Source: Lama glama
Taxonomy: Eukaryota
Reading direction: 5' to 3'
Assembly: GCA_028534125.1 (NCBI GenBank)
Contig: CM052816.1
Coordinates: forward strand, 21,516,001 to 21,580,000
DNA length: 64,000 nucleotides
In this document: positions 1 to 64,000 of the stretch, in pieces
Position numbering within the stretch: the stretch's first letter is position 1
How the letters are laid out: each line of letters opens with the position of its first letter
Notes under the pieces: generated by a model
What the model saw: the letters and a program-made list of their open reading frames with translations, nothing else
Told to the model about the DNA's origin: nothing
Databases searched by the model: none
Position numbers and translations under genes: made by a program

Positions 1-179
1 AATGGATGGATTCAGAATACATTTTGGAAGCAAAAGGTAGCATGACTTACTATGGAATGTGGCATGAGAGAAGAAATTGAGGCCTTCTGGATTTTTGCCT
101 TAAGCAACTTGGTGCCAGTTTTTTGGAATGAGGAAATTAGATGGGATGGTGGGTTTGGGAAATTAAGAGTTTTACTTTA

Positions 180-1224
180 TTTAATTAAATTTTTTTTTAC
201 TACGGTAAAATACATAAAACATAAAATTTATCACCTTAACTGTGTATAAGGGTACAATTCAGTGGCATTAAGTACCTTCACATTTTTGTACAACCATCAC
301 CATCATCTGTCTCTAAACTCTTTATCTTGCAAAACTGAAACTCTGTATCCATTAAACAATAACTGCCCAGTCTCCACTACCTCCAGCCCCTTGCAACCAC
401 CCTTCTACTTTCTGTCTCTATGAATTTGACCCTTGTAGGCACCTTATATAAAATGGAATCATACAGTATTTGTCCTTTTGTGACTGCCTGTTTCAGTAAA
501 CATAATGTCCTCAAGGTTTATCTGTGCTGTAGCATGTGTCAGAATTTTCTTCCTTTTTAAGGCTGAATTATATTCCACAGTTTGTTTTTCTATTCACCTG
601 TCAATGGTCACTTGGGCTACTTCCATCTTTTGGGGTGAATAATGTGAACATAGGTGTATAAATATCTCTTCAAGTACCTGCTTTCAGTTCTTTGTGGTAT
701 ATACTCAGAAATGGAATTCCTGGATTATATGGTAGTTCTATTTTTAATTTTTTGAGGAATTACCATATTGTTTTCCATAGGGACCACACCATTTTACATT
801 TCCACCAAGAATGCACAAAGGTCCCAATTTCTCCAGAAACTCCCCAACACTTGTAATCTCTCTTTTTTAATAGTAGCCATCCTCAAGAGTGTGAGGTGAT
901 ATCTCATTGTGGTTTTGATTTGTATTTTCCTGATGATTAGTTATGTTCAGCATCATTTCATTTGTATATTTTCTTAGAAGAAATGTCTATTCAAGTCCTT
1001 GGCCCATTTTAATTGGGTTGTTTGTTTTTTGTTGTTGTTGAGTTGTAGGAGTTCTTTTTATATTCTGGATATTAACCCCTTTTCAGACATACATGGTTTT
1101 CAAATATTTTCTCCCATTCCAGGATTTGCCTTTTTACTCTGTTGATCATGTCCTTTAATACACAGAAGTTTTAAGTTTCAAGGTAGTTCAATTTCATCTA
1201 TTTTTTCTTTTGTTGCCTGTGCAA
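180..1224 (-). mobile_element. L1 3' fragment (L1MA/MB-like) inserted into an L2 remnant
   Basis: Typical antisense L1 3' UTR/ORF2-end sequence. Flanking near-identical AAGAGTTTTAYTTTA at 165-179 and 1225-1239 (probable target-site duplication, TSD). Confidence 0.85.
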
Positions 1225-1639
1225 AAGAGTTTTATTTTAAATATAGAAATAAACTTATATTTAAATATATGAATATTCAAAACATATTTAAATAAAAGTT
1301 TGGCAACAGTTGGATATATGAGCTTGAAGGTCATAGGAGAGGACAGAATGACATATGAGAGTTATCCACATGTGAATGATATTTACAGCCACGGGTCTGG
1401 GCAAGATCACCCAGGAAAGAAGATACATGGGAACACAAAAATCTCCTTATGGGATATAGTCATACTGGATTAAGATTCAACAGAAGGCTTTGACTGAGTT
1501 AAATTTGGGTGATATAAATTATTGAAGATCTTCTCTTCTGAGCTAGATGTCAGGTTAGGATGGAAATTAGAAATTCCTGGCAAAGTGTCAATCCTCTCTG
1601 CTATTGTTTTATTATAGTAATATTACTAATAGTAACCCA

Positions 1640-1800
1640 AGACATCATTTAGTTCTCACAACAGCTCTATGAGATATTCTTATTGCCCTCACTTTACAGA
1701 TAAAGAAACCCGAGAGAAGTTACGTAATTTCCCCAGTTGCTATAGTTATTATGTAGCAGGACCAAATTAAAACTAGTTGGTCTGCTTCAAGCCTACATTA
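1640..1800. mobile_element. MIR SINE fragment
   Basis: Core-like sequence tctcacaacagctctatgag...actttacagataaagaaac. Confidence 0.65.
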
Positions 1801-3447
1801 TTAATTATTAATCTCATTATTCTGAAAAATGAAATCTAGCCCTCGGCCCTTACCAACCGACTGCATTCAGTCTCCTTAGGTTTCATATCACCACAGTCAT
1901 GTCTTGCAGTGGTGAATAGTCCAAGAAAGATGGTGCTGATCCTGCCACCTTAGTTAGGCTGATCTGCAGTCTCCTCTTTTGAACACTCTGGGTCTTAACA
2001 CTGTGCCAGGTTCTGATACAGCCCAAATAAGGAAAAAGAAGGTAGACAGACACAGCACACTAGAATCAACAGAAGTTGTTGTGTTTTTATTCCCTTTCCT
2101 CTTCAATCTAGATATAATGGTCCTTTGCCTCAATCTCAGTCCCTCCATTGTCTTGTCATTCTGCTCACCCTACTGCAAAGCCCCAAATCCAACCATTTGT
2201 GCATTTCATTCCTATCTGTGACACTGGAGAATATCACACAACCATGTGAATTGCTGTCTCCACAAATTTACATTTCCAGTCACACCTGGACTTTCACCCC
2301 ACTTGTCACTCTCCCAACCCACATGTTCTTCCAACCCCTCAATGATCCTTATTCTCTCCTGTATCTTACTTCAGCAGCTTGGTTTGAGAGTGAAAAGTAA
2401 AATGTCTTGATTTATCTCGGGCTTAGTTTTTGCAAGATTAATCAACAAAAGGACAAGGGTAGTGGTATGAGTGAACTGAGGGGATTGTGAGGAATAAACT
2501 GCAAGGGAAAGGAAATGATGTTGGAGTCAGTGCTAAAGGGTTGTGAAAAAAACAAAATGTCCTGGAATGAGGTCGAGTTATTGTGACTGATGACGTGGCT
2601 CAGGGTGTGTCCTTGTCAGGGACGGCTTAAAGTACAGGTAAAGATCAAATACTCTAAGGATGAGGTGTAGGATTACTCATCCTCCTGAGTACAAAGGTCA
2701 TCACTACCTCAGACTGGTTTCCAGAGAGCTCAAAGAATGTGGTTAAGCACCTGGCAGACTTGGTAACAGCAACCAGAAGGGCACAGCACAAAAGTTGAAA
2801 GATACATTTTGCATATGTGAAGGTGAAGGAGTTATGGAGGTGGGGAGGACAAGGAAAATCCTGAGACCTTAGCTGGCTCTGAAGTTCACAGGAAGTGTAA
2901 AAGGAAGATCCTCCAGTTGAGAGACAGGAGCATGAGGGAAGCAGAGTACTGGGGTTGGGGTGGGGAAGAGTCGGAGCTCTGTCAAGGAGAGGACATGGAG
3001 AGAGCCACCAGGGATATACTTGAAGGAGGAGAGTTGTTTGTCCACAGTGGAATGAGGTTTTCAGAGGACACAGTAGCAGAGAAGGAAGCAGTGGGAGGGT
3101 GAGATGGTGGACTGTATGGGGCCAGGGAGCACCGAGGGGAGTCAAACTGAGAGTATTTGATGAGAAGGATTAAATTTGTAGTGTTGGAGAGAGATGATCT
3201 CAAGATTCTCAAAATCAGCTCTCAGACTATTCTTTGCCAATGCAGAGGCATTAGGTGATAGTTCAAATCCTCATAATTTTTTACAACCCATTCAGCAGTC
3301 TATTAAGTATAACCTTATAGTATAACATTATAGGTTATAGGTGATAAGGTAATTCACCTCACAGAGCAAGTTCGATTTGTCTAAATCAGGGTAGAGGTGA
3401 CTGCTGCTCAAGAAGAGTGAGAGGAGAGATAAAAATGCCCGGGTCTG

Positions 3448-3870
3448 TTTTAATATTCTTTTTCACCGTGAGCTACTACAAGATATCAAATACAGTTTCC
3501 TGTGCTATACAGTATAAACTTGTTTATCTATTTTATATATATCAGTCAGTATCTGCAAATCTCGAACTCCCAATTTATCCCTTCCCACTCCCTTCCCCCA
3601 CCCCCGGTAAGCGTAAGTTTGTTTTCTATGTCTGTGAGTCTGTTTCTATTTTATAAATAAGTTCATTTGTCTTTTTTTTTTTTTTTAGATTCCACATATG
3701 AATGATATCATATGGTATTTTTCTTTTTCTCTTTCTGGCTTACTTCACTTAGAATGACATTCTCCAGGTATATTCATGTATGACTGAAGCATTGTGTTGT
3801 ACACCAGAAATCGACACAACATTGTAAACTGACTATACTTCAATTTAAAAAAACAAAAGCAAACAAACAA
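3448..3870. mobile_element. Young 5'-inverted L1 3' end (twin-primed insertion)
   Basis: Antisense L1 3' UTR (3448 to about 3770) joined to the sense terminus and A-rich tail (about 3770-3870). 17-bp TSD at 3431-3447 and 3871-3887. Confidence 0.85.
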
Positions 3871-4487
3871 AAAAACGCTCGGGTCTGGATGGGAGAAAAT
3901 GACTCTGACCTTCCACAGAGCTCAGCCCTAGATGGGGCCCTGGGCTGGTTACTGAGGCCACAAATGTAGGAGTTTATTATCTGGCTAGACTGAGCCCACA
4001 GAGAGTTTGAATTTTACGTTCTTCATGCTCTTCATCTTTGCTTCCTGGGACTTTGCACTTCCCAGAACCTTGCACTTTATAATCATACAGAAGTCAAAAA
4101 AATTAAAACTTCTAATGAGTGTCAAGTTTTTATTTTTTTAATGTCTGTATGATTATAAATAATATATGTTATTAGTGAAACATTTATAAAATATGGAAAA
4201 CTACAGAAAAGAAACTAAAACAGAAGTCATCTATAATCCCCCATCCAAACATACCTACTATTACTACTTTGAGATATATCCTTCTAGTTTTTTTCATGCC
4301 CTTGAAACATAGTTTATTCATGCATGCATTCATTATTGGTTAATACTATTGTATACCTTTAAAAAATACTTGCATTATATCACAAGCATTTTATCATGTT
4401 ATTAAAAAATTCTTAAACATTGTTTTTAAAGGCTGAGTAATATTCTTTCATAAAAGTGCACCATTATTTAACTATTTCTATACTGAG

Positions 4488-6170
4488 TGTTTAAAATTGT
4501 GATAAAAATAACATTAAATTTTGACATCATAACCATTTTAAGTGTACAGTTCCATAGTATTAAATATATCTACATTGTTGTGCACAAATCTCTAGAACCT
4601 TTTCATCTTGCAAAACTGAAATGCACTAAGCATTAACTCTTCCACTTCCTTTTTTCCTCCTTCCCCCTCCCTTTGTAACCATCTTTCTAATTTCTGTTTC
4701 TATGATTTTGACTGTTTTAGATAATTTGTATGATTGGAATCATACAGAATTTGTCATTTTGTGACTGACTTATTTCACTTAGCATAAGTGAAAGATCACT
4801 TAAGTTTCCTCCTTTTTAGGCTGCATAATATTCCATTGTATGTATACACCACATTTTCTTTATTCACTCATCCGTAGATGGACATTCAGGCTGCTTCCAG
4901 CTTTTTGCTATTGTGAATAATACTGTGATAAATATGGGTGTGCAAATAGCTCTTTGAGATTCTACTTTGAATTATTTTGGATATATACCCAGAAGTGGGA
5001 TTGCTAGATCATATAGTAATTCTATTTTATAATTTTTTGAGGAAATCCCATATTGTTTCCGACAATGCTGCACTATTTTACATTCTCACCAATAGTACAC
5101 AAGGATCCCAATTTCTCCATATCCTTGCCAACACATGTTTTCTGTTCTTTTGATAGCAGCCATCCTAATGGGTGTGAAGTGGTATCTCACTGTGGTTTTG
5201 ATTTGCATTTCTTTAATGGCTGGTGATACTGAGCATCATTTCATATGCCTGTTGACTATTTGTATATCTTCTTCGAAGGATTGTCTATTCAAATCCTTTG
5301 CCCATCTTTTAATCAGGTTGTTTTTTGTTGTTGACTTGTAGAAGTTCCTTTTACCTTCTGGATATTAACTCTTTATTAAATATATACTTTGCAGATATTT
5401 TCTCTCATTCATAGGTTGCCGTTTTGTTCTGATGTTTCCTCTGGCTCAGAATTTTTTTTAAGAGTGATGTAGTACCATTTGCTTATTTTTGCTTTTGTTG
5501 CCAGTACTTTGGTGTCATATCCAAGAAATTGCCATATTCAATGTTCTGAAGCTTTTCTTCTCAGAGTTTTATAGTTTTAGGTCTTACACTTAGATCTTTA
5601 ATCTGTTTTGAGTTAAGTTTTGTACATGGTGTAAGGTATGGGTCTGAATTCATTTTGTTGCATTTGAATAACCAGTTTTAATAAAACCATTTGTTGAAGA
5701 GACTGCCCTTTTCCTGGAAAGTCTTGGCATGCTTGTTGGAAATCATTTGGCCATATATGCAAGGGTTTATTTCTAGGCTCTCTATTCTGTTCCATTGGTT
5801 CATATATCTGACTTTGTGCCAGTGCAACACTGTCTTGATTTCTGCTGCTTTGTAGTATATTTTGAAACCGGGAAGTGTGAGGCTCTGAACTCTGTTCTTT
5901 TTCAAGATTGTTTTGACCATTCAGGCTTCCTTGAGATTCCACATGAATTTTAAGATATTTTTTCCTAGTTCTGCAAAAATGCCATAGGGATTTTGATAGA
6001 GATTGCATTGAATCTGTAGATTGGTTTGGTTAGTATGGACATTTTAGTGATATTTGAGTCTTCCAATCCATAAGCATGAGATGTCTTTCCATTTATTTGT
6101 ATCTTCTTTGATGTCTTTTAACAATGTTTTGTATTTTCAGTGAACAAGTCTTTTATCTCCTTTGTTAGGC
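4488..6170 (-). mobile_element. L1 (ORF2 C-terminal region and 3' UTR), nested in older L1 debris
   Basis: ORF 5678-5920 reads LTLPGFKIYYKAAEIKTVLHWHK..NQWNRIESLEINPCIYGQMI, a classic L1 ORF2 segment. Confidence 0.92.
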
Positions 6171-6584
6171 CATACCTAGTTTTTTTAAGATTGCAAATAA
6201 TGCATGATAAACATCTATGGGCATAAATATTTCATATGTGTCTGATTATTTCCTAGTTGCACAGTTACAACATTTTAAAAAATCCAAGCATTTTAAGGCT
6301 CTGGAAACATTTTGTCATTTGACTTATAGAAAAAGTAAACCAGTTTACAATCCTACCAGAAGAATATGAGCATGTATGTCATTATATCTTAGCAATACTG
6401 AAAACTGTGATCTTGTAATCTTTGCTAGGGTGTTACGTGGAAAATGCCATCAACTTGTCACTCCAGTTAGTTTTCCTTTGATTACTTGTGAAGCAAGAAC
6501 AATTGGTTTTGCATGTTTATTGGCTGGCTAATATTTTCTTGTTTGAAAACTAATAATTTCTTTTCCCCATTTAACTATAATAAT

Positions 6585-7790
6585 GGTAAGTTTGAGATAC
6601 CCATCAGACATCCAGGTGAGGATATTGAATTGGTGTGTGAGCCTGGAGTTAAGCTCTCTATATATTTGGTGGTTGTTAATATAGACATGGTATTTGAAGT
6701 CATAAGACTGGGTCTTAAAAAAAGGAAGAGGACCAAAGACTAAGTTCTGGTACTCCAATGGTAATCAATAGAGATGAGGAAGGACAAGCAAAAGAAATTG
6801 TGAAGAAGCAGTCACAAAGTAAGAGGAAAATCAAGCAAGTGGTGTCCCAGAAAGCATTTCAAGGAAAGAGAAATCACTTTGATGTCTCTGAGAAGGCAAA
6901 TAAGATAAGGACTATGACTTGACCGTTGAGTTCAGAAACGTGCAGGGTCTGGGGGATCTTAATGGAAGCTGCTCTGGTAAAGAGGTGGAGTTCTTAAACT
7001 TAACTGTACTGAGCTCAAGAGAAAATCGGAAGAAAAAATTGGAAGTAGTGCATATATAGAGCAATCTTTTGAGTTTTGCTACAAAGGGGTAGGGAGAGCT
7101 GGGGCAGTAGCTGAAGGCAGAAGTGGGGTCAAGGGAGAGCTTTTTCAGTATTGTAGAAATAACAGTATGTTTGCATGCTGAATGAGAAAGATCCAGTAGA
7201 GAGAGAGAAGATTGATCATGGGGTGGAGAGTTAGGAGAATTGCTGGAGTAATGTCCTTGAGCAGGTAAGGGTACAGGGGCATCAAGTGGAGAGAGAGAGA
7301 GAGAGAGAGAATCCTGTACTAGGAGCAGAGACCATTTATCTCAAGTAGCAGGAGAAAAGACAGAGTGTTTGAACACAAATGCAGTTATGTTGGTGGATTA
7401 AGACAGCAAGAGCTTGTACAAGTTCTCTCCTGTTTCTATTTTGTAGGTGAAATAATAGGTAGCAAAGGCATAGCTGAGGGTGAACATCAGGGAGGAGATA
7501 TTAGAGTTCTGAAAAGAAAGGTCACTGAGGATAGAGAATGGACCAGGGCAATAGACCATGACCGTCAGTCAGCAATAAAATTCCTCTTGAAGACTGATGA
7601 TTAATTTAAAGTGAAACCTGTCAGCATGTTTGTATATTTTTCTCCAGCTACATTTAGCTGTGCTGGTGCTGGTAGAAGCAGGAGGGAGGTTGAATTTAAC
7701 CAGCACTGCAGTTTGCCCAAAGGAGTAAGGTGGATTAAGAAAGGGGCAAGGAAGTTGATTATAATGATTAACTATTGAATTCAGTGAGAT
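6585..7790 (-). mobile_element. L2 LINE remnant
   Basis: Purine-rich antisense L2 motifs (gtttgagatacccatcagacatccaggtg; gactatgacttgaccgttgagttcag). Confidence 0.7.
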
Positions 7791-7928
7791 ATGAGATAGA
7801 GGAAAACACTGAAGTCTGCTAGGCACGGTGCTAAATATATGCATTATCTCATGTAATCCCAACAGTAATCCCATGAAGGTGCTTAGCCTTCTTTTACAGG
7901 TAAAGAGACTGAGGTTTAGGAAGACCAC

Positions 7929-8249
7929 CAGCATATCTTGGAGATATGGTGGGCTTGGTTCGAGACCACCAGAATAAACTGAATGTCGTAATAAAGAGAG
8001 TCACACAAATTTTTGGTTTCCCAGTGCATATGAAAGTTACATTTGCACTATACTGTAGTCTATTAAGTGTGCAATGGCATTATGTCCAAAATAAAAGTAC
8101 ATACCTTAATTTAAAACACTTTATTGCTAAAAAAGGCTAACCATCATCTAACAATGCAAGGTTGCCACAAATCTTTAGTTTGTAAAAAAAAAAAAAGCGG
8201 TATCTGTGAAGCACAATAAAGCAAAGCCCAATAAAACAAGGAATGTCTG
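7929..8249 (-). mobile_element. Tigger1 internal-deletion derivative (MITE) interrupting a MIR
   Basis: Both Tigger1-like termini present (cagcatatcttggagata... and ...aataaaacaaggaatgtctg|ta). MIR halves at about 7820-7925 and 8250-8330. Confidence 0.8.
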
Positions 8250-8419
8250 TAAAACTTGCTCAAGGCTACACAGCTGATAAGTGACAGATCCAGCATCAGA
8301 TCCAGAAACACTGTTCTCCAAAGGTATGCCCTTAGCCTTATTATAATTTGCTTTAACTAGAGCACAAGCAAGCATTTTTTAAACTGATGCATTAACAGAA
8401 AGGAAGCTAACTTTGTCCA

Positions 8420-9620
8420 ATATATTTTTATTAATATTTTTCCAACTTATGTTAATTTTAAGATTTTTGATGGACAGAAATTTTTAAAAGTTTATAGCAA
8501 AATCTATTTATTTTACCTTATCTTTAATTCCCATCCTGAGATTAAATAATCACCTATATTTTCTTTCAGCTTTTTATCTATTTATTTATTTTTACATTTG
8601 AATCTTTAATCGATTACAAATTAATATCATATGTGTTTTATGGTGAGATGCTATTTTTTTTACAGCTTGTCAATTGTCCTAGCACTAATTTTGAATAACT
8701 TAATCCTTTTCTTGATCATTGGTAATGCACTTTTATCGTATGTTACAATTTTATAAACACTTGGGTCTGTTTTTTAGAGTACCTATTTATCTTTCTTTGT
8801 ATTTTTAAACTTGTAAGGGAATATTTCACCTGACCACTCTTCCTTTTCAAAAATTTCTTAGACAGTCCTGCAGGTTTGTTCCTTCAGATGCCCTTTAGAA
8901 TTGTTTTTTTAAGTTCCTAAAATATCTCCCTGAAATACTAATTTTGATGATACTAGAGTAGTGAATTAATTTGGCAGAATGGCAGGTTCGCAGCATTCAA
9001 TCTACCCATTCAGGAACATGGCACATCTCTATTCAAGTCTTAATAAAATGAAATAATTTTTTCACTTAGGTTTTACACATTTTTAAAAGGATATTTCTAG
9101 GTATTTTTTGTTTTTATGACTATTAAGAATGGGACCTGGTTTTCTCCAGTATATTTTCTAGGTGGTTATTTCTAGTACCTGATTTCTAGTTGCTGATTTA
9201 GAGACACTTTTTATATTCTTCCACCTAAACTGAAACTCTTAAATATAAGAATTTCTAGTTAATTCTTTTGAATTAAAAAATATAGTATCATGCTCTGCTC
9301 CTCATAATATTGGCAACTTCATCTATTTTCTAATAGTTTTACTTCTTATCTATATTTTACACTATGACTATAGTTACTAAAACTTAGACAAAAATGTTGA
9401 AAAGAAAAGGTGCTAAAACATATATCCATAAAATTACTGTTGAAGGGATGCCTCTGGTGTTTCACTCTAACCTTCAGTGTAATACTGGCTGTCATCTGAG
9501 ACTGATATTCATAAGCAAGCTCAGGTAGTTGGCTTGTAGAACTAATATTAAAAATAGTTTTTAAAAATTAGGAATATATCTTGAATTTAATTGAATACTA
9601 TTTTGGCATGTATGATTGGT
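8420..9620 (-). mobile_element. Old, highly diverged L1 (L1ME-like)
   Basis: T-rich antisense ORF2-like sequence (tctacccattcaggaacatggcacatctc). Confidence 0.6.
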
Positions 9621-9884
9621 CTTTGAACTACCAAAGAGATAATCATTTGTGTACTTGTTGCCTTTTTATAAATAGATTTTAAAAAGTCATCTCTTACTAC
9701 TGTAAAACATAAAGCAGTCATATGAACAGCAATAAAAGGCAATTATCACATCCTTACTTTTTACATTTAGAAAAAGCTGTAAGAGCATTTTATACTTAGG
9801 TGTTTAAAAAGTCAAATGTCTATGTTTCCAACATAACATTTTCACCAGGCTAGAATTACAAAGGTTGGTTGGTTGGTTGGTTTG

Positions 9885-10135
9885 TTTTTAGCGGCTTACA
9901 ACAACTATTTTATTTTGCTGGTGATTTTGTGGACAGGAATTTGGGAAGGGTTTGGCTGAGCTTTTTATGGGGTTGTCATTGGATGGTACTGGGGCCGTCA
10001 TTGCCAGGCTGGACTGGGCTGGACATCCAAGATGGCGCACTCACAGGGCTGGAGCTCAGCTGGGGCTGTGGACCAGAGCACCCCCAGGTGGCCCCTCCAT
10101 ATGGCTGGGCTTCAAGAGGGGTGTCCAAAGAACCA
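9885..10135. mobile_element. MLT1-type MaLR LTR fragment
   Basis: gggctggacatccaagatggcgcactcac...ggagctcagctggggctgtggaccagagcac motif. Confidence 0.7.
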
Positions 10136-11340
10136 GTGCTCAAGTCCAGAGATCCAGGTGACCTTGATCTTCAGATTCTCCAGCACATAAGCCAACCAGC
10201 TGGGGACTTAGGAGTCACCGCAAGTTTTAAGAATTGCTGGGCTCCCTTCCCCACAAAGTATTTTAACTAAAATGAATACTTGTCAGATACCCATTACATG
10301 CAAGAAAAGCTCAGAAGCACTACAAAGGAAAAAAAGATAAGCAAGGTGGGGTCCTGGCCTCCCAGAGGCTTGTAGACCTATAGTGGAGGGAACAAGACAA
10401 AAGCCCAACTGAGTGAGGGTAACAAGCACCAGGACAGCACAGAGGAGTGAACGGTCACTGCTGGTGGGAAAGAAATTTAATTATTTTTAGCAGCTGATGC
10501 CACCAAGCAGCATATTAAAAACTAGTGGCTACCTAGTCTACACACACACCATCACTCTGAATATTGTTAAAGGGTCAGTAGCTCGTCACCATGCTGCTCC
10601 CAGAAAAGCCGGCAACAATGAGAGCATGCTGCCCAGGTCTCCTGGAGGACCTTCTTGCTATGTTATCATCTCTGCTTGACTAAAACATAGTGAAACATGG
10701 AGCTGACATTTATTTTCTGAGCTTCTGTTATTATGTTATCCCATTAGTGGTTTTTACCTTTTACGATGCTCTCATGGAACTGAGATTCCTCTATTGCTGA
10801 CCAGATGCACCCCTAATTGGAGAGAATACAGTTGCATACCGTGTTTAGGAAGGTATGTATTAATGGAATGTTTTAAAAGGCTCTCCAGATTGTTAGCTTG
10901 GATAGCCTTCTTCCTGGGTGCTGACCCCTCTTGGCTATGGGACATCCAAGCCATCTCTATCAATCTAACTGGTTTGCAGTTTTCCTGATTCTCTGTTTAC
11001 CAATAAAATGTCTCTTAAACCAGTCTTAGGGAACAGAAGGCTTAGTCAAGTCCTCAGAAAGAGCACAACTGTGTACCATTCAATAGACTGTGAGCCACCA
11101 AAATTGTAGCTAGGAACTGCCTTGGGTCCCTTCTGAAAGGCTGACAGGTCATACGAGCCAGGCTACTTGATCTCCTGCTGCATTTCACTTGTAAAATGCT
11201 ATTAATATCTGCCATCAATTCCTCTCAAAGGAGTGTATAAAATTTTCTGGGTAGGAATATTGCATTTAATCATTTGGTTACACCACTATATGAGTTCATT
11301 TCAAAAACTGCTGTGACTGTGAATGTGTTTGTTCACTTAT

Positions 11341-11362
11341 ACACACACACACACACACACAC
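11341..11362. repeat. (CA)n microsatellite
   Basis: About 11 CA units. Confidence 0.95.
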
Positions 11363-11402
11363 GTGTTGCCTCCTGACAGTTGCGTTAACACAATGATTTT
11401 TT

Positions 11403-11408
11403 TTTATT
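11403..11408 (-). terminator. Probable polyadenylation signal of SLC22A4
   Basis: AATAAA on the minus strand about 330 nt after the stop, followed about 40 nt later by a (TG)n GU-rich tract on the transcript strand. Confidence 0.6.
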
Positions 11409-11739
11409 TGGATAGTATTTGTATTTGGAAATGAGTGTTAATCTTTATACGGATTTACCAGTCTTTGATCAACACATTTTCACAATATCTTACAAACCCA
11501 TTTCATTGAATTAATTATAATTACTAAGGAGGACTCTCTAGAAATGGTTTGGCTTATAAAATAAGGAGCTTATCTGGAAGAGTGGTCCAGAGTTTGTTAT
11601 ATGACAAGCATTACTCAACAGCAAGGTCCATTTTAGTGTTAATTCTTATCATCAGTCCATTTCATCAGGAAAGGCTCTAGTTTCTTCTTAATCTTATGAA
11701 TCTGTTTTTCACTCCCACCAAATAGAATAGAAATTTTTA

Positions 11740-11815
11740 TCAGAATGAAGTTACTAGAACTTTGGGATTTTCTTCTTTCTCCATGGAATCTTTTGTTTTT
11801 TTCCCAAACCTGAAC
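11740..11815 (-). CDS. SLC22A4: SLC22A4 exon 10, coding part to the ancestral stop
   Basis: Acceptor TTCAG|GTTCAG; reads FRFGKKTKDSMEKEENPKVLVTSF followed by TGA; 76 bp. Confidence 0.94.
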
Positions 11816-12358
11816 CTGAAAATAAGATAAGTGCTAAAGAAAATTAAATATTTAAGACTTCCCTCCTCAAAATGCCAAAATGACACTGAAAAACAGGTAT
11901 CCAGTCAATGAACAGGTAATTATTTTAACTCTAATAAGAACCTCATGAGCCTAGAAGTAGTCTTCTGTGATGTTACAGTTTCCCTGAGGAAAGAGTAAAG
12001 TGGCAAGCACGATGGTCTTGGCAAGTTAAAGTTGATGTTAAAGTAGTTATTTTATTAGAGGAAACAGCTTATCAAAAGTAGGCACCTTTTGCTGTCCACA
12101 TTCAGTCTGGGGTCAGAATCCATTCACATATGGACTTATTTTTATCAAGCCAGGCATTAAAAACACTTTATCTTGTATAACCTCACAAAAGCAATATGAA
12201 CTATTCCCACACAACAGATAGGAATACTGAGGTTTAAAGAAAATTAAGCAATGTGCCCAAATTTATGCAGTAGATTTGGAATTTGAGGTCAGGCAGTTTC
12301 ACTCTAGAATCTCAACTTCTACCATACTACTAATCTTTAAATGTTTGCCAGTCTATGA

Positions 12359-13640
12359 TGTCATAGAAAGATATTTGATTTTTCCCCCTAGTTCCTGACT
12401 CAGAGCTCGTAAATCTCTTGTGATGTCCTGAGTGACAAGCGTAACAGGAGCGCTTTGCCTCTTATTCTAATGAGGCAGCTCTTGTCCCTAGATAGCTTCA
12501 CGAGGAAAGCTGGTCTCCAGAAAGACCAATCCTTGACTAGAAGCCTGGAATTTTCAGCCCACGCACCAACCTCCAGGGAGGGGAGAGGGCTGAAGCTGAA
12601 TTAATAATTGATCATGCCTATGTGATGAAACTTCCAGAAACCCCCCAAAACACTAGGGCTCTGAGAGCTTCCAAATTGGCAAACATATCCATGTGCCAGG
12701 ATGGTGATGCTTCCCAACTCCTCAGGACAGAGGCTCCTGTGCTCTGGACCCTTCTGAACCTCACCCTGTACTCTTCTTCATCTGGCTGTTCATTTGTATT
12801 TATAACAAATGGGTAACAGTAAGTAAAATGTTTTCCTGAGTTCTGTGAGTCATTCTAGCAAATTCCTGAACTTGAAGACAAGGGTTGTGGAGACACTGGT
12901 CTTTGTACTCAAGATGGACACGTTGGGGCTCAGGGCAGGTTGCCCCCAAATATGCTACAGGGCATATCGATTAATTTTTATTGAAGTTGCTTGTGAAGCA
13001 GCCAATGCAAAAAGGAAACTCTGGCCTCCTCTGCAACCCTGAAAGCAAGAAATAAATCTCTCCTCTCATGTGAAAGGTGCACTTCCTGCATCTGGATGTA
13101 GGGGTTCACACTTACTACCAGAGAGAGACAGGGAATTCAGGGCTGGACCAAGATGTCTGTATAAACAAACGTTGTTATTTCTTTACAAATTTACTACCCA
13201 AGCTCAAACTTTGCTTAAATTCCTTACTAATTAAGCACCCAAACCTAAGTTTCTTTGTCCTGTCAATCCCTCTCAAATTTATTGTTTGTGTGAAAGGTGT
13301 AAACGCTGCCTTCTTTGGCCACTTCTTAGGTCCTATTTCTGTGAAATTTCCATGAACATTAATCAAAATTTATTTCTTTTTCTCCTGTTAATCTGATTTG
13401 TATCATTTTATTATTAGTCTAGCCATAAGAATGCAAGAGAGGTAGGGCATAAATTTCCACCTCCCTGACAGTCAAAAGTGTGGATAACCTTGGGGACCCA
13501 TTACTTGCAACTGGAGTGTGAAGAGAGGGCTGTCTCACGGGATTGAGACTTGAACCTATGATGCTAACTTGGGTAGTTAGTGTCACAACTGAATTAACTT
13601 ATAGGACACATAGTTGGTGTCAGAATTGCTCGAGGTCAGG
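12359..13640 (+). mobile_element. MER21-like LTR split by a nested LTR
   Basis: MER21-like sequence at 12359-12920 resumes at 13471 (aaagtgtggataaccttggggaccc...ttggtgtcagaa). Confidence 0.7.
12921..13470 (+). mobile_element. MER34-like ERV1 solo LTR nested in the MER21-like LTR
   Basis: Begins (c)gttggggctcag...ccccaaatatg and ends ...ctccctgaca; imperfect 4-bp flanks gaca/gtca. Confidence 0.65.
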
Positions 13641-13679
13641 AGGAAAAACCCTCGCACAATCTCACAGACCAAAAGGTGG

Positions 13680-14425
13680 ATGAGTATTTCTTTTTCATGT
13701 ATATGTTTTCCACTGAAATTGCCTTTTCTATAAAACTGCTTGCTCATGACCTTTGCTAGCTTTCCTAGAGTTCTCAGTTTGTCTTTTTTCCACTCGTTGC
13801 TAAGAGCTTCTTGTGTATTAAGTTTATTAACCCTATGTCTATAGTGTGTGTTGCAAATATCGTTCCCCTGGTTTGTCAACCTTTGCCCTAATTGACTGTT
13901 TCATTTTTGTTGCACCAACAATTTCTAAAATTGCATAATCAGATATATTAATCTTTTCCTTTATGGCTCTTTACTTTTTATATCATGCTCAGAATGGCCT
14001 TCTTTAAGGATATGAAAATGTTTATGTTTTCTTCTGGTACATTTATGATTTTACAAGTTTAGGTCTTAATTTTTAATCTTTCTGGAATTTATCTTGATAT
14101 ATTTTGAAGTAGGATTCAAGATTTTATTTAGCCAAAATAATTAGCTGAATTTTCTATCATCCTGTACTGAGTAATCTAACTTTTCTCCACTGACTTTGAA
14201 TTGCTACTTTTCATCATACACTGAATTCTCATATTTTCTTTGGTTTAATTCTGAACTCTATTCTATTGCAGTGATTTATTTTCCTATAACATTATCACAT
14301 TGATTAATATGCTTTATTTACTGTTAGAGCTCCTCTCCCCTTATTACTCTTCCTTTTCAGAACCTTCCTAGCTATTCTTGCATGTTTATTCTTTCTGAGG
14401 AATTCTGGTATCATTTTTTAAGTTT
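13680..14425 (-). mobile_element. Old L1 remnant in intron 9
   Basis: Diverged antisense L1 ORF2-end sequence. Confidence 0.6.
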
Positions 14426-14432
14426 CACTTAC

Positions 14433-14567
14433 CCTTTCACTTTCTGCATCTGCTCAAGGTCTCTGGTAGAGTCATTCCAAAACTTTCAGGGAAAAAAAGG
14501 GTGATGATTCCAATCAGGACAGTCAGGCTTCCCATGAGGATGTAGGGCAGAACTCTGTTGTAAGCAC
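14433..14567 (-). pseudogene. SLC22A4: SLC22A4 exon 9 with a 1-bp deletion
   Basis: Acceptor TACAG|GTGCT; reads [36 protein letters not shown], then TT- GAG CAG ATG CAG AAA GTG AAA; donor AGG|GTAAGT. 135 bp instead of 136. Confidence 0.93.
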
Positions 14568-15575
14568 CTGTAAGGCATGGGACAAAATCAATTAGATACA
14601 GGAATTATTCAGATGCTCTTGAGAATCATTTTATAAAGGTGGCAAACAGTATTTAAGAGCAGTTTTAAATCTGAATATTTACAGAAGAAAAAAAGCACGG
14701 AAAATGTCAGTTTCTGTTTGGCAAATGTCATTGCCCCCGCATTTCCATAATCACTCACCTACCTGGTTTTTGCATTATCATGCAGTCGTTCATGTCAGCT
14801 GGTATTCTCTAAGCTTCTACTTAATTATGCGTGATAGATGTTCAGCTGATAGAAATTTCTGCCTACCAAAGTTGTCCTCTTGGACATTGAAGGTCATTGG
14901 AGATGGGAGATGGGAGGACACCAAGGGGCAAGAGGTTGACTAGGATGTTGCAGGGACAGGTAGTGGCTGTTATGACTGGTTGGACATTTGCTTTTGACCA
15001 AATCAGTAGGCTAGGTCCACAGAGCTGTGAGACTCTTTTAAAAAACCTAAGTAATATTTTTAATCCAGTTTAAATCAAAAAATTTCAGGCACTGTGGTTT
15101 CTGTTTGCAGCATTTGTATATCTTGGTTTTATATGAAATTGGAAGAACACTCCACCTCTCCTTTATCTGGCGTTACTTAGACAGGAAATAATAGATCCTT
15201 ATCTTGCTCCCCTTCTGCCTACAGAGATTACACAGTAACAACACACCCAAGAATTTTATTTGACAAAAATGTTCATCTTGAAGCTTCTCTGAGGTCTCTG
15301 TGTCATGAACAGGAGTAGCTGTTGTGGAACAGAAAGGTTTTGCTCAGACTCCTCCATTTCTTCTGTACCAGTGGTCCACCATTAGGCCACATGACCATGC
15401 TTTGAAAGTACAGGGAAGAACAAAGGGGAAATGACACCAAAATATATAATAAAGGACTTTCTCAGGTATTGTTCAGGGCAGCTGTGTGGAATATGTTTAA
15501 AATAGGAAAATGCTTCTCTTTCTCTGTAAGGATTTAGAGTGTACTTTTTCTGAGAATTCGTGTATGTCTCTGAGG

Positions 15576-15577
<2 letters not shown>

Positions 15578-15606
<29 letters not shown>
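15578..15606. repeat. (TG)n microsatellite
   Basis: About 14 TG units. Confidence 0.95.
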
Positions 15607-15610
<4 letters not shown>

Positions 15611-15759
15611 AACCAGCAGGTAACCTATGGACGACTAGGAAGAATAAGGAGCTGTGTCTACATCTCTCACCAGTAGCGTTCCTGATGGGGATTAGGCTTG
15701 ACGTGCCAGAGCCTACATCCAGTGAACAACCTACTAAAGCCATTCTGTAGTGTTATTCC

Positions 15760-16690
15760 AGATGGATAAATTTGATTATATAAAAACTAAAATTTCCTGC
15801 ACTGCAAAAAATGTCATAAAGTCAAAATGTAGATGATAAACTAGGAAAAATATTTACAATATATATACAAAGGGCTAATATTTTTCAATTACAAAGAGCT
15901 CCCACAAATCAAAAATAAAAAGTTGAATAAACCATTAGAAAGATGAGCAAAAGACATGAACAGTCAGATCTCTTAAAAATAAATAGAATGTCAATAAATA
16001 CATGAAAAATCTCTCAGTCTCATTCATAACTGAAGAAAAGGAAATGAAAGCAACAATGATACCATTTTTCACATAGCAGATTATCAATGATTAAACAACT
16101 GGATAATCCTCAATGTTGCTGAGGATGTGGAGAAACAGGCACTTTTATATATTTTATAGTTAGATTGTGAATTGGTACAATATCTAGAGGTCAATTTTGC
16201 AATATCTATGAAATTTTTAAATTGCTCCAGCAATTCATGGATCCAAATGTACAAAGGGTATGAGGGCATAGGGAATTGTTTATTGCAGTGTTATCTGTAA
16301 TAACAAACCTGAAAATGGCCAACTGTCTATTCATGGGCCTACTTAAATAAATTATTTATATACATACATACATTTAAAGTCTATGTACTAACTAAAAAAA
16401 AAGGTAAAAGGGCTATATATACCAATATGGAAAGACATCCTGATACACTGTTAATTTTTTAAAAAAATTGTGAAAGAATATTTATAATATAATTTTTTGT
16501 GTGTTTAAAAACATACATATACATATATATATGGAGGAAAAAAACATCTGAAGGGCCACTCACCAAATCGTTAATATTAGTTTCTTCTAGAGCTGTGATT
16601 TGGGGAACTGAGAGAAAAGAGGTAACTTGTACTTTTTCCAGTACTTTCTATGCTGTTTGTATTTTTCACAAGGGAAATCTATTACTTTTA
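15760..16690 (+). mobile_element. Old L1 (L1ME-like) 3' region in intron 8
   Basis: A-rich sense L1 sequence (aatgttgctgaggatgtggagaaacaggcac). Confidence 0.7.
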
Positions 16691-16729
16691 TATTTTTAAA
16701 AAAGAACAGACTGATAAGATGCATCTCAC

Positions 16730-16912
16730 AAAGGTAAACAAAGTAGGGAGCAATGATGCTGCCCACTCTGGAGGCCATGGACGTGATCCCCACAGCCTTG
16801 TTCCTGACCAGGGTTGGGTAGAGCTCTGCAGTGAAGACATACAGCATGGAGAAGGCAGAGGTGATCCCGAATTTTCCTAACATGGCCAGACCAATGGACA
16901 AGAAGTTGTAAT
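16730..16912 (-). CDS. SLC22A4: SLC22A4 exon 8 (frame open, last base T)
   Basis: Acceptor GCCAG|ATTAC; reads (D)[60 protein letters not shown]; donor TTT|GTGAGA; 183 bp. Confidence 0.94.
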
Positions 16913-17750
16913 CTGGCAAAAAGAGACCCAGTGTAAACAGAGATGCTTTTAGAAGCATTATTTTCCTAATTCAGTTGCTGATATTGTCCTTTTTGCTAAT
17001 ACAGGAATGTTTTATAACGTAAAAGTGTTCCCCCAAATTACGCTTTATCTTCAATGTCTTACTAATTGGACATGGACAAAGACAGAGTGTGAGGGGTTGC
17101 TTTGAGCTTTGTTCTTCTGAATCATTTATGCATTCAATGACCTTTGTCCACTTTTATTTACTACAACAGTTTCATAGTAAGCTGTTAGCATGTTAATATA
17201 GTTAAGTTTAATATTTGAAGAGAAGGACCAATCCTTTTTATCTTGTTTATTGTTATTAAGAAATATATATTTCTATGCATAATACTATATATCAATAATC
17301 AGTTGACAACATTTTAACAACATGAAAAAATTAGACATAGGGAAAATGAGAAGCATGTATCTTTTCATGTGGTTTCTAACTACTTAAAGATTACAGACCA
17401 AATTTATACTGGAATTGACATGTACTACCAACTCAGAGAGAAGGTCTGAAGGTACCAAGAAATTGGGAATCAGGACTGTGACTCAATGAGAGAGGTTTCT
17501 ACAAGGACAATTACCGGGAGCATTACTCTTCCTCTTCAGGTGGTAATTTCTGATTCTCCGAGGCTAACTTTTATGTTTGAGGGGAGTAATTTGAACACAG
17601 GAAATCACAGAGTTTACTATCACTTGTTTAACTGACTGATGAGTTGTTTATGATGTAAAGGCTACATAAACAGGGAGCAGTGACTAATAATTAGCCCAGT
17701 GAAGGTGTGGATTTTTTCTGGTAAGCTGTTAATATTGGATAATTTCTTAC

Positions 17751-17965
17751 CTGCAGGTACCAATTGAATTAAGAGAAGCACACCTCCTGCAAAAAGCAGT
17801 ACTCCAGCTATGACATAACACCTGGACAGGGTTTGAAGTAGCAGCCAGGCTGTAACGTAAGCTGGAACTTCAATCAAGGCAGAGAAGAAACAGTTCAGGT
17901 AGGCATCGCCATGTAAATTAGGAGTGTTGAGAGACAGAGCAAAGTAACCCACCGAGGTTAGCATC
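17751..17965 (-). CDS. SLC22A4: SLC22A4 exon 7 (frame open)
   Basis: Acceptor TTCAG|GATG; reads [71 protein letters not shown]; donor CAG|GTAAGA; 215 bp. Confidence 0.95.
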
Positions 17966-18059
17966 CTGAAAGTCAAGAGAAAAAAGACAAAAATGACAAA
18001 AGAATGACTTGAATTACTTCACAGTTTCATGATGATCAAGAAATTGTCTAGATCCTCCT

Positions 18060-18262
18060 GCCTTACAAGCAGACACTAGCCACAAATAGCTATTTAAAAG
18101 TAAATAAATTAAAATTAAATAAAATTGTAAGTTCCATTCCTCAGTGTGGCACTAGCCATACTTCAATTGCTTAGTAGCCACATGTGGCTAATAGTTACTA
18201 TGACGGACAATACAGATATAGAACATTTTCATCAATGCAGAAAGTTTTATTGGACAGCTCTA
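18060..18262 (-). mobile_element. MER3-like hAT-Charlie element
   Basis: tagccacatgtggcta palindrome; terminus cagaaagttttattggacagc. Confidence 0.8.
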
Positions 18263-18422
18263 GTCTAGATATGCCAATGTTCAACAATACCTCTCCTAGT
18301 CTAGTTAATTTCAAGTTTCAATATTTCCTGAAGAGTGTACATTCTCATTCCTGCAGAGCTATTATTTGAAGAAGGAGTGTTGGTCACATCAGTGAACATA
18401 AAACCTGTATTTCATTCTTACC

Positions 18423-18487
18423 AAGAAGAAGAAGGAGAAGGGGAAGAAGGAGGAGGAAGAGAAGGAAGAGAAGGAGAAGCAGCAGCA
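18423..18487. repeat. Purine-rich (GAA/GGA)n low-complexity tract
   Basis: aagaagaagaaggagaagggg...gaaggagaagcagcagc. Confidence 0.85.
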
Positions 18488-19631
18488 TAGGTAATACTGT
18501 GGGATCCACTTACAGTAAATTCCAACTGATTTAGTAAAACTCATTTTAGGGAAAAAAGAGAAAGCCCCATATTGCTTCAAAGTATCACAGAGTGCATATT
18601 TCCATATCCTGTCTTTATAGTTAACTTCCATGTAAAAGCTTCTCTGTGGAAGAAAAACCATACTATGCAGAAATTTGCTTATTATTAACATGACTGAAAA
18701 GCAGAGGGCTTCTGAAAAATGTTTTCAGGAACACTGTTGGATCTTTTTATACATACTCTACTAGGTTGGATAGCACAAGAGCTAATCTAAAACAATTTTT
18801 AAAAACTGAAGCTTTAATTGCTCTAGGTGATTTTCACATTAGGTAATGAGAGTAGCCTAGATAAAACTAGTGACTAGTTTATTACTGGCTCAGTAGTGCC
18901 ACTACTTGAGATACATTTCCATCAATGATATATGCTGACATGTAAGAACTAAGGAGGTCTATTTTGAGGAAAGCCATATGCCTAGGACACACTTGCTTAA
19001 TTCAGAGGCATAAACTCTGTCATTGACTTCTTCTAATTGCAGAACAGGATGGCCCTAAAAATAGACAAGCTGCAGTCTGGACCTACTCTTTTTAGTGCTG
19101 CCATCATGGGGTAGGCATGTTCTTTTTTCCTTCTTCCTCATTTCTTGGCAGATACATTATTAAATCTAGTCTACAAAGTCAATTCAGTATTTCTATGCCT
19201 TAAAATCCACTTGGTAGATGGCTATTAGCAAGTATTAAAAGATTGTCAAAACTCCAATCCAGGCACTGGGGATTCAAGTTATTCCAGCCTTACTCATCAG
19301 TTGCCAGTACAGCTTCAGGAAACAGGAGCTGAATTAGCATCTTGGCTTCAGGCACCAGGGACCTCATAAATCTTAATCCCAGGAACCTTGGGAGGGATGG
19401 GGAACCCTTTCCCTGTGGGTCACAGTATTGCAGACTTAAATACTGTCCCTTGTGACTTTTTTTTTTCAGTAACCAGTTCCATGAATTAAATTGAGGCCTT
19501 CCCAAATAACTTAGAATTTTAAAATTTTAGTTTCATCTCAGGAAGACCTAGGCCTTGCCCTGATCATCCCTTGAATTAAAGAAAATTAGCTGTATATTTA
19601 CATGTAAAATCAAAAAACTAAATCTATTTAA

Positions 19632-19855
19632 TCAAATGAATCTATATACAAAACAGAAACAGACTCACAGACATAGGAAACAAACTTAAGGTTACCAAAG
19701 GGGAAAGGGAGGGTAAGGGGAAAATTGGGAGTATGGGATTACTAGATACAAACTACTATACATAAATATGCAGCAAGGATTTACTGTATAGCACAGGGAA
19801 CTATACACCTGAAAGTAACAGACCATTATAAATCAACTATACTTCAATAAAAACA
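19632..19855 (+). mobile_element. Short young L1 3' end (artiodactyl type)
   Basis: caaatgaatctatatacaaaacagaaacagactcacagacatag...ctgtatagcacagggaactata...aatcaactatacttcaataaaaa. Confidence 0.85.
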
Positions 19856-20259
19856 ATTGGAACTAAAAAGTTACAAGGCTCTGAGGTGGGGAATCTCTCC
19901 AGGATAAAATCTCTCTGTGGCCCTATGATGTGTGTGCAGTAAGAGGTTGAGGAAGGAATTTCTACTAAGAAGGAAGTAAGACTGCCAGACCTCATTATAG
20001 CAGGTGCTCCCCAGATATTAGCATCCTTCTTTCCAGAAAAAATCAGACACCTCCTCATGCAGCTTACAGCCATATGACCTTTTGGCTTTTGTACCACTTG
20101 GAGTATACAGCTCTAGAGCACGCCCCCGAAGCATAACCCTGTTATCACAACAAAGCAAAGCTCCTATGAAACTACTGGGAACTAGCAGTCCTCCTGGAGA
20201 GCTCTGGGGGTGGTGCCAGGCACAGACAGGATCATGCTAACGCTTGATGCTTCCACAGG

Positions 20260-20388
20260 ACTTGTGAAAAATGCAGATTGCCAGGTCCCACCATGGGCCT
20301 GCTTCATCTGAATCTTTCCTGGAGCCCGGCCTGGGAATCTGGATGTTTAAAGGGATGACTGTGATAAGCATCCAGGTTTGGAAACCTG
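20260..20388. mobile_element. MER5-like DNA transposon fragment
   Basis: cttgtgaaaaatgcagattgccagg...ggcctgggaatctggatgtttaa. Confidence 0.6.
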
Positions 20389-22084
20389 AGAACAAGAACA
20401 TTCTTGTATCCACTGCTTGTTTGTCTCTGGCCTGTACAGAGCCACTAAAATGCCTTTGGACCAGGCTGAAGGTGCTTCAGAAGAGAAGCCAGAGAAGCTC
20501 AACATCTCCTTCCAAGCTGATACTACTCCATATTTTTTCCTGTTCAAATTAATGCCACTGCCCCTTACATGAGATAAGAAAACACAGCTTTTAAGAGCAC
20601 ACACTTTGGCACCAGAGAGACTTCGGAAAAGCACAAGCTCCCTTTCCCTCCACAGGCTCATCTAGTTGACACTCGATGTGCCTCGCGGCAGGAAGAAACC
20701 AGGCGTGCTGTCACAAGCGAATTTTCACACTGGCCTTTATTTTTACTTGTCTGTAACTATTTATCTCTTCTATATTTTATTCTTGCTTTCATCCATGTAG
20801 GTCTGATCTTTAATACTAGACTATAAGTTCCTCAGAACAAGAGTCAGACCACATATCCACTAAATATCAACAAACACCCAGGACAGCTCTGAGATGCACA
20901 AGTGTTAGACACTCCCAATGTTATTTTTGTATCTAGTCAAACTGACAAAGGCTGGGAATGGAATTCTTGATCTGAAGAGCAAAGCATTAAGATATATTTG
21001 CCCTGGCAGCCCTTTGAGAGCTTGGGTTCATGGCCACTGTAATTAATCCTCCGGTCATCACCAAGGTATCTGCTCCTGTCAAAGGCCACAAAGACCAGGG
21101 ATGGAGGAAGCCCTCAGGGTAAGGCACTGGCATGCCTGCCTCCCTTCACAGAGTCCTGCTTTCTGGGGTGGCCTGGAGCACAGATGTGAGCATGGGGAAA
21201 GCAAGCAGACTAAGAAGCATATGGTCTTGATGGGGTTTCCTGAGCAGCCCCCCACCCTTCTCCTAGCCAAGAGTGCCCTGCCCCACCCTCTCCATCCATC
21301 TGTGTGTCCTCCCTGGTTTGGACTCTTCAGCCCTGAGTCACTCTGCTCGCTTTCTCTGCTGGATCACAGTGTCCACTCACTGGGTACTTCCTCCCTCATG
21401 TCATCCTTTATCTTCCATCGAAACCTCTTGACACTCAGTTACATTCTCTGCTCCTTAAGCACAGAAACTATGTCTAATTTTTCTTGTTTTCTCTAGGAGT
21501 TGGCACGGGGCATGGCTGAGGACACTGTGAGTCCTCACTGACTGTCAGGAAGTGCATCTGCTTCCATAGGATACCAGCTGTTTTCTCGTGGCCTCCTGCC
21601 TGCAGGGGTGAATCCTCCAGCCTGAGCTCTCAGGCATCAACATGACACAGCAGGACTAAAGACATGGCACAACTTCCTCAGCAGGCTTTGGTAAGATTCA
21701 GGGGACAGTGGGGAACCCGTGGGTGGAATACCCCTCAAACACATTTTTCCCACTTAAACTGGACATTTGAAAAACAGCTGTATGTATCTGCATCAATGGT
21801 ATGGAGCAAGACCAACAAAAAGTTGAAGATAAGCTTGCAAAAGGGAAAGGAACTAGTATTTAATCAACACTTGTTCTTTGCTAAGCAGTTTACATATATT
21901 ATTGCACTTACTTGGCCCACGGCCCTTTGAGGTAGATTTTATCTCAGAACTTCATCATTATTGTGTCTCTAAGGCCTTGAACAATGCCTGGTACATAGTG
22001 GGCACCCAAAACATAGAGTCAAATTAAAGTCCATGATCAAGAATGCATAGATGATTTCAAGAGGAAACATCTACAAAGGCTTAC

Positions 22085-22210
22085 CTCCACAGGATCAAAA
22101 ACCATGACTGGGACAGCTACGTTGTTCACTTTTGCAGCTTTTTGGATGGTATCTTCAGCTTCTTTAAATCTTCTCTGGGATATCAGCCACCGGGGAGATC
22201 AGGAATAAAC
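22085..22210 (-). pseudogene. SLC22A4: SLC22A4 exon 5 with a 1-bp deletion in the PESPRWL motif
   Basis: Acceptor TTTAG|G TTT ATT CCT GA- TCT CCC CGG TGG CTG; continues [33 protein letters not shown] in the shifted frame; donor GAG|GTAAGC. 126 bp instead of 127. Confidence 0.93.
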
Positions 22211-23269
22211 CTAAAATTCACTTTTAATGGTTTATAATTTTTCACAGTAGCAAGGTTTGATGTTACTAATTGTAAGTTGCCCCCGAGTAATTTTTATTTT
22301 GTAAAATGCTAGTTTGTCTTTTTAAAGAACATCAGGAGGGAAGCCTCATGTGAGTTCCATTGATTGTAGGAACAAATAAAAGTACCTTCAAGTTTCAAAT
22401 TTTTGATCAAATCATAGAACCGATCATCAGTTGTGCTCGAAGCCTGGACCAGACTTTAAGGGGTAACACTAACTGTGGGCATGTTTAAGCCAGGGCAGCT
22501 GGAGTATGCCGTTCAAAACATTATAGCCAGTGTGGCTTAAGAGAAACACAGCCTAGGGTCTTTTCAGTGTGTCTATCCCTGGGAGCATCCCTGCTGCCCC
22601 AGCTGGTGATGCTCACAAGTTTATCGGGTAAGAGAGGGCATCTGTGTTCCTCAGGCTTTTCCGGCAGTCAGAGGAGGAGGTGAGCATACTGACATCCTCC
22701 TGCAGGCTGTCCCCAGGGCTTTCAACAGATTCCCAGCTCAGTGAGCACCCAGACCAGTTTTGGGGAGACAGATAATGTTGTCTTATTTTTTTTTAATGTC
22801 TAGAAACATAATTTTTTATTATACAATCTATCCACATTTTAAGTGATGCTCAAACACAGTTGACTTCTTTCCTAATTTTTCTATTTTTTCTATTTCTTTT
22901 CATCATGATTTATTTAATTTTCCTATTCTTTCCTCATTTTTATTTCTCAGAATTGCTTAGCCATCCTTCTGTCCGGTCTTGTTGCTCTTGCTTTCCTTAG
23001 CTATTTGTCAGTACTTAGTTATCCTAGAAAACAAGTTATATGTAGCAGATACCGAGACCTCCTGTAATTAATGGGCCCCTCCAAGGCCTCAGTAGGGATT
23101 ACCTCAGAGCAAAACACAACATACAGAATGGCCAACCCCCAGCTTCCATTCCCAGCCTACTACTAGCATATGAGTTGAAAAATGAATCCAGTTTGCATTT
23201 TTCAGATTGTACCCTTAGTTGGTCCCTGTAGCAACTGTAATGATGGGAGGTCACTGACCTTCAGTAGTT

Positions 23270-23450
23270 AGAGCTGTGCCATCCAAAAGAACTTTCTGTG
23301 GTGTTCTGTATCTGAGCTGTCCAATAGAGCAGCCACTACACGTGTGACTATTGAGCTGGTGTGACTAGTCAGACTGAAGAAACTAATTTTAATTTATTTA
23401 CTTTTAATTAAATGGCTGCCTGTGGCTAATGGTGACTGTATTAGTGCAGA
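23270..23450 (+). mobile_element. MER3-like element
   Basis: tccaaaagaactttctgtgg...gctgtccaatag...tgtggctaatggtgactgtatt. Confidence 0.7.
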
Positions 23451-24686
23451 ATTAGCAGTTTTACCCCACAACCACCGTATACTGCAATGGGCACTTCTGC
23501 TTCTGAGAGATATCTTTACCCAACCAGGTTGTTCTTAGAAATATCCTACCTTTCTTACTAGGGGCTCTCAGGGCCATCACTGGCCTCAGGTTCCTAATAC
23601 TTAGTCAGCTAGATATTGCAGAGCTTTTCCCATGTTGCACCTGTGGGCTCCTTCCCCACCCATTACGCACATACTCCATTCATACCTAGCCACTTATTGC
23701 CAAGCCTTTTAAGGGAATGTGGGACATAAAAAATCCCCAGACTACCTACAGTAGCTCTGTGTAGGTTCCTGCCCACTGTACTCAGGGTTGCTGCCATCTC
23801 TACTTTTGAACTGCCACGGTTTTTTGGTGCATGAAGAATCAAGTCTAGCTGATCATTTCAAGTTAGTGGAGGGCCAAATGAGGTTGTACACTCTAGCCTC
23901 TTCATAGATTTAATCCAGATTGAACAGGGGAAGGGTATTGCTGGAGAATTCACATCACATATCGAGTAGGCAGCAGGGATCACAGTAGTCCAAAGCACTT
24001 CCCACATCATCCCAGCCCACCCAGACGGATAAGCATTGCTTCAGAAAGTACCACCATCAAGGACAAGACATTCAAAAGAAAGCTATTTTGTTTTTATAGG
24101 AAAATGATAAGACAGTTGTTAAACTTTCAGGGCAAGCACCCAGCTTATTTGTCCTGGCCCCGGGCTGCCTTCTGTCTGGGGCAGTCCTGTCCCTGGTACA
24201 GAGTGCCCACAGCCAGGAGCACTCATGAACCAGCCCGTGGGCAACAGAAGGGAGAACACTCCTCAGGGCAAGAGTAAGGCAGCTCCTTGTGGGATGGACC
24301 TTCTTTGCTAGAAACTCAAGGGGCTGGCCTAGCAGAGCTGTTCCTTGCAGTGATGTTTGGTTCTGAGGCAAAGAACCAAGTCCCAGAAATTAAAACCCCT
24401 ATTAGTCTCTTATGGCCAATCAGGGCCCTTTTATTTTTGTACTCTCTCTCTCTCTCTCTGATAGAATCATACACTAATAAGGTTGATTATAACATTTTCA
24501 AAGTACTTATCTCTTATGCCAAAATGACAGCTAGAGCCAGGGAACACAGATTATTAAAAGCTTTCATCTGAAGAGGCAGAAAGTAACCTTTGAATAATAT
24601 TGTCTTATGTCTTGAGAGACCCTATGGTCACCAACATCTTTTACAATAAATTCAGTTAGCAAGGGGGTTGTGGAGAGATGGAGGGT

Positions 24687-24717
24687 GTGATGATGGTGAT
24701 GATGATGATGGTGATGA
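24687..24717. repeat. (GAT/GGT)n trinucleotide microsatellite
   Basis: tgatgatggtgatgatgatgatggtgatga. Confidence 0.85.
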
Positions 24718-25946
24718 CTCTCATTCCAGAAAACTTCCCTGCTCGCAGACTGGGTCAGGAACTCAAAATCGTATCTACCCCCTAACACACTACCTCTCAA
24801 ATTCTAGGGAAGTAAGAAAAAATTTCTCTCTCTCCCCCATGCACACCCATGCCAAGAATCTGCACTGGTTAAACCACAGCAGTCTTAGAGGCACCCAAAG
24901 GACAGTGGTTCGGAGTGGTCTAACTTGAGCCACGTGATCCAACAAGGCCAGGAAGTACTACCTGTCAGCCTCTACGGCTGCCTGACAGTTGCAGCAAGAT
25001 GAAGGCCCTGCTGGGAAATCTCCTAAGGCAGTGTGACCACACGACGGGGCAACCACGAGGGCTAATGAGTTCCAAAAAATGACCATTGTGTGTAAGCAGG
25101 TAGAGATGAAGCAGTTCAGCAAAAAACAGTCACTGCTGGGAGATTTGACTATGATATCATGAGACCAAACCAAGACTAATTAATAAGAGAGAGAGAGAGA
25201 GAGTGCCAGACCCACCAATGGAAAAATAATGCCCTTTCCTCTTGCTTAAATATGAAAAAAAACAAAAAAATGGGGAATTCCCCCAAAAAGAGGGTATGGC
25301 TAAGGACTTTATTCCATTATTCTTAATCTTTTCTCTCACTTGAAATTTCCCACTTAATCACACTGGGTGAAAATGGGGCCAGTATCTCAACACTTTGTTA
25401 TTCCTACACTGCTGTGTCAAAATTGGGCTGGAGGGTTGTAGGGGGAGAGAAGAAAACATTTCTCCAACAACTCTTTAAACAAAAGCAATTCTCTCCCCCT
25501 TCAAGACAAAGCAGATAAACAGGCACATCTTAGATGCTAATCATCACATGATAGGGATGCTTGAAGAAGCTACATTAGTTGAAACCATAAGGAGAAAGAG
25601 GTTTGCTAGAGAGAGAAAAGTGTCAAAAGAGCAGGGCGGGGGCAAAATTAAAAACAACCAAGCCCACAGTATCATCTCCACAAACAACAACCAGCAGTAA
25701 CAGACAAGAATGGGGAGAGCCTGAGTGGGAACTGGGTTTCCTGAGAACCGAGCTTTGTGGGCCGGTGGAGAATCACACCCCAGCATGCGGGCTCCCCCCA
25801 CCACAACGAGGCAAATGGTCTCTGGGCTTCGAGGTCGCAGCTCACTGCAGTGAGATCAGCAAACCCATGCTAGGATCAGCACCAGGCTCTCGGCTCCAGG
25901 CTGCTGGCCTGCAGCAGGGGGCTGTCTGGGATGGAGCCTCACTCAT

Positions 25947-26117
25947 CACCACAGCGGGACACACAGCACCCTGGCACCATCAGCACCAGCAGCAGCATCC
26001 ACCAGTCTCTGATGAAGTAAGCAAACAGTGGCAGCAGCATGTAGCCAAATGCATAAAATATGCACACTCCTAACGTAGAGAATATAATACGAACTGACTT
26101 GCCAAGAATTTCTGCTC
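25947..26117 (-). pseudogene. SLC22A4: SLC22A4 exon 4 with a 1-bp deletion and a mutated donor
   Basis: Reads (G)[48 protein letters not shown], then CCA GG- GTG CTG TGT GTC CCG CTG TGG TG. 171 bp instead of 172. Followed by ATGAGT rather than GTGAGT. Confidence 0.93.
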
Positions 26118-29100
26118 CTGTTCAAAACAAGGGAGGAGTATTAGCATTTTAACTCATTTTAATATTTGCTTTTCACATCATTACCTGGCAGGCAGAGTTC
26201 AAAATACAACCATGTAGGAAAGGGAAGAGGTGTTTGTTTTATGGCCTCTGCAGAGCAGGAGCAGTCAGGGTGGAGAAAGGTGGGAAATGACCCAAGACTT
26301 ATCACCTAGAGAAGCATGAGTTTTGTGAGATTTTAAAGGAATCATAGATTTTTATTTTTTTAAGGCCACCTCATGTCATAGAAACATCATGTCCAGCCCC
26401 AGGAGGTAATCTCTTCAGAGAATGTCATATTTCCAAAGTAAGAGCCCCGAGGTAAGTAACAGAAAGGGTGTCCCAGGAGATGTGGCGGCTCTTCCAAGGG
26501 CTGCATGCGTGGTGGTGCATTCAGCCCTTCCCACAATTCTCCACTGTAAGTAAGCAGACTCCAGTCTCTTGGGAAACAATGGAGCGTTCAGTTAGTGAGT
26601 CGGGTTAGGACACACTTAGCCATCTTCAGCCCTGGGAAACAATAAAGGGGAGCCAGCTGGCTCTGGAGGAGCAGGGAGCAGGTCCCTGGCACCTAGGGCT
26701 GAATTCTGCTGCAGCAACACTGTGCCCAGGGATCAACCCCAGGCGGACACAGCCCATGCAGACCAAGGGAAGACAAGAAAGACCTGCTCTACTGGCCAGG
26801 CTGGCGACAGCCCTAGAGCTGGCCACACACTTTGGGGCTCACAGAGCTTTCCCACACCACCACAAAGGCCCAAGACTGTTCGGTGTCCCGCCCTGTTTTG
26901 GGAAAGACTCCTGCTCTGCTCAGCACCACAGTGGGTGGTTTAGCTCCAGTTCTTCCAGAGACATTGCCTGCCCCTTGGGGCACTTGGTTTGAGACAGGGA
27001 GTCCAAGAACAAGCTCCTTTTGTTGTCACAGAGCTCCAGGCCCTTTCCAGAGTTTACTCTTGGTCCTCTGCCCTGGGGTGGAGATTTGGCCAATGGCAAT
27101 GGCTCCATCTTTTGAGATCTGCCCATCACTATAGAGAAATAGCCCAGAAAATACAAAACAGACCATTCAAAGGTCATTCAGGCTTGGCTTTCCACAGAAA
27201 TTTTCTCAATTGTGTTTATATGCCCTGAGCACAGGCTAAGGAATTAAGGGCTAATTCCAGAGCAGCAGTAAAATCACTACTTTGGCTGGTGTCTCTTTCT
27301 CGCCACCTGTTCCTGTCCCCACCTCTCTTCTTTCTCATTCAGCATAACTGAAGATGTGCCTCAGTGTTTTCCTCTTGAACTGCCGTTTCTAAAAGCTGGA
27401 CTGATAGAAAAGGCTAGTACTGTGTACTCCTTGCATCCCAGACTGCAGAGAGTAGCCTTAATCACACAGGGCATTTCTCAGCCTCTAAATTCACTTCCAG
27501 GGATAGGGCCAGACTTCTTTGAGGATCGTGAGTGTTATTTCCAGATCTTTTCTTACCTCATTAATGACCTTCCTACCACTTCATAGGAAGACTCACCATG
27601 CCATATGGGAATGATATGGGAATGAATAGGGGGTGATTTATTCCTAAGCAGAGATTCAGAAGGGAAGCAGCAGAGGATGTGACTATGGAAAAGAGAAAGT
27701 GTACAGGACCAAGTGAAAATCTTGTAGACTCATGAGGCCAAGGAGCTCCCTTAAACTTCCATGCCCCTGATAAGAGAAGAGAGAGAAGTTACACCACTGG
27801 ATTCCTGGATACTCTCCCTCTCTAAGCTTGGATCTCAGGCCAGAACAGAGCTGTTCTAACTTTGCAGAGTACTCACAGGGACAGAAGAATTATTAAATAA
27901 ATCTACCCTGCCTCTGCCCTTCTGTGGAGCAACACGAATGGCACAAACCTGAATAATCCCTTGTTAGCACAACTTTACACTCTGACTTCTAGACAGTCAC
28001 CTTTCCTTGAAGATCATCATCACCATCATCATCATCTTCTTCATAGCTAGCATTTTTTTTTGAGCAGGCCCTTTGAGCCAGGTTCCAAGCTAAGTGTTTA
28101 TGTATATTATCTCTTTGAGTCTTCACAATAATTACATAAGAACTAATATTGCTTCTATCTTACACATCATCAGCTGAGACTTACAGAGTTGAAGCTAATT
28201 GCCTAAATTCACAGCCAGGATTTTAGCCTGATCTGTTTGGCCTGTGGATACCATCCAGAAAAGAATCACCTGGGGTCAAAGCCTTGGCCCTATCAAGCAG
28301 TCCTTCAACTGAGGCTCCATTGGAGACATGTGTGGGAGATGGGTGAGGCCATACTTGCTTTTTAGAAGTTAGGATTTGCATTTTCTCTGCCTGGGCTGGT
28401 CTCTGAGCCAACTAGCCCCCTCAGAGGGACACTGGCAGAGGAGTCCTGATTCCTGCAGACTTCTCACGGCCTCCAGGTACCACAGATTTTCCATGTGCTT
28501 AGCTGGCAGTGAGATGGGTTACAGTGGTGACTTCTGGCTCTGCTGACTGGGGATCCCTGTCCTGGCCTCCTTTACCGCCTAGGTTTCTGCTCCTAGGGCA
28601 AAGCCCACTTGGTCTTGGTCTGGTTGGGCCTCTGAGTGGTCACTTAGGAGTGAGACTCCGACAACTAAGCCAGAGGGACATGGCCTGCAGGAGTGTTTGC
28701 CCACAAACTGTCACCACCACTCGAATCTGAGCACTCTCTCCAAGAGGGCGTGACTGAGAAAGGGCCAGGCTTACTTCCACGTTGATCAGGGCCGTTCTGT
28801 GGTGGTCAGCCCAGGAACCACTGGGTCCTTTCCACATGAGGCAGGACCTGCCCTTCCATAAGTGACCAACAGAGACCTGTAAACCCCTGCTCAAGAAACC
28901 AGGATGTGGAGCAGGACCCAGGGACCCCTGGGACGGGAGTGCCCTCTACTAGGTATATGCAGGGAGCATTGACGCTCGTGTGACTTTGACAGGTCCTACT
29001 TCATGGAGCTATTATTGTAAGGACTGAGATAATGCAGGTAAAGGGCCTGGGTGAGTGTCTGGTATGTGGTAGGTACTTAGGAATAATTCTGTTATCCCAG

Positions 29101-29639
29101 TCAAACTGTTGAAATGTGCCAGATGTCAGGGGAATGATGGAAAAGTACAGAGCCTTTGATGAAGAGACCCAGTGGAAGACAGCAGAACCTCTCTTTGCTC
29201 CCTGGAAAATACTCAGAATTCTTTTCAAATTGATAGGTGTTCCCCTGCTCAGGGCGTCCTCTCTTCCCTATATAAACTTTCACAGGCCATTCAAGTTAAA
29301 AGTAATCTTTCTTATCTCTGTATATACCCAGAAAAGTTATCTGAGCTCCCCTGACACATTGACTGTCTCTGCTGACCAGATGTGAGCCTCTTGCAGAGAC
29401 ACAGAAGTGAGTCCTTACTCCTCCCTGGGCTCCCCCAGTTCTGCCCTCACACATTGCAGGGAAAACAAGGGCTGCCAGAAAATTTTTGCATCTTTTCAGT
29501 GTATTTATATACCATCTTCTCCCTTGAGGGTTTTGAGGTAGCTTATAATCTGAATAAAAGTTTTAAATGGCTACATTAAAATAAAAAGCAAAGAAAGGTA
29601 AAAAGTTATGTGTTGGAGAAAAGAACAAAAACACACAAT

Positions 29640-30268
29640 GTATCATTTTGGAAAACATTCTAGCAGTTCCTTAAATGGTTAAACATAAAATTCCCATATG
29701 ACCCATCAATTCCTCTTGGAAAACAGCCTGGCAGATCTTTAAATGGTTAAACATAAAATTCCCATATGACCCAGCAAGGTACATATCCAAGAGAACTGAA
29801 AACATAGATCCACAAAAAAACCTTGTATTCAAATGTTGATAACAACATTCTTCATAATAGCCAAAGAGTGGAAACAACCTAGATGTCTATCAACAGATGA
29901 AGAGATGAACAAAATGTGGTTATCTCCTACAATGGAATATTGATTAAATGCTACAGCATGGACCAACCTTAAAAACATTAAGCGAAAGTAGTCAGTCACA
30001 AAAGCCACATACTGTATGATTCCATTTATCTGAAATATCTGGAATAGACAAATCCACACAGATAGAAAGTAGATTAGTGGCTGCCAGGGACTTGGGAAAA
30101 AGGAGAAGGGGGAGTGACTGGTAAAAGGGTTCCTCTTAGGGGTGATGAATATTTTCTGGAGTTAGAGTTTTTGGTTGTACAACTTTGCGAATATACTAGA
30201 AACCACTGAATTATACTCTTTTAAAGAGGTAATATTATGGTTTGCAAGTTCTATCTCAATTTAAAAAC
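29640..30268 (+). mobile_element. L1MB-like 3' end carrying an internal 68-bp tandem duplication
   Basis: ttcataatagccaaagagtggaaacaacctagatgtctatcaacagatg...tatctcaatttaaaaa. Confidence 0.85.
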
Positions 30269-31205
30269 TATGTGGCTGACAAAGGCTTCATGATTGATAT
30301 AGTGCAATTACCATCTTGCCTGAGCTTTCCAGTAGCCAAAGTTATAAAGGGAGGTGCCATCAGTTATGTACTTATCAAAGGAAAGAACACATTTAAACAT
30401 CAGTAAATAGTAAATAGTTCAACATGGAACAAATACTGCATAGGAGGCTGATGTTAGTTGTACTGGAAAAATACCAAATTAATGGATCAGTGAAGGCAGG
30501 AGGCAGTGAAGTGTGCAAAATAATTTCAAGCAGCCAGTTATGAGAAAGGATGATGCCACTGGAGTTTTACCCAGAGGCTGTGGACAGGTTAAAGTTATTG
30601 CTGGGAAACAGTAGATTGTGAGGGGCAGCTGGAGTGTGGGTGGAGTCAGTGTCCTCGGTCCTGGTAGTCATTTCCTCCTGAACCAGAATCATTCTGGCAG
30701 CTTCCACGTGTGTCCACACTGTTCCTTTAAGTAAGGAACTGTTCCTTCCTTCCCTTTTCTTGTCTCCTATGACTCTGGCAAGCTTTACAATTGTTTTAAA
30801 GCAGAGCAAGGAGAGGATCTGTTTCTGCACCACTTTGGAAGTGGGAGTAATTCAGCATCCTGAATTAATGTGAATACTCCTAAAATGGGAGATTATCATC
30901 ACAGAGTCTTGCCAACCCTTCCCTGGAGCCAGAGGGCAAAAGTGAAGATCCAGACAGAACTCAGACCAGACCCCAAACTCTGGTTTCTTTTAGTTAAATA
31001 AAACCCGGAACTCGACTATTTCAGCCCTGGAACACCAGAGAGCGCTGCTGTGCTGTGGGAAGCCTGCCCGCCGTGCCCTTGCACTGTCCCCCGACCCCGC
31101 CCCACCCCAGGTGCTGCTGACGAGGGAGTCTGGCTGCTCCAGGGGAAGGTTGATTTTCAGTGACACTCTTTAAATGTTCAGGCCTGAGAACAAATCTCAT
31201 ACCAG

Positions 31206-31705
31206 NNNNNNNNNNNNNNNNNNNNNNNNNNNNNNNNNNNNNNNNNNNNNNNNNNNNNNNNNNNNNNNNNNNNNNNNNNNNNNNNNNNNNNNNNNNNNNN
31301 NNNNNNNNNNNNNNNNNNNNNNNNNNNNNNNNNNNNNNNNNNNNNNNNNNNNNNNNNNNNNNNNNNNNNNNNNNNNNNNNNNNNNNNNNNNNNNNNNNNN
31401 NNNNNNNNNNNNNNNNNNNNNNNNNNNNNNNNNNNNNNNNNNNNNNNNNNNNNNNNNNNNNNNNNNNNNNNNNNNNNNNNNNNNNNNNNNNNNNNNNNNN
31501 NNNNNNNNNNNNNNNNNNNNNNNNNNNNNNNNNNNNNNNNNNNNNNNNNNNNNNNNNNNNNNNNNNNNNNNNNNNNNNNNNNNNNNNNNNNNNNNNNNNN
31601 NNNNNNNNNNNNNNNNNNNNNNNNNNNNNNNNNNNNNNNNNNNNNNNNNNNNNNNNNNNNNNNNNNNNNNNNNNNNNNNNNNNNNNNNNNNNNNNNNNNN
31701 NNNNN
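31206..31705. other. Assembly gap (500 N)
   Basis: Run of N in intron 3, flanked by identical 125-bp sequences. Confidence 0.99.
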
Positions 31706-33906
31706 GCACTGTCCCCCGACCCCGCCCCACCCCAGGTGCTGCTGACGAGGGAGTCTGGCTGCTCCAGGGGAAGGTTGATTTTCAGTGACACTCTTTAAAT
31801 GTTCAGGCCTGAGAACAAATCTCATACCAGGACACAAAACTCAGCAGTTTCCCAAAGAGCACAGTGGAGTAAACCTACAGCCAGGGAGGCTCCCAGAGCA
31901 CCCTATAATAGCCCCAGACCCAGGCTGATAGGAGCCTGCTGCACCCAGCTTCCCACCTGCTGATTGCTGGTTTGAACATCTAGGCTCGGACTGATCTTAC
32001 AGATCTTACTTTCCCCTTGGCCCTCTCACTCTTCTCAGCATGGAGAGCAGGGAGGGAAGTTGGTTACAGTATCAGGGTCAGTTGGGCAGGGACTTTCCTG
32101 CAGGAGGCCTGGTGTGGGCTCTCCTGGCCTCATCCACTCACAGGGGAGGCTCTATGGCCCCAGAAACACCCTGTGCCACTGGAAAGACTGGTCTCAGTGC
32201 TGGCCATTCAGTAGAACCTAGGGGATACCATGCATGGCACACACGCCACCAGGCTCCTGATCCCAATGACAGGGCTTCTCAGGCTTCACTGTGACTCTGT
32301 CCCCTTCCACTTCAGAGGATCCTTTAGGTCCTCCTAAAGTCAGGCAGAGCCCTCTGTTTTGGGGAGGCCTGTTTAGTCTCTGGTTTGTTCTACCCCAAAC
32401 AGCCACCCACTGGGCTTTCCAGGTATAGGGCATCGCTACAAGGAAGATGGAATATGCAGAATTTATATCATGAAAACAATAGATTTTGCTGTGCCCAAGA
32501 CCCCTGTGTCCTTGGGGCCATCAGGCATTAGAAGATTGCAATTTCTGTCCTAAATTCCTCCAATCTCCAGTTTCCAGCAAAACTGGCTGGAGGCTCTCTG
32601 GGGCCTCTACGTAACAATCTCCTTTGGAAATTCTTGCTCCCCTTTTTCCCCCTTCAGGGAGGAGAGAGCCCCACTTCTGCTGGGGCTGTGTGGCTTCAGC
32701 ATGCCCCTCCTTCCTCCCCTCTTATGACACTATGGCTGGGCCTGTGGTGAGGGGCTCTTCACAAATGATTAAAGGAGTGGAATTTGAACAATTCCATCTT
32801 GGCAACCTGACAGAGGGTGTATGCATCCTCAACTTAGAGAACACAGCATCCTGAAAGCCAATGAGTCATCCAGACTCTTAAAAGTGATCAGAATCATCTT
32901 ACTAGATTCAGATTTTTGAGACAAGAAGAATCATTAGACTTACATTAAAGGGCCACTCTTAGTAATTACACTGTGACAATAGGGACAATCTGGGACAGCC
33001 AGGAAGGACATTTGATCACACTGGAGATTATGGGAATTGGTGCCTGTTGTCCCAGAGGTTCCCCTCTATCTCCTTCTCTCTCCAACTCAGAGGGAGCACG
33101 TAGGCTCAGAGAGCATGCTGGGGCCTCTCACTCCTGTGGATGACTCTCATCAACCTGCCTGGAGCTCACCCCACTGCCTCTGAGGGAAACCTGGTGAAGG
33201 GCCTGGGGGCCTCTTCATGGTCTTTAGCTTGTGAGGCCCCTTCATGCAGCCTGATATTCCAGAAGAAGGCTGCTGCTAGGATACAGGACTGCTCTCATCA
33301 GTGAGGGTCATCGTGCACACAGCTGTTAGGCTCTGGTTGTGGGCTCTGACTCAGGGTGAGACTAGATCTGCCCAATGATGGCAGACTGGTGCTGGACTCC
33401 TGTCTGGCACATGTCTCCTCCACCTGTGTACTGGCCACACCAACTATTCTAAGTCCTTCCATGGGCCATGACCAGCTGCCCTTTAGCCTTGTCCCAGGCA
33501 GAAGTCCCAAGCTTTCATAGCTCAGATCAAAGACATCCCTAGACTGTTGCTCCATTAAGATCCCCTCCTCTGTGTTTCTCCCAAGCCCTGTGCTCCTGCG
33601 ATGTGTCTCAGCTGGTTCCTCCCAGCTCCAGCTCTTATTTAGTGTCACATTTCAGGACTTAATACAGAGCTGGCTCCCTGTGAGTGCCTGCCCTGCCTGT
33701 GACAGATCAAAGAACCTGTAGCTATAATCCCCTCCCCAGCATATATACATCTGGAGCTTATCACATTTGGAAGCACAGCCGTGAGTTGAGGTGCTTCCTC
33801 CTATGCTGAGTAAAAGCACTCACTGTAACCTCTTCAGTGGCCTCCTCTTCCCAGGCCTCTCAGAGGGGTGGAAGGAGGAGCCCTGCAGTTCAGAAGCCAT
33901 CCTTAC

Positions 33907-34061
33907 CTAGTATGAAGGCCACCACATAGTTGGAGATCTGGCCCATGCCGACGATGACAAATAATACGGTGAACATCTCCCAGTTAATGGAAAAAATCTG
34001 CAGGAAGCTGAAGCCAGTCTGCACAGCCATGGTTATGAAGAGGATGGTCTTCCTGCCAAAC
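33907..34061 (-). CDS. SLC22A4: SLC22A4 exon 3 (frame open)
   Basis: Acceptor TACAG|GTTTGG; reads [51 protein letters not shown]; donor TAG|GTAAGG; 155 bp. Confidence 0.96.
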
Positions 34062-34465
34062 CTGTAGAGTATAGCACAGCACAAAACATGGCCCATGCAG
34101 GTCACTGTAGCACACAATCAGGGTGTGTGGCAAGCCTTGAATCAGATATCGCAGAAGACTTTGTTTTTTCCAGGTATGTGACAGGATTTCCTCCCCCTCA
34201 CATCCTCCCAGGTTCCTTCTTGGTGAGACTTCAGGCATCCATCTGTCCAGGAGGTGACTTTTGAGATTCTGAGCCTCCTGTGGAGGCACCAAATCTCAAA
34301 AGCACATAACAGCTTATGCAAGGACCATGTGGAAATCAGCTCTTTAGAATGAGCCACAAGTAGAAGCTGCCACCATATTTCTGGAAAGTGGCTACAGTAC
34401 AGACTAAAGATCTAGTATCAGCAACATGGGAATTCTGTCAATCCAGAACCAAGAGTCTCTCTATG

Positions 34466-34642
34466 GCAGTGGTGTTCAACCTTGGTTGTGCTTGGAATCA
34501 CCAGGAAAGCTTCAAAGAATACTGGTGTCAGCAACCACCTTCCTCAGTTCTTACTGTCTGGCTGCAGACAACTACATGCATTTCGGCTTAAAAAAATTTC
34601 CCAAGTGACTCTACATGTATCCCAAATTGTGAATCACTGCTC
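34466..34642. mobile_element. MER5-like element
   Basis: cagtggtgttcaaccttggttgtgcttggaatcacc...gtgaatcactgc termini. Confidence 0.7.
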
Positions 34643-35397
34643 TATGGGAAGTGTAGCTTCCAGCAATGTCCACTGGGGACACTGTAGTGGGCTTGCCTTA
34701 ATTTCACATTCTGATAGTGTCCAATGGATAGAACGGAACATAGGTGTGAGCAGAACAGTCTTCCACCCAGTTTTCCAAACTCAGGTATCATGCTGTTGGG
34801 CTTGGAGTCCCACTGGGCTTCATAACTGGGGGAGGGACAGCCACTCCCCTGGGAAGTCTTCCCCAACACTGCCACTGAGCACTCCCATTTTCCTGCTTGG
34901 GTTCCCATAGAATATTCAAGGGCCATTGAGGGCACATCTCCCGGAGCTGTGATGCTGTCTGCTCCGGACTGCACTCCAGGAGGCCAAGAACCAGCCTGGA
35001 TCAGCTCTGTGGCCCCAGTGTCCAGCCGGGGGCCTGACCCATGGCAGAGATGGGTGCACAGTTAGCGAGCAGGTGCTCATGCTCTGGTCTGACTCTGGCT
35101 GATGGCTGGTTGTGGACAGATCGCATGTCATCCAAGAGTTAGGGGTGCGGTGGGGAGGCAGTGGTGAGACAGCAGCAGCTTTTTTTGAGGAGTTTGGTGA
35201 TATAAAGACTCCACTTTCCAGAGGGTCCCAGCAAGAGGCTGAGGGCAGGGGGAACAGGAGATACTGTGGTTTCTCCTATCTCTCACTTGGTGGCCTAACT
35301 GGCCTCTCTTTCCCTGGGTGAAAATACCCTAAATTCAGTTCAAACCAAAGATAGGCAGTGAATTGAAATCACCTTTCCTCCCTCCCAGCATCCTTAC

Positions 35398-35501
35398 CTG
35401 TCTGACAGCTGCCCGGACATAAAGGACCCGAGGAGCACGCCTACGAAGAACAGGGAGATGGTGAGCTGCGTCTTCCAATCATCCTCACACGCCAGATTCC
35501 A
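35398..35501 (-). CDS. SLC22A4: SLC22A4 exon 2 (frame open)
   Basis: Acceptor GACAG|TGGAAT; reads [34 protein letters not shown](R); donor CAG|GTAAGG; 104 bp. Confidence 0.96.
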
Positions 35502-37844
35502 CTGTCAGGGAAAAGCGTGAAACGTTAGCCCAACCCCTCAGCAGGCCCAACCCCAACCCAGCCCAGAGGGCATATCAGCATGGCAGCCAGGCAGGCTCTC
35601 CTCCCCTGGGCGAGGCTGTAGCTTTTGTGCGAAGGGCACAGGCCTCACAGCCCTGGGGTTGACTCCTGACTGTACCATTTACTGGGGCAAGTCAGGGTCC
35701 TCCCTGAGACTCACCCTCCTGTTCTGAAGGGAGGGTGATGAGTGTGGCTCTGCTTACGTTTGTGTAGTGAGAAGCCAGCTGAGGCATGGCTTTGACTGGT
35801 GACCCCTCAGCAAAGGTGGCATTTCTGCTTCAGAAGGCATCCCAGCACAGAGGGAAGGTGTTTGAAAGGCCTCAAGGGCAGGGTAGAGGGCATGGTCACT
35901 CAGTCCAGGTGTACAAGTTTCCTTTACCTTGTTGAAAAGTGCAAGTGGTCCCTGGGGCCTGTGATTCTGTTTTCTGAATGAATTCCTCTAGAGAACCCTG
36001 TGCTCTCTGGCCCACTAACACCATTGGCCCAGCTTAGGGCCTGATCCAGGGCCCCAGTGTGCTGGGGGTGGGGTTCCTACCCCCTATGCAGTGCTCCTTA
36101 TCTCCCCTCTATACTCCTCCACCCTCCTTCCCATGCAGCCCTAACCCAAGTGTGGTCCCTCCATGTCCCCGGGTCTGGGGGCTATGATAGCCCTAACAAG
36201 TCCCTGCTTATGGACCCATAAAATGAGAGTTTCAGCCAGAGTTTCAGTTCCCAGCTCTTGACTTAGGGCAATTCAGCAAAATCTCAAGGGGAGGTTGCAA
36301 AAGTTTCAATGGGTGTTCAGGGAGCTTTCATTAATTAAAGAAATAAACAGATGCCCATAAATATTTGGGGGCTGTGGGTCAGGAGGTTGCTGCACGAGGC
36401 AAGATGATCCCATCTACAGGGAAACGCCCTGCCTCCCACCCAACCCCAGCTCCACTTGGCAGTGGTGCTGCTCCATGACATTCCCAAAGCAATTTAGCTG
36501 TTAACTCTCACAACTTTCCTGAAATAGATGTAAAAATGAATTCACATATTTATATCATACCTCATTGTGCAGCAGAGAGAGGTATATAAGGACACACATA
36601 AGAGAAATGTGTACAACAAAAAGCTAAGGGAATTGGGGCAAATGGGAATCACAGGGGAGGCGGGGTTGCAAAATAACCAAGCCAGGGTAAGACTGGCCAC
36701 TGGCTATACTGCCCAGGGGCCTGTCTGCTTGCCAGGGAAGCCCTGAAATCTGGCTTTGAATATCCCAGCAGCTCAGCTCTCTGGATCACTGTGCAAATGA
36801 TCCACTCTGGATCATTCCACAGAAGCTCAGTTTTTCTAAGTACTGAGACCCAAGAGAAGTCTCTCCTATATCCTTCCTTCCACAGAGGGGCCACTCTGTG
36901 ATGTTGAGGATAATGTCTTTGAGAACACCCCCATCCTGGACACAATAGCAAGATTCAATAGAGTCTGCCTCTCCCGGTGCCCACAATCCTGGCCACAGGC
37001 TGGACGCCCAAGCACAGCTCTGCCGAAGAAAGACAATGAGGGCCAGGAACTCAGATCTCTACCCCTCAGACACAACTGAGGATAAGTCTGAGACCATAGC
37101 CAGAGTAGGGTTGCTTCAGCTTGGGCCCCTGAATGGGCTTCATGGGAAAGGGCACAAACCCTCCAAAACTGTATGGCCAGATTCGTGTGCCCTCCCTGGC
37201 CACGACTCAGAAGTAGACAGGACATGTACCTGAACTGATGGCCGACTACTTACAAAAATCACTTGTCAAAGTGTCAAAAAAGAGCCTGAGATCTGCCCCA
37301 ACACACAGAGATTAGTCATTGAGGCCCCAAAGCCTCATGATGTGGAGTGTGACCCATTGTGCAGAAGAGTAAACGTAGGCTCTGAGACTGGTGTTTGCCT
37401 GAAGTCATAGCAGGTAACTAGGCAAGCGAGACACCAGCTCCAGCCTCAGAACTCAAACTTGTAACTGTCTGCTTTGGACAAGAATTCCAAAGGCCAGACG
37501 AAGTGAGTTTATTACATACCACCCCCTGTACTTCTTCAAGGAATGTGACCCCAGGACTAGGGACAGAAGGCCTCCACCACAGCCTTTAGCCTTGGACAGA
37601 GCTGAGGAGGTCTCGAGTTTAGTAGGGGTATTAATGTGTCCATTATCAATGATCACCATTCATCTGTAGTCAGGCAGAAAAGCTCTTCCAAAGGTAATGT
37701 GCTCTCCTTTCTTGTTCTTTTTAATATTTTTGTCAGTATATTGCCTTAGGGGAGGATAGATAGGACTTGGAGACAGAAAAGAAAGAAGAAAGCTGTCAGA
37801 TGAGGGGCCAGGCATTGCATGGGCAAAGGTAGTGAGCAGACCTG

Positions 37845-37997
37845 GTGACCTAATTTGCAAGCCCAGTGCAAACAGAAAATTCAGGATCCCCTATTTAAAA
37901 ACAGTTAAGAATTTCAAGACGTCGATAGCAGAGAGTGAAAACTAAGTGGGGGCCCCTGTGTGACTGCACAGATTGATGCCCAGGAAGCTGGCCCTGG
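37845..37997. mobile_element. MER45A-like hAT-Tip100 element
   Basis: gcccagtgcaaacagaaaat...ttaagaatttcaagacg...gtgactgcacag...gaagctggccctg. Confidence 0.65.
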
Positions 37998-39019
37998 TAG
38001 TGGGTCAAGCCTGGTCTCTTTAGGAAATGGAGTAAGGAAGGAAGTTCTGACTTGGGTGCTGAGAAGCGTGAAGTGAGGGCCAGCTCTGCATTGCCCTCCT
38101 ACTGGAGGCCATATGGCCATGGCTCCAGGTTCCCCTTCCCTCCCTGAAGAGGGGCCCAAGAAGCCCTGTCAGCATCATGTAGCGCAGAAGGTGGCCATCT
38201 GCCCCAGGCCTTGAAGGGTGCTATATGTCTTTGGAGCTCTTGCTTGCATGTGGCAGGAGATGACAGCTGGATCTCATGGCTACCCATGGTGGGTTCCAAG
38301 GCTGGGCTCTCTTGGGGAGTTACTGTACCCAGAGCCTTTTTAGAAAGCTACCAGAGACCTGGTAATAGGACCTGAGATTGGCAGATAAAGTTCCAGCTGT
38401 GGCTCATGGGACTGGTGACCAATAAATTGGCTGCCAGCCTAAAGAGGGGCCCTTTTCTCCATGGGACTGTTTTTGGGGAGGCCAGGCTCTGCCTGCCCAG
38501 CCCCTTGGGGATTTTAGGAGTGTGTCTTGGAGCCCCGCTAGCCAGGTCCCAGGAAGCTCCCTGTGTTAGTAATGAAATGGAAGGACCAGTGGAAGATAAT
38601 CCTTTCCTTGATGAGACAGAACTGTCCTGTGGGTCTCTGCACATGTGTGTACACACATGCACACATACACAAACATACATACACAGGGTCAGCTCAGAGC
38701 ATAATAGCTGATGGTCTGGTGAGGAGCTGCCCAGCATTGCTCTAGAGCTGTACTTTGAGGTCAAAAACTACCATTTCTGAAACACAACCCACACTCACAC
38801 ATGCCCTGGACAGAGAGTGGGACATGGGAACCATACAGCCCAGAGTGGATAGGGTTAGGGCATTGGATGTGACCTTGCAGGGTTACTGCGCCTGTCTCAT
38901 TCTCAAGGTCTTAAACCAATGCTCCCCAGCAGAGCAGAGTAAGCTCCAGTTGGCTGGACCATCTAGCCTTCAGCTCTGCTTTAGTTTGGCCTAGAAGAAT
39001 ATGCTGCTCATGGTCTCAG

Positions 39020-39200
39020 CAGCAATAATAATAGGAATGATGAGTACAGTGTATTGAGTGCTCACTGTGTGTCTTGTATTATCTCATGGGATTTCAAAGT
39101 TGCCATATGAAATGGGTGCTCTCTTTATCCCCATTTTACAAATGAGGAAATGAAGGCACAGAGCAATGAAGTGGCCAGCCCAAATTCTAGAGGATTGGTA
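39020..39200. mobile_element. MIR SINE
   Basis: tattgagtgctcactgtgtg...ttatccccattttacaaatgaggaaatgaaggcacagag. Confidence 0.75.
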
Positions 39201-39814
39201 AAAGGAATCGCTTAATCATTTATTCAGCTGTCATTGAGCACCTGCTCTGGGCCAGACTCTGTATGGGTCACAAAGCAGACATAGTCACTGCCTCCACAAA
39301 GCTCAAGATCAAGCATACCTCACAGGACAGATCAGGTGTGCACATGTGCATGCATGAACCTAGCAATCCTGGGTGGGGCAGGCTTTGTTCTGGGCCACTA
39401 GAAGCCTCACTCTCTGGCTAGAGAGGAAACGAGGCACCCCCTGCTCATCCTTCTCCAGATGGACAGAATTCTAAAACCTGAACACATTCATATAATCATT
39501 TTAGATAACTGATGCTTGCACAAGGCTAAGCACTTAAAGCATAGGATACTTAATATAATGGATACGTAATATAGTGGATACTTAATATATTGTTGATGAA
39601 CAAATGTTGTACAATTAGGAGTAACAGAAAATAAGTTTGGAAATGTCCTTTGAAATCACTGTCAACCTTGAACTCCCCCAAGTAGCCAAAGTCGAGCAGT
39701 TTTAGCCTTTCCCAAAGCCATAAAGGATCATAAAGATAAGTGTATCTCTGTGACCTGCATCGGACTGAGAATCTGGAAGGCAGCCTGATGTTGAGCAAAG
39801 AGCATAGGCTCTCT

Positions 39815-39982
39815 CGGGTTCTGCCACTTCTGGCTGTGTGACTTTGGGCCACTCATTAGCCCCCTTTTTCAACTTCAGAGAAGTGACAATAATACTCCCT
39901 CCTGAGGTTGTCGTGAGCATTGGACAGGGAATGTAAGTAGAGTGTCTGACACTAACCATCACAGGCCTCATTAAATGGTAGT
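39815..39982. mobile_element. MIR SINE
   Basis: ctgccacttctggctgtgtgactttgggcc...gaggttgtcgtgagcatt. Confidence 0.7.
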
Positions 39983-40419
39983 TCCCTTTCTAGTAATCTC
40001 ATGCCTTTGTCCTAAGCAAAACCATGACGTACAACAAGCAGCATTAATGAGTAAGCAAAGCAGGTTACACTTAAACCTGACTAGGCAGAAGAGATTCTTA
40101 GAAATAATAACTTTATATTCAATGACTAAAAACTAGACAAGCTTTTACCACAAGGTGTAAAATCTCTTTACAAATGGACTTCAATCTCAGAGATGACTGT
40201 GAATGAAAAATTAGCTATAGTCCATTTAAATGAAAAATGGATTTCTCTTGTAGTTATTTTTTCATTCTGGGGGGAAAATAGGAAGTAGTAGTTAGTTAAT
40301 AATAGATTATACATTCACTCTAATTTCCTTTTTATAACTCAGTTGCAGATTTAAAGCTGGAAATTTCCTGACCATTGTAGGGGAGGAGGGGGAGCTGGCT
40401 ATTTAATTCTTTTTGTATA

Positions 40420-43230
40420 AGAGCTTTATTGAGATACAATTTATATACCATAAAATTCTTTTTTTTTAATGTCTACAATTCAGTGTTTTTTTTTTACTAT
40501 AATCACAGAGCTGTGCAATCATCAGCACTATCTAATTTCAGAATGGTTTCATCACCCCTGAGAGAAACCCCATACCCATTAGCAGTCACTTCCCATTCTC
40601 TTTCCCAGCTCCTGGCAACCACGAGTATACTTTCTGTCTCTATGGATTTGCCTATTCTGGACATTTAATATAAGTGGAATCATACAATATATGGTCTTTT
40701 GTGATTGGCTTCTTTCACTTAGCACAATGTTTTCAAGGCTCATCATGTTGTATGAGTATCAGTACTTCATTTCTTTTTATGGTTGAATAATATACCATTG
40801 TGTGAGTTTACCACATTCTATTTATCCATTTATCAGTTGATAGACATTAGGGTTGTTTCTACTTTTTGGCTATTATGAATAAAGCTGCTATAAACTTCTG
40901 TGCACATATTACATGGACATATGTTCTCATTTCTCTTGGGCATATATGAGGAGTCGAATTGCTGAATCATATAATAAATCTATATTTAATCTCTTTAGGA
41001 ACTCCCAAAATGTTCTCTAAAGTGGCTGTGTCTTTTTACAATCCCAACAGCAATGAATGAGGGTTTCAATTTTTCCATATTCCTATCAACACTTGTTATT
41101 GTATGGCTTTTTAACTTGAACCATCCCAGTGGGTGTTAAAAAGTATTTCCATTGTGGTTTTGATTTGCATTTCCATAATGACTAATAATACTAAATATCT
41201 TTTGTGTTGAATCTGCAGATCAACTTGGGGAGTGTTGCCATCTTAACAATATTAAGACTTCTGCTTCATGAACAGAACATGAGATGTCTTTCCATTTATT
41301 TAGGTCTTCTTTAATTTCTTTCAAAGATGCTTTGTAGTTTTCAGAGAATAAGTTGTGCATATTCCTGAAGAACTTCCTTTAGTATTTCTTGTAAGGCAGC
41401 AGCGCTAGCAAAAATTCTTTGTGTGTGTTTGTGTGTCTGGGAATGCTTTTATTTCATTTTTGAAAGATAGTTTTGCTAGATATAGGATTTGTGATATGAT
41501 GTCTTTTTTCTTCCAGCACTTTAAATATGTTATCCCACTGCCTTCTGGCCTCCGCTGTTTCTTGTGAGAAGTCAAATATAAATCTTATTGGGATTCCCTT
41601 AGATGTGACGTCATACTTTTCTTACTATTTTCAAAATTTTCCCTTTGTCTTTGTCTTTGAGTAGTTTTACCATGATATGTCTGCGTGTGAAACTCTGTTT
41701 CTTCTACCTGGAGTTCGTTGTGCTGCTGAGCTGTATAGATTAATGCTTTTCATCAAATTTCAGGAAATCTCAGTATTTCTTTCACTATTTTTTCTGCTCC
41801 TTTCTCTCTTCTCCTAGTGTTCCCATTATGCATGTGTAAGTTTCGTTAATAATGTTTCAAATTTCTCTAAGACCCTGATCATTTCTCTTCATTCCTTTTT
41901 TCTCCCTTTTTTGGATTACATAAGTTCTGTCGCTCTGTCTTCCAATTTGCTGATTCTTTCTTCTGTCTGTTCAAATCTATTACAAGGCTCACTAGTGAAT
42001 TTTTAATTCCAGTTACTGTGTATTTCAACTCTAGAACATCTATTTGATTCTTTGTTTAATATAACTTTTATTTTTATCTCCTAATTGGTATTCTGCATTT
42101 GACGAGACATTGTCATCATACCTTCTTTTACTTTTTAAAGTATAACTTCCTTTAGTTCTTCGAATATATTTGTAATGGCTGCTTTGAAGTCTCTGTTAAA
42201 TCTGTCATCTGTGCTCTTTCAGGCAATTTGTTTCCTCCTGCTTCCCTGTGTATGGGTCATGTTTTCCTGTTTCTTTGCATGTCTTGTAATATTTTGTTAA
42301 AAACTGGACATTTTAGGAAATATATTGTGGAAACTCTGAGCACTGAACACCCCTTAAACCTGAGGGTGCTTGTTTTTATTTTCGGTAGCTTGTTTATTTA
42401 TTTAATGACTTGGCTGGACTCTTAGTGAAGTCTATTTCCCTTGCAGTGTGAAGTCTCTGATGTTGCTCCTCAGAGGGCATAGCCTTGGGCATGTGCACAG
42501 TCACCCTGGGATAGCAATGATTTTAGCAGGGCTCTTTTTGACTGTCTCTTTCCCTGGTTTTTCTATTTAGCTGTTCGCCTCTGCTGATATCATATCTAGC
42601 TGTTAGGCTCCACCAATTGCTGGCTGATTCCTTTATTGTTTCAACAGTGCCCTGGGGCATAAAACATTTCCTCATCTAGTTCAATTAAATTCAAGATCAT
42701 TTGCAGGAGGAGTTTTGAGGCATGGTTTTGAGGTTTGTTCAGACTCCTGGAGGACTGTTCTGAGCTGTTCTTTTTCTGGTTCTCTCCAGTAAACTAGTTG
42801 CCTTATGGGTTAGCTTGTTGCTCTAATGAAGCTACCAGTCTCCTTTTTTTTTTAATTGTTTACCATCACAATCTCCATTGTTTTAAAGAGCACTCGTAGG
42901 CTTCAACGTCTGCACATACTGTTTCAAATGAAGTTATTTCCTGCGGGGACAGCTTTAGAGCTCTCTGTTGTTATGGACTACTTCTCCCCCTGGGGAAAAT
43001 CTCTGAGCCCCTGCTCTGAAGTTGGAGAAAGGGAAAGCAGCCCTCAGAATGACACTTCTGCTTTATGAGTTGGATGCTGGTCCTTCTTTTCAGCTTGCAT
43101 CACTTATCATGGAATTTCCACTCTACAACAAGCTGGGACAAGGACAACCAGCCCAATATTCTCAGCCTGTAGAACCAGGGGTAGAGCCGCTACTATGTGA
43201 GAAGGGGCTGAGTGGAGTATTGGATTCCCC
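40420..43230 (-). mobile_element. Composite L1 block: L1MB-like 3' end, short ORF2 piece, and ORF1/5' region remnants
   Basis: Antisense L1 3' UTR at about 40420-41200, followed by abrupt junctions into upstream L1-like sequence. Confidence 0.75.
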
Positions 43231-43771
43231 AATATTCTGGTTGCACTCACCAGGAATTAAAGATTCTCTAACTCAGAGATCAGGAGATGGAAGAAGGCTA
43301 AATCTTAAAATATTCTCATTATCCTTCTTCATATTAGAGGTAAAGAAAAAGCACTCACTAGTGGAGAGTCCTCAGTGAAGAGTTCTGTGGTCATCAGAGG
43401 CTGAGCCAAAGCAAAAGACCCAGGGAGTTTAAGTGGGCTGGTGGGGATGGGAGTGGAGGGGCCTGAGGAAAGAAGGAGCACTCAGAGACCTGGCTATCCC
43501 CCTTGCATCCCGACATTGGATCTACCACAGCTCTACCAGGCTCCATTGTGGGAACGAGACCAAATGGGATGGGATCTGTACCAGTCACACAGCATCAAAG
43601 AGAAACTCTAGAAGGTGCCACTGTGAACCTGCCCTCCAGTCCTCCAAACAGAGCAGGAGCCACCAGCCCTGGGCTGTCTGTGCCAATTGCTAGGGTATGT
43701 GAGTCAACCTAGCCTTCCCCCAGAGCCTCCATTATCTCTGCACTACCTCTGGTTCAAATGGGGATCCCTGC

Positions 43772-44254
43772 TGTGAATGAAAAATACTGCAAGCCATATC
43801 AGTAAACAAAGAATGCTGTGGCCATCAAGTCATCAGCTGCTACTGCCAACTCAGGATGCAGACAAGCAGGCAGCCCCCAAAGGTGCATCCTGAGAGAACT
43901 GAGAATGTGAAAGGACAGGATACTGGCCCTAGATAGCTAGGTGCTTGTCAAAGGAATGATTTCAATGAGCCCAGACATTTGCTCCCTCCCATACATAGAA
44001 AAGCGCTTAATTATTTAATTTGAGATAATCTGATTTTCTTTAGTTAACAGTAAGTAATGTTTTAATGTTCTGACTACCCGGTCTTTGTTTTAAAACTCCT
44101 GTATATCCTGGCTCCTCCCCTACCTCTTTGGAGCAGTCCCTCAGAATGATTTGAGAGGCTGTCATCCCGGGCTCAAAGAGGGTTGAGTCCTCAGAAGTCC
44201 GCCAAGTAAAACATAACTTTCAACTTTTACGTTGTGCATTTATTTCAGTTGACA
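43772..44254 (+). mobile_element. ERV1-type solo LTR (483 bp)
   Basis: TG...CA termini, perfect 4-bp TSD CTGC (43768-43771 and 44255-44258), TATA-like gtatat and AGTAAA poly(A)-like signal. Confidence 0.85.
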
Positions 44255-46059
44255 CTGCCTTTCTTTTGAACTCCAGAGATACACTTTAAACTAAACCGAA
44301 GTTTCAGATAACAAGGCAGATCTGCATTACCTTTGAATATAAATCAAATTTAGCCTGTCCCTAATAAGAAATCACAGTCCCATCAGAGGCCCGAGGCACC
44401 TGCAGTTCCTCTGACCAGTTCTGCCAAAGCTTTGTTTTTGTCAACACACCACATAATCTCTTAGACAAAGTGTGAGGGTTCTGCTGCCCACCAGGAGAGA
44501 GAGACAAAGTCTGTTTATCTCTTTAACTTGGCAGGAGGTGTGGGTGAAGCAGCCTCCAGAAGGCATATTCTGATATCCTGGTGGCCTCTGTCAGAGCAAC
44601 ACAGTTTAGAGGCAACAGGCAAACTGTTTGGGGTGAGGCAGCTGATAAACAGAGGAGCACCTTCAGGCCAGAGATAGGGAAAGCCCCTAAATCTTTATTT
44701 GTCCTCTTGCTGAACCATTGACTGTAAATAAAAGTCTGCTGGTGTTGCCTAGAGGTGGAGGTCCCCACTTTATTCCCTTTGGAATCTGGCACAGCGCAGG
44801 TCTGAGTAAACTTGGCTAATACTCAGGCTGTCCCAGCAGCCAAGTTGCCAGTCTCATGCTAGCCAGCAGTATTCCAGGGCAGCCTGCAGACCTCGTGGAG
44901 ATAACAGCTTAAACTTGCTTCCTGTTCACACTCTTCACCTTTGGCAGAGACCACCCAGGCCCCAAGGGAGGTACATCCCTGTGAGCTGCCATATGGAGTC
45001 CCATGCACTTGTCAACCAGGCTTGGTCTGTCTCACTGTTCCCTTTTGCTGCTCCCAGTGCCTCCCATAAGCACCCTGTTTGCAGAGAACAAGGCCCCCAT
45101 GTTCCTGTTTCGTATCTTTGGGCTGTGGGTGGAGCACCAGCGTATCCTGCTCTGTCCACTCTCTGATCCCAGGTCCCAGGAAACACAGCACAAGGCTAGT
45201 GCCTCCTGAGGTCCAGGTCCTTTACTGGATGCTCCTTCATGTTTTAGGCCATTCAGCTGGTCCACTCATGGACTCCTAAAGGATGCAGCCAGCTGGAGAG
45301 AGGATAGAAATCATTATGGTAGAGCAGTAACCCTGTCTCAGGTCACTGATGACAAAAAACTGATCTTTACCAAACAAGCCTCAGAGCCTCAGGGCCTCTG
45401 GAGCATGAAGCCTGGCTCAGAGGTGACTGCCTAATTTTTTCCAGCCCGAAGGGGGTCATCTACCTAATGATGTTCCATGGAAAAAGAGGACATGTTTGAG
45501 GCAAAGGCTAGCCCATGCTTAGACCCTGGCCAAGAGCCAGATTCACCCCTGCTGCTTGCCCCGTGGCCCTGCTGCTGAATCTAGGCCCCCTGGAGAGAGG
45601 GCATTTGCTCCTTCAGCCTCAGGGCAGGAGGCTCCTGAGCTTCCTTTCACCCATAAGGCCTTTGCTCCCTGGGGTCTGTGGCACTAAAGTGCTGGATGGA
45701 GGGTCATGCCCATGGAGACTGGTCTCACCACTGCGGTAGATCTCAGTGACAAAGACTCCATCATCAGGCAGATCGTCTGGGATGCTTGGGGTCCCTTCCT
45801 TCCCCAGCAGAAGCTTCAATCCCACGCGTTGGGCCAGATCCCACCAGCCCCTGCTCCTGTTCCTATGCTCCCACCCTACGGATAACTTAGCTAAGAGGTG
45901 ACTGGTGCTCTTCCCTGGGGGCAGACACAGGCTCCTCTAGCCCTGACTCCAGAGACAGATGAAGGACCTCACCCTGGATTTTTACATTCTTTCTCCTTAA
46001 AGTGGGAAATAATTTGGTTCAAGCTGGAACAACCAGAGCAACGAAGTAAAGAAGGATAG

Positions 46060-46915
46060 TATTAGGTCATGACTCATGGAATAAAATAAATACGCCTAAG
46101 TCTGTACTGATATGAAGTAATAATTGTATAAGTAAATGCGAGTGAAAAGGAAGCTCTTCTTTACAGAAGAATTCCAGTTAATAAATAGGAATGAATGTGG
46201 GAGATGGAAAATCACCGCTAGGCAAACACCCACAGGAATAGTTGTTCCAGTGAAAGTCTAGTAATGGATGTTAAAATCACTCGGTAGAATGTCCAGGAAG
46301 AAACGGGATGTTTGTACAGTCTCAAAGTATCTCCCTCAAGATATTTATTAATTATGAAGGGGAAAAAATAGTAACTTTACAGTGGAGAAACCCAGCAGAC
46401 ACCGACTTAGCCAAGTAATCAAGGTTAATGTCACCAGTAGTCAGCCACATCAACATCATGTGCCTGCTGGTAAGATGCCCCGAGGACATATCACTTCCCT
46501 GGTATTCTTACCAAAAAGGGCACAAACTCAGTCTCATCATGAGAGAAATCACACAAATCCAAATTGAGGGACGTTCATCAAAACAACTGATAGACTCATA
46601 AAAAGTGTCAAGATCATGACAAACTGAGGAACTGTCACAGACTTGGGGAGACAAAGGACTTGACAACTAAATACAATGTGGGATTCTGGGCTGGATCCTA
46701 AAACAGAAAAAAACAGTAGTGGAGAAATTGGTAAAATTCGAGGTCTATAGTTTACCTAATAATATGGTCACCAATGTTAATTTCCCAGTTTTGATAAATG
46801 AATTATGGCTATGTAACTTGTAGACATTAGGGGAAGCCAGATGGAAGGTATATGTGAATTCTCTGTGCTATTTTCACAACTTTTCTCTAAATGAAAATTA
46901 TTTCCAAATGAAAGT
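46060..46915 (+). mobile_element. L1MC/ME-like 3' UTR
   Basis: aactttacagtggagaaacccagcagacacc...aaaattatttccaaatgaaagtt. Confidence 0.75.
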
Positions 46916-47624
46916 TGTTGTTTTTTCTAAGTGATTCTTAGCCCTGCCCAGGACAAATAAATTGGACTTCACAAACAGCCCTCAATGAAGGAGACTACCT
47001 CACACACCTAAACACACAGACAGATGCACCTATTCAGGTCCCAACTCAGACAGCAGGTTCCTGCCTCCTGGCATTCTTTGAAAGGCATCTCCACAGCAGA
47101 ACATGCCATCCTCGAGTCCCTGGCTGACCTGTCTTCCCTGTGGAGGAGCCAGAGGGTCATTTCAGGTGGGCTTCTCTGTTCCAGAAGGTATTGCCATCAG
47201 GAGATCCCATACAGAGGTATAAAGCAGAGACAGTCTGAGGATGGTCCCTCTAGCTGTATGGTGCCAGAGGGATGCCGAGGACTTGCTCAGGGCCCCTGGG
47301 CTTGATGTTATCAGGGACCTGAGGCCATTTTTAACCCCGGCACAGTATTTGGACCTGTGTCCTATTATCTGGGCCCTAGAATTCCACTCTGGAAAAAGAG
47401 GGCTCTGTCACCAGCAAGTCTCATCATCCATTAAACAGGCTGCAACCTTAACCTTAGAACGACTCCCACAGTGTCACCAGCCACAGGTGATGAGACCTTT
47501 ACCACCCCTCACCCATCCACCTATGACGACCATTTGCTGGCGCTACAGATGTGGTGTGGTGCATGATCTCACTGAAGCCTCCCAACAACTCAGATAAGTG
47601 GGGCATTCTTATGATCCTCATTTT

Positions 47625-48420
47625 AAACAGCTGTAATAAAATTCACATAACATAAAATGTGCCATCTTAATGATTTTTAAGTGTACAGTTCAATAGAGTT
47701 AAATGTATTCACACTGTTGTGCAACCAATCTCCAGAACTCTTTTCATCTTACAAAATGAAACTGTATATCCATTAAACAACTACCCATTTCCCCCTCCCA
47801 CCTTGGCAACTACCATTCCACTTCTGTTTCTGTGAGTTTGACTACTCTCCGTAACTCATATAAGTGAAATCATACAGTTTTTGCTTTTTTGTGACTGGCT
47901 TATTTCACTTAGCATAATGTCCTCAAGGTTCATTTGTGTTGCAGCATGTGTCAGAAAGTCCTTCCTTTTTAAGGTTGAATAATATTCCATTGTGTGTATA
48001 CACCGTATTTTATTTACCCGTTATCCATTGCTGGACATTTGATTTGCTTTTACCTTTTGGCTATTGTGAATAATGCTGCTATGAATATGGGTATACAAAT
48101 ATTTCAAGACCCTGCTTTCAATTCTTTTGGATATATACCCAGAAGCAATATTGCTGGATCATATGGTAGTTCTATTTTTAATTTTTGAGACTGCCACACT
48201 GTTTTCCATAGTAGCTGCACCGTACTACATTCTTACCAACAGTGCATGAGGGTTCCAAATTCTCCACATGCTTGCTTGTTATTTTGGGGGAGGGTTGTTT
48301 TGTTTGTTTGGTTTTGGTTTTGATAGCAGTCAATCTAATGGATGTCAGGTGACATCTCACTGTGGTTTTGATTTGCATTTCCTTAATAATTAGTGATGTT
48401 GAGCATCTTTTCACTTGCTT
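47625..48420 (-). mobile_element. L1MA-like 3' end inserted into a MIR
   Basis: Antisense L1 3' UTR; MIR halves at about 47560-47625 and 48421-48540. Confidence 0.85.
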
Positions 48421-50539
48421 GTATCCCCTTTTATAGACAAGGAGACTGAGGCACTGAGCAATGATGTAACCTGCTAAAGTCATCCCACTGGTTAAAGACA
48501 GGGTCAGAAGTGGCCCTCTGGTCTGACTCCAGAACTCCTCCTTGTGCCATCGCCTCTCTGGGGAGAACCACCCCACCCTACCCACTTTCAAGCTACTCCT
48601 TTCCTTCCTCCCAACTACTAGTGCCCCTTTGCCTTTTATTTTACTCCTAGCACCCAAAAAGGAAGCCAGGAAGTGAAAGACTGCTGGAAAAAGCAAGTCC
48701 TGGTGTGTATGTGTGAGAGTGTGATGATGTGCCTCCCCAGAGGTACCCACAGGCCCCTGTGAAGAGCACAACAGGGATAGCTATGTACTTGTAAGCCAGG
48801 AGCTACCCACCCCTCACACCTTGAAGTGAACAAAACAAGCAAGAAAGGGGAAAGAGACAAGTCAGCCCAGCTGTCAAGGAGGGCTGCAGCCAGTAGGGCC
48901 AGCTCCAGCTCAGGTGCTGACGACACTTCCAGGACCAGAGGATGGGCAAGCACTAGGAGCCCCTGCTAGGAGATCAAAGCCAGAGAAGCACGGCCACCTC
49001 AGGGACCAGGGTCAGCATAGTGCCAATGCTGAGGGGAATCAAGAGGTGCTCCACATACTGAGTCCACTTTCCACAGTTCCTATTGACTCCACAGCCACTG
49101 CTCTTACCTGGCCACCAGTCTCCTGCCAAAACAATTCCCACAGCTTCCTCACTGGTCTTCTTGTTTTTCATAGCAGTGAGAGTGAGTTCTTACTCAAAAC
49201 ACAAATCTGGCCATGTTACCTCTTCCTTTGAACCCTTACTATTTCCTCACTGTCTTCAGAATAATGTCAACTCTTCAACATTCTTACAAGGCCATTGTGA
49301 AGATACCCCTGCAGACATTTCTAGCCTCACCTGCCATTCCTTGAGTTCCAGGCCATCTTGATCTATGAAATCCCATCCCCAGAATCTGCCATGTTCTTTG
49401 CCTGGTCACATTTCCAGACTCAGCTCAAATTTTAACACCTCTTCTTAAGAGTATTTCCTCACCCTGCTATCTCCACAGAAAAGGTAATTTTTGCCCCAGG
49501 TCACACAGTAAGCCTGTCAGGATTTGAATTCAGGTTCCTGAACCCTGTTCCTAACCAGGTATGATGTTAGCTGACTCTAACATGGCCAGTGTGCCCTGTG
49601 GGCATCTGAGCTTTGAAAGCACAAGGCCAGGCATGGTATCCTATTACTGTCCCACTGTGCTGAGGAAAGGAGATAGAAGACTAGCAGACACTATGCTCAG
49701 GTTTTCACATAGAGCAGAGGAGAGGCCAGAAGCTGGGAAATTCTACATGCCTGATTTAACAGCAGAAAACGAGTCTATGAGGGTAACCTCTTCAGAAGAT
49801 GTGTGCTGATCGAGCATCTCCTGGTCCTTATCAAATGCAAAATAGGAAATGCAGAGGACAAAGTATGTCTATATCTTGACTCTTGAAACTTAGAAATCCT
49901 GCCACTAAACCATGTCGGATGGAAGGGAGTAATGGCATAAGCTGGAGCCCTTGTCCACCTCTAGGCCCTGTGCTCAGATGGTCTCTGTGAGTCTGTCTCT
50001 TCATGAGTGCCTTGAGGTCAGGGTTTCCTGCACTTTGCCAGTATCAGGAGGTTCTCTGCTCCTTTCTAGAGAAATTGGAGCCTCAGGACAGGACCCAAGC
50101 CTCACCATAGAGAATGACAGAGCAGGAGACCCTCTGATGCTTCCAGAAGTCTGTGGGCAGGGAACAGGCCAGATCTGCCAAAGCCCTGCCCAGCAGCAGG
50201 GCTCTTCTTTGTGTCTGCATGTGGGCTCAGCAGCAGCCCCCACACCTTTCCTCAAGCCTGTGGCAGGAACTTGACTCAGGCTGTACATCTGGGGAGCCTG
50301 GGGCCGGTGGTGTCTAGACTCTTGGGAAACAACTTGGTCTGTTGTGAAACTGTCAAAGGAAAAGGCAGATGACAACGGCCTCCTTTCTTTCTTCTCCGTC
50401 CCCTTCATATTAGACAGAACAATTAGGAATGAGCCTAGGTGAGTTCTGCTCTCTCTGGCTGCACAACCCTGTCGTGCGTCAGCCAGGTTTGATGAAGAGT
50501 CGGGGACGCTGATCCAGGCATTGCCAGGGAGTCTAGGCG

Positions 50540-51760
50540 GGGAACTGATACAGATGAAGGGTCGCTCATACACTCACCTCAGTCACAATGGTGGACAAGT
50601 AGACGTCCTGGCTGAACTCCCAGCCATCCAGGCAGCTCTTCTGCTCCAGCTGCTCCAAGTCCACGTCGCGCCCCGGCTCCAGCCCGAGCGCCAAGAAGTT
50701 GACGATCGTCGCGAGGCGGTAGCGGCGGCAGCCGTGAGGCACCTCGCGGCCGTCCTGCAGCCGCAGCGGGAGACTGTGGTTGCGCCAAGCGAGGCTCAGG
50801 TTCGCGGTGTCCGGCACCCGGCAGCGGTGCTCCGGGGTCCCCGCCAGGAACACTACTGGCATACCGTTGAAGCCGTTGGGGATGATGCTGGCGCTGAGCA
50901 GGAGGAAGATGAGGCGCTGGAAGGGCCCCCACTCGCCCAGGAAGGCGGTCACCTCGTCGTAGTCCCGCATGCTTCCCGCTGCTGCTCTGCAGTCTGCAAC
51001 AACGGGCGATAAGGGCGTCCCTCGGACAAGCGTCGCGCGGCGAGGGCGCTCCCCGAGGCCGTCAGAACGTTCTCGCGGGCCAGGCAGGCTGAGGGAAAGT
51101 GGAGCGCGCCGCCAGGGACCGTTCCCGGGAAGCGGGCTGCGGGCGTTGGTGAGTTCCTAGGAAATGGTCGCAAAGCTGGAAGGCACGGTATAAATTCGGG
51201 ACCACACCTCCATCCTGGCCGGGGCGGGGAGGGTGGGGCGGCCGGGACGGCCGAGGTGGGGCCCGGAGCGGCTCCCCCCGCGCTCCGCCCGCCGCCCCGG
51301 GCGACCCCGCGGTAGACCCGGCTGAGGCCTGGAGCTCAGGTGGGCCGCCCAGCTCCCGCGCACCCCGCGTGCCCCGCGACCGCCAGCTGCTGAGCGCCCA
51401 GCTCCGAGCCGCCGCGTTGGGCACCACGGGGGCGAGCGGGCGAAAGGGAAGAGCTGAGGCGGGAGAGCAAAGTCTTTGAGAGGTCGGGCCGCGGCCCTCT
51501 CTGTTGGCGTCGCCCAGGCCTCATCCGGGCGGGAGGCTCTCCCTTGCCACTTCTAACCCGGAGTCTGAGCTCAGAGGGCCTCGCGCGAGGCGTGGACGGC
51601 CGAGCCCGTGCCGTTGGTGCTCCCGGGAAACTTCTGTGGGCACAGGGGTGGCAGGAGCACACCATCTCTTCTGGCACACCGCTGCCCGAGTGGCCGGCAC
51701 CAGCCGACCCGGCCCTCGCCTCCGCCCCCATCCCCCACCCCACTTCTCCAATCCTAGAGG
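50540..51760. promoter_or_regulatory. CpG island and GC-rich promoter of SLC22A4
   Basis: Very high GC and CpG density over exon 1 and upstream. GC boxes (GGGGCGGG at about 51221, GGGGCGG at about 51235) and a RUNX-type ACCACA at 51201-51206. Confidence 0.88.
50578..50970 (-). CDS. SLC22A4: SLC22A4 coding exon 1 (frame open, 131 codons)
   Basis: [22 protein letters not shown]...[19 protein letters not shown]; 393 bp; donor GAG|GTGAGT at 50577. Confidence 0.97.
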
Positions 51761-54301
51761 GCTGGATTCAGTTACCAGCCTGCGGAGCCCAAATTGGCAT
51801 CTTCCGGACATCCAGGAGCCTCACCTCGAAAAGGGGGAAAGGGCCCAGTGCCCAGAAGGGATGAGCGAGATCACACTGCGTCAGAGATAGGCTGGGAGCC
51901 AGGGGCTACCGGGTCGTCCCAGGATCTTGTTGGGGCCTCTCGAGAAGATTTAATACGGAGCCTGGCCCTTTGTAAGACCGCGGTAATGGGAGCACCTCTT
52001 ACTGCTTTCACCACCCTGGGCTCTGATTTTGATCCCCCAGGGCTCTTCATCGGGGCTGGCTGCCAGAGTCTTCTTGGACTGGAAGGCGTCTGATTTGCGG
52101 AAGGGACCGCCCCACCCCGCCCTCTGCCCCAGTCCAGGAACGGAGGGGGGGGGGGGACGGAGGAGGAGAAGGTCCAGCTTGGCACCCAGATCTGGCAAGG
52201 TAACCAGAGTAGGGACCAGTCCGCTCAGTGTCCAAGCCTAAGACTCCTTTCCAGTCGGATTTTTCACCTGGGGCAAGTACCTCATTCCTTTCATTTGCCT
52301 CAGGTTTTTCCCAACCCTCATTACTATGGGTGACTGAGATTCCCACTTGGACCTTCTAAAGAGTCATACAGAATGAAGCAGCGTCTGTTTCCTAGTTCTG
52401 GTTCCATTGGTCAACTCCCCTGCAGTCCCAGGCTGCATATGTGTGAGCCAAACAGGTACCACTCAACTGAATTGTTTGCTACCACCCAAGAAATCCTTAC
52501 CTTTTATTTATCCAAGGTAAATCCATACCTTGAACCATTTAGCCTTCCATATGAAATGAATGCCCAAGTACACTGCTTACAGCTGGACCCCGGGAGGCTT
52601 TCTATTCACCAGTGTCCTTCAGTGCCACTGCTAAGTGGGGCTGTGTTGCAGTAAGAATCCATTTTTTGGCTTGTATCTTCTGTGAGACAGGGCTGAGTAT
52701 TTTTCCCCCTATCAATTGGTTATAGAGAACTACCCTCATAAGACCACAGGTCTGAGTTGGGGGCGAAGTGTTGATATAGCTGAGATAGGTGTCATAGGAG
52801 TCTGAATCACCAGTTCATTAACTTAAGCTGTATGGACCTGCTCAGTCCTGATCCTGACACTACCATTTCTATTATATGATGGATTGCTGACATGCCTGCT
52901 TAATCTTATGACTTGATAGAATCTGGCAATACCTAGCTTTTACTGGACATTTCTAGTTGCCTAGACCCTTGATATCCCATGGCCAGGCACTCAATTTTTA
53001 CTGTAGCCATGTAGTTGCTTTTCAAATGGCAAATAGCTCTCTGCTACAGAAGGCATGACCTTGTTATGGAGATCTGTACTGAAACTCTTTTATTAGGGCC
53101 TATCTCTTTTATCAGAGGCTCTACTCTGCATTCTTATCACCATGAACATCTCTAGCACCATGGATTCTGCTGGGTCATATGGACCAAATGGCAGGGAACC
53201 TTGTACTATAGTTGGACACACTGTAGAGCTCTCTCTGGGCTTCACTCAAAAGTGAGAGTTTTCTCAGGCACCCATTAAATGGGTTATAGTAGTATTCCCA
53301 CGAAGCACTATGTCTTTATTAGTGGTAGAGGGTACAGGGTACAACAACTTGCCTTTACCTTACAGAGGATGGCCTGGCATGTTCCAGACTACTGAATCTC
53401 TAATAACTTCACCAATTGGCTTCAAAATAATAAGGAATGAAAGAAGTGGGTGAGCATATAGATGAAATAAGATTGGCCATAGTAGTGGTCCTAGGGATTC
53501 ATTTTACTAGTTTGTCTACTTTTATATACATTTAACTCATTCCAGAACAAAAAGTTAAAAAAAAAAACAAACAAAACAAAAAAACATTTGTCAGCATGCA
53601 AGGCCCCGAATAATACTTTTTATCTCCTATCTTCTGTCATGGATGTGTCTTACTAGAACATCTGCTCACTAGGTTATGACATATTAGCATTATGTAATCG
53701 ATACAGTAAACCATCGTGATATTCTATGGAAAATCAAGACAATCAAAGTCACTAAACACTGTGATAGAGAGCAGAAGAATTAACGCAGCCCAGGGGCAAG
53801 GCAGTGAATATATACTGCTGTTCATCCCCACATAAAAACAAACTGTTTTGATCCTCCTTACTGAAGGATATTAAGAAGATAATCTTTGATGTTGCTGTTA
53901 ATCTCTGAAATTCCATTCAGGATGTCGTTTTACTTCTGATGTAATAAGTTGGTCAAAAACGTGGGTGTGTTAGAGGCTTCTGCTTGGCCCCTCCTGCCAT
54001 AATTGCTCTTATTTTATAGAACAGGGAGTAAATATTAGGGTCTTGCCAGCTGCTAAGTGTACCTAGTTATGTACTTAGGGAACAGGGAATGAGAGTGTGG
54101 ATCTTTAGACCCATTAGACTTCCTTGCAGGAGAATTCTGTTTACCAATTGGCTTTCACGAGCCCCTAGTATAACTAGGGGACCATAATGGTATTTCCCAT
54201 TCCCTGGTATCAGTGCCAATGCACAATCTGTATCCAACAGCCCTTGAAAGGTTTGCGTCTTTCCCTTTCCTTAGGCCAGAGTTACTCTAGTAAAAGTTCA
54301 C

Positions 54302-54652
54302 TGCTATGGGCTGAATTTGTCCCCCTGGTCCCAAATTCATATGTTAAAGCCCTAACTTTCAGTGTGGAGGTATGGTTGGAGATGGGGCCCTTGGGAAATA
54401 ATTAGGTTTAGACAAGCTCATGAGGGTGGGGCCTTCATGATAGCATTTGTGCCCTTAAAGATGAGCCACCAGAGAGCTCACAAGAATGTGGCTGTTTACA
54501 AGCCAGGAAGAAGACTCTCACCAGAAACTGAATTGGCCAGCACTTGATCTTGGACCCTCTTTCCAGTCTCCAGAATTGTGATAAATACATTTCAATTGTT
54601 TAAGCCACCCACTCTGTGGTATTTTATTACAGTAGCCTGAGCAGTCTGATAT
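54302..54652 (+). mobile_element. MLT1A/B-like MaLR LTR
   Basis: tgctatgggctgaatttgtcccc...ttgtttaagccacccactctgtggtattttattacagtagcc. Confidence 0.8.
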
Positions 54653-56045
54653 AGCCTGTGGGGAAAGACTAGGGAAATAGTTATCATACATACTTTTGGA
54701 GGATTTTTCCTTAAAGAGATGTGGCCTTCTTTTCAATCAGCAGGCTCTGAGCTTGTGAACTGGCCTGGATCTGGGAAATTCATAAGGAAACACTATTTTC
54801 CATTGTGGCAGTTGTCATCAGCCTTCTGATCACTAGCTCTTGATTTTGGAGGTGAGGTTGTTAAACAAGTAAAGTAACACCCAGTCATCTGCCCATTTAT
54901 TTAACTCCCAGGAAAACCGTGGTCTATCAGGCATCACCACAGACCCCAGGGGTTGAAGCACTCTATTTGCCCCTTTGGTCTTGTAGCTACATCTACCCAC
55001 TCTCTGCTATTCTAGAGTCCTACCATCCCCACTGACACTGGGGATCCTCAGCTGTGCATTTTGTACTGCCTTGTGAAGGGTGTGTCCTCTGAACTTGACT
55101 TGGGAACATCATCTGGTGATAGGTTCTCTAGTCTTGCATGACAAATACAATCTAACGTTTTCACTCCCCTGAGCCTTCTGACTCCTTTAACACTGTCAGG
55201 AAAGTTCTGGCATTTCCACCTCATTTCCATAGGCCATAATTGTATCCAAGTTTCAAAGAGCCATCTCAGAAGCATTTGAGGATGGTTTTATACATCTTTG
55301 CTTAGATGTTAAATCCAGAATAACGAGAGAGTGCTTCCAGGTTAACAAATTCCCACACGTGTTACCCTGTTCCTACTAGAACATAGGTCCTGTCATTTTT
55401 TCATCATGTGTGCTATTTCCTTGTGGATCGGGGACTCTATTTCCCTGCTTAGGCTATGCTGAAACCTAACTCTAGTATGAAGACAATGAGGGGAGGTAGG
55501 GAAGGATCTTCAGGAGGATAAGCATCACCCTTGGAGCCGCTTGTCTCAGGAGGAGTCTTGGCAGGGATTCCAGGCAAGAAGAGGCTACTCTCCTAAAGCA
55601 AGGGAAGAAAGCTGCTGCTGCTGCTGCTGGCCTTGAAGGTTTAGGGGAATCCAGGAATTCAAAATTCTCACATTAACTTGCTCAAATGTCCCTAGTCTGT
55701 GTTGCAGGGTTCTATGCATTTCCTATCAGGGCCATAACTTTGTCATGAGACTCAGCAAAGCTGTGCATGCAGTCTTTTGTTGTGGCTCTCCTTGTTTAAA
55801 TCAATTAAATGAAGACTGGGTTTGATTTCTAGCACGATCTGCCCTGTGGCTGCAGGAGTTCAGAGTCTCTTAAAAAAAGTTTCCATGGAGGCCTTCTGGC
55901 TTTCACAGTGTGCCTTGAGTTTACAGTTGGCTGACCTGGGACTACTGTTTTCTTTTTCCAAGGCTTCTAAATAACTTAGCAAAAGCCAGTCCAGTCCATG
56001 ATCTTTATAATCACCACTAGCCTCATATGTTCTAAGTGCCATAAC

Positions 56046-56255
56046 CAAGGTTTCTCAAACTTGGCATTCTTGTAATTTTGGGTCAGGTAATTCCTTCTTG
56101 AGGGGTTGTTCTATGCATTTTAGGATGTTTAGCAGCATCTCTGGCCTCTACCTCCTAGATGCCATAGTGCAATCCCCTAGTGGTGATCAAAAATATCTCC
56201 AGACATTGCTAAGTATCTCTTGGGGGGTAAAATTTTCCCTGGTTAAAAAGCACTG
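56046..56255. mobile_element. MER20 DNA transposon
   Basis: ggtttctcaaacttggca...aggatgtttagcagcatctctggcctctacc...ctccagacattgc...aagcactg. Confidence 0.85.
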
Positions 56256-57099
56256 ACAGAAGCCAATGTTTCACTTTCCACATGCGTCTCATTCTAATCT
56301 ACCGTGTATAAGAGTTTGGGTAATGATGCCACTGCATGCTGGCATTATTATCATCCTACTAACTAACAGTAATGGGGTCCTTATCTCTATTTGAAAGGTG
56401 AATGTTCCAGTTCTAGAATCCCTTCCTTGCAAGTCTGTCTTCTAGACTGCCTTCTATTTGGGAATGGAGCAAGGGAACAAGAGTGAAGGACCGTGGACAA
56501 TAAAACAGAGAAGAAACGCAAGTACAAAGGTACAGCTTGGATTAGGGGGTGGGAACTGGGGGAATGTGCCTCAGAAATGTCTAAGATTCAGAAGCAGGCA
56601 ACATTTATCCATAGGTTCCCACCCCTGTTGAGTGTTAACTCCCTCACACTTCCAGATTGCATATATGTGAATACTGAGCAGGTTTTTGTGTATGTTCCAT
56701 GCCTCGGCATCCAAGGAGTTCAAGAGCAGAAAGTGACATGTTAGCAGCACAGCTGAGATTGGGATACCTCAGAGAAGCTGGTTTCCATATGAGTGGCTGG
56801 AGTAAACAGTGGGTCTGGAAGATCTGAAGCTGTGAGCTTGAGGTGTTGTATGTGGTCATCCTACTCATCCATGACTAGGAGGAATGCAACCTGTGCTGCC
56901 CCTCACTGGGTACTGCTCAGGAGCATGAGGAAGACAAGACCCTATCAGCCTCATTTATAGGTTCAAACCCTCCCTTTGCTCTTTCTGGCCAAGAGGGTGT
57001 GGAGTCAACAAGTGGGGAAGACGGATCCACCAGCCACCTTCTGGCACACAGGCAATCTGATCCAGCCTAGACACTTGCCCATGGGAGCACTAAACCAGT

Positions 57100-57630
57100 G
57101 GTAGGGGAAGGCAGAGGGATGAGATTGGAAAGGTTTGCAGAGGCTAGACCATGCTTGACCTTAAAGCTTTTTAATTGTTTAATAGCTTTAGATTTATTTC
57201 TGAGGCAATGGGAGTCAGAGCAAAACCTCATGAGATTTGTGTTTTAGAAAGATCCCTCTGGTGGCCAAGTTGAGAATGCAAGGGAGGGAGCTAGGATGAA
57301 GCAGAGACACCAGGGAGGAGATGGTTGTAGGTGCCCAAGAGGGTGATGGTTATCGTGGCCAAGAAACAGATAGATTCTGGAGCTGTTAAAAAGGTGGAAG
57401 GGACAGGTCTTGATGACTGACTGGATGTACAGGTGAGGAAGAGGAAGAAGGCAGGGAAGATGCCAAATTTGGGGAACTGAATGGATGCGTGGATGGTGGT
57501 ATCTTTGAGATAGAAGCATAGGAGTAGGAGTGCGTTGGAGAGATGATGAAGTGCATTTGGGATGTTTTGAGTTTGAAGTATCTTTGGGACATCTAGGTAT
57601 ATGTGTCCAGTTGGTCAGAGGTCTGGGCAC
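57100..57630 (-). mobile_element. L2 remnant
   Basis: gttttagaaagatccctctgg...ttgagtttgaagtatctttgggacatctagg. Confidence 0.75.
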
Positions 57631-58467
57631 AGACTAGGTCACCAGGAGCAGAGCCAGTCAGGGTTCCTGGTTGCAACAAAACTGGACATCTGGCAAGGAT
57701 AAGCAGAGATCTGCTGTAGAGGTGCCTTCTAGTGGTGGGAAGGTAATAAATCTAAGTGGAGTTATAGTCAGACTGTCTGTTGAAGGTGGAGCCTGTAGAG
57801 GAAGAATCATCCCTTGGCTGAGACTCTGATCTCTGCCCTCCCAGAACAATTCCAGTGGGACTGGGTGAAACTACAAAAGGAGGGCAGGGGCAGTTTGGAA
57901 TGAATGTAGCTATTAAGCAGTCCAAACAACCTACTCTTGAGAAAGAGTGTTTGGAGAGGAAAGGAGGGTCTGGGCCAGAACCTGGAGTAGGCTGGTGCCT
58001 CAGGGAGGGACAGGAGAGTGGACAGGAACAAGGCTGAGAAGGTGCAGGATGATGGTGGAGGAGGTGGTGAGGAGCCAGGAGAGGCCCTTTAGCAGGGATC
58101 AGGACGTGACCTCAGGCACTAGTCAGGCAGGTATAGGGGTGGGTTCATGCAGGTCAGAGTCTATGAACAGGCACTGTGGGCACCAACCTTGTCTGCACTC
58201 AGACTCAAAGCTTCAGGAGTCACCTTGACTCAGCCCAGCTCCCCCCATTCCATGCTCCTTGGAAAGCTGGGGGCCCAGCCCTGTGTGAGGATTTGGTGAG
58301 TCTGAGCCTTCACTCTGGGGTGTTCTGGGGACCTTGCCAAGCAGAGATAGGTCAGCACCCTTCAGAAGTGGCCTGGCCAGAGTCAGGAGACCAATGGTAG
58401 GAAAGGCACCGTTCTCTAGGGAAGATGAGTACTTGTGATTGCCCTGGGTGCCCCCGCCATGGAGATC

Positions 58468-58600
58468 AGCTAAATGGTGTATGACCTTGGCAAGTTTCTC
58501 AACCTTTCTGAGCTTATCCATAAAGTGAGGGTAATAACTGTACCTCCTTTCAGGTTTCCTCCTGTTATGGATATTATCCAATTTGCATCCTGTGAGACTT
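58468..58600. mobile_element. MIR SINE fragment
   Basis: tgaccttggcaagtttctcaacctttctgagct...taaagtgagggtaataactgtacct. Confidence 0.7.
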
Positions 58601-59659
58601 TCTCTGAGTCTATAACTGTGCTCTGGGCCAAGAACCCCTGGTGAGCAGCTGAATATCCTTCCACTGCTACCTTTGTGGGTGAAGAAACTGGTGTGTGATG
58701 TGGTGCTTCAGCCTCTGAACTTGGTGAAGCCGGGCAGACTGGGGAGACAGACCTGCTCACAGGGCTGGTCATTCAGGTCTCTGAGCCCAGATGGCTGAGG
58801 CCAACCCAGACCCTGCAGGAACAGGTGAGGCCTCTGGCAAGGAGGCCCTCTTTCCTGGGATTTTTAGCCTCTGCCTTCAGCCACAAATGGTCGGTATCAG
58901 GTAGGAGCGAAGATGAAATTTGGTTTCTATGGGAACTGAAATACAGTTTCCTGCTTGTGGTAGAGGGAACACAGGTCAGTCCTTGCTTATGAGAGAGACC
59001 TCTTTACTACCCTCAGGTCTTTTTAGATTTCCACCTCCTTTCAGAGCTGCCCAGAACTATTTTGTGGGAAAATATTGAATATTGTGTGAGAAAATGATAA
59101 ACCAGGAAATGGAAACCAGAGTTATGGAGGGCAAGTCAGGGGTTAACCTGGGGCCCAAATTCAAGAAGCTGCTACCTTGGGTGAGAATGAGCCCCAGGAT
59201 GGAGCTGGAATGCAGATAAGCCAGGAAGGGAGACCCAGAAGTGGAGGAGGGGACAGGGTGCTCCTCAGGTTGTCAGAGGGACTCTGGACCCATAGCCCAG
59301 GCTTCTGAGCATCACAGTGCATATCACAACATCCCTAATTCAGCTGTTCATGGGCTGAGATCCCAGGGCCAGGGTACTGGGCCACCCAGAGGCCTGAAGC
59401 CTTGGCCAGGAAGGGAGGACTAGCATGAAGCAGTATCTGGATTTCTCCTGCCCTCACGCCTTTCCTTGGTTCTCAAGGAAGAACGTAGAGGAATAAACAT
59501 GTCACACAGATAACCAAAAGGAAGGACTCAGATTTCATTTCTAGCTCCTCGGAGGGTCAAGGAAGGTGGCATGAGCCTGCAAAAGATCTTGAGGAAGCCG
59601 AATTTACACATTAGCACAACTGCAATTTTGCAGTTCTGAAGCAGGGCTGTCAGCAAAGA

Positions 59660-60555
59660 TCAGCAGGGGCTGCACCTCATGGGGCCTTGTGGGCTGGGTT
59701 TAGGAGTTTAGACTTTGTCCTAAGGGTAATGGGGAGCCATGGAAGCTTTAATAGACAGAAGTGACATAATCAGAATTGCATTTTAAAAATCTCTCTTTGC
59801 TGTTGTGTGGAGAAAGGATTGAGGGGCCAGACAGGGGACAGGAAGGCCAGGCAGGAGGTTATTACAGCAGTTGGGTAGGAGAATGTGGGGGCCTGGACTG
59901 GGGCTGGAGCTATGGAGGCAGAGAAAAGTGAGCTAGTTAGGGATTAGTTAGGGATGAATGCAATCATGCCTACCAACTGGTCTCCCTGCTTCCACCTTTG
60001 CCCCTTACAGTCTATTCTCCATACAGCAGATAGAGTGATCCTAGTTAAAACATAAAAGTCCAGGTCATGCCACTCCTCTGGCCTCTCATCTCAGAGTAAA
60101 AGCCAAAGTCCTTCCTGAGACTTACAAGGTCAACATGGTCAGCCTTCCCACCCCCACATCTCTCTCACCTCATCTACTTTTACTAGCCACTTCATCTACA
60201 CCACTCCAGACATTTCTTTGCTCTTAGAACACACAAACACATGCCTTCTCCTCCCTGTCCCATCCAGGGTCATTGTATTCCCTGCTCCCTCTGCAGAAAT
60301 GTAGTTTATCCAGACACCCCCACTGATGTTCCCTTACCACCTCAGGTCTCTGCTCAAATGTCACTTTATCTGTGAGGTCTTTCTAAATTCCTTATGTGAA
60401 GGGATCACTTATTCTTTATTGTAATATGCTATTTATTTCCTCTATGGCACTGCATTTCATCTGGACTTTTAAAATGTTCAAAATCTTTCCTAGTATGCAG
60501 CATAATGCCTGGAACATAGTAGATTCTCAGTAAATAATAAGTTGAAAAAATGAGT
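59660..60555. mobile_element. Two L2 fragments in opposite orientations (minus about 59660-59950; plus about 59960-60555 including the 3' tail)
   Basis: ggagtttagactttgtcctaagggtaatggggagccat; ctggtctccctgcttcc...aatgcctggaacatagtagattctcagtaaata. Confidence 0.75.
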
Positions 60556-60686
60556 TGAGGTTGAGAATGCAGGAGGGAGACAGTGCCCATCAGGGCTTAA
60601 TTCCCCTTGAGGGTTTAGGCAGTATGCCAGCAGAAAGCAGGAGAGCAAGGTGAGGAGAAAGGTGGTGGGAGGCAGGGAGGCCCAGG

Positions 60687-60708
60687 GTGTGTGTGTGTGT
60701 GTGTGTGT
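60687..60708. repeat. (TG)n microsatellite
   Basis: About 11 TG units. Confidence 0.95.
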
Positions 60709-61298
60709 GAGACAGAGAGGGACTCGCCTCAGGGCTCCTGCACCTCTCTGTGCCCAGCCTGGGGTCTGGGGAGGATGGGGGAGTCTGACCAAGGAGGTAA
60801 CAGGTTGTGCCAGAAGCAACAGGAAGGAATGGAAGGGGTGGGGGAAGGGCACATGGATGGGAACTACTGACCTTGCCTGGGGATGGGTGGGCCAAGGCTT
60901 TGCTCTAAAGGGAAGGGTCAGTGGATCAGGGACTTGAATAGTGAGTAGGAGTTTCCTGGATAAAGAAGAAAGAATCAAGGCATTTTGAACTTAAGAAAGG
61001 TCTGAGGGGTATGAAAAGGCAGGGTGGCTCAGAGAATGGTGAACTCTTTGGTGTAGTAGAGGAAGTGAGACCAAGTGGTCAGCAACCTGAGGTCTGAGAG
61101 GCTTTACATGGTAGGCCTAAAACTGATCTGTCAGTGACTCCATCTGAGGGCCCTGGGGCCGTGGTGGGGCACAGGGGGAGGAGTAAGTCCATGAAGTAAG
61201 AGAGCGAGAGAATCTTCCAGCTGTCCTGAAATAGACCCCAGAAATGCTTAGGAGGCAGAACCCCATACACAGTGAGAGGTAGGCTGGGATAGTTGGGG

Positions 61299-62050
61299 TG
61301 AGTGTGTAGAAGATGATGTCCAAGTCTCTGGTTTGAAGTCCTCTAAGGTGAAGACCTGTGAGAGGGACAGGTTTGGGGACAATAATGAGAGTTGGGTCTG
61401 GGCCGGTTGGGCTGGGATAGTAGAGCAGGCAGATAGCTAGATATGAGCAGAGAAGGGGGGACACATGCCAAATGGCAGGAATTGGGCAAAAAAGGTGGAG
61501 CATGGGCCAAATGCAGGAAACCATACATCATGTAAACAACAGAGATCCTTGGTCAGAGAAAAGCAGGAGCCTCTGGACTGATAAGAAATCACACATTTCA
61601 GGGTGACAGGTGTCCTGGTGGCCAACAAAGACGAGTGGGTAGAGGCAGGAATCTCCAGTGTCTGAATGTAACCTTTTGTTCATTATGCCTTCATTACAAT
61701 AAAATTAGCCTTCCAGATTAGAAGTACCCATCATGCACGAATGCTTAAGATACTTCCGATCCAGACTAAATAAGGACAAAAATCCCTTCTCCCCTCGGGA
61801 AGGTGGAGCTGGATGAAAATCAGGGAATACTTCAAACCCTTCCCTCCCTAATGAGTATTCCACCCATTTATTTTTACACCCTATATAACCAGCTTACAAA
61901 AGAAACTCGGCACAGCTGCTCACCTGAGCTGCCCGCTCTCGCCTTTAGAGCGTACTATCTATCCCTTAATAAATCCTCACTTTACTTTTTTAACCTGTCT
62001 CCTCTTAGAATTCTTTGTGCAAGGAGACTAGAACCTAATCCCTGGCAACA
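61299..62050 (+). mobile_element. Probable ERV solo LTR upstream of the gene
   Basis: TATA box (cctatataa at about 61880), AATAAA at about 61968, 3' end ...ctggcaaca. Candidate 5' TG at 61299 gives a 4-bp GGGG TSD; the 5' boundary is uncertain. Confidence 0.65.
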
Positions 62051-63329
62051 GGGGCACTCTTAACTGGGAATCCTGCATCTGTGTCTCCTCCTGGAGACTC
62101 AGCTGCCCAGTCTCACGATTGAGCCCCTGGGTCACAGAGACCTGTCCCACAGAGGCCTTGTCCCAGTACATTTGGACTCAGTCATGGGCCCTGGGCAGAG
62201 AAGGTGGTTATGGGACTGGCAGAACCTGGTCCTTGGACTGGGAAGACTGGCAGCTCTGGGCACCACTCCTCTTAGCTGTTGTGCCCACCACCCTCACTAG
62301 GATGCTTACCTCTGCGAGGGTTGATATGGCTGCTGCAGCCCTGTGAAGGTGGAGCTGTTGGTCTCGGGGAGCCAGAGGTGCCTAGGCAGCTCAAGGACTC
62401 CTCAACTTTGGTGTATAGGCCGTGTGTGGGGAGCGGGTGTCTGAAGGATTAAGGCGAGTGCTGGCGGCTGCTGTGAGTGGGGAGCCTGGTCTCTGCAGGT
62501 TTGCATCTGAGAAAGTGGTGCCGGCCTGTGCGGGTAGCTCGGGTATTTTTCCACCTGCTTTTCTGCCTAATGGCTTCCCTGGCTGCCCGTCATCCCCTCT
62601 GCTTCTGCCTATGGAGGTGGGGCTGGGACCTGGTCTGCAGAGGAAGAGGAATGGGTATGGAACAGTAGACTCTTCCACCAAGCCGTCCTATTACCCTTAG
62701 GGGTAGTTCGGTCTCTCCCCAGATCATCTGACCAGTCCATTCTGCACCAATCACTATTTTTAATGGAAATTATATATTGGCATTGAACATAAAGTTCACC
62801 AAAGTTGTATGTACACGTAAGGCAAGTTGTGGGTCATCATGACCCTCACAGGATTGAGAAAGGAATGTTATATTCTAAGGAGTTACATGGCTGGCACCAG
62901 AAGGAGAAAAATGGATCTTTATGGTTGAGTAGGAATTTCTGCCATTGGGGAGGTGTGATTAACACACATGCAGATACACACTAGAGGGGAAGGAGGAGGC
63001 CAAAGATCAGAGAAAACCTTTTATGTTTAAATTTTTTGTTTATCTTAAAATCTGGACTTTTACTTCATCAACCCTAGTCAATGCAGAGTAAGCACAGATC
63101 ACACTATTCTCCGGTAGGAAAGGACTTTAGCCAGTTATTCCCAAATGAGTCTCTAGATTCAAGGCAACCCCAGTCGCAGTTCAAAGAGGTTTGTTGTCTG
63201 TTTTTTTTTTTTTCTTTTCCAGAGCCTGATTCTGAATCTAAACCTCTGGACAATTGGAAATGTACAAGAATAGCCTTGACTTGTTTCTAAGTGAAGAACA
63301 AGGAAGAGAGATGGGCATGTTAAACTCTT

Positions 63330-63760
63330 TAAAAGGTAATAATTAAATCAACATGATATTGTCTCAGTAATAGAACAGATTAGTGGAATAGAGTCCAATA
63401 ACAAAGATTCTCGCAAAATTATGGGACGTTCTGACCTATCATTAAGAAATTAAACCTCAGAAAAATGCATGAATGGTTTAGAGCAATTCACAGAACACTT
63501 GGAGGGAGACCATTCTGTTGCCCTTGGCTCAGCACTCAACAGCAAACATTACAAATATCTGTTCAATGAATGCTCATCCCTGGTAATCAGAGACATGCTA
63601 ATTAAAGCAACTATATACCGGGTTTTACCTATCAAATTGGCAGAAATGAAAAAGAACTGATAATACCCTGTGAGGAAAGGTGTAGTATCGTGTGGTGATG
63701 GTGAGAGTCTGAATTGATAAATCTTTTATGATCTGTGCTAGTACAAAACTGAAAAGAGCA
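63330..63760 (+). mobile_element. Old L1 fragments
   Basis: gaatgctcatccctggtaatcagagacatgctaattaaagcaac...cctatcaaattggcagaaat. Confidence 0.55.
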
Positions 63761-64000
63761 CAAACATACATCACTCGGGGCTCACTAAATAACTAAACTA
63801 GGCTGCTTCCTGTTCTGAGCAAGCTAAGGAGAGGGTAGATGCATGTGACCTGGAGTCCAGGACGAGTCATCGGGTGTTAACAGCCACAATTCACCAACTC
63901 CGATACCATTTCTATTTTTCAAAAGTGCAAGTCTGTATCCTTGTGTGTGCCACCGAGCTGTGAAAGGCTCAAGGCCCCCCACCACGCTGTCACCGCCAGG

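Follow-up and report, generated by a model that had tools for sequence, protein, structure and literature searches.

SLC22A4 (OCTN1) is the main uptake transporter for ergothioneine, a compound that mammals do not make and that accumulates in erythrocytes. The need for ergothioneine in health is debated, and the evidence comes mostly from knockout mice and fish. Among gene losses, the classic unitary pseudogene is GULO of primates and the guinea pig, which encodes a biosynthetic enzyme and the loss of which creates a dietary need. Excerpts of three reviews speak of conservation of the ergothioneine transporter throughout the vertebrates (PMC13277114; PMC4633038; PMC7653990). According to the excerpt of the first of these, tissue ergothioneine is undetectable in the Slc22a4 (OCTN1) knockout mouse, and ergothioneine is down 1000-fold in zebrafish lacking the transporter ETT, which look normal (PMC13277114).

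The locus described here lies in a 64-kb window (the whole stretch of DNA that was analysed, 64,000 nucleotides). Judged from its sequence, it is very probably a unitary pseudogene, the decayed remains of a camelid's orthologous SLC22A4 (OCTN1, ergothioneine transporter ETT). The SLC22A4 genes of pig (P0045), gray whale (P0016) and hippopotamus (P0019) share its clade, its exon layout and its neighbours, and its nine surviving exons encode protein that is up to 91% identical to other placental SLC22A4. However, other placental SLC22A4 genes have open 551-codon frames, with orthologous models open in pig, whale, hippopotamus and ruminants, whereas the window copy is broken. The knockout mouse and zebrafish are likewise without a working transporter, but they carry laboratory alleles in short-lived models; in the camelid, a herbivore that is large and long-lived, the loss would be natural and probably fixed, with a predicted phenotype. 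The resemblance to GULO is that one lineage loses, by decay in situ, a single-copy gene that other lineages conserve, with an effect on how a small antioxidant is handled; the difference is that the camelid gene encodes an uptake carrier, the loss of which would cut the animal off from a dietary compound. A literature search found no report of SLC22A4 loss in any mammal. Lineage-specific unitary pseudogenes are already known as a class.

A tblastn search with pig SLC22A4 (P0045) recovered nine of the ten exons on the minus strand between positions 50970 and 11740 (Table 1). Eight introns separate these exons, and all of their splice sites read AG/GT except the exon 4 donor at the start of intron 4. 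In a tree of 33 SLC22A4 and SLC22A5 proteins together with the window sequence, the latter falls inside the SLC22A4 clade (support 100) and within Cetartiodactyla (support 97), where it branches at the base; SLC22A5 forms a separate clade. The gene order PDLIM4–SLC22A4–SLC22A5, as in human, is kept, with all three genes on the minus strand. For the PDLIM4 exon, the protein atlas gave only generic LIM-domain clusters, and its identity came from a database search. The identification as SLC22A4 in the first-pass annotation is borne out by the tree, and the PDLIM4 and SLC22A5 synteny that it named as a check is borne out by the two flanking genes. A processed (retrotransposed) pseudogene was rejected, since introns are present and the position is ancestral.

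Table 1. Features of the SLC22A4 locus and its neighbours. Positions are those of the window, except for those that carry the prefix C1.
Feature	Position	Strand	Description
CpG island, putative promoter	50600..51799	-	spans 5′ flank and exon 1 of SLC22A4; undecayed
Exon 1	50970-50578	-	393 nt; open frame from ATG at 50970; GT donor
Exon 2	35501-35398	-	104 nt; intact; AG/GT
Exon 3	34061-33907	-	155 nt; intact; AG/GT
Exon 4	26117-25947	-	171 nt versus 172; 1-nt deletion in G run, context 25977-25964
Intron 4 donor	25946-25945	-	AT for GT; SLC22A4 TGGTG/ATGAGT versus SLC22A5 TGGTG/GTGAGT
Exon 5	22210-22085	-	126 nt versus 127; 1-nt deletion, context 22203-22194, outside any homopolymer
Expected exon 6 (101 nt), interval	22084-17966	-	no trace; no N run
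Exon 7	17965-17751	-	215 nt; open frame; QTLSRC replaces conserved RTLPRR at 17835-17818
Exon 8	16912-16730	-	183 nt; open frame; NKAVG for NMAVG
Exon 9	14567-14433	-	135 nt versus 136; 1-nt deletion, context 14463-14450
Exon 10, coding part	11815-11740	-	ends with TGA at 11742-11740
SLC22A5	C1:21489953-21512342	-	from genome search; 15 kb from SLC22A4, downstream
PDLIM4, last exon	C1:21580818-21581075	-	0.8 kb past window end; 99% identical to PDLIM4 of many mammals

A genome search with the pig SLC22A4 query returned 29 matches at E ≤ 0.001 in the assembly. Among the best candidates scored, identity exceeded 55% at two loci only, the window SLC22A4 and SLC22A5, and the other matches were 22–37% identical. 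The assembly, at 2.35 Gb in 1,072,352 contigs, is fragmented and could have left an intact copy unassembled; in six-frame whole-genome searches of it, with the best candidates scored, no second SLC22A4-like locus was found. The unitary reading, for which the first-pass annotation had called for a genome-wide hunt for an intact copy, therefore stands, and a duplicated (non-unitary) pseudogene was rejected because these searches of the assembly found no second SLC22A4-clade locus. Among the best 120 matches of either protein database search, there was no SLC22A4 protein from a camelid or from the same species; the best database identity to the window SLC22A4 protein was 92%, and the databases do include SLC22A5 and PDLIM4 proteins from alpaca.

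SLC22A5 (OCTN2, the carnitine transporter) resembles SLC22A4 in its ten-exon plan and its strand, and provides a reference from the same genome. Unlike the broken SLC22A4, it is intact and belongs to its own clade: all ten exons are present with AG/GT borders, and its 1,674 coding bases are flawless and form an unbroken 557-codon frame. Its protein matches alpaca OCTN2 at 555 of 557 residues, with 2 differences. Because SLC22A5 is intact and near-identical to the alpaca protein, the animal is a camelid, as the first-pass annotation had guessed and as the basal position of SLC22A4 in Cetartiodactyla also indicates; the same observation disfavours assembly error.

The SLC22A5 exons measure 393/104/155/172/127/101/215/183/136 nt. 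Six of the SLC22A4 exons equal their partner exactly in length, three lack 1 nt and there is no exon 6; this departure from the ten-exon plan is the damage itself and not a sign of another family. The 1-nt deletions in exons 4, 5 and 9 are visible in alignments to SLC22A5 of the same genome. All five lesions listed in the first-pass annotation (three −1 frameshifts, a GT>AT donor and an absent exon 6) could be read in the minus-strand sequence. In the transcript taken as it is, the first in-frame stop is a TAA at 22166–22164, codon 290, in exon 5. Restoration of the frame by the lesions in combination was rejected, since the shifts sum to −103 past the exon 6 position and −104 past exon 9, which are not multiples of 3. 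U12 AT-AC introns pair an AT start with an AC end; intron 4 begins with ATGAGT and ends with AG, and a U12-type reading was rejected.

Several methods were used to look for exon 6. In a protein Smith–Waterman search over 17990–22090, the best score for exon 6 was 32, and chance matches elsewhere in the window reach 43. DNA Smith–Waterman comparison with SLC22A5 exon 6 gave scores of 10 and 11, against a mean of 10.7 and a maximum of 14 for 200 shuffles, whereas five other SLC22A5 exons, run as controls, find their SLC22A4 partners at scores of 35–74. A peptide search of the whole 2.35-Gb assembly recovered SLC22A5 exon 6 as a control and no SLC22A4 exon 6. The sole N run in the window, at 31206–31705, lies in intron 3, so the exon 5–7 interval is free of such runs. 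The intron 3 scaffolding gap is bordered by duplicated 125-nt flanks. Tandem-repeat analysis of the exon 5–7 interval returned two short arrays and no hint to the origin of the deletion.

The surviving exons also carry changes that indicate relaxed constraint. Of 276 columns without variation among 37 other mammals, 15 show a private change in the window SLC22A4; the counts in the 37 other species range from 0 to 4, with 0 in 19 of them. P398S and R400C in exon 7 are among these private changes, as is G484C at the exon 8/9 junction, where the last base of exon 8 is T instead of G, converting the junction codon from Gly to Cys and altering donor position −1. In exon 1, the translation of which is 90% identical to residues 1–134 of pig SLC22A4, S93L abolishes an NFS sequon. 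Radical missense changes, which the first-pass annotation had mentioned, are present as RTLPRR to QTLSRC, NMAVG to NKAVG, the exon 8/9 G to C and the exon 1 NFS to NFL. At 0.082, the terminal branch of the window sequence exceeds every other in the SLC22A4 clade (all 34 rows have a median of 0.021), and it is only modestly longer than the pig or sheep branches. Because the excess over these is just modest, the loss is not ancient; the excess of changes at invariant sites, in turn, suggests that selection on the protein ended millions of years ago. A rough calculation based on the branch lengths and on textbook rates of neutral change would place this end at about 6–19 million years ago.

The similarity of SLC22A4 to SLC22A5 is uneven along the gene. 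Exons 2, 3, 5 and 7–9 are 72–80% identical between the two, and exon 1 has 94% DNA identity with sharp ends at the ATG and the donor. A tract of ~140 nt, comprising the end of intron 3 and the first ~113 nt of exon 4, shows 1 difference from SLC22A5 between flanks that cannot be aligned. On this pattern of identity, the 5′ part of SLC22A4 exon 4 is a recent gene-conversion tract from SLC22A5.

Three rival readings keep a working SLC22A4 in the species. In the first, the gene is functional and the lesions are assembly or sequencing errors, such as miscalled homopolymers or a collapse or false join that conceals exon 6. In its favour, two deletions of the three fall within short runs of G (GGGG to GGG and GG to G), a context prone to error with some sequencing methods, and the assembly has more than a million contigs and a scaffolding gap between duplicated flanks in intron 3. 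However, the lesions are of four kinds, including a donor substitution, a 101-nt exon missing without a nearby N run and an exon 5 deletion outside any homopolymer. Exon 6 is missing from all contigs, the adjoining SLC22A5 is flawless throughout its coding bases, and private substitutions at 15 invariant sites are no error signature. Moreover, 15 DNA runs, under six organism codes and six study codes, carry 0.90–0.96 of the sampled 31-mers of 17700–26200, a regional share that is not specific to the lesions. We consider errors a highly implausible source of the damage. The evidence comes from one assembly, and the broken copy could instead be a null haplotype, segregating or private to the sequenced animal, with intact alleles in existence. 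This reading is only slightly less implausible: five independent disabling lesions and an at least four-fold excess of changes at invariant sites would take millions of years to build up in the absence of selection, a long decay that is hard to square with an intact allele under selection, and a share of 0.90 or more of the 31-mers is common to the runs from all six organism codes. A dead duplicate with a working SLC22A4 elsewhere deserves almost no credence. The fragmentation of the assembly and a genome search that scores the best candidates only would leave some room for it, but the locus occupies the ancestral position between PDLIM4 and SLC22A5, the genome search found two OCTN loci only, with the remaining matches at 22–37% identity, and no SLC22A4-type exon 6 occurs anywhere in the assembly.

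A further proposal, that the dead transporter gene is kept for another role (for instance that of a transcribed non-coding RNA, of a regulatory landscape serving SLC22A5 or PDLIM4, or of a six-helix fragment from the N-terminal end), is compatible with the unitary-pseudogene explanation and not opposed to it. The CpG island has a GC content of 0.68–0.75 and a CpG observed/expected ratio of 0.73–0.95 in three 400-nt bins, compared with ratios of 0.83–0.99 for the intact SLC22A5 promoter and 0.18 for the whole window. The first-pass annotation had described SLC22A4 with a promoter; the introns and the CpG island are confirmed, and the promoter stays putative. Two RNA runs contain 0.23–0.24 of the 31-mers of the mostly intronic stretch 17700–26200. 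With the undecayed island, these word shares suggest that the SLC22A4 locus may still be transcribed, but the shares are not taken as evidence of expression. The undecayed island, the RNA word shares, the splice sites intact at all junctions but one and the recent gene conversion in exon 4 all speak for a retained role. CpG islands, however, are able to persist for long without coding function, and we regard such a role as unlikely.

A message spliced at the surviving sites would encode 265 native residues and 24 out-of-frame residues, followed by a stop in exon 5. Nonsense-mediated decay would be expected to act on such a message, and any product would be without the C-terminal half of the 12-helix transporter. 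Because this half would be missing, no ergothioneine transport, which is sodium-dependent and of high affinity in SLC22A4, is expected from the locus, and ergothioneine uptake has probably been knocked out naturally in this animal. It should absorb and keep very little ergothioneine unless another carrier, such as the SLC22A15 named in the first-pass annotation, substitutes; low tissue and red-cell ergothioneine is predicted because knockout mice and zebrafish behave in this way. Ergothioneine is among the compounds tested on SLC22A15, according to an excerpt of PMC11880989. A literature search found no ergothioneine measurement in any camelid. The loss could be older than the split between New World and Old World camelids, in which case all living camelids would be knockouts with next to no red-cell or tissue ergothioneine, and some trait of camelids (perhaps their unusual red cells, their foregut fermentation or the benefit of not taking up a plant betaine that the carrier also imports) would have allowed or selected for the loss; this is a possibility that we hold tentatively and lean against.

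A large, long-lived domestic mammal with natural loss of the carrier would make the question of ergothioneine need directly testable, and, if it is true that all camelids lost the carrier, they would offer a long-lived large-animal test of ergothioneine as a vitamin-like compound. Camelid pharmacology would also be affected, as OCTN1 carries some drugs, and annotation pipelines should label the SLC22A4 locus a pseudogene. Rfam gave 0 matches in the 64-kb window. A metagenome scan with the exon 4 translation produced 591 pattern matches and 4 relatives (46–65% identical), none of them camelid. The nearest solved structure for exon 1 is that of OCTN2 (9pdq).

The SLC22A4 locus on the minus strand of the window is, judged from its sequence, very probably the ergothioneine transporter gene of a camelid, now a unitary pseudogene. 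The first-pass annotation had proposed this reading, and it is borne out by the lesions, the orthology of the gene, the lone copy and the relaxed constraint on its coding sequence. A tblastn search with pig SLC22A4 (P0045, 551 aa) revealed a multi-exon, SLC22A4-type gene as nine ordered exon matches running from 50970 to 11743, with no match in the window to residues 318–339 of the query. Exon boundaries were set after a three-frame reading of each exon and its flanks, and the ends of the proposed gene span, 11740..50970, coincide exactly with the stop codon and the ATG.

Exons of SLC22A4 (window positions) and the neighbouring PDLIM4 exon (L030, a stretch pulled from assembly G000; C1, contig)
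Feature	Position	Strand	Length	Remark
SLC22A4 exon 1	50970-50578	minus	393 nt	
SLC22A4 exon 2	35501-35398	minus	104 nt	
SLC22A4 exon 3	34061-33907	minus	155 nt	
SLC22A4 exon 4	26117-25947	minus	171 nt	
SLC22A4 exon 5	22210-22085	minus	126 nt	
SLC22A4 exon 7	17965-17751	minus	215 nt	
SLC22A4 exon 8	16912-16730	minus	183 nt	
SLC22A4 exon 9	14567-14433	minus	135 nt	
SLC22A4 exon 10	11815-11740	minus		TGA at end
PDLIM4 last exon (LIM domain, C-terminus)	L030:818-1075 = G000:C1:21580818-21581075	minus		open frame

The reading frame was compared with that of SLC22A5 from the same genome, for which the exon lengths are 393/104/155/172/127/101/215/183/136 nt. Exons 4, 5 and 9 of SLC22A4 are each 1 nt shorter than their SLC22A5 counterparts, and pairwise alignment places a single-base gap in exon 4 (GTGCC-AGGGTG versus GTGCCGGGGGTG in SLC22A5), exon 5 (CCTGA-TCTCC versus CCTGAGTCCCC) and exon 9 (GAGACC-TTGAG versus GACACCATCGAC). 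Every acceptor is AG and every donor GT save that of intron 4, which reads TGGTG|ATGAGT in SLC22A4 and TGGTG|GTGAGT in SLC22A5. The three −1 frameshifts and the GT>AT donor listed in the first-pass annotation thus stand. In addition, exon 8 ends in T in place of the G needed for the junction codon, a substitution that converts to Cys a Gly that is invariant in 37 other mammals; the same base change alters donor position −1. When the exons are joined at the surviving sites, 289 codons are read before a TAA in exon 5 (22166-22164). Together the shifts leave the frame broken (−1, −1 and −101 give −103), and exon 9 contributes a further −1. A GT located 3 nt before the mutated donor of exon 4 (25948-25951, G|GTGATG) could act as a cryptic donor, the use of which would leave the frame broken. 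That these lesions reflect assembly noise appears unlikely, the best available argument being the flawless SLC22A5 located 15 kb away on the same scaffold: spliced from ten exons, its 1,674-base coding sequence yields an unbroken 557-residue protein.

Exon 6, also claimed to be absent, was expected between 22084 and 17966, an interval that holds no N bases; the sole N run of the window, 31206-31705, lies in intron 3. Protein Smith–Waterman alignment of the pig exon 6 peptide over this interval gave a best score of 32, below the 43 reached by chance matches in other parts of the window. In DNA alignments, SLC22A5 exon 6 scored 10 on one strand of the interval and 11 on the other, which is the shuffled level (200 shuffles; mean of 10.7, maximum of 14). 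The positive controls, SLC22A5 exons 2, 5, 7, 8 and 9, reached their SLC22A4 partners at scores of 35–74. The entire 2.35-Gb assembly, with its unplaced contigs, was also searched in six frames with a 62-residue query (exon 6 plus the start of exon 7). Seven matches were returned at E ≤ 10: exon 7 of SLC22A4, exon 7 of SLC22A5, exon 6 of SLC22A5 (53% identity, E of 0.004), a further gene of the SLC22 family and three matches at chance level. SLC22A4 exon 6 was found nowhere in the assembly by this search. Because the paralogous SLC22A5 exon 6 was detected, the search was sensitive enough, and SLC22A4 exon 6 is therefore absent from the assembly, in keeping with the earlier claim. The N run in intron 3 (500 nt) is flanked by identical 125-nt copies at 31081-31205 and 31706-31830; the whole, 31081-31830, resembles a scaffolding gap with overlapping contig ends and affects no exon.

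A broken locus could also be a processed copy or a dead duplicate of an intact gene. The former is ruled out, since the locus has introns. With respect to the latter, when the assembly was searched with the pig SLC22A4 protein, 29 matches were obtained at E ≤ 0.001 (79 of 93 candidates scored). Two tandem loci on contig C1, on the same strand, correspond to SLC22A4 and SLC22A5 (21489953-21512342); the remaining matches are weak (22–37% identity) and belong to other SLC22 members, so that no further SLC22A4-like locus exists among the scored matches. One SLC22-family gene, at G000:C14:41439378-41448571 (plus strand; C14, another contig), has unusually long open exons, with frames of 194 and 210 aa, and is 29–37% identical to SLC22A4.

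The position and phylogeny of the gene indicate orthology. The window spans G000:C1:21516001-21580000, and the last exon of PDLIM4 lies 0.8 kb past its end, 14 kb from the first exon of SLC22A4 on the upstream side. The translation of this PDLIM4 exon shares 99% identity with PDLIM4 from many mammals, alpaca included. With this exon upstream and SLC22A5 downstream, all on one strand, the order PDLIM4–SLC22A4–SLC22A5, which is that of human, is kept. A maximum-likelihood tree was built from 33 SLC22A4 and SLC22A5 proteins together with the conceptual translation of the window, with X at each break. The translation falls within the SLC22A4 clade (support of 100) and within Cetartiodactyla (97), where pig, hippopotamus, whale and ruminants form its sister group, the place expected for a camelid. 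Only two residues, G412S and S542L, separate the SLC22A5 protein from alpaca OCTN2 (P0024); this near-identity, with the tree position, upholds the initial guess of a camelid. Six organism codes carry 0.90–0.96 of the 31-mers of the region, which fits very closely related taxa and, tentatively, makes a South American camelid a slightly likelier source than a camel.

Constraint was assessed by aligning the translation to 37 placental SLC22A4 proteins, among which 276 columns are invariant. At these columns the window has 15 private changes (F23L, S38P, S93L, E111K, V135A, P143Q, F239Y, R257W, A262V, T264M, I296T, P398S, R400C, G410A and G484C), compared with 0–4 for the other species (0 in 19 of the 37). 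S93L removes an NFS sequon, and several of the changes are CpG transitions by comparison with SLC22A5. No terminal branch in the SLC22A4 clade is longer than that of the window (0.082), although the margin is small. Rough arithmetic from the branch excess, three small deletions in ~1.56 kb and textbook neutral rates, rather than a computed model, suggests that selection has been absent for ~6–19 million years, a range that leaves undecided whether the loss came before or after camels and South American camelids diverged.

Any message from the locus would be subject to nonsense-mediated decay or would encode a six-helix stump that lacks the transporter's C-terminal half, and no ergothioneine uptake would be expected from it. 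Excerpts of a 2026 review (PMC13277114) describe OCTN1-knockout mice with ergothioneine undetectable in tissues, plasma and urine, and zebrafish knockouts with 1,000-fold less ergothioneine, normal morphology and raised 8-oxoguanine. By analogy with these knockouts, the camelid is predicted to contain very little ergothioneine, unless its uptake is taken over by another carrier. The loss is another case of a familiar type of event; its value is as a natural experiment.

A full-text literature search found no report of lineage loss of SLC22A4, although machine-made gene-loss catalogues and camelid annotation records, outside that search, may flag the locus. It also found no papers pairing SLC22A4 with alpaca, none pairing it with camel that were relevant by title or abstract start, and, among the papers listed, no ergothioneine tissue measurements for camel, alpaca or dromedary. 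OCTN1 is described as conserved across vertebrates in passages of PMC4633038, PMC13277114 and PMC7653990; passages of PMC4633038 and PMC8382914 report no loss, and three text-format supplement files from a gene-loss screen across 62 mammals (PMC5865188) have no entry for SLC22A4. Nothing useful came from scanning metagenomes for host DNA of camelid origin. Among the best 120 matches of two database searches, alpaca SLC22A5 and PDLIM4 were present and no camelid SLC22A4 protein was, which fits a locus possibly already flagged in annotation records.

The CpG island over exon 1 and the 5′ flank (50600-51799) is undecayed, with a GC content of 0.68–0.75 and a CpG observed/expected ratio of 0.73–0.95, against a window average of 0.18; the SLC22A5 promoter resembles it. 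The island may still lack germ-line methylation, and transcription of the locus may persist. At the DNA level, exons 1 and 4 of SLC22A4 match those of SLC22A5 at 94% identity, whereas the other exons reach 72–80%. In exon 4, a gene-conversion tract of ~140 nt from SLC22A5 (window 25990-26145, minus strand; L027:9225-9410, the SLC22A5 exon 4 region) reaches from ~25 nt before the end of intron 3 to ~113 nt into the exon, with one differing position and flanks that cannot be aligned between the genes. This conversion explains the SLC22A5-type residues (I, Y and F) in the exon. The likeness in exon 1 (50578-50970 versus L029, the SLC22A5 exon 1 stretch) is bounded exactly by the ATG and the donor, with runs of 50/50, and suggests concerted evolution between the tandem paralogues. 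Finally, long His-Thr and Cys-Val runs in stop-to-stop frames at 15560-15625 (intron 8) and 60690-60760 (upstream intergenic) suggest, from translated frames, (CA)n/(TG)n microsatellites.

Follow-up and report, generated by a model that had tools for sequence, protein, structure and literature searches.

Probable germline deletion of exon 6 in a likely dead SLC22A4 gene of the llama

The analyzed window, a 64-kb stretch of llama DNA, contains a single set of SLC22A4 exons detectable by tblastn, all on the minus strand, and no second SLC22 gene was found within it by tblastn and HMM searches. SLC22A4 (OCTN1, the ergothioneine transporter ETT) takes up ergothioneine, an antioxidant from the diet; the human gene is described as spanning about 49.8 kb with 10 exons (PMC13277114). 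In the window, the coding part of exon 1 (50578..50970) is open, as are exon 2 (35398..35501, 104 bases) and exon 3 (33907..34061, 155 bases), both with intact AG/GT splice sites. Exon 4 (25947..26117, 171 bases) carries a 1-base deletion and has AT as its donor, and exon 5 (22085..22210, 126 bases) carries a further 1-base deletion. A 4,119-base intron devoid of exon 6 (17966..22084) leads from exon 5 to exon 7 (17751..17965, 215 bases), which is open, as is exon 8 (16730..16912, 183 bases). Exon 9 (14433..14567, 135 bases) has a 1-base deletion, and the coding part of exon 10 (11740..11815) keeps the native stop. A CpG island covering the promoter and exon 1 (50501..52000) has a GC content of 0.64–0.74 and a CpG observed/expected ratio of 0.62–0.96 in three 500-base bins. 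Because this promoter island remains CpG-rich, the locus may still be transcribed.

The interval between exons 5 and 7 had been described in the preliminary description as gap-free, about 4.1 kb long, and without a match to the expected exon 6, all other exons being recognizable. It contains no N, and the splice sites at its two ends, the GT donor after exon 5 and the AG acceptor before exon 7, are both intact. Each of the four orthologous proteins used as tblastn queries (pig, gray whale, hippo, and reindeer) recovered nine of the ten SLC22A4 exons, and none matched pig residues 318–349, the exon 6 peptide, anywhere in the window, except through an extension of the exon 7 match. This extension, seen with two of the four queries, runs into the polypyrimidine tract and is taken as intron because a similar peptide precedes exon 7 in read-through ORFs from the genomes of other mammals (P0025, P0062, P0067, and P0094). 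With an HMM of exon 6 peptides, the top match in the window lay outside this interval and had an E-value of 1.4; the positive controls reached 3.6e-23 for exon 2 and 3.9e-18 for exon 10.

The 32 residues of the pig peptide, taken with the phases of the flanking exons 5 and 7 of the window, give exon 6 an expected size of 95 bases. The exon was also sought with a frameshift-tolerant DNA profile, with shuffled sequences, control exons, and half-exons as controls. In the interval, the profile scored 18.2 bits on the gene strand, compared with 17.6 ± 1.8 bits for the shuffles (29 of 100 reached 18.2), and 17.6 bits on the opposite strand. All seven control exons, two of them frameshifted, were detected at 70–133 bits, and their 14 halves at 32–72 bits. 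The window-wide maximum of 27.2 bits, at 46469 in intron 1, is on the strand opposite to the gene and falls under the weakest half-exon control (32 bits). Decay of exon 6 in place is excluded by this profile with its half-exon controls. A processed pseudogene, or cDNA-mediated exon loss, was likewise rejected, since exon 5 is not fused to exon 7 but separated from it by 4,119 bases of intron with the native donor and acceptor. The absence of exon 6 claimed earlier is thus borne out by tblastn, HMM, and profile searches and extends to the whole window, and a germline deletion is its likely cause. What does not hold is the view that this deletion stands alone: four further lesions accompany it, and the frame already ends upstream when exon 5 is included.

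Among SLC22A4-type proteins with both the exon 5 and the exon 7 motif, the spacing between the two is 70–75 residues in 222 of 223; the remaining one is a fused model, and none of the 223 lacks exon 6 alone. Four proteins, from whales, buffalo, and oryx, are annotated as isoforms without exons 5 and 6. Eight matches to short proteins holding exon 6 were obtained, none camelid by name. None of the four read-through ORFs of the window occurs in the protein collection, and its specific exon 7 motif is absent from all 359 proteins compared. No camelid SLC22A4 protein appears among the matches listed (the best 120 of 486, the best 120 of 750, and 15 of the 137 members of the largest cluster), which is weak evidence against an intact copy; among the same matches, alpaca SLC22A5 is present and Camelus SLC22A5 is likewise absent.

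Apart from the missing exon, the reading frame is disabled by three 1-base deletions and one AT donor. Exon 4 has a deletion near 25969 and AT in place of GT at its donor (25946-25945). Use of a GT that lies four bases further along (25942-25941) would bring the frame back, and the two exon 4 lesions may count as one because this shifted donor may make them cancel. The deletion in exon 5, near 22199, shifts the frame into a stop at 22185-22183, and that in exon 9, near 14455, is followed by a stop within a few codons. The terminal base of exon 8 is T, where the split glycine codon of the orthologues requires G. When 48 splice forms were enumerated through exon 8, all 24 that include exon 5 stopped in exon 5 or earlier.

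In a tree of 25 rows and 244 columns, from which exons 1, 2, 4, and 9 were excluded, the window gene is nested among the SLC22A4 sequences of cetartiodactyls (support 96/98), with SLC22A5 apart (100/100). Nine of the ten exons of the conserved SLC22A4 structure are present in order and with matching phases, and the best identity to SLC22A4 orthologues is 83–98% per exon; the missing exon 6, being the finding itself, casts no doubt on this orthology. Compared with pig SLC22A4 (NP_001139224.1, our P0004), the window gene lacks exon 6, has frameshifts in exons 4, 5, and 9 and an AT donor, and retains no intact frame. The paralogue SLC22A5/OCTN2 of alpaca (XP_015102060.2, our P0127) is full length and has its own exon 6, unlike the window gene. 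Exon 1 of the window is 92% identical to that of this paralogue, S60L is common to both, and exon 4 contains three SLC22A5-type residues, whereas exons 3, 5, 7, 8, and 10 put the gene in SLC22A4, away from SLC22A5. Because a tree of exon 1 leaves the window gene and alpaca SLC22A5 without clear placement, it is the shared residues that point to gene conversion between SLC22A4 and SLC22A5. For human SLC22A5/OCTN2, there is a structure (9PDQ).

At the protein level, 378 conserved sites were compared, of which 24 are changed in the window SLC22A4; the median across 97 orthologues is 3, and the window count drops to 20 once four changes matching alpaca SLC22A5 are taken out. More than 20 such changes occur in two of the 97 orthologue models, and the counts are 8 in pig, 9 in reindeer, 8 in buffalo, and 12 in bighorn sheep. 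Four replacements in exon 1, and P396S, R398C, and G408A in exon 7, affect positions invariant in the 97 orthologues; exon 8 has M459K. The end branch of the window gene in the tree is 0.089, compared with 0.071 for pig and 0.068 for reindeer. These values indicate a relaxation of purifying selection on the gene, with a signal that is modest on the tree and weaker relative to pig and ruminants (8–12 changes).

Since exon 6 is missing and three frameshifts are present, the SLC22A4 gene of the window is, judging from its sequence, likely dead. We consider it highly probable that it is a unitary pseudogene whose function was lost very roughly 5–25 million years ago and from which a germline deletion removed exon 6. 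An inherited deletion would have joined the remnants of introns 5 and 6, probably through ordinary end-joining repair of a break, since a junction marked by paired repeats or by a target-site duplication was not seen. Because it is one of five lesions, the deletion more probably struck a gene that was already dead than began its decay, and selection probably lapsed about 5–25 million years ago. Full-length transcripts would be expected to undergo nonsense-mediated decay. The sole canonical in-frame route that might keep most of the protein joins exons 1-2-3-4, through the shifted exon 4 donor, to exons 7-8. Its predicted product would end early in exon 9, and both the central cytoplasmic loop and one half of the hydrophobic helix 338–356 would be missing from it. 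No working ergothioneine transporter is predicted from SLC22A4. An AlphaFold model of pig SLC22A4, with a mean pLDDT of 38, was set aside; helix 336–360 fits the hydropathy peak.

That exon 6 is real and was dropped by the assembler, or that a deletion allele was private to the animal sequenced, is improbable in our view. The assembly is indeed imperfect: a 500-N gap in intron 3 (31206..31705), 9 kb from the exon 5-exon 7 interval, has an exact 125-base duplicate on both sides (31081-31205 = 31706-31830) and is for this reason probably false. The interval itself, however, has no N, and the only repeats inside it are short and chance-like, none long enough to collapse. The four other lesions and the excess of conserved-site changes mark a dead gene, where deletions are expected. 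Moreover, 14 of 24 listed sequencing runs (six studies, five organism labels) hold 92–96% of the sampled words of 16500-23000, on both sides, although such shares are blind to a single false junction or a single lesion and one run may be the source of the assembly. An equally unlikely reading is that the window holds a decayed duplicate and that camelids keep the transporter through an intact SLC22A4, or a moved exon 6, elsewhere. The family does duplicate locally, with a third member, SLC22A21, recorded in rodents (PMC13277114). Against this reading, the 64 kb contain a single exon set, which has a CpG-island promoter of its own and the complete intron structure, and no intact camelid SLC22A4 is among the matches listed.

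We regard as very unlikely a functional isoform, shortened by splicing from the shifted exon 4 donor past exons 5 and 6, with exon 6 having been lost as unused. Exons 1-2-3-4(+4)-7-8 are open, in the native frame, and have GT-AG sites, skipping of exons 5 and 6 is annotated in the four proteins named above, and the promoter CpG island is intact; six RNA-type runs (X15-X20) hold 5–24% of the words, unaligned, which is a lead only. Yet the product would lack residues 275–349, including half of helix 338–356, and a 12-helix major-facilitator fold should not survive such a loss. Most of the damaging changes, furthermore, fall in exons that the isoform would use (1, 2, 4, 7, and 8), and exon 9 is frameshifted. 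Just as remote is the idea that a LINE-1 insertion removed its target site and with it exon 6, as the founding lesion. An old repeat fragment in mid-interval (19633..19805, plus strand), which resembles a LINE-1 3' end, has no target-site duplication above chance (the best flank score of 5 was reached by 11 of 60 random pairs), and a GC step from about 0.37 to 0.47 near 19950 adjoins it, a suggestive feature only. The fragment and a second copy in the window (3491-3669) share, however, only 77% identity, which suggests an age beyond the loss of function, and an old target-site duplication would have faded too. A metagenome scan with the pig protein for outgroup intron DNA gave one locus from 65 candidate stretches, at 29% identity, and was of no use.

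The probable germline deletion in a likely dead SLC22A4 resembles the lineage-specific TYMP and CTSE losses of mammals as presented by Sharma and Hiller (PMC7671337), unitary pseudogenes at an intron-bearing locus in which small inactivating mutations are scattered through a gene that has also lost exon sequence. Those losses were validated there by shared mutations or raw reads, whereas that of SLC22A4 is known here from assembly sequence. SLC22A4 is unnamed in the text and one supplement of that paper and in the text and three supplements of PMC5865188. Passages of reviews call the gene conserved across vertebrates and name no camelid loss (PMC13277114, PMC7653990). Judged by titles and abstract openings, none of the papers retrieved in literature searches reports SLC22A4 loss in camelids.

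Knockouts of Slc22a4 in mouse (Kato 2010) and zebrafish (Pfeiffer 2015) are described in PMC11200860, PMC9816654, and PMC13277114; in the mouse, they are viable, with tissue ergothioneine undetectable (PMC11200860). By analogy with the knockout mice, camelid tissues and red cells would contain little or no ergothioneine. Knockout mice and fish, though viable, have a raised sensitivity to oxidative stress. The outcome predicted for camelids is the same as in these animals, viability with ergothioneine scarce or lacking in tissues and red cells; the camelid loss would differ in being natural and millions of years old, and its phenotype is a prediction. We propose, tentatively and at somewhat less than even odds, that all living camelids are ancient natural knockouts of the ergothioneine transporter, the first such mammalian family known, whose red cells and tissues would be without ergothioneine unless the role passed to SLC22A15 or to SLC22A5, which may have undergone sequence exchange with SLC22A4 in these animals.

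Ergothioneine has been argued to be a vitamin or a 'longevity vitamin' (PMC9816654), and the existence of a conserved transporter dedicated to it is counted in support (PMC11200860). If the proposal is true, camelids would provide a long-lived, large-animal test of ergothioneine as a vitamin. The question could be addressed directly by one blood measurement, in which ergothioneine, if present anyway, would indicate a substitute route. An exon deletion within a pseudogene is ordinary by itself, and the interest lies in the loss of the SLC22A4 gene; the deletion of exon 6 offers a simple PCR marker for dating that loss across llamas, alpacas, and camels.

The SLC22A4 gene occupies the minus strand of the window, with its start codon at 50970 and its stop codon at 11740. 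A tblastn search with the pig, gray whale, hippo and reindeer orthologous proteins matched exons 1–5 and 7–10, and pig residues 318–349, encoded by exon 6, found no match in the window. The interval from the exon 5 donor to the exon 7 acceptor (17966–22084) comprises 4,119 bases with no N, bounded at both ends by canonical splice sites, which agrees with the gap-free stretch of about 4.1 kb reported in a preliminary description that considered exon 6 to be deleted. Since the end of exon 5 is in phase 0 and exon 7 starts one base ahead of a codon, the missing exon is the short, 95-base form, the size assumed in that description.

Remnants of exon 6 were sought at the peptide and DNA levels. An HMM built from the exon 6 peptides of stored homologues and run on the six frames of the window gave a best E-value of 1.4, and none of the 21 matches listed lay inside the interval. 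The same method recovered exon 2 (E = 3.6e-23) and exon 10 (E = 3.9e-18). Given that a decayed exon might carry frameshifts, DNA-level profiles from 97 full-length orthologues were also aligned with gaps. In the interval, the exon 6 profile scored 18.2 bits versus 17.6 ± 1.8 for shuffled sequences (29 of 100 shuffles reached at least the observed score), and its halves were likewise at chance (18 and 57 of 100 shuffles), whereas seven control exons scored 70–133 bits and their halves 32–72 bits. The controls include exons 4 and 5, which are truly frameshifted and still detected. Thus, not even half of exon 6 is left. Across the whole window, the exon 6 profile peaks at 27.2 bits (position 46469 on the plus strand, within intron 1 and on the wrong strand), a chance-level score that falls under every control. 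Both flanking motifs are present in 223 stored SLC22A4-type proteins; 222 of them have 70–75 residues between the motifs, and none is missing exon 6 alone. The absence of exon 6 is confirmed, and the interpretation offered in the preliminary description is partly supported: a deletion is the likely event behind the absence.

It is very improbable that exon 6 is present in the animal and was dropped by the assembler, or that the sequenced animal carries a private deletion allele. Although a probable false gap occurs in the assembly 9 kb away, the interval itself contains neither a gap nor a long repeat, and a deletion is expected in a gene with four other lesions. Fourteen of the 24 listed sequencing runs (six studies, five organism labels), one of which may be the assembly source, share 92–96% of 676 words sampled from 16500–23000. 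The flanks are therefore real and common to these runs, but the shares are no test of the junction, because a false junction would lose only about three words. We regard a unitary pseudogene with an exon deletion as the probable reading. The stretch 31081–31830 consists of 500 N between exact 125-base duplicates, which likely reflects a false gap placed between two overlapping contigs.

The other lesions, read against the orthologues on the minus strand, are 1-base deletions in exon 4 (near 25969), exon 5 (near 22199) and exon 9 (near 14455), and an exon 4 donor changed from GT to AT. A spare GT lies four bases past this dead donor (both within 25941–25946), and splicing at it would compensate for the frameshift of the exon 4 deletion; that it offsets the deletion exactly reflects either chance or an early compensating step. 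The exon 5 deletion and the loss of exon 6 sum to 96 bases, in frame. A plain lesion count is weakened by both circumstances. The 96-base sum nonetheless rescues nothing, because translation in the shifted part of exon 5 meets three stops. Among 48 splice forms enumerated through exon 8, all 24 containing exon 5 stop in or before that exon. Exon 8 is read in its native frame in five forms: two require the dead donor, two lose at least three more exons, and the fifth, 1-2-3-4 (shifted donor)-7-8, lacks residues 275–349, which takes away the central loop and one half of hydrophobic segment 338–356.

In a tree built on exons 3, 5, 7, 8 and 10, the window gene falls among cetartiodactyl SLC22A4 genes (96/98), separate from the paralogue SLC22A5 (100/100); its end branch measures 0.089, those of pig and reindeer 0.071 and 0.068. 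Among 378 sites that at least 90% of the 97 orthologues conserve, with exon 9 left out of the count, it carries 24 changes, or 20 once the four matching alpaca SLC22A5 are set aside. The orthologues have a median of 3 changes, with 1–4 in whales and hippo and 8–12 in pig, reindeer, buffalo and bighorn sheep. Two orthologue models reach 22 and 31, the latter containing an aberrant segment.

Exon 1 (50578–50970, minus strand) encodes Leu60 (S60L). Of the 269 stored proteins that span this site, a set with no Camelus protein, only the two of alpaca SLC22A5 share it (2 of 149 in a smaller set), which points to a camelid as the source. The five organism labels among the runs with 92–96% of the words may correspond to the South American camelids, close relatives of one another. 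Exon 4 (25947–26117, minus strand) has three SLC22A5-type residues. These shared residues suggest gene conversion between SLC22A4 and SLC22A5; the tree of exon 1 gives no clear grouping for the window and alpaca SLC22A5. The same tree groups one bat SLC22A4 with one bat SLC22A5 (92/84), so such exchange may be recurrent in mammals. No camelid SLC22A4 protein was found among the matches listed, and alpaca SLC22A5 was present in the same protein searches and clusters; because these comprise the best 120 of 486 and 120 of 750 matches and, for the largest cluster, 15 of its 137 members, the lack is weak evidence. For the two-toed sloth (Choloepus didactylus), the matches listed include only short models labelled 'SLC22A4-like' (P0243 and P0332; 258 and 240 residues), which may reflect a further, independent loss or an annotation that was split.

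The age of the loss was estimated from an excess of 17–20 replacements across about 850 non-synonymous sites. With an alternative rate of 2.2e-9 per year, the estimate is 9–11 million years. With 1.4e-9 per year (7e-9 per generation of 5 years; PMC7331169), it is 14–17 million years; the intervals of the two estimates run from 5 to 26. Subtraction of the pig–ruminant background of 8–12 changes instead gives, by hand arithmetic, about 4–10 million years. All estimates exceed the Lama–Vicugna split (about 2.5 million years; PMC7331169), and they overlap the divergence of Old World from New World camelids (11–25 million years; PMC4884201).

Exon 6 was probably lost when a break was repaired by ordinary end-joining, in a gene that was most likely already dead. 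The last ~100 bases of intron 6 are kept: there, the window's read-through peptide resembles those of other mammals. What we take to be an old L1-like end at 19633–19805 has no target-site duplication above chance, and GC content rises from ~0.37 to ~0.47 just past it. At 77% identity to another copy, the fragment seems older than the loss. About 7 kb separate exons 5 and 7 in human, in line with the preliminary description, which has the human interval as several kb longer. Human SLC22A4 spans about 49.8 kb including untranslated parts (PMC13277114) versus a coding span of 39.2 kb in the window, figures that are not like for like.

Mammalian gene losses usually take the form of an exon deletion together with scattered small lesions (PMC7671337). 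An exon deletion in a pseudogene is ordinary, unlike a camelid loss of the ergothioneine transporter. In SLC22A4 knockout mice, ergothioneine is undetectable in tissues, red cells and plasma, with few baseline abnormalities and increased sensitivity to oxidative stress, and SLC22A15 is a second, less efficient carrier (PMC11200860, PMC9816654). By analogy, a camelid carrying the lesions is predicted to show the same phenotype. Excerpts of reviews describe SLC22A4 as conserved across vertebrates and leave camels unmentioned (PMC7653990, PMC11200860, PMC13277114). Titles and abstract openings yielded no report of camelid SLC22A4 loss; genome-wide gene-loss tables, outside that scope, may already list it, and the gene is unnamed in the text or examined supplements of PMC7671337 (one file), PMC5865188 (three files) and PMC7331169 (two files).

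The CpG island over the promoter of the dead gene (50501–52000) is intact, so a non-coding transcript may persist; the island may still support transcription or act for a different transcript. Fragments at 18060–18260, 20230–20390 and 23270–23440, presumably old and DNA-transposon-like (MER-type), are useful landmarks for aligning orthologous introns. About 1.3 kb of intron 9 (12380–13640) resembles, by eye, LTR-type repeat sequence, possibly with one element inside another, and a 68-base tandem duplication, 90% identical, lies within an old L1-like fragment at 29648–29777.

Follow-up and report, generated by a model that had tools for sequence, protein, structure and literature searches.

SLC22A4 as a probable decaying unitary pseudogene in a camelid, with a one-base deletion in the PESPRW segment of exon 5

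The SLC22A4 gene in the window (the whole stretch of 64,000 nucleotides analysed here) is best read as a camelid unitary pseudogene in decay. It carries five disabling lesions: frameshifts in exons 4, 5 and 9, a lost exon 4 donor, and a missing exon 6. Introns and a CpG-island promoter of its own show that it is not a retrocopy. The exon 5 deletion, judged from the assembled sequence, is very probably of germline origin and a scar in a dead camelid gene. By itself, such a one-base deletion is an ordinary pseudogene scar.

A search with exon 1 returned 750 proteins, the best 120 of which are mammalian SLC22A4 or SLC22A5 proteins or unnamed. Using four proteins retrieved in this way, tblastn mapped nine SLC22A4 exons between positions 50970 and 11740, a span of 39 kb. 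The start codon is intact, as are the eight acceptors and all but one of the eight donors. Expected lengths for exons 4, 5 and 9 (172, 127 and 136 bp) were derived from residue counts in the pig protein P0045 and the intron phases. The features are listed below.

50500..52000, no strand: CpG island spanning the promoter and exon 1, kept; CpG observed/expected 0.62-0.96, GC 0.64-0.74
50578..50970, minus: exon 1, 393 bp, frame open; F23L, S38P, S94L and E112K at near-invariant columns
~50800-50785 (exon 1) and ~26067-26049 (exon 4), minus: SLC22A5-like patches
35398..35501, minus: exon 2, 104 bp, AG/GT intact; V137A, P145Q
33907..34061, minus: exon 3, 155 bp, intact
25947..26117, minus: exon 4, 171 bp, one short; T221A, R259W, A264V, T266M; SLC22A5-type IFYAFG
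25969..25971, minus: exon 4 G run short by one base, shifting the frame near codon 269
25945..25946, minus: exon 4 donor AT, not GT; closest GT options at +4 and -3, 5/9 consensus positions
22085..22210, minus: exon 5, 126 bp, one short; I298T
22198..22199, minus: PESPRW Glu codon short by one base
22183..22185, minus: premature TGA in the normal entry phase
17966..22084, minus: intron of 4,119 bp, expected site of exon 6 (about residues 318-349)
17751..17965, minus: exon 7, 215 bp, frame open; P402S, R404C, G414A (alignment columns)
16730..16912, minus: exon 8, 183 bp; M465K; last position T, G being required for Gly482; donor 5/9
14433..14567, minus: exon 9, 135 bp, one short; one-base loss at ~14455, stop at 14439-14437
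11740..11815, minus: coding part of exon 10, normal stop

The T at 16730 both changes Gly482 to Cys and weakens the exon 8 donor to 5/9. Elsewhere in the window we noted a 68-bp tandem duplication (29648-29777, 1.9 copies, 90% match) and short frames at 5096-6029, which we take to resemble LINE-1 ORF2 remnants. No Rfam family matched in the window.

Read on the minus strand from 22210, past the acceptor AG, exon 5 begins G TTT ATT CCT GAT CTC CCC GGT GGC TGA. The Glu codon of PESPRW is short by one base, between 22199 and 22198, and the remainder of the PESPRW segment continues in the next frame downstream, in an exon of 126 bp against the 127 expected. Among 327 proteins fetched, all 248 that match the pattern [FVL]IP.SP[RQ]W have Glu at the position of the deletion, and the order of tblastn matches makes the exon with the deletion the fifth coding exon. 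The initial annotation had described just such a deletion in this motif of exon 5, with an early TGA at 22185-22183 in the normal entry phase; the coordinates prove exact, the stop is read directly on the minus strand, and both the motif identity and the exon number agree with the protein comparison. A stop is met in every one of the three entry phases, at 22201, 22166 and 22185.

Two microbial contigs (L002:1459-1482 and L004:456-479) encode IPESPRWL in DNA so similar to the exon 5 motif that it matches, which points to deep conservation of the motif. A predicted 307-residue isoform from the bat Rousettus (P0025) finishes in the shifted frames of exons 4 and 5 that are seen here (CCASRCGG...NLPGG); it arises from an earlier change in exon 4 and is probably a prediction artefact.

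Exon 6 left no trace in the intron at 17966..22084 or in the rest of the window by tblastn, local alignment, frameshift-aware alignment or HMM. Scores in the frameshift-aware alignment were 38 and 28, where reversed DNA gave 30 and 27; the best real-strand score of an HMM built from 55 distinct ortholog peptides was 1.2 bits, against 5.4 for reversed controls. A 500-N assembly gap at 31206-31705 lies within intron 3, a position out of order for exon 6. An intact ten-exon frame of 551-553 residues with PESPRW, as found in the functional, sodium-dependent ergothioneine transporter, is absent from the window, and tblastn found no second OCTN gene within its 64 kb.

The assignment to SLC22A4 was examined in a tree of 22 proteins, comprising the read-through of the window (X at breaks), 15 hand-picked SLC22A4 sequences and 6 SLC22A5 sequences. 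The window sequence groups with artiodactyl SLC22A4 in a clade of eight (99/99), the six SLC22A5 sequences stand separate (100/100), and the window's tip length is 0.082 against a median of 0.035. At 37 paralog-diagnostic columns, 33 residues are of SLC22A4 type, two of SLC22A5 type and two of neither, and both SLC22A5-type columns fall in exon 4. We take SLC22A4 to lie between PDLIM4 and SLC22A5; the genes flanking it lie outside the window. The exon order and phases are those of mammalian SLC22A4 (OCTN1, ETT), and identity over readable residues is ~90-91% to proteins from pig (P0045), hippo (P0019) and baleen whales (P0016). The window gene differs from these in its three frameshifts, lost donor and missing exon 6, and in 15-16 changes where residues are otherwise invariant.

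Two short patches resemble the paralog. The exon 4 patch reads IFYAFG, found in 2 SLC22A4-type proteins as against 90 with TFFAVG, and the exon 1 patch (LSLAW) reads SLAW where most mammals have SSAW, a reading shared, among 175 proteins, only with two alpaca SLC22A5 proteins. SLAW in exon 1 suggests gene conversion between the neighbouring SLC22A4 and SLC22A5 in a camelid, and the two patches together may be signs of conversion from SLC22A5. The assignment to a camelid likewise draws on this one motif and on the tree.

The coding sequence that remains readable shows the relaxation expected of a pseudogene, as measured at the protein level. Over 329 columns at least 97% invariant, 16 are changed in the window, against a median of 0.5 in 64 full-length orthologs. 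The highest ortholog counts were 19 (P0042, pig) and 6; all 19 changes in P0042 fall within a differently predicted exon 5, and that protein was left out of later counts. At 310 columns invariant in both paralogs, with five bat proteins as the SLC22A5 reference set, 15 changes were counted in the window and one in alpaca SLC22A5 (Fisher p=4.5e-4). With ancestral codons inferred and minimal change assumed, 12 of the 16 changes are transitions and 5 lie at CpG, a bias that looks like a germline pattern.

Decay amounts to ~0.020 changes per nonsynonymous site (0.011-0.033), for which about 1.8-3.7 indels are predicted, under assumed indel/substitution ratios of 0.06-0.12, and three are seen. At assumed rates of 1-2.2e-9 per year, the loss would date, very roughly, to about 5-33 My ago, a range that spans the split of Old World and New World camelids, put at about 16.3 My in the accessible text of PMC12127551. 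We regard a camelid-wide loss at or before that split as quite possible, somewhat short of probable. Whichever the case, purifying selection on SLC22A4 would have ended millions of years ago, with lesions accumulating afterwards at the neutral rate.

The consequences for any transcript follow from the order in which the lesions are met. Transcripts become targets of nonsense-mediated decay (NMD) when a stop precedes the last exon junction by more than 50-55 nt, and the TGA at 22185-22183 sits 631 nt upstream of that junction. The initial annotation had named this stop as the trigger of NMD. Its distance from the junction agrees with that proposal, but it is not the first lesion that a ribosome would meet, because the one-base loss in exon 4, which already breaks the frame, and the lost donor precede it. 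It is reached only when a weak cryptic exon 4 donor (+4, -14 or -23 nt) is used or when exons 3 and 4 are both skipped; the remaining splice routes end at 22201, 22166 or 25941. A join of exon 2 to exon 5 is seen in 23 of the best 120 of the 750 proteins from the exon 1 search (LSDRFIPESPRW). None of 96 enumerated splice forms containing exon 5 reads through it, so any transcript with exon 5 from the surviving CpG-island promoter would be expected to stop there and be a target of NMD. The suggestion that the product would be the N-terminal half was not borne out, as predicted products have 174 or 275-284 residues and none is a clean half.

The promoter CpG island at 50500-52000 is well preserved despite the decayed coding sequence. 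It makes transcription of SLC22A4 possible (observed/expected up to 0.96), and may drive it or serve a neighbour. In RNA runs X16-X20, 0.07-0.20 of the words from 15500-23000 are present, which is not evidence of expression.

Sequencing or assembly error bears on two other explanations. It is unlikely that, in a dead gene, the exon 5 deletion reflects a mistake in the assembly or is a polymorphism within the pseudogene. The base is called from the assembly, the scaffold is unfinished, as its 500-N gap attests, and if the codon was GAA the loss falls in an AA run; against this, neutral decay predicts three indels, and the other lesions show no selection remaining that would purge such a deletion. 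That the gene is functional, with every lesion an assembly error, is far harder to sustain and very improbable. The promoter island, the start codon and, apart from the exon 4 donor, every splice site are indeed intact, and the three small losses are single bases, but this explanation requires five errors together with 15 substitutions at invariant residues that show a transition and CpG bias. Moreover, about 0.7 differences would be expected in exons 5, 7 and 8 and seven are seen (P ~9e-6), the expectation being a crude bound, 0.0013 per base from a word share of 0.96 in a run that may be the window's source. The losses in exons 4 and 9 lie within G runs, which are also prone to sequencing error; 46% of coding bases lie in runs, and homopolymer context gives no separation of sequencing error from slippage. 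Of the 24 sequencing runs listed, 15, under five organism labels and from six studies, hold 0.89-0.96 of words sampled from 15500-23000. The stretch is therefore real and common to close kin, a single base being below the resolution of word shares, and the 4-11% of words unmatched in those runs leave room enough for the lesion sites.

The other two explanations leave a protein product, from another locus or from this one. The window gene might be a decayed duplicate, and so not a unitary pseudogene, if the tandem OCTN cluster contains a second, intact SLC22A4. Duplication of this cluster in rodents (Slc22a21) is described in the accessible part of PMC7084758, and our comparison covers the 64-kb window, with the flanking genes outside. 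An intact camelid copy should nevertheless lead both long searches. No camelid SLC22A4 appears among the best 120 of 750 proteins from the exon 1 search, where alpaca SLC22A5 is present, or among the best 120 of 486 from the exon 7 search, in which pig, hippo, whales and ruminants (86-92% identity) rank after two longer turtle and sparrow proteins (65-73%). None was found among the 327 proteins fetched or the cluster members listed, 15 of 137 in the largest (90%) cluster, and an intact copy could hide in that cluster. We consider a decayed duplicate rather improbable. It is also highly unlikely that a residual protein is made by splicing from the +4 cryptic donor of exon 4 to exon 7. The resulting frame of 451 residues, the longest among 192 enumerated splice forms, stops 4 nt short of the last junction and so would not be subject to NMD. 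However, it skips exon 5, lacks exons 5-6 (the central loop), and presumably also the start of TM7; the end of TM6 is off-frame, the tail is lost, and an excess of missense changes is carried. Its donor matches only 5/9 consensus positions, whereas the splice sites of exon 5 are good.

No second witness to the lesions appeared in the collections searched. Exact look-up found none of five window exon products, the window's private motifs are absent from the 327 fetched proteins, and all four candidates retrieved with the exon 4 frame, searched at that frame's own length, are without the shifted tail. A motif scan of metagenome contigs gave four loci, none matching the window by blastn and three of them distant MFS genes. 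The large SLC22A4 cluster also includes a 166-residue ground-squirrel protein named 'profilin-1-like' (P0192), likely a mislabel or chimera.

The reading as a decaying unitary pseudogene places this gene beside catalogued mammalian losses (Sharma 2018, PMC5865188; Hecker 2019, PMC6386725; Sharma and Hiller 2019, PMC7671337; Turakhia 2020, PMC7498332), which likewise combine multiple lesions with relaxed selection in an intron-bearing gene. Those studies require validation by reads and sharing among species, whereas the loss here is known from one assembly. Term searches of supplementary files from these four papers and a fifth found no mention of SLC22A4. Among the rows listed from the supplement of PMC13754592, one concerns SLC22A4 and gives a missense score, with no species status. 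PMC12127551, in its accessible text, sought losses in Old World camels that are not found in New World camels; a shared camelid loss would be unlisted there because only Old World-specific losses were sought. A bioRxiv preprint on the defensome names, in the part accessible, other SLC22 losses. In titles and abstract openings, neither a camelid loss of SLC22A4 nor ergothioneine levels in camelids were reported, and TOGA or RefSeq may already flag the gene as lost. The type of loss would thus be a known one, in an instance that we did not find in the literature searched.

Homologues of SLC22A4 occur across vertebrates, according to the accessible text of PMC7653990. The accessible parts of PMC9816654 and PMC11200860 describe its role in gut uptake and renal retention of ergothioneine, and name SLC22A15 as a weaker second transporter. 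In knockouts, the same sources report, ergothioneine is gone from tissues and red cells, and the animals are viable and more sensitive to oxidative stress. The Slc22a4 knockout mouse and zebrafish thus resemble the state predicted here. They differ in being engineered and short-term; the loss here would be natural and old, in a large long-lived herbivore, with a phenotype that is predicted.

An animal with this gene would lack its main means of absorbing ergothioneine in the gut, retaining it in the kidney and loading it into red cells, and this animal, probably a camelid, looks, from its sequence, like a natural ergothioneine transporter knockout. If so, such animals are unlikely to retain ergothioneine given as a supplement. 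An ancient loss of the transporter would allow the debated question of whether ergothioneine is essential to be tested by one blood assay. If the loss is camelid-wide, all living camelids would be natural knockouts, long-lived and at home in desert and at high altitude, and would either do without this proposed 'longevity vitamin' or rely for its uptake on SLC22A15 or on a retuned SLC22A5.

Follow-up and report, generated by a model that had tools for sequence, protein, structure and literature searches.

Probable loss of the ergothioneine transporter gene SLC22A4 in a camelid genome, with a destroyed exon 4 splice donor

GULO and UOX in primates are unitary pseudogenes of vitamin or metabolite genes. 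Among camelids, PGLYRP4 has been lost in the Old World camels (PMC12127551). Slc22a4 knockout mice are viable, have no ergothioneine in tissues or red cells, and tolerate gut ischaemia and diabetic kidney stress less well than normal mice, according to PMC8776198 and PMC11200860, which also describe SLC22A15 as a second, weaker ergothioneine transporter. Reviews debate whether ergothioneine is a needed micronutrient (PMC9816654 and PMC13765261), and the high conservation of its transporter forms part of the case for it (PMC11200860); PMC8776198 holds that it cannot be called a vitamin.

The stretch of DNA considered here (the window, 64 kb in all) carries on its minus strand a gene identified by its sequence as the SLC22A4 orthologue of a camelid; SLC22A4 encodes OCTN1/ETT, which transports ergothioneine. 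Searches with tblastn and with exon profiles from named orthologues locate nine coding exons running from 50970 to 11741; in place of a ten-exon open frame of 551-553 codons there are nine exons and three frameshifts. The gene is non-processed, with introns and promoter island in place. In comparison with mammalian SLC22A4 (pig P0045, hippopotamus P0019, and grey whale P0016), exon order and phases are the same and identity is 76-92% per exon, but the window has lost the exon 4 donor, has three frameshifts and no exon 6, is changed at 15 invariant residues, and bears SLC22A5-type residues in exon 4. In comparison with alpaca SLC22A5 (P0024), exons 5, 7, 8, and 9 are only 56-69% identical, and the 3' exons are those of SLC22A4; an SLC22A5 model is present for all seven camelids in the table of PMC12127551. 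The reading preferred here, held with good confidence, is that SLC22A4 in the window is a unitary pseudogene that has been decaying for several million years. Its parts are as follows.

50400..51800, no strand assigned: CpG island over the promoter and exon 1; GC 0.68, CpG observed/expected 0.82 (0.82-0.86)
50578..50970, minus strand: coding part of exon 1, 393 nt, ATG at 50970; frame open, within the CpG island, 4 invariant residues changed
35398..35501, minus strand: exon 2, 104 nt; splice sites intact; V135A, P143Q
33907..34061, minus strand: exon 3, 155 nt; intact
25947..26117, minus strand: exon 4, 171 nt, 1 nt short; R257W, A262V, T264M (CpG-type changes)
25969..25971, minus strand: G run with the 1-nt loss of exon 4 (frameshift), the loss lying near 25970
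22085..22210, minus strand: exon 5, 126 nt, 1 nt short; splice sites intact; loss at 22200-22199 in the PES motif
17966..22084, minus strand: single 4.1-kb intron from exon 5 to exon 7; exon 6 undetectable, no N gap here
17751..17965, minus strand: exon 7, 215 nt; frame open; P396S, R398C, G408A
16730..16912, minus strand: exon 8, 183 nt; M459K; last base T, donor weak
14433..14567, minus strand: exon 9, 135 nt, 1 nt short (lost near 14454); a new TGA follows at 14439-14437, with 4 nt of the exon left after it
11741..11815, minus strand: coding part of exon 10; normal stop kept

SLC22A4 is presumably to be expected between PDLIM4 and SLC22A5; no neighbouring gene was recognised in the ORF lists of the window. 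No Rfam family was found in the window, and Pfam searches with single exons gave matches for exon 8 alone, below the cut-off. The sole N gap is a 500-N assembly gap in intron 3 (31206-31705). Judged by eye, old interspersed-repeat fragments (L1-like and LTR-like) lie in intron 9 (12400-14400) and intron 8 (15770-16600), with another fragment at 19600-19870 in the intron between exons 5 and 7, and an LTR-like stretch on the plus strand (~61350-62050) has a TATA-like box at ~61884, AATAAA at ~61969, and a CA end at ~62050; two ORFs downstream of it have no Pfam hit. A 68-bp tandem duplication lies at 29648-29777. The CpG island stands at full strength over a seemingly dead gene, which may mean continued transcription or germ-line hypomethylation.

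The assignment to SLC22A4 rests on the columns that separate it from SLC22A5 and on trees; exon 9 was left out of the diagnostic columns, as it was of the trees, the invariant-column count, and the splice-route computation given below. All 31 diagnostic columns of exons 3 (6/6), 7 (10/10), 8 (11/11), and 10 (4/4) are of the SLC22A4 type, as are 1/2 in exon 2, 1/3 in exon 5 (the remainder being of neither type), and 0/2 in exon 4. A FastTree phylogeny of exons 3, 5, 7, 8, and 10 places the window within cetartiodactyl SLC22A4 (pig, whales, hippopotamus, and ruminants) with support 0.968. Exon 1 is matched by a solved structure of human OCTN2 (chain 9pdq, E 1.9e-70).

Parts of the gene resemble the paralogue. 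Exon 4 is SLC22A5-type at I237, Y239, and F241 (CIFYAFGY, as in SLC22A5) and at both of its diagnostic columns, exon 2 carries the SLC22A5-type I146, and exon 1 is 92% identical to alpaca SLC22A5 (P0024) and groups with it (support 0.73). The exon 1 motif NLSLAW, with Leu60, occurs in 3 of 517 collected proteins, two of them alpaca SLC22A5 and the third a Bactrian SLC22A5-like protein; Leu60 thus appears private to camelids and common to both paralogues, which points to the camelid lineage. In several mammal groups, the exon 1 tree joins the SLC22A4 and SLC22A5 of one lineage with each other. Repeated gene conversion between the two would account for such clustering, and the window fits conversion from its neighbour. 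No description of SLC22A4/SLC22A5 gene conversion was found in the literature searched.

Exon 4 ends at 25947, with minus-strand 25955-25947 reading CTG TGG TG at its end; the boundary is fixed because the codon for Trp275 is split across it (TG/G, exon 5 starting AG/GTT at 22210). The Trp-Trp pair at this exon end is found in 237 of 239 collected homologues carrying the motif. The plus strand has T at 25946, so that the donor +1 base is A and intron 4 opens ATGAGT rather than GT, and minus-strand 25946-25937 (ATGAGTGAGG) retain the rest of the donor consensus. The original prediction that the canonical donor is destroyed agrees with the sequence, in which there is no GT at the junction, and with a U1 pairing energy of -3.4 kcal/mol; pairing was computed with what we take to be the U1 motif. 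The intact donors of exons 1, 2, 3, 5, and 7 pair at -9.6 to -12.7 kcal/mol, and restoring the consensus +1 base at exon 4 gives -10.0 kcal/mol. An AT-AC intron of the minor spliceosome was considered and rejected: U12-type AT-AC introns have ATATCCT at the 5' end and AC at the 3' end, and intron 4 starts ATGAGTGA and ends TTTTAG. The features at this junction are three.

25941..25946, minus strand: destroyed exon 4 donor ATGAGT, +1 A at 25946 (from sequence and U1 pairing)
25939..25941, minus strand: TGA met on retention of intron 4, codon 277, in the frame made by the exon 4 1-nt loss
25937..25942, minus strand: cryptic donor GTGAGG at +5; with the 4 nt that its use adds to exon 4, the frame lost through the 1-nt deletion is regained

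The history given in the prediction, GTGAGT to ATGAGT, is in part observed (A at +1) and in part reconstructed, the ancestral G being deduced rather than read from orthologous DNA; when metagenome contigs were scanned for an orthologous exon 4, 588 pattern matches came up, none of them a relative. We infer that the ancestral +1 base was G and was lost by a G-to-A substitution. It is possible instead that 4 nt were inserted ahead of an ancestral GTGAGG donor, which would score -8.6 kcal/mol. The African wild dog SLC22A5 model P0093, which translates exon 4 out of frame and continues across the junction into intron 4 (GAVCSSLVVSF), has Val-Ser at the junction where the window has Met-Ser; this fits GTN AGY versus ATG AGT and favours the substitution over the insertion.

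A G-to-A change at +1 would stop U1 from recognising the exon 4 donor, as judged from the sequence, the pairing energy, and the presumed ancestral base. For transcripts from the still CpG-rich promoter, this would leave three outcomes: retention of intron 4, skipping of exon 4, or splicing at a weak GT close by. The TGA at 25941-25939 to which read-through was predicted does lie in the shifted frame, at codon 277, but a stop there is only one of several possible outcomes. Ten splice routes were computed, and in nine of them translation stops at codons 220-290; of 42 nearby GTs, the 18 with the best scores, when joined to exon 5, lead to stops at codons 265-289. These nine routes would yield no more than the N-terminal half of the 12-helix transporter, cut off after the hydrophobic segment 259-277, and by established rules the stopped transcripts should be targets of nonsense-mediated decay. 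The GT at +5 (25942-25941, TGA/GTGAGG) pairs at -5.1 kcal/mol, the 24th strongest among 200 GTs in intron 4; its use, combined with the 1-nt loss in exon 4, amounts to +3 nt, and translation would then run on until the exon 5 frameshift brings a stop at codon 285, unless exon 5 is skipped.

The tenth route combines the +5 GT with skipping of exon 5 and is open through exon 8, without residues 276-349. It would allow an internally deleted protein still to be made, the +5 donor cancelling the exon 4 frameshift, exon 5 being skipped, and exon 6 being gone. Besides the open route itself, this explanation draws on exon 4-to-7 isoforms annotated in four cetartiodactyls (P0005, P0012, P0085, and P0097), on the kept CpG island, on the position of all three indels within the 16% of coding bases compatible with the frame (0.004, for a zone defined post hoc), and on exon 9, where the frameshift only trims the tail and the stop lies 4 nt from the last junction, too close for decay. 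However, 13 of 14 damaging changes are in exons that would be retained, and the product would be without the central loop and half of the hydrophobic segment 341-359, its helix 6 ending CCVSRCGDE rather than VLCVPLWW. Both donors that it needs are weak (-5.1 kcal/mol for the cryptic site and -4.4 kcal/mol for exon 8) and the exon 5 splice sites are intact; by chance, one third of shifted donors restore the frame. We regard such a protein as very unlikely, and equally so the idea that the donor change was kept because the +5 site rescues the frame and gives a decay-resistant product without exons 5 and 6.

A unitary pseudogene, the preferred reading, is expected to carry lesions of more than one kind, and several kinds are present. 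Exons 4, 5, and 9 measure 171, 126, and 135 nt, compared with 172, 127, and 136 nt expected from the protein alignment and from the usual gene structure. Each of the three 1-nt losses lies in or beside a short run of one base, so the concern over homopolymer-type error behind the prediction was reasonable. Exon 6 (residues 318-349) has normal length in 223 of 223 collected proteins spanning exons 5 to 7; in 17966-22084, seven whole or partial exon 6 profiles score at most -1.7 bits, whereas seven controls of comparable length, built from exons 5 and 10, reach 12-38 bits, and over the whole window the best exon 6 score is 3.7 bits. The last base of exon 8 is T, whereas Gly482, present in 292 of 298 homologues, requires G, and the exon 8 donor, TTT/GTGAGA, is weakened (-4.4 kcal/mol); past exon 8 the frame stays open for ~47 codons into intron 8 (16587-16729). 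There are no nonsense codons in exons 1-4, 7, and 8, where 0.8 are expected (probability of none 0.44), which counts to that extent against the pseudogene reading. In a Rousettus model of 307 residues (P0025), exon 4 likewise finishes out of frame (GCCASRCGGLFLNLPGG), in a way that closely resembles the window.

The donor change had been put forward as independent support for real inactivation. It adds one more kind of lesion; alone it is no proof, since an error in the consensus or a rare allele could look the same. Stronger independent evidence is the missing exon 6 together with 15 single-base amino-acid changes at invariant columns. The window departs at 15 of 283 columns that are invariant in 43 orthologues, or at 14 if the SLC22A5-type F239Y is set aside; all 15 changes are single-base and 5 are CpG-type. 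When the orthologues are left out in turn, 42 of 43 show 0-3 departures. The exception, elephant P0142 (UniRef G3U621), has 14, almost all of them in exon 5, and was kept in the count; the beginning of its exon 5 is wrongly modelled, as three further elephant models (NCBI) are normal there. Constraint on the SLC22A4 protein therefore appears relaxed in the lineage of the window, as measured at the protein level rather than by dN/dS.

The 14 changes over 653 non-synonymous sites amount to 0.021 per site (0.012-0.036). At neutral rates of 2.5-1.5e-9 the loss would date to 9-14 Myr, or to 5.5-9 Myr from non-CpG changes alone, the full range being 2.5-24 Myr. In all likelihood the donor was hit, like many other sites, by a neutral mutation after constraint had ended, ~5-15 million years ago. 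Old and New World camelids split ~16.3 Ma (PMC12127551), and because the age estimate stands as it does against this date, the loss may or may not be common to both. That all living camelids lost the transporter before the split, and live with almost no red-cell or tissue ergothioneine despite the oxidative stress of high altitude and desert, is put forward tentatively, with somewhat less than even confidence.

Sequencing runs bear on whether the gene is broken in the lineage or only in this assembly, through consensus errors or through a null haplotype of one animal or species, with other camelids intact. Two runs carry 0.99 of 304 sampled words from 24500-27500, so consensus errors in this interval are few, and three error indels in ~1.5 kb would then have a probability of ~0.01-0.04. 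At least 0.96 of the words are held by 14 of 24 runs listed, from 5 organism labels and 6 studies; 12 of the 14 are marked as possible sources and cannot all be the source, and the other two, X13 and X14, hold 0.96. Word sharing bounds the error rate and is no test of base 25946, because one variant removes ~3 of the 304 words (both exon 4 lesions together, ~5.6). RNA runs X15-X17 hold 0.20-0.24 of the words from 24500-27500 and X18-X21 less, which gives no evidence of expression. A break confined to this assembly or animal would explain why the three 1-nt losses adjoin short single-base runs, but the missing exon and the 14-15 invariant-residue substitutions are not run-length errors and take millions of years. 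Together with the runs just described, this makes it quite improbable that the break is so confined. In favour of intact genes elsewhere, RefSeq has models from four camelid annotations in the SLC22A4 orthogroup.

That orthogroup was taken to be SLC22A4 from its accessions, some of them derived by offset. Its row in Data S1 of PMC12127551 has alpaca, Bactrian (two), dromedary, and wild camel RefSeq models beside pig XM_021077199, cattle NM_001206989, and human XM_011543589; the other New World species received their model by transfer from alpaca. According to the methods of the same paper, RefSeq may correct inactivating changes in its models, which weakens the case for intact genes, and the camelid SLC22A4 entries may be corrected models of a broken gene. 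None of the 517 collected proteins contains X; the protein collection seems to omit corrected models, so that corrected camelid models would be invisible there. Among the homologue matches and cluster members listed there is no camelid SLC22A4 protein, the best whole-exon-1 identity being 92%; as 15 of 137 members are listed for the largest SLC22A4 cluster, this absence weighs little.

The same models could instead belong to a working SLC22A4 elsewhere in the genome, the gene in the window being a dead duplicate, and the alpaca, dromedary, and wild camel accessions do fall outside the series of their syntenic neighbours. The gene here nevertheless has its introns and its promoter island, and the homologue matches include no close camelid SLC22A4 protein. 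Moreover, one Bactrian accession falls between two that we take to be those of MEIKIN and CCNI2, the expected place. A dead duplicate is in our judgement very improbable.

With loss of the single SLC22A4 gene as the preferred reading, this is probably a new, unreported loss of an ergothioneine transporter; the event is of a known kind and a splice lesion alone is ordinary, so the value of the destroyed donor lies in its being part of the SLC22A4 loss. The screen in PMC12127551 covered only losses specific to Old World camels, and it would for that reason miss a shared or New World loss. No report of camelid SLC22A4 loss was found in the literature searched; the larger tables of PMC7498332 and PMC7671337, bioRxiv supplements, or TOGA may list it. 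SLC22A4 and OCTN1 are absent by name from six supplementary files of PMC12127551 and from one supplementary file each of PMC7498332 and PMC7671337, and the accessible part of PMC4633038 does not mention camel or alpaca.

If the loss is real, camelids may be natural knockouts for the ergothioneine transporter, and a long-lived mammal family would offer a test of living without ergothioneine versus other uptake, by SLC22A15 or SLC22A5. Their red cells and tissues are predicted to contain little or no ergothioneine, beyond what SLC22A15 takes up weakly. The loss would also matter for the veterinary use of drugs that are OCTN1 substrates and for the supplementing of camelid semen or embryo media with ergothioneine.

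The losses of GULO, UOX, and PGLYRP4 are alike in that a single-copy, conserved gene carries several inactivating lesions in one lineage; the gene in the window differs in encoding a transporter of a dietary antioxidant, and its loss is seen here in one genome. The Slc22a4 knockout mouse is alike in predicted outcome, a viable animal with no tissue or red-cell ergothioneine, whereas the camelid loss would be natural and old, in a long-lived large herbivore whose phenotype is predicted.
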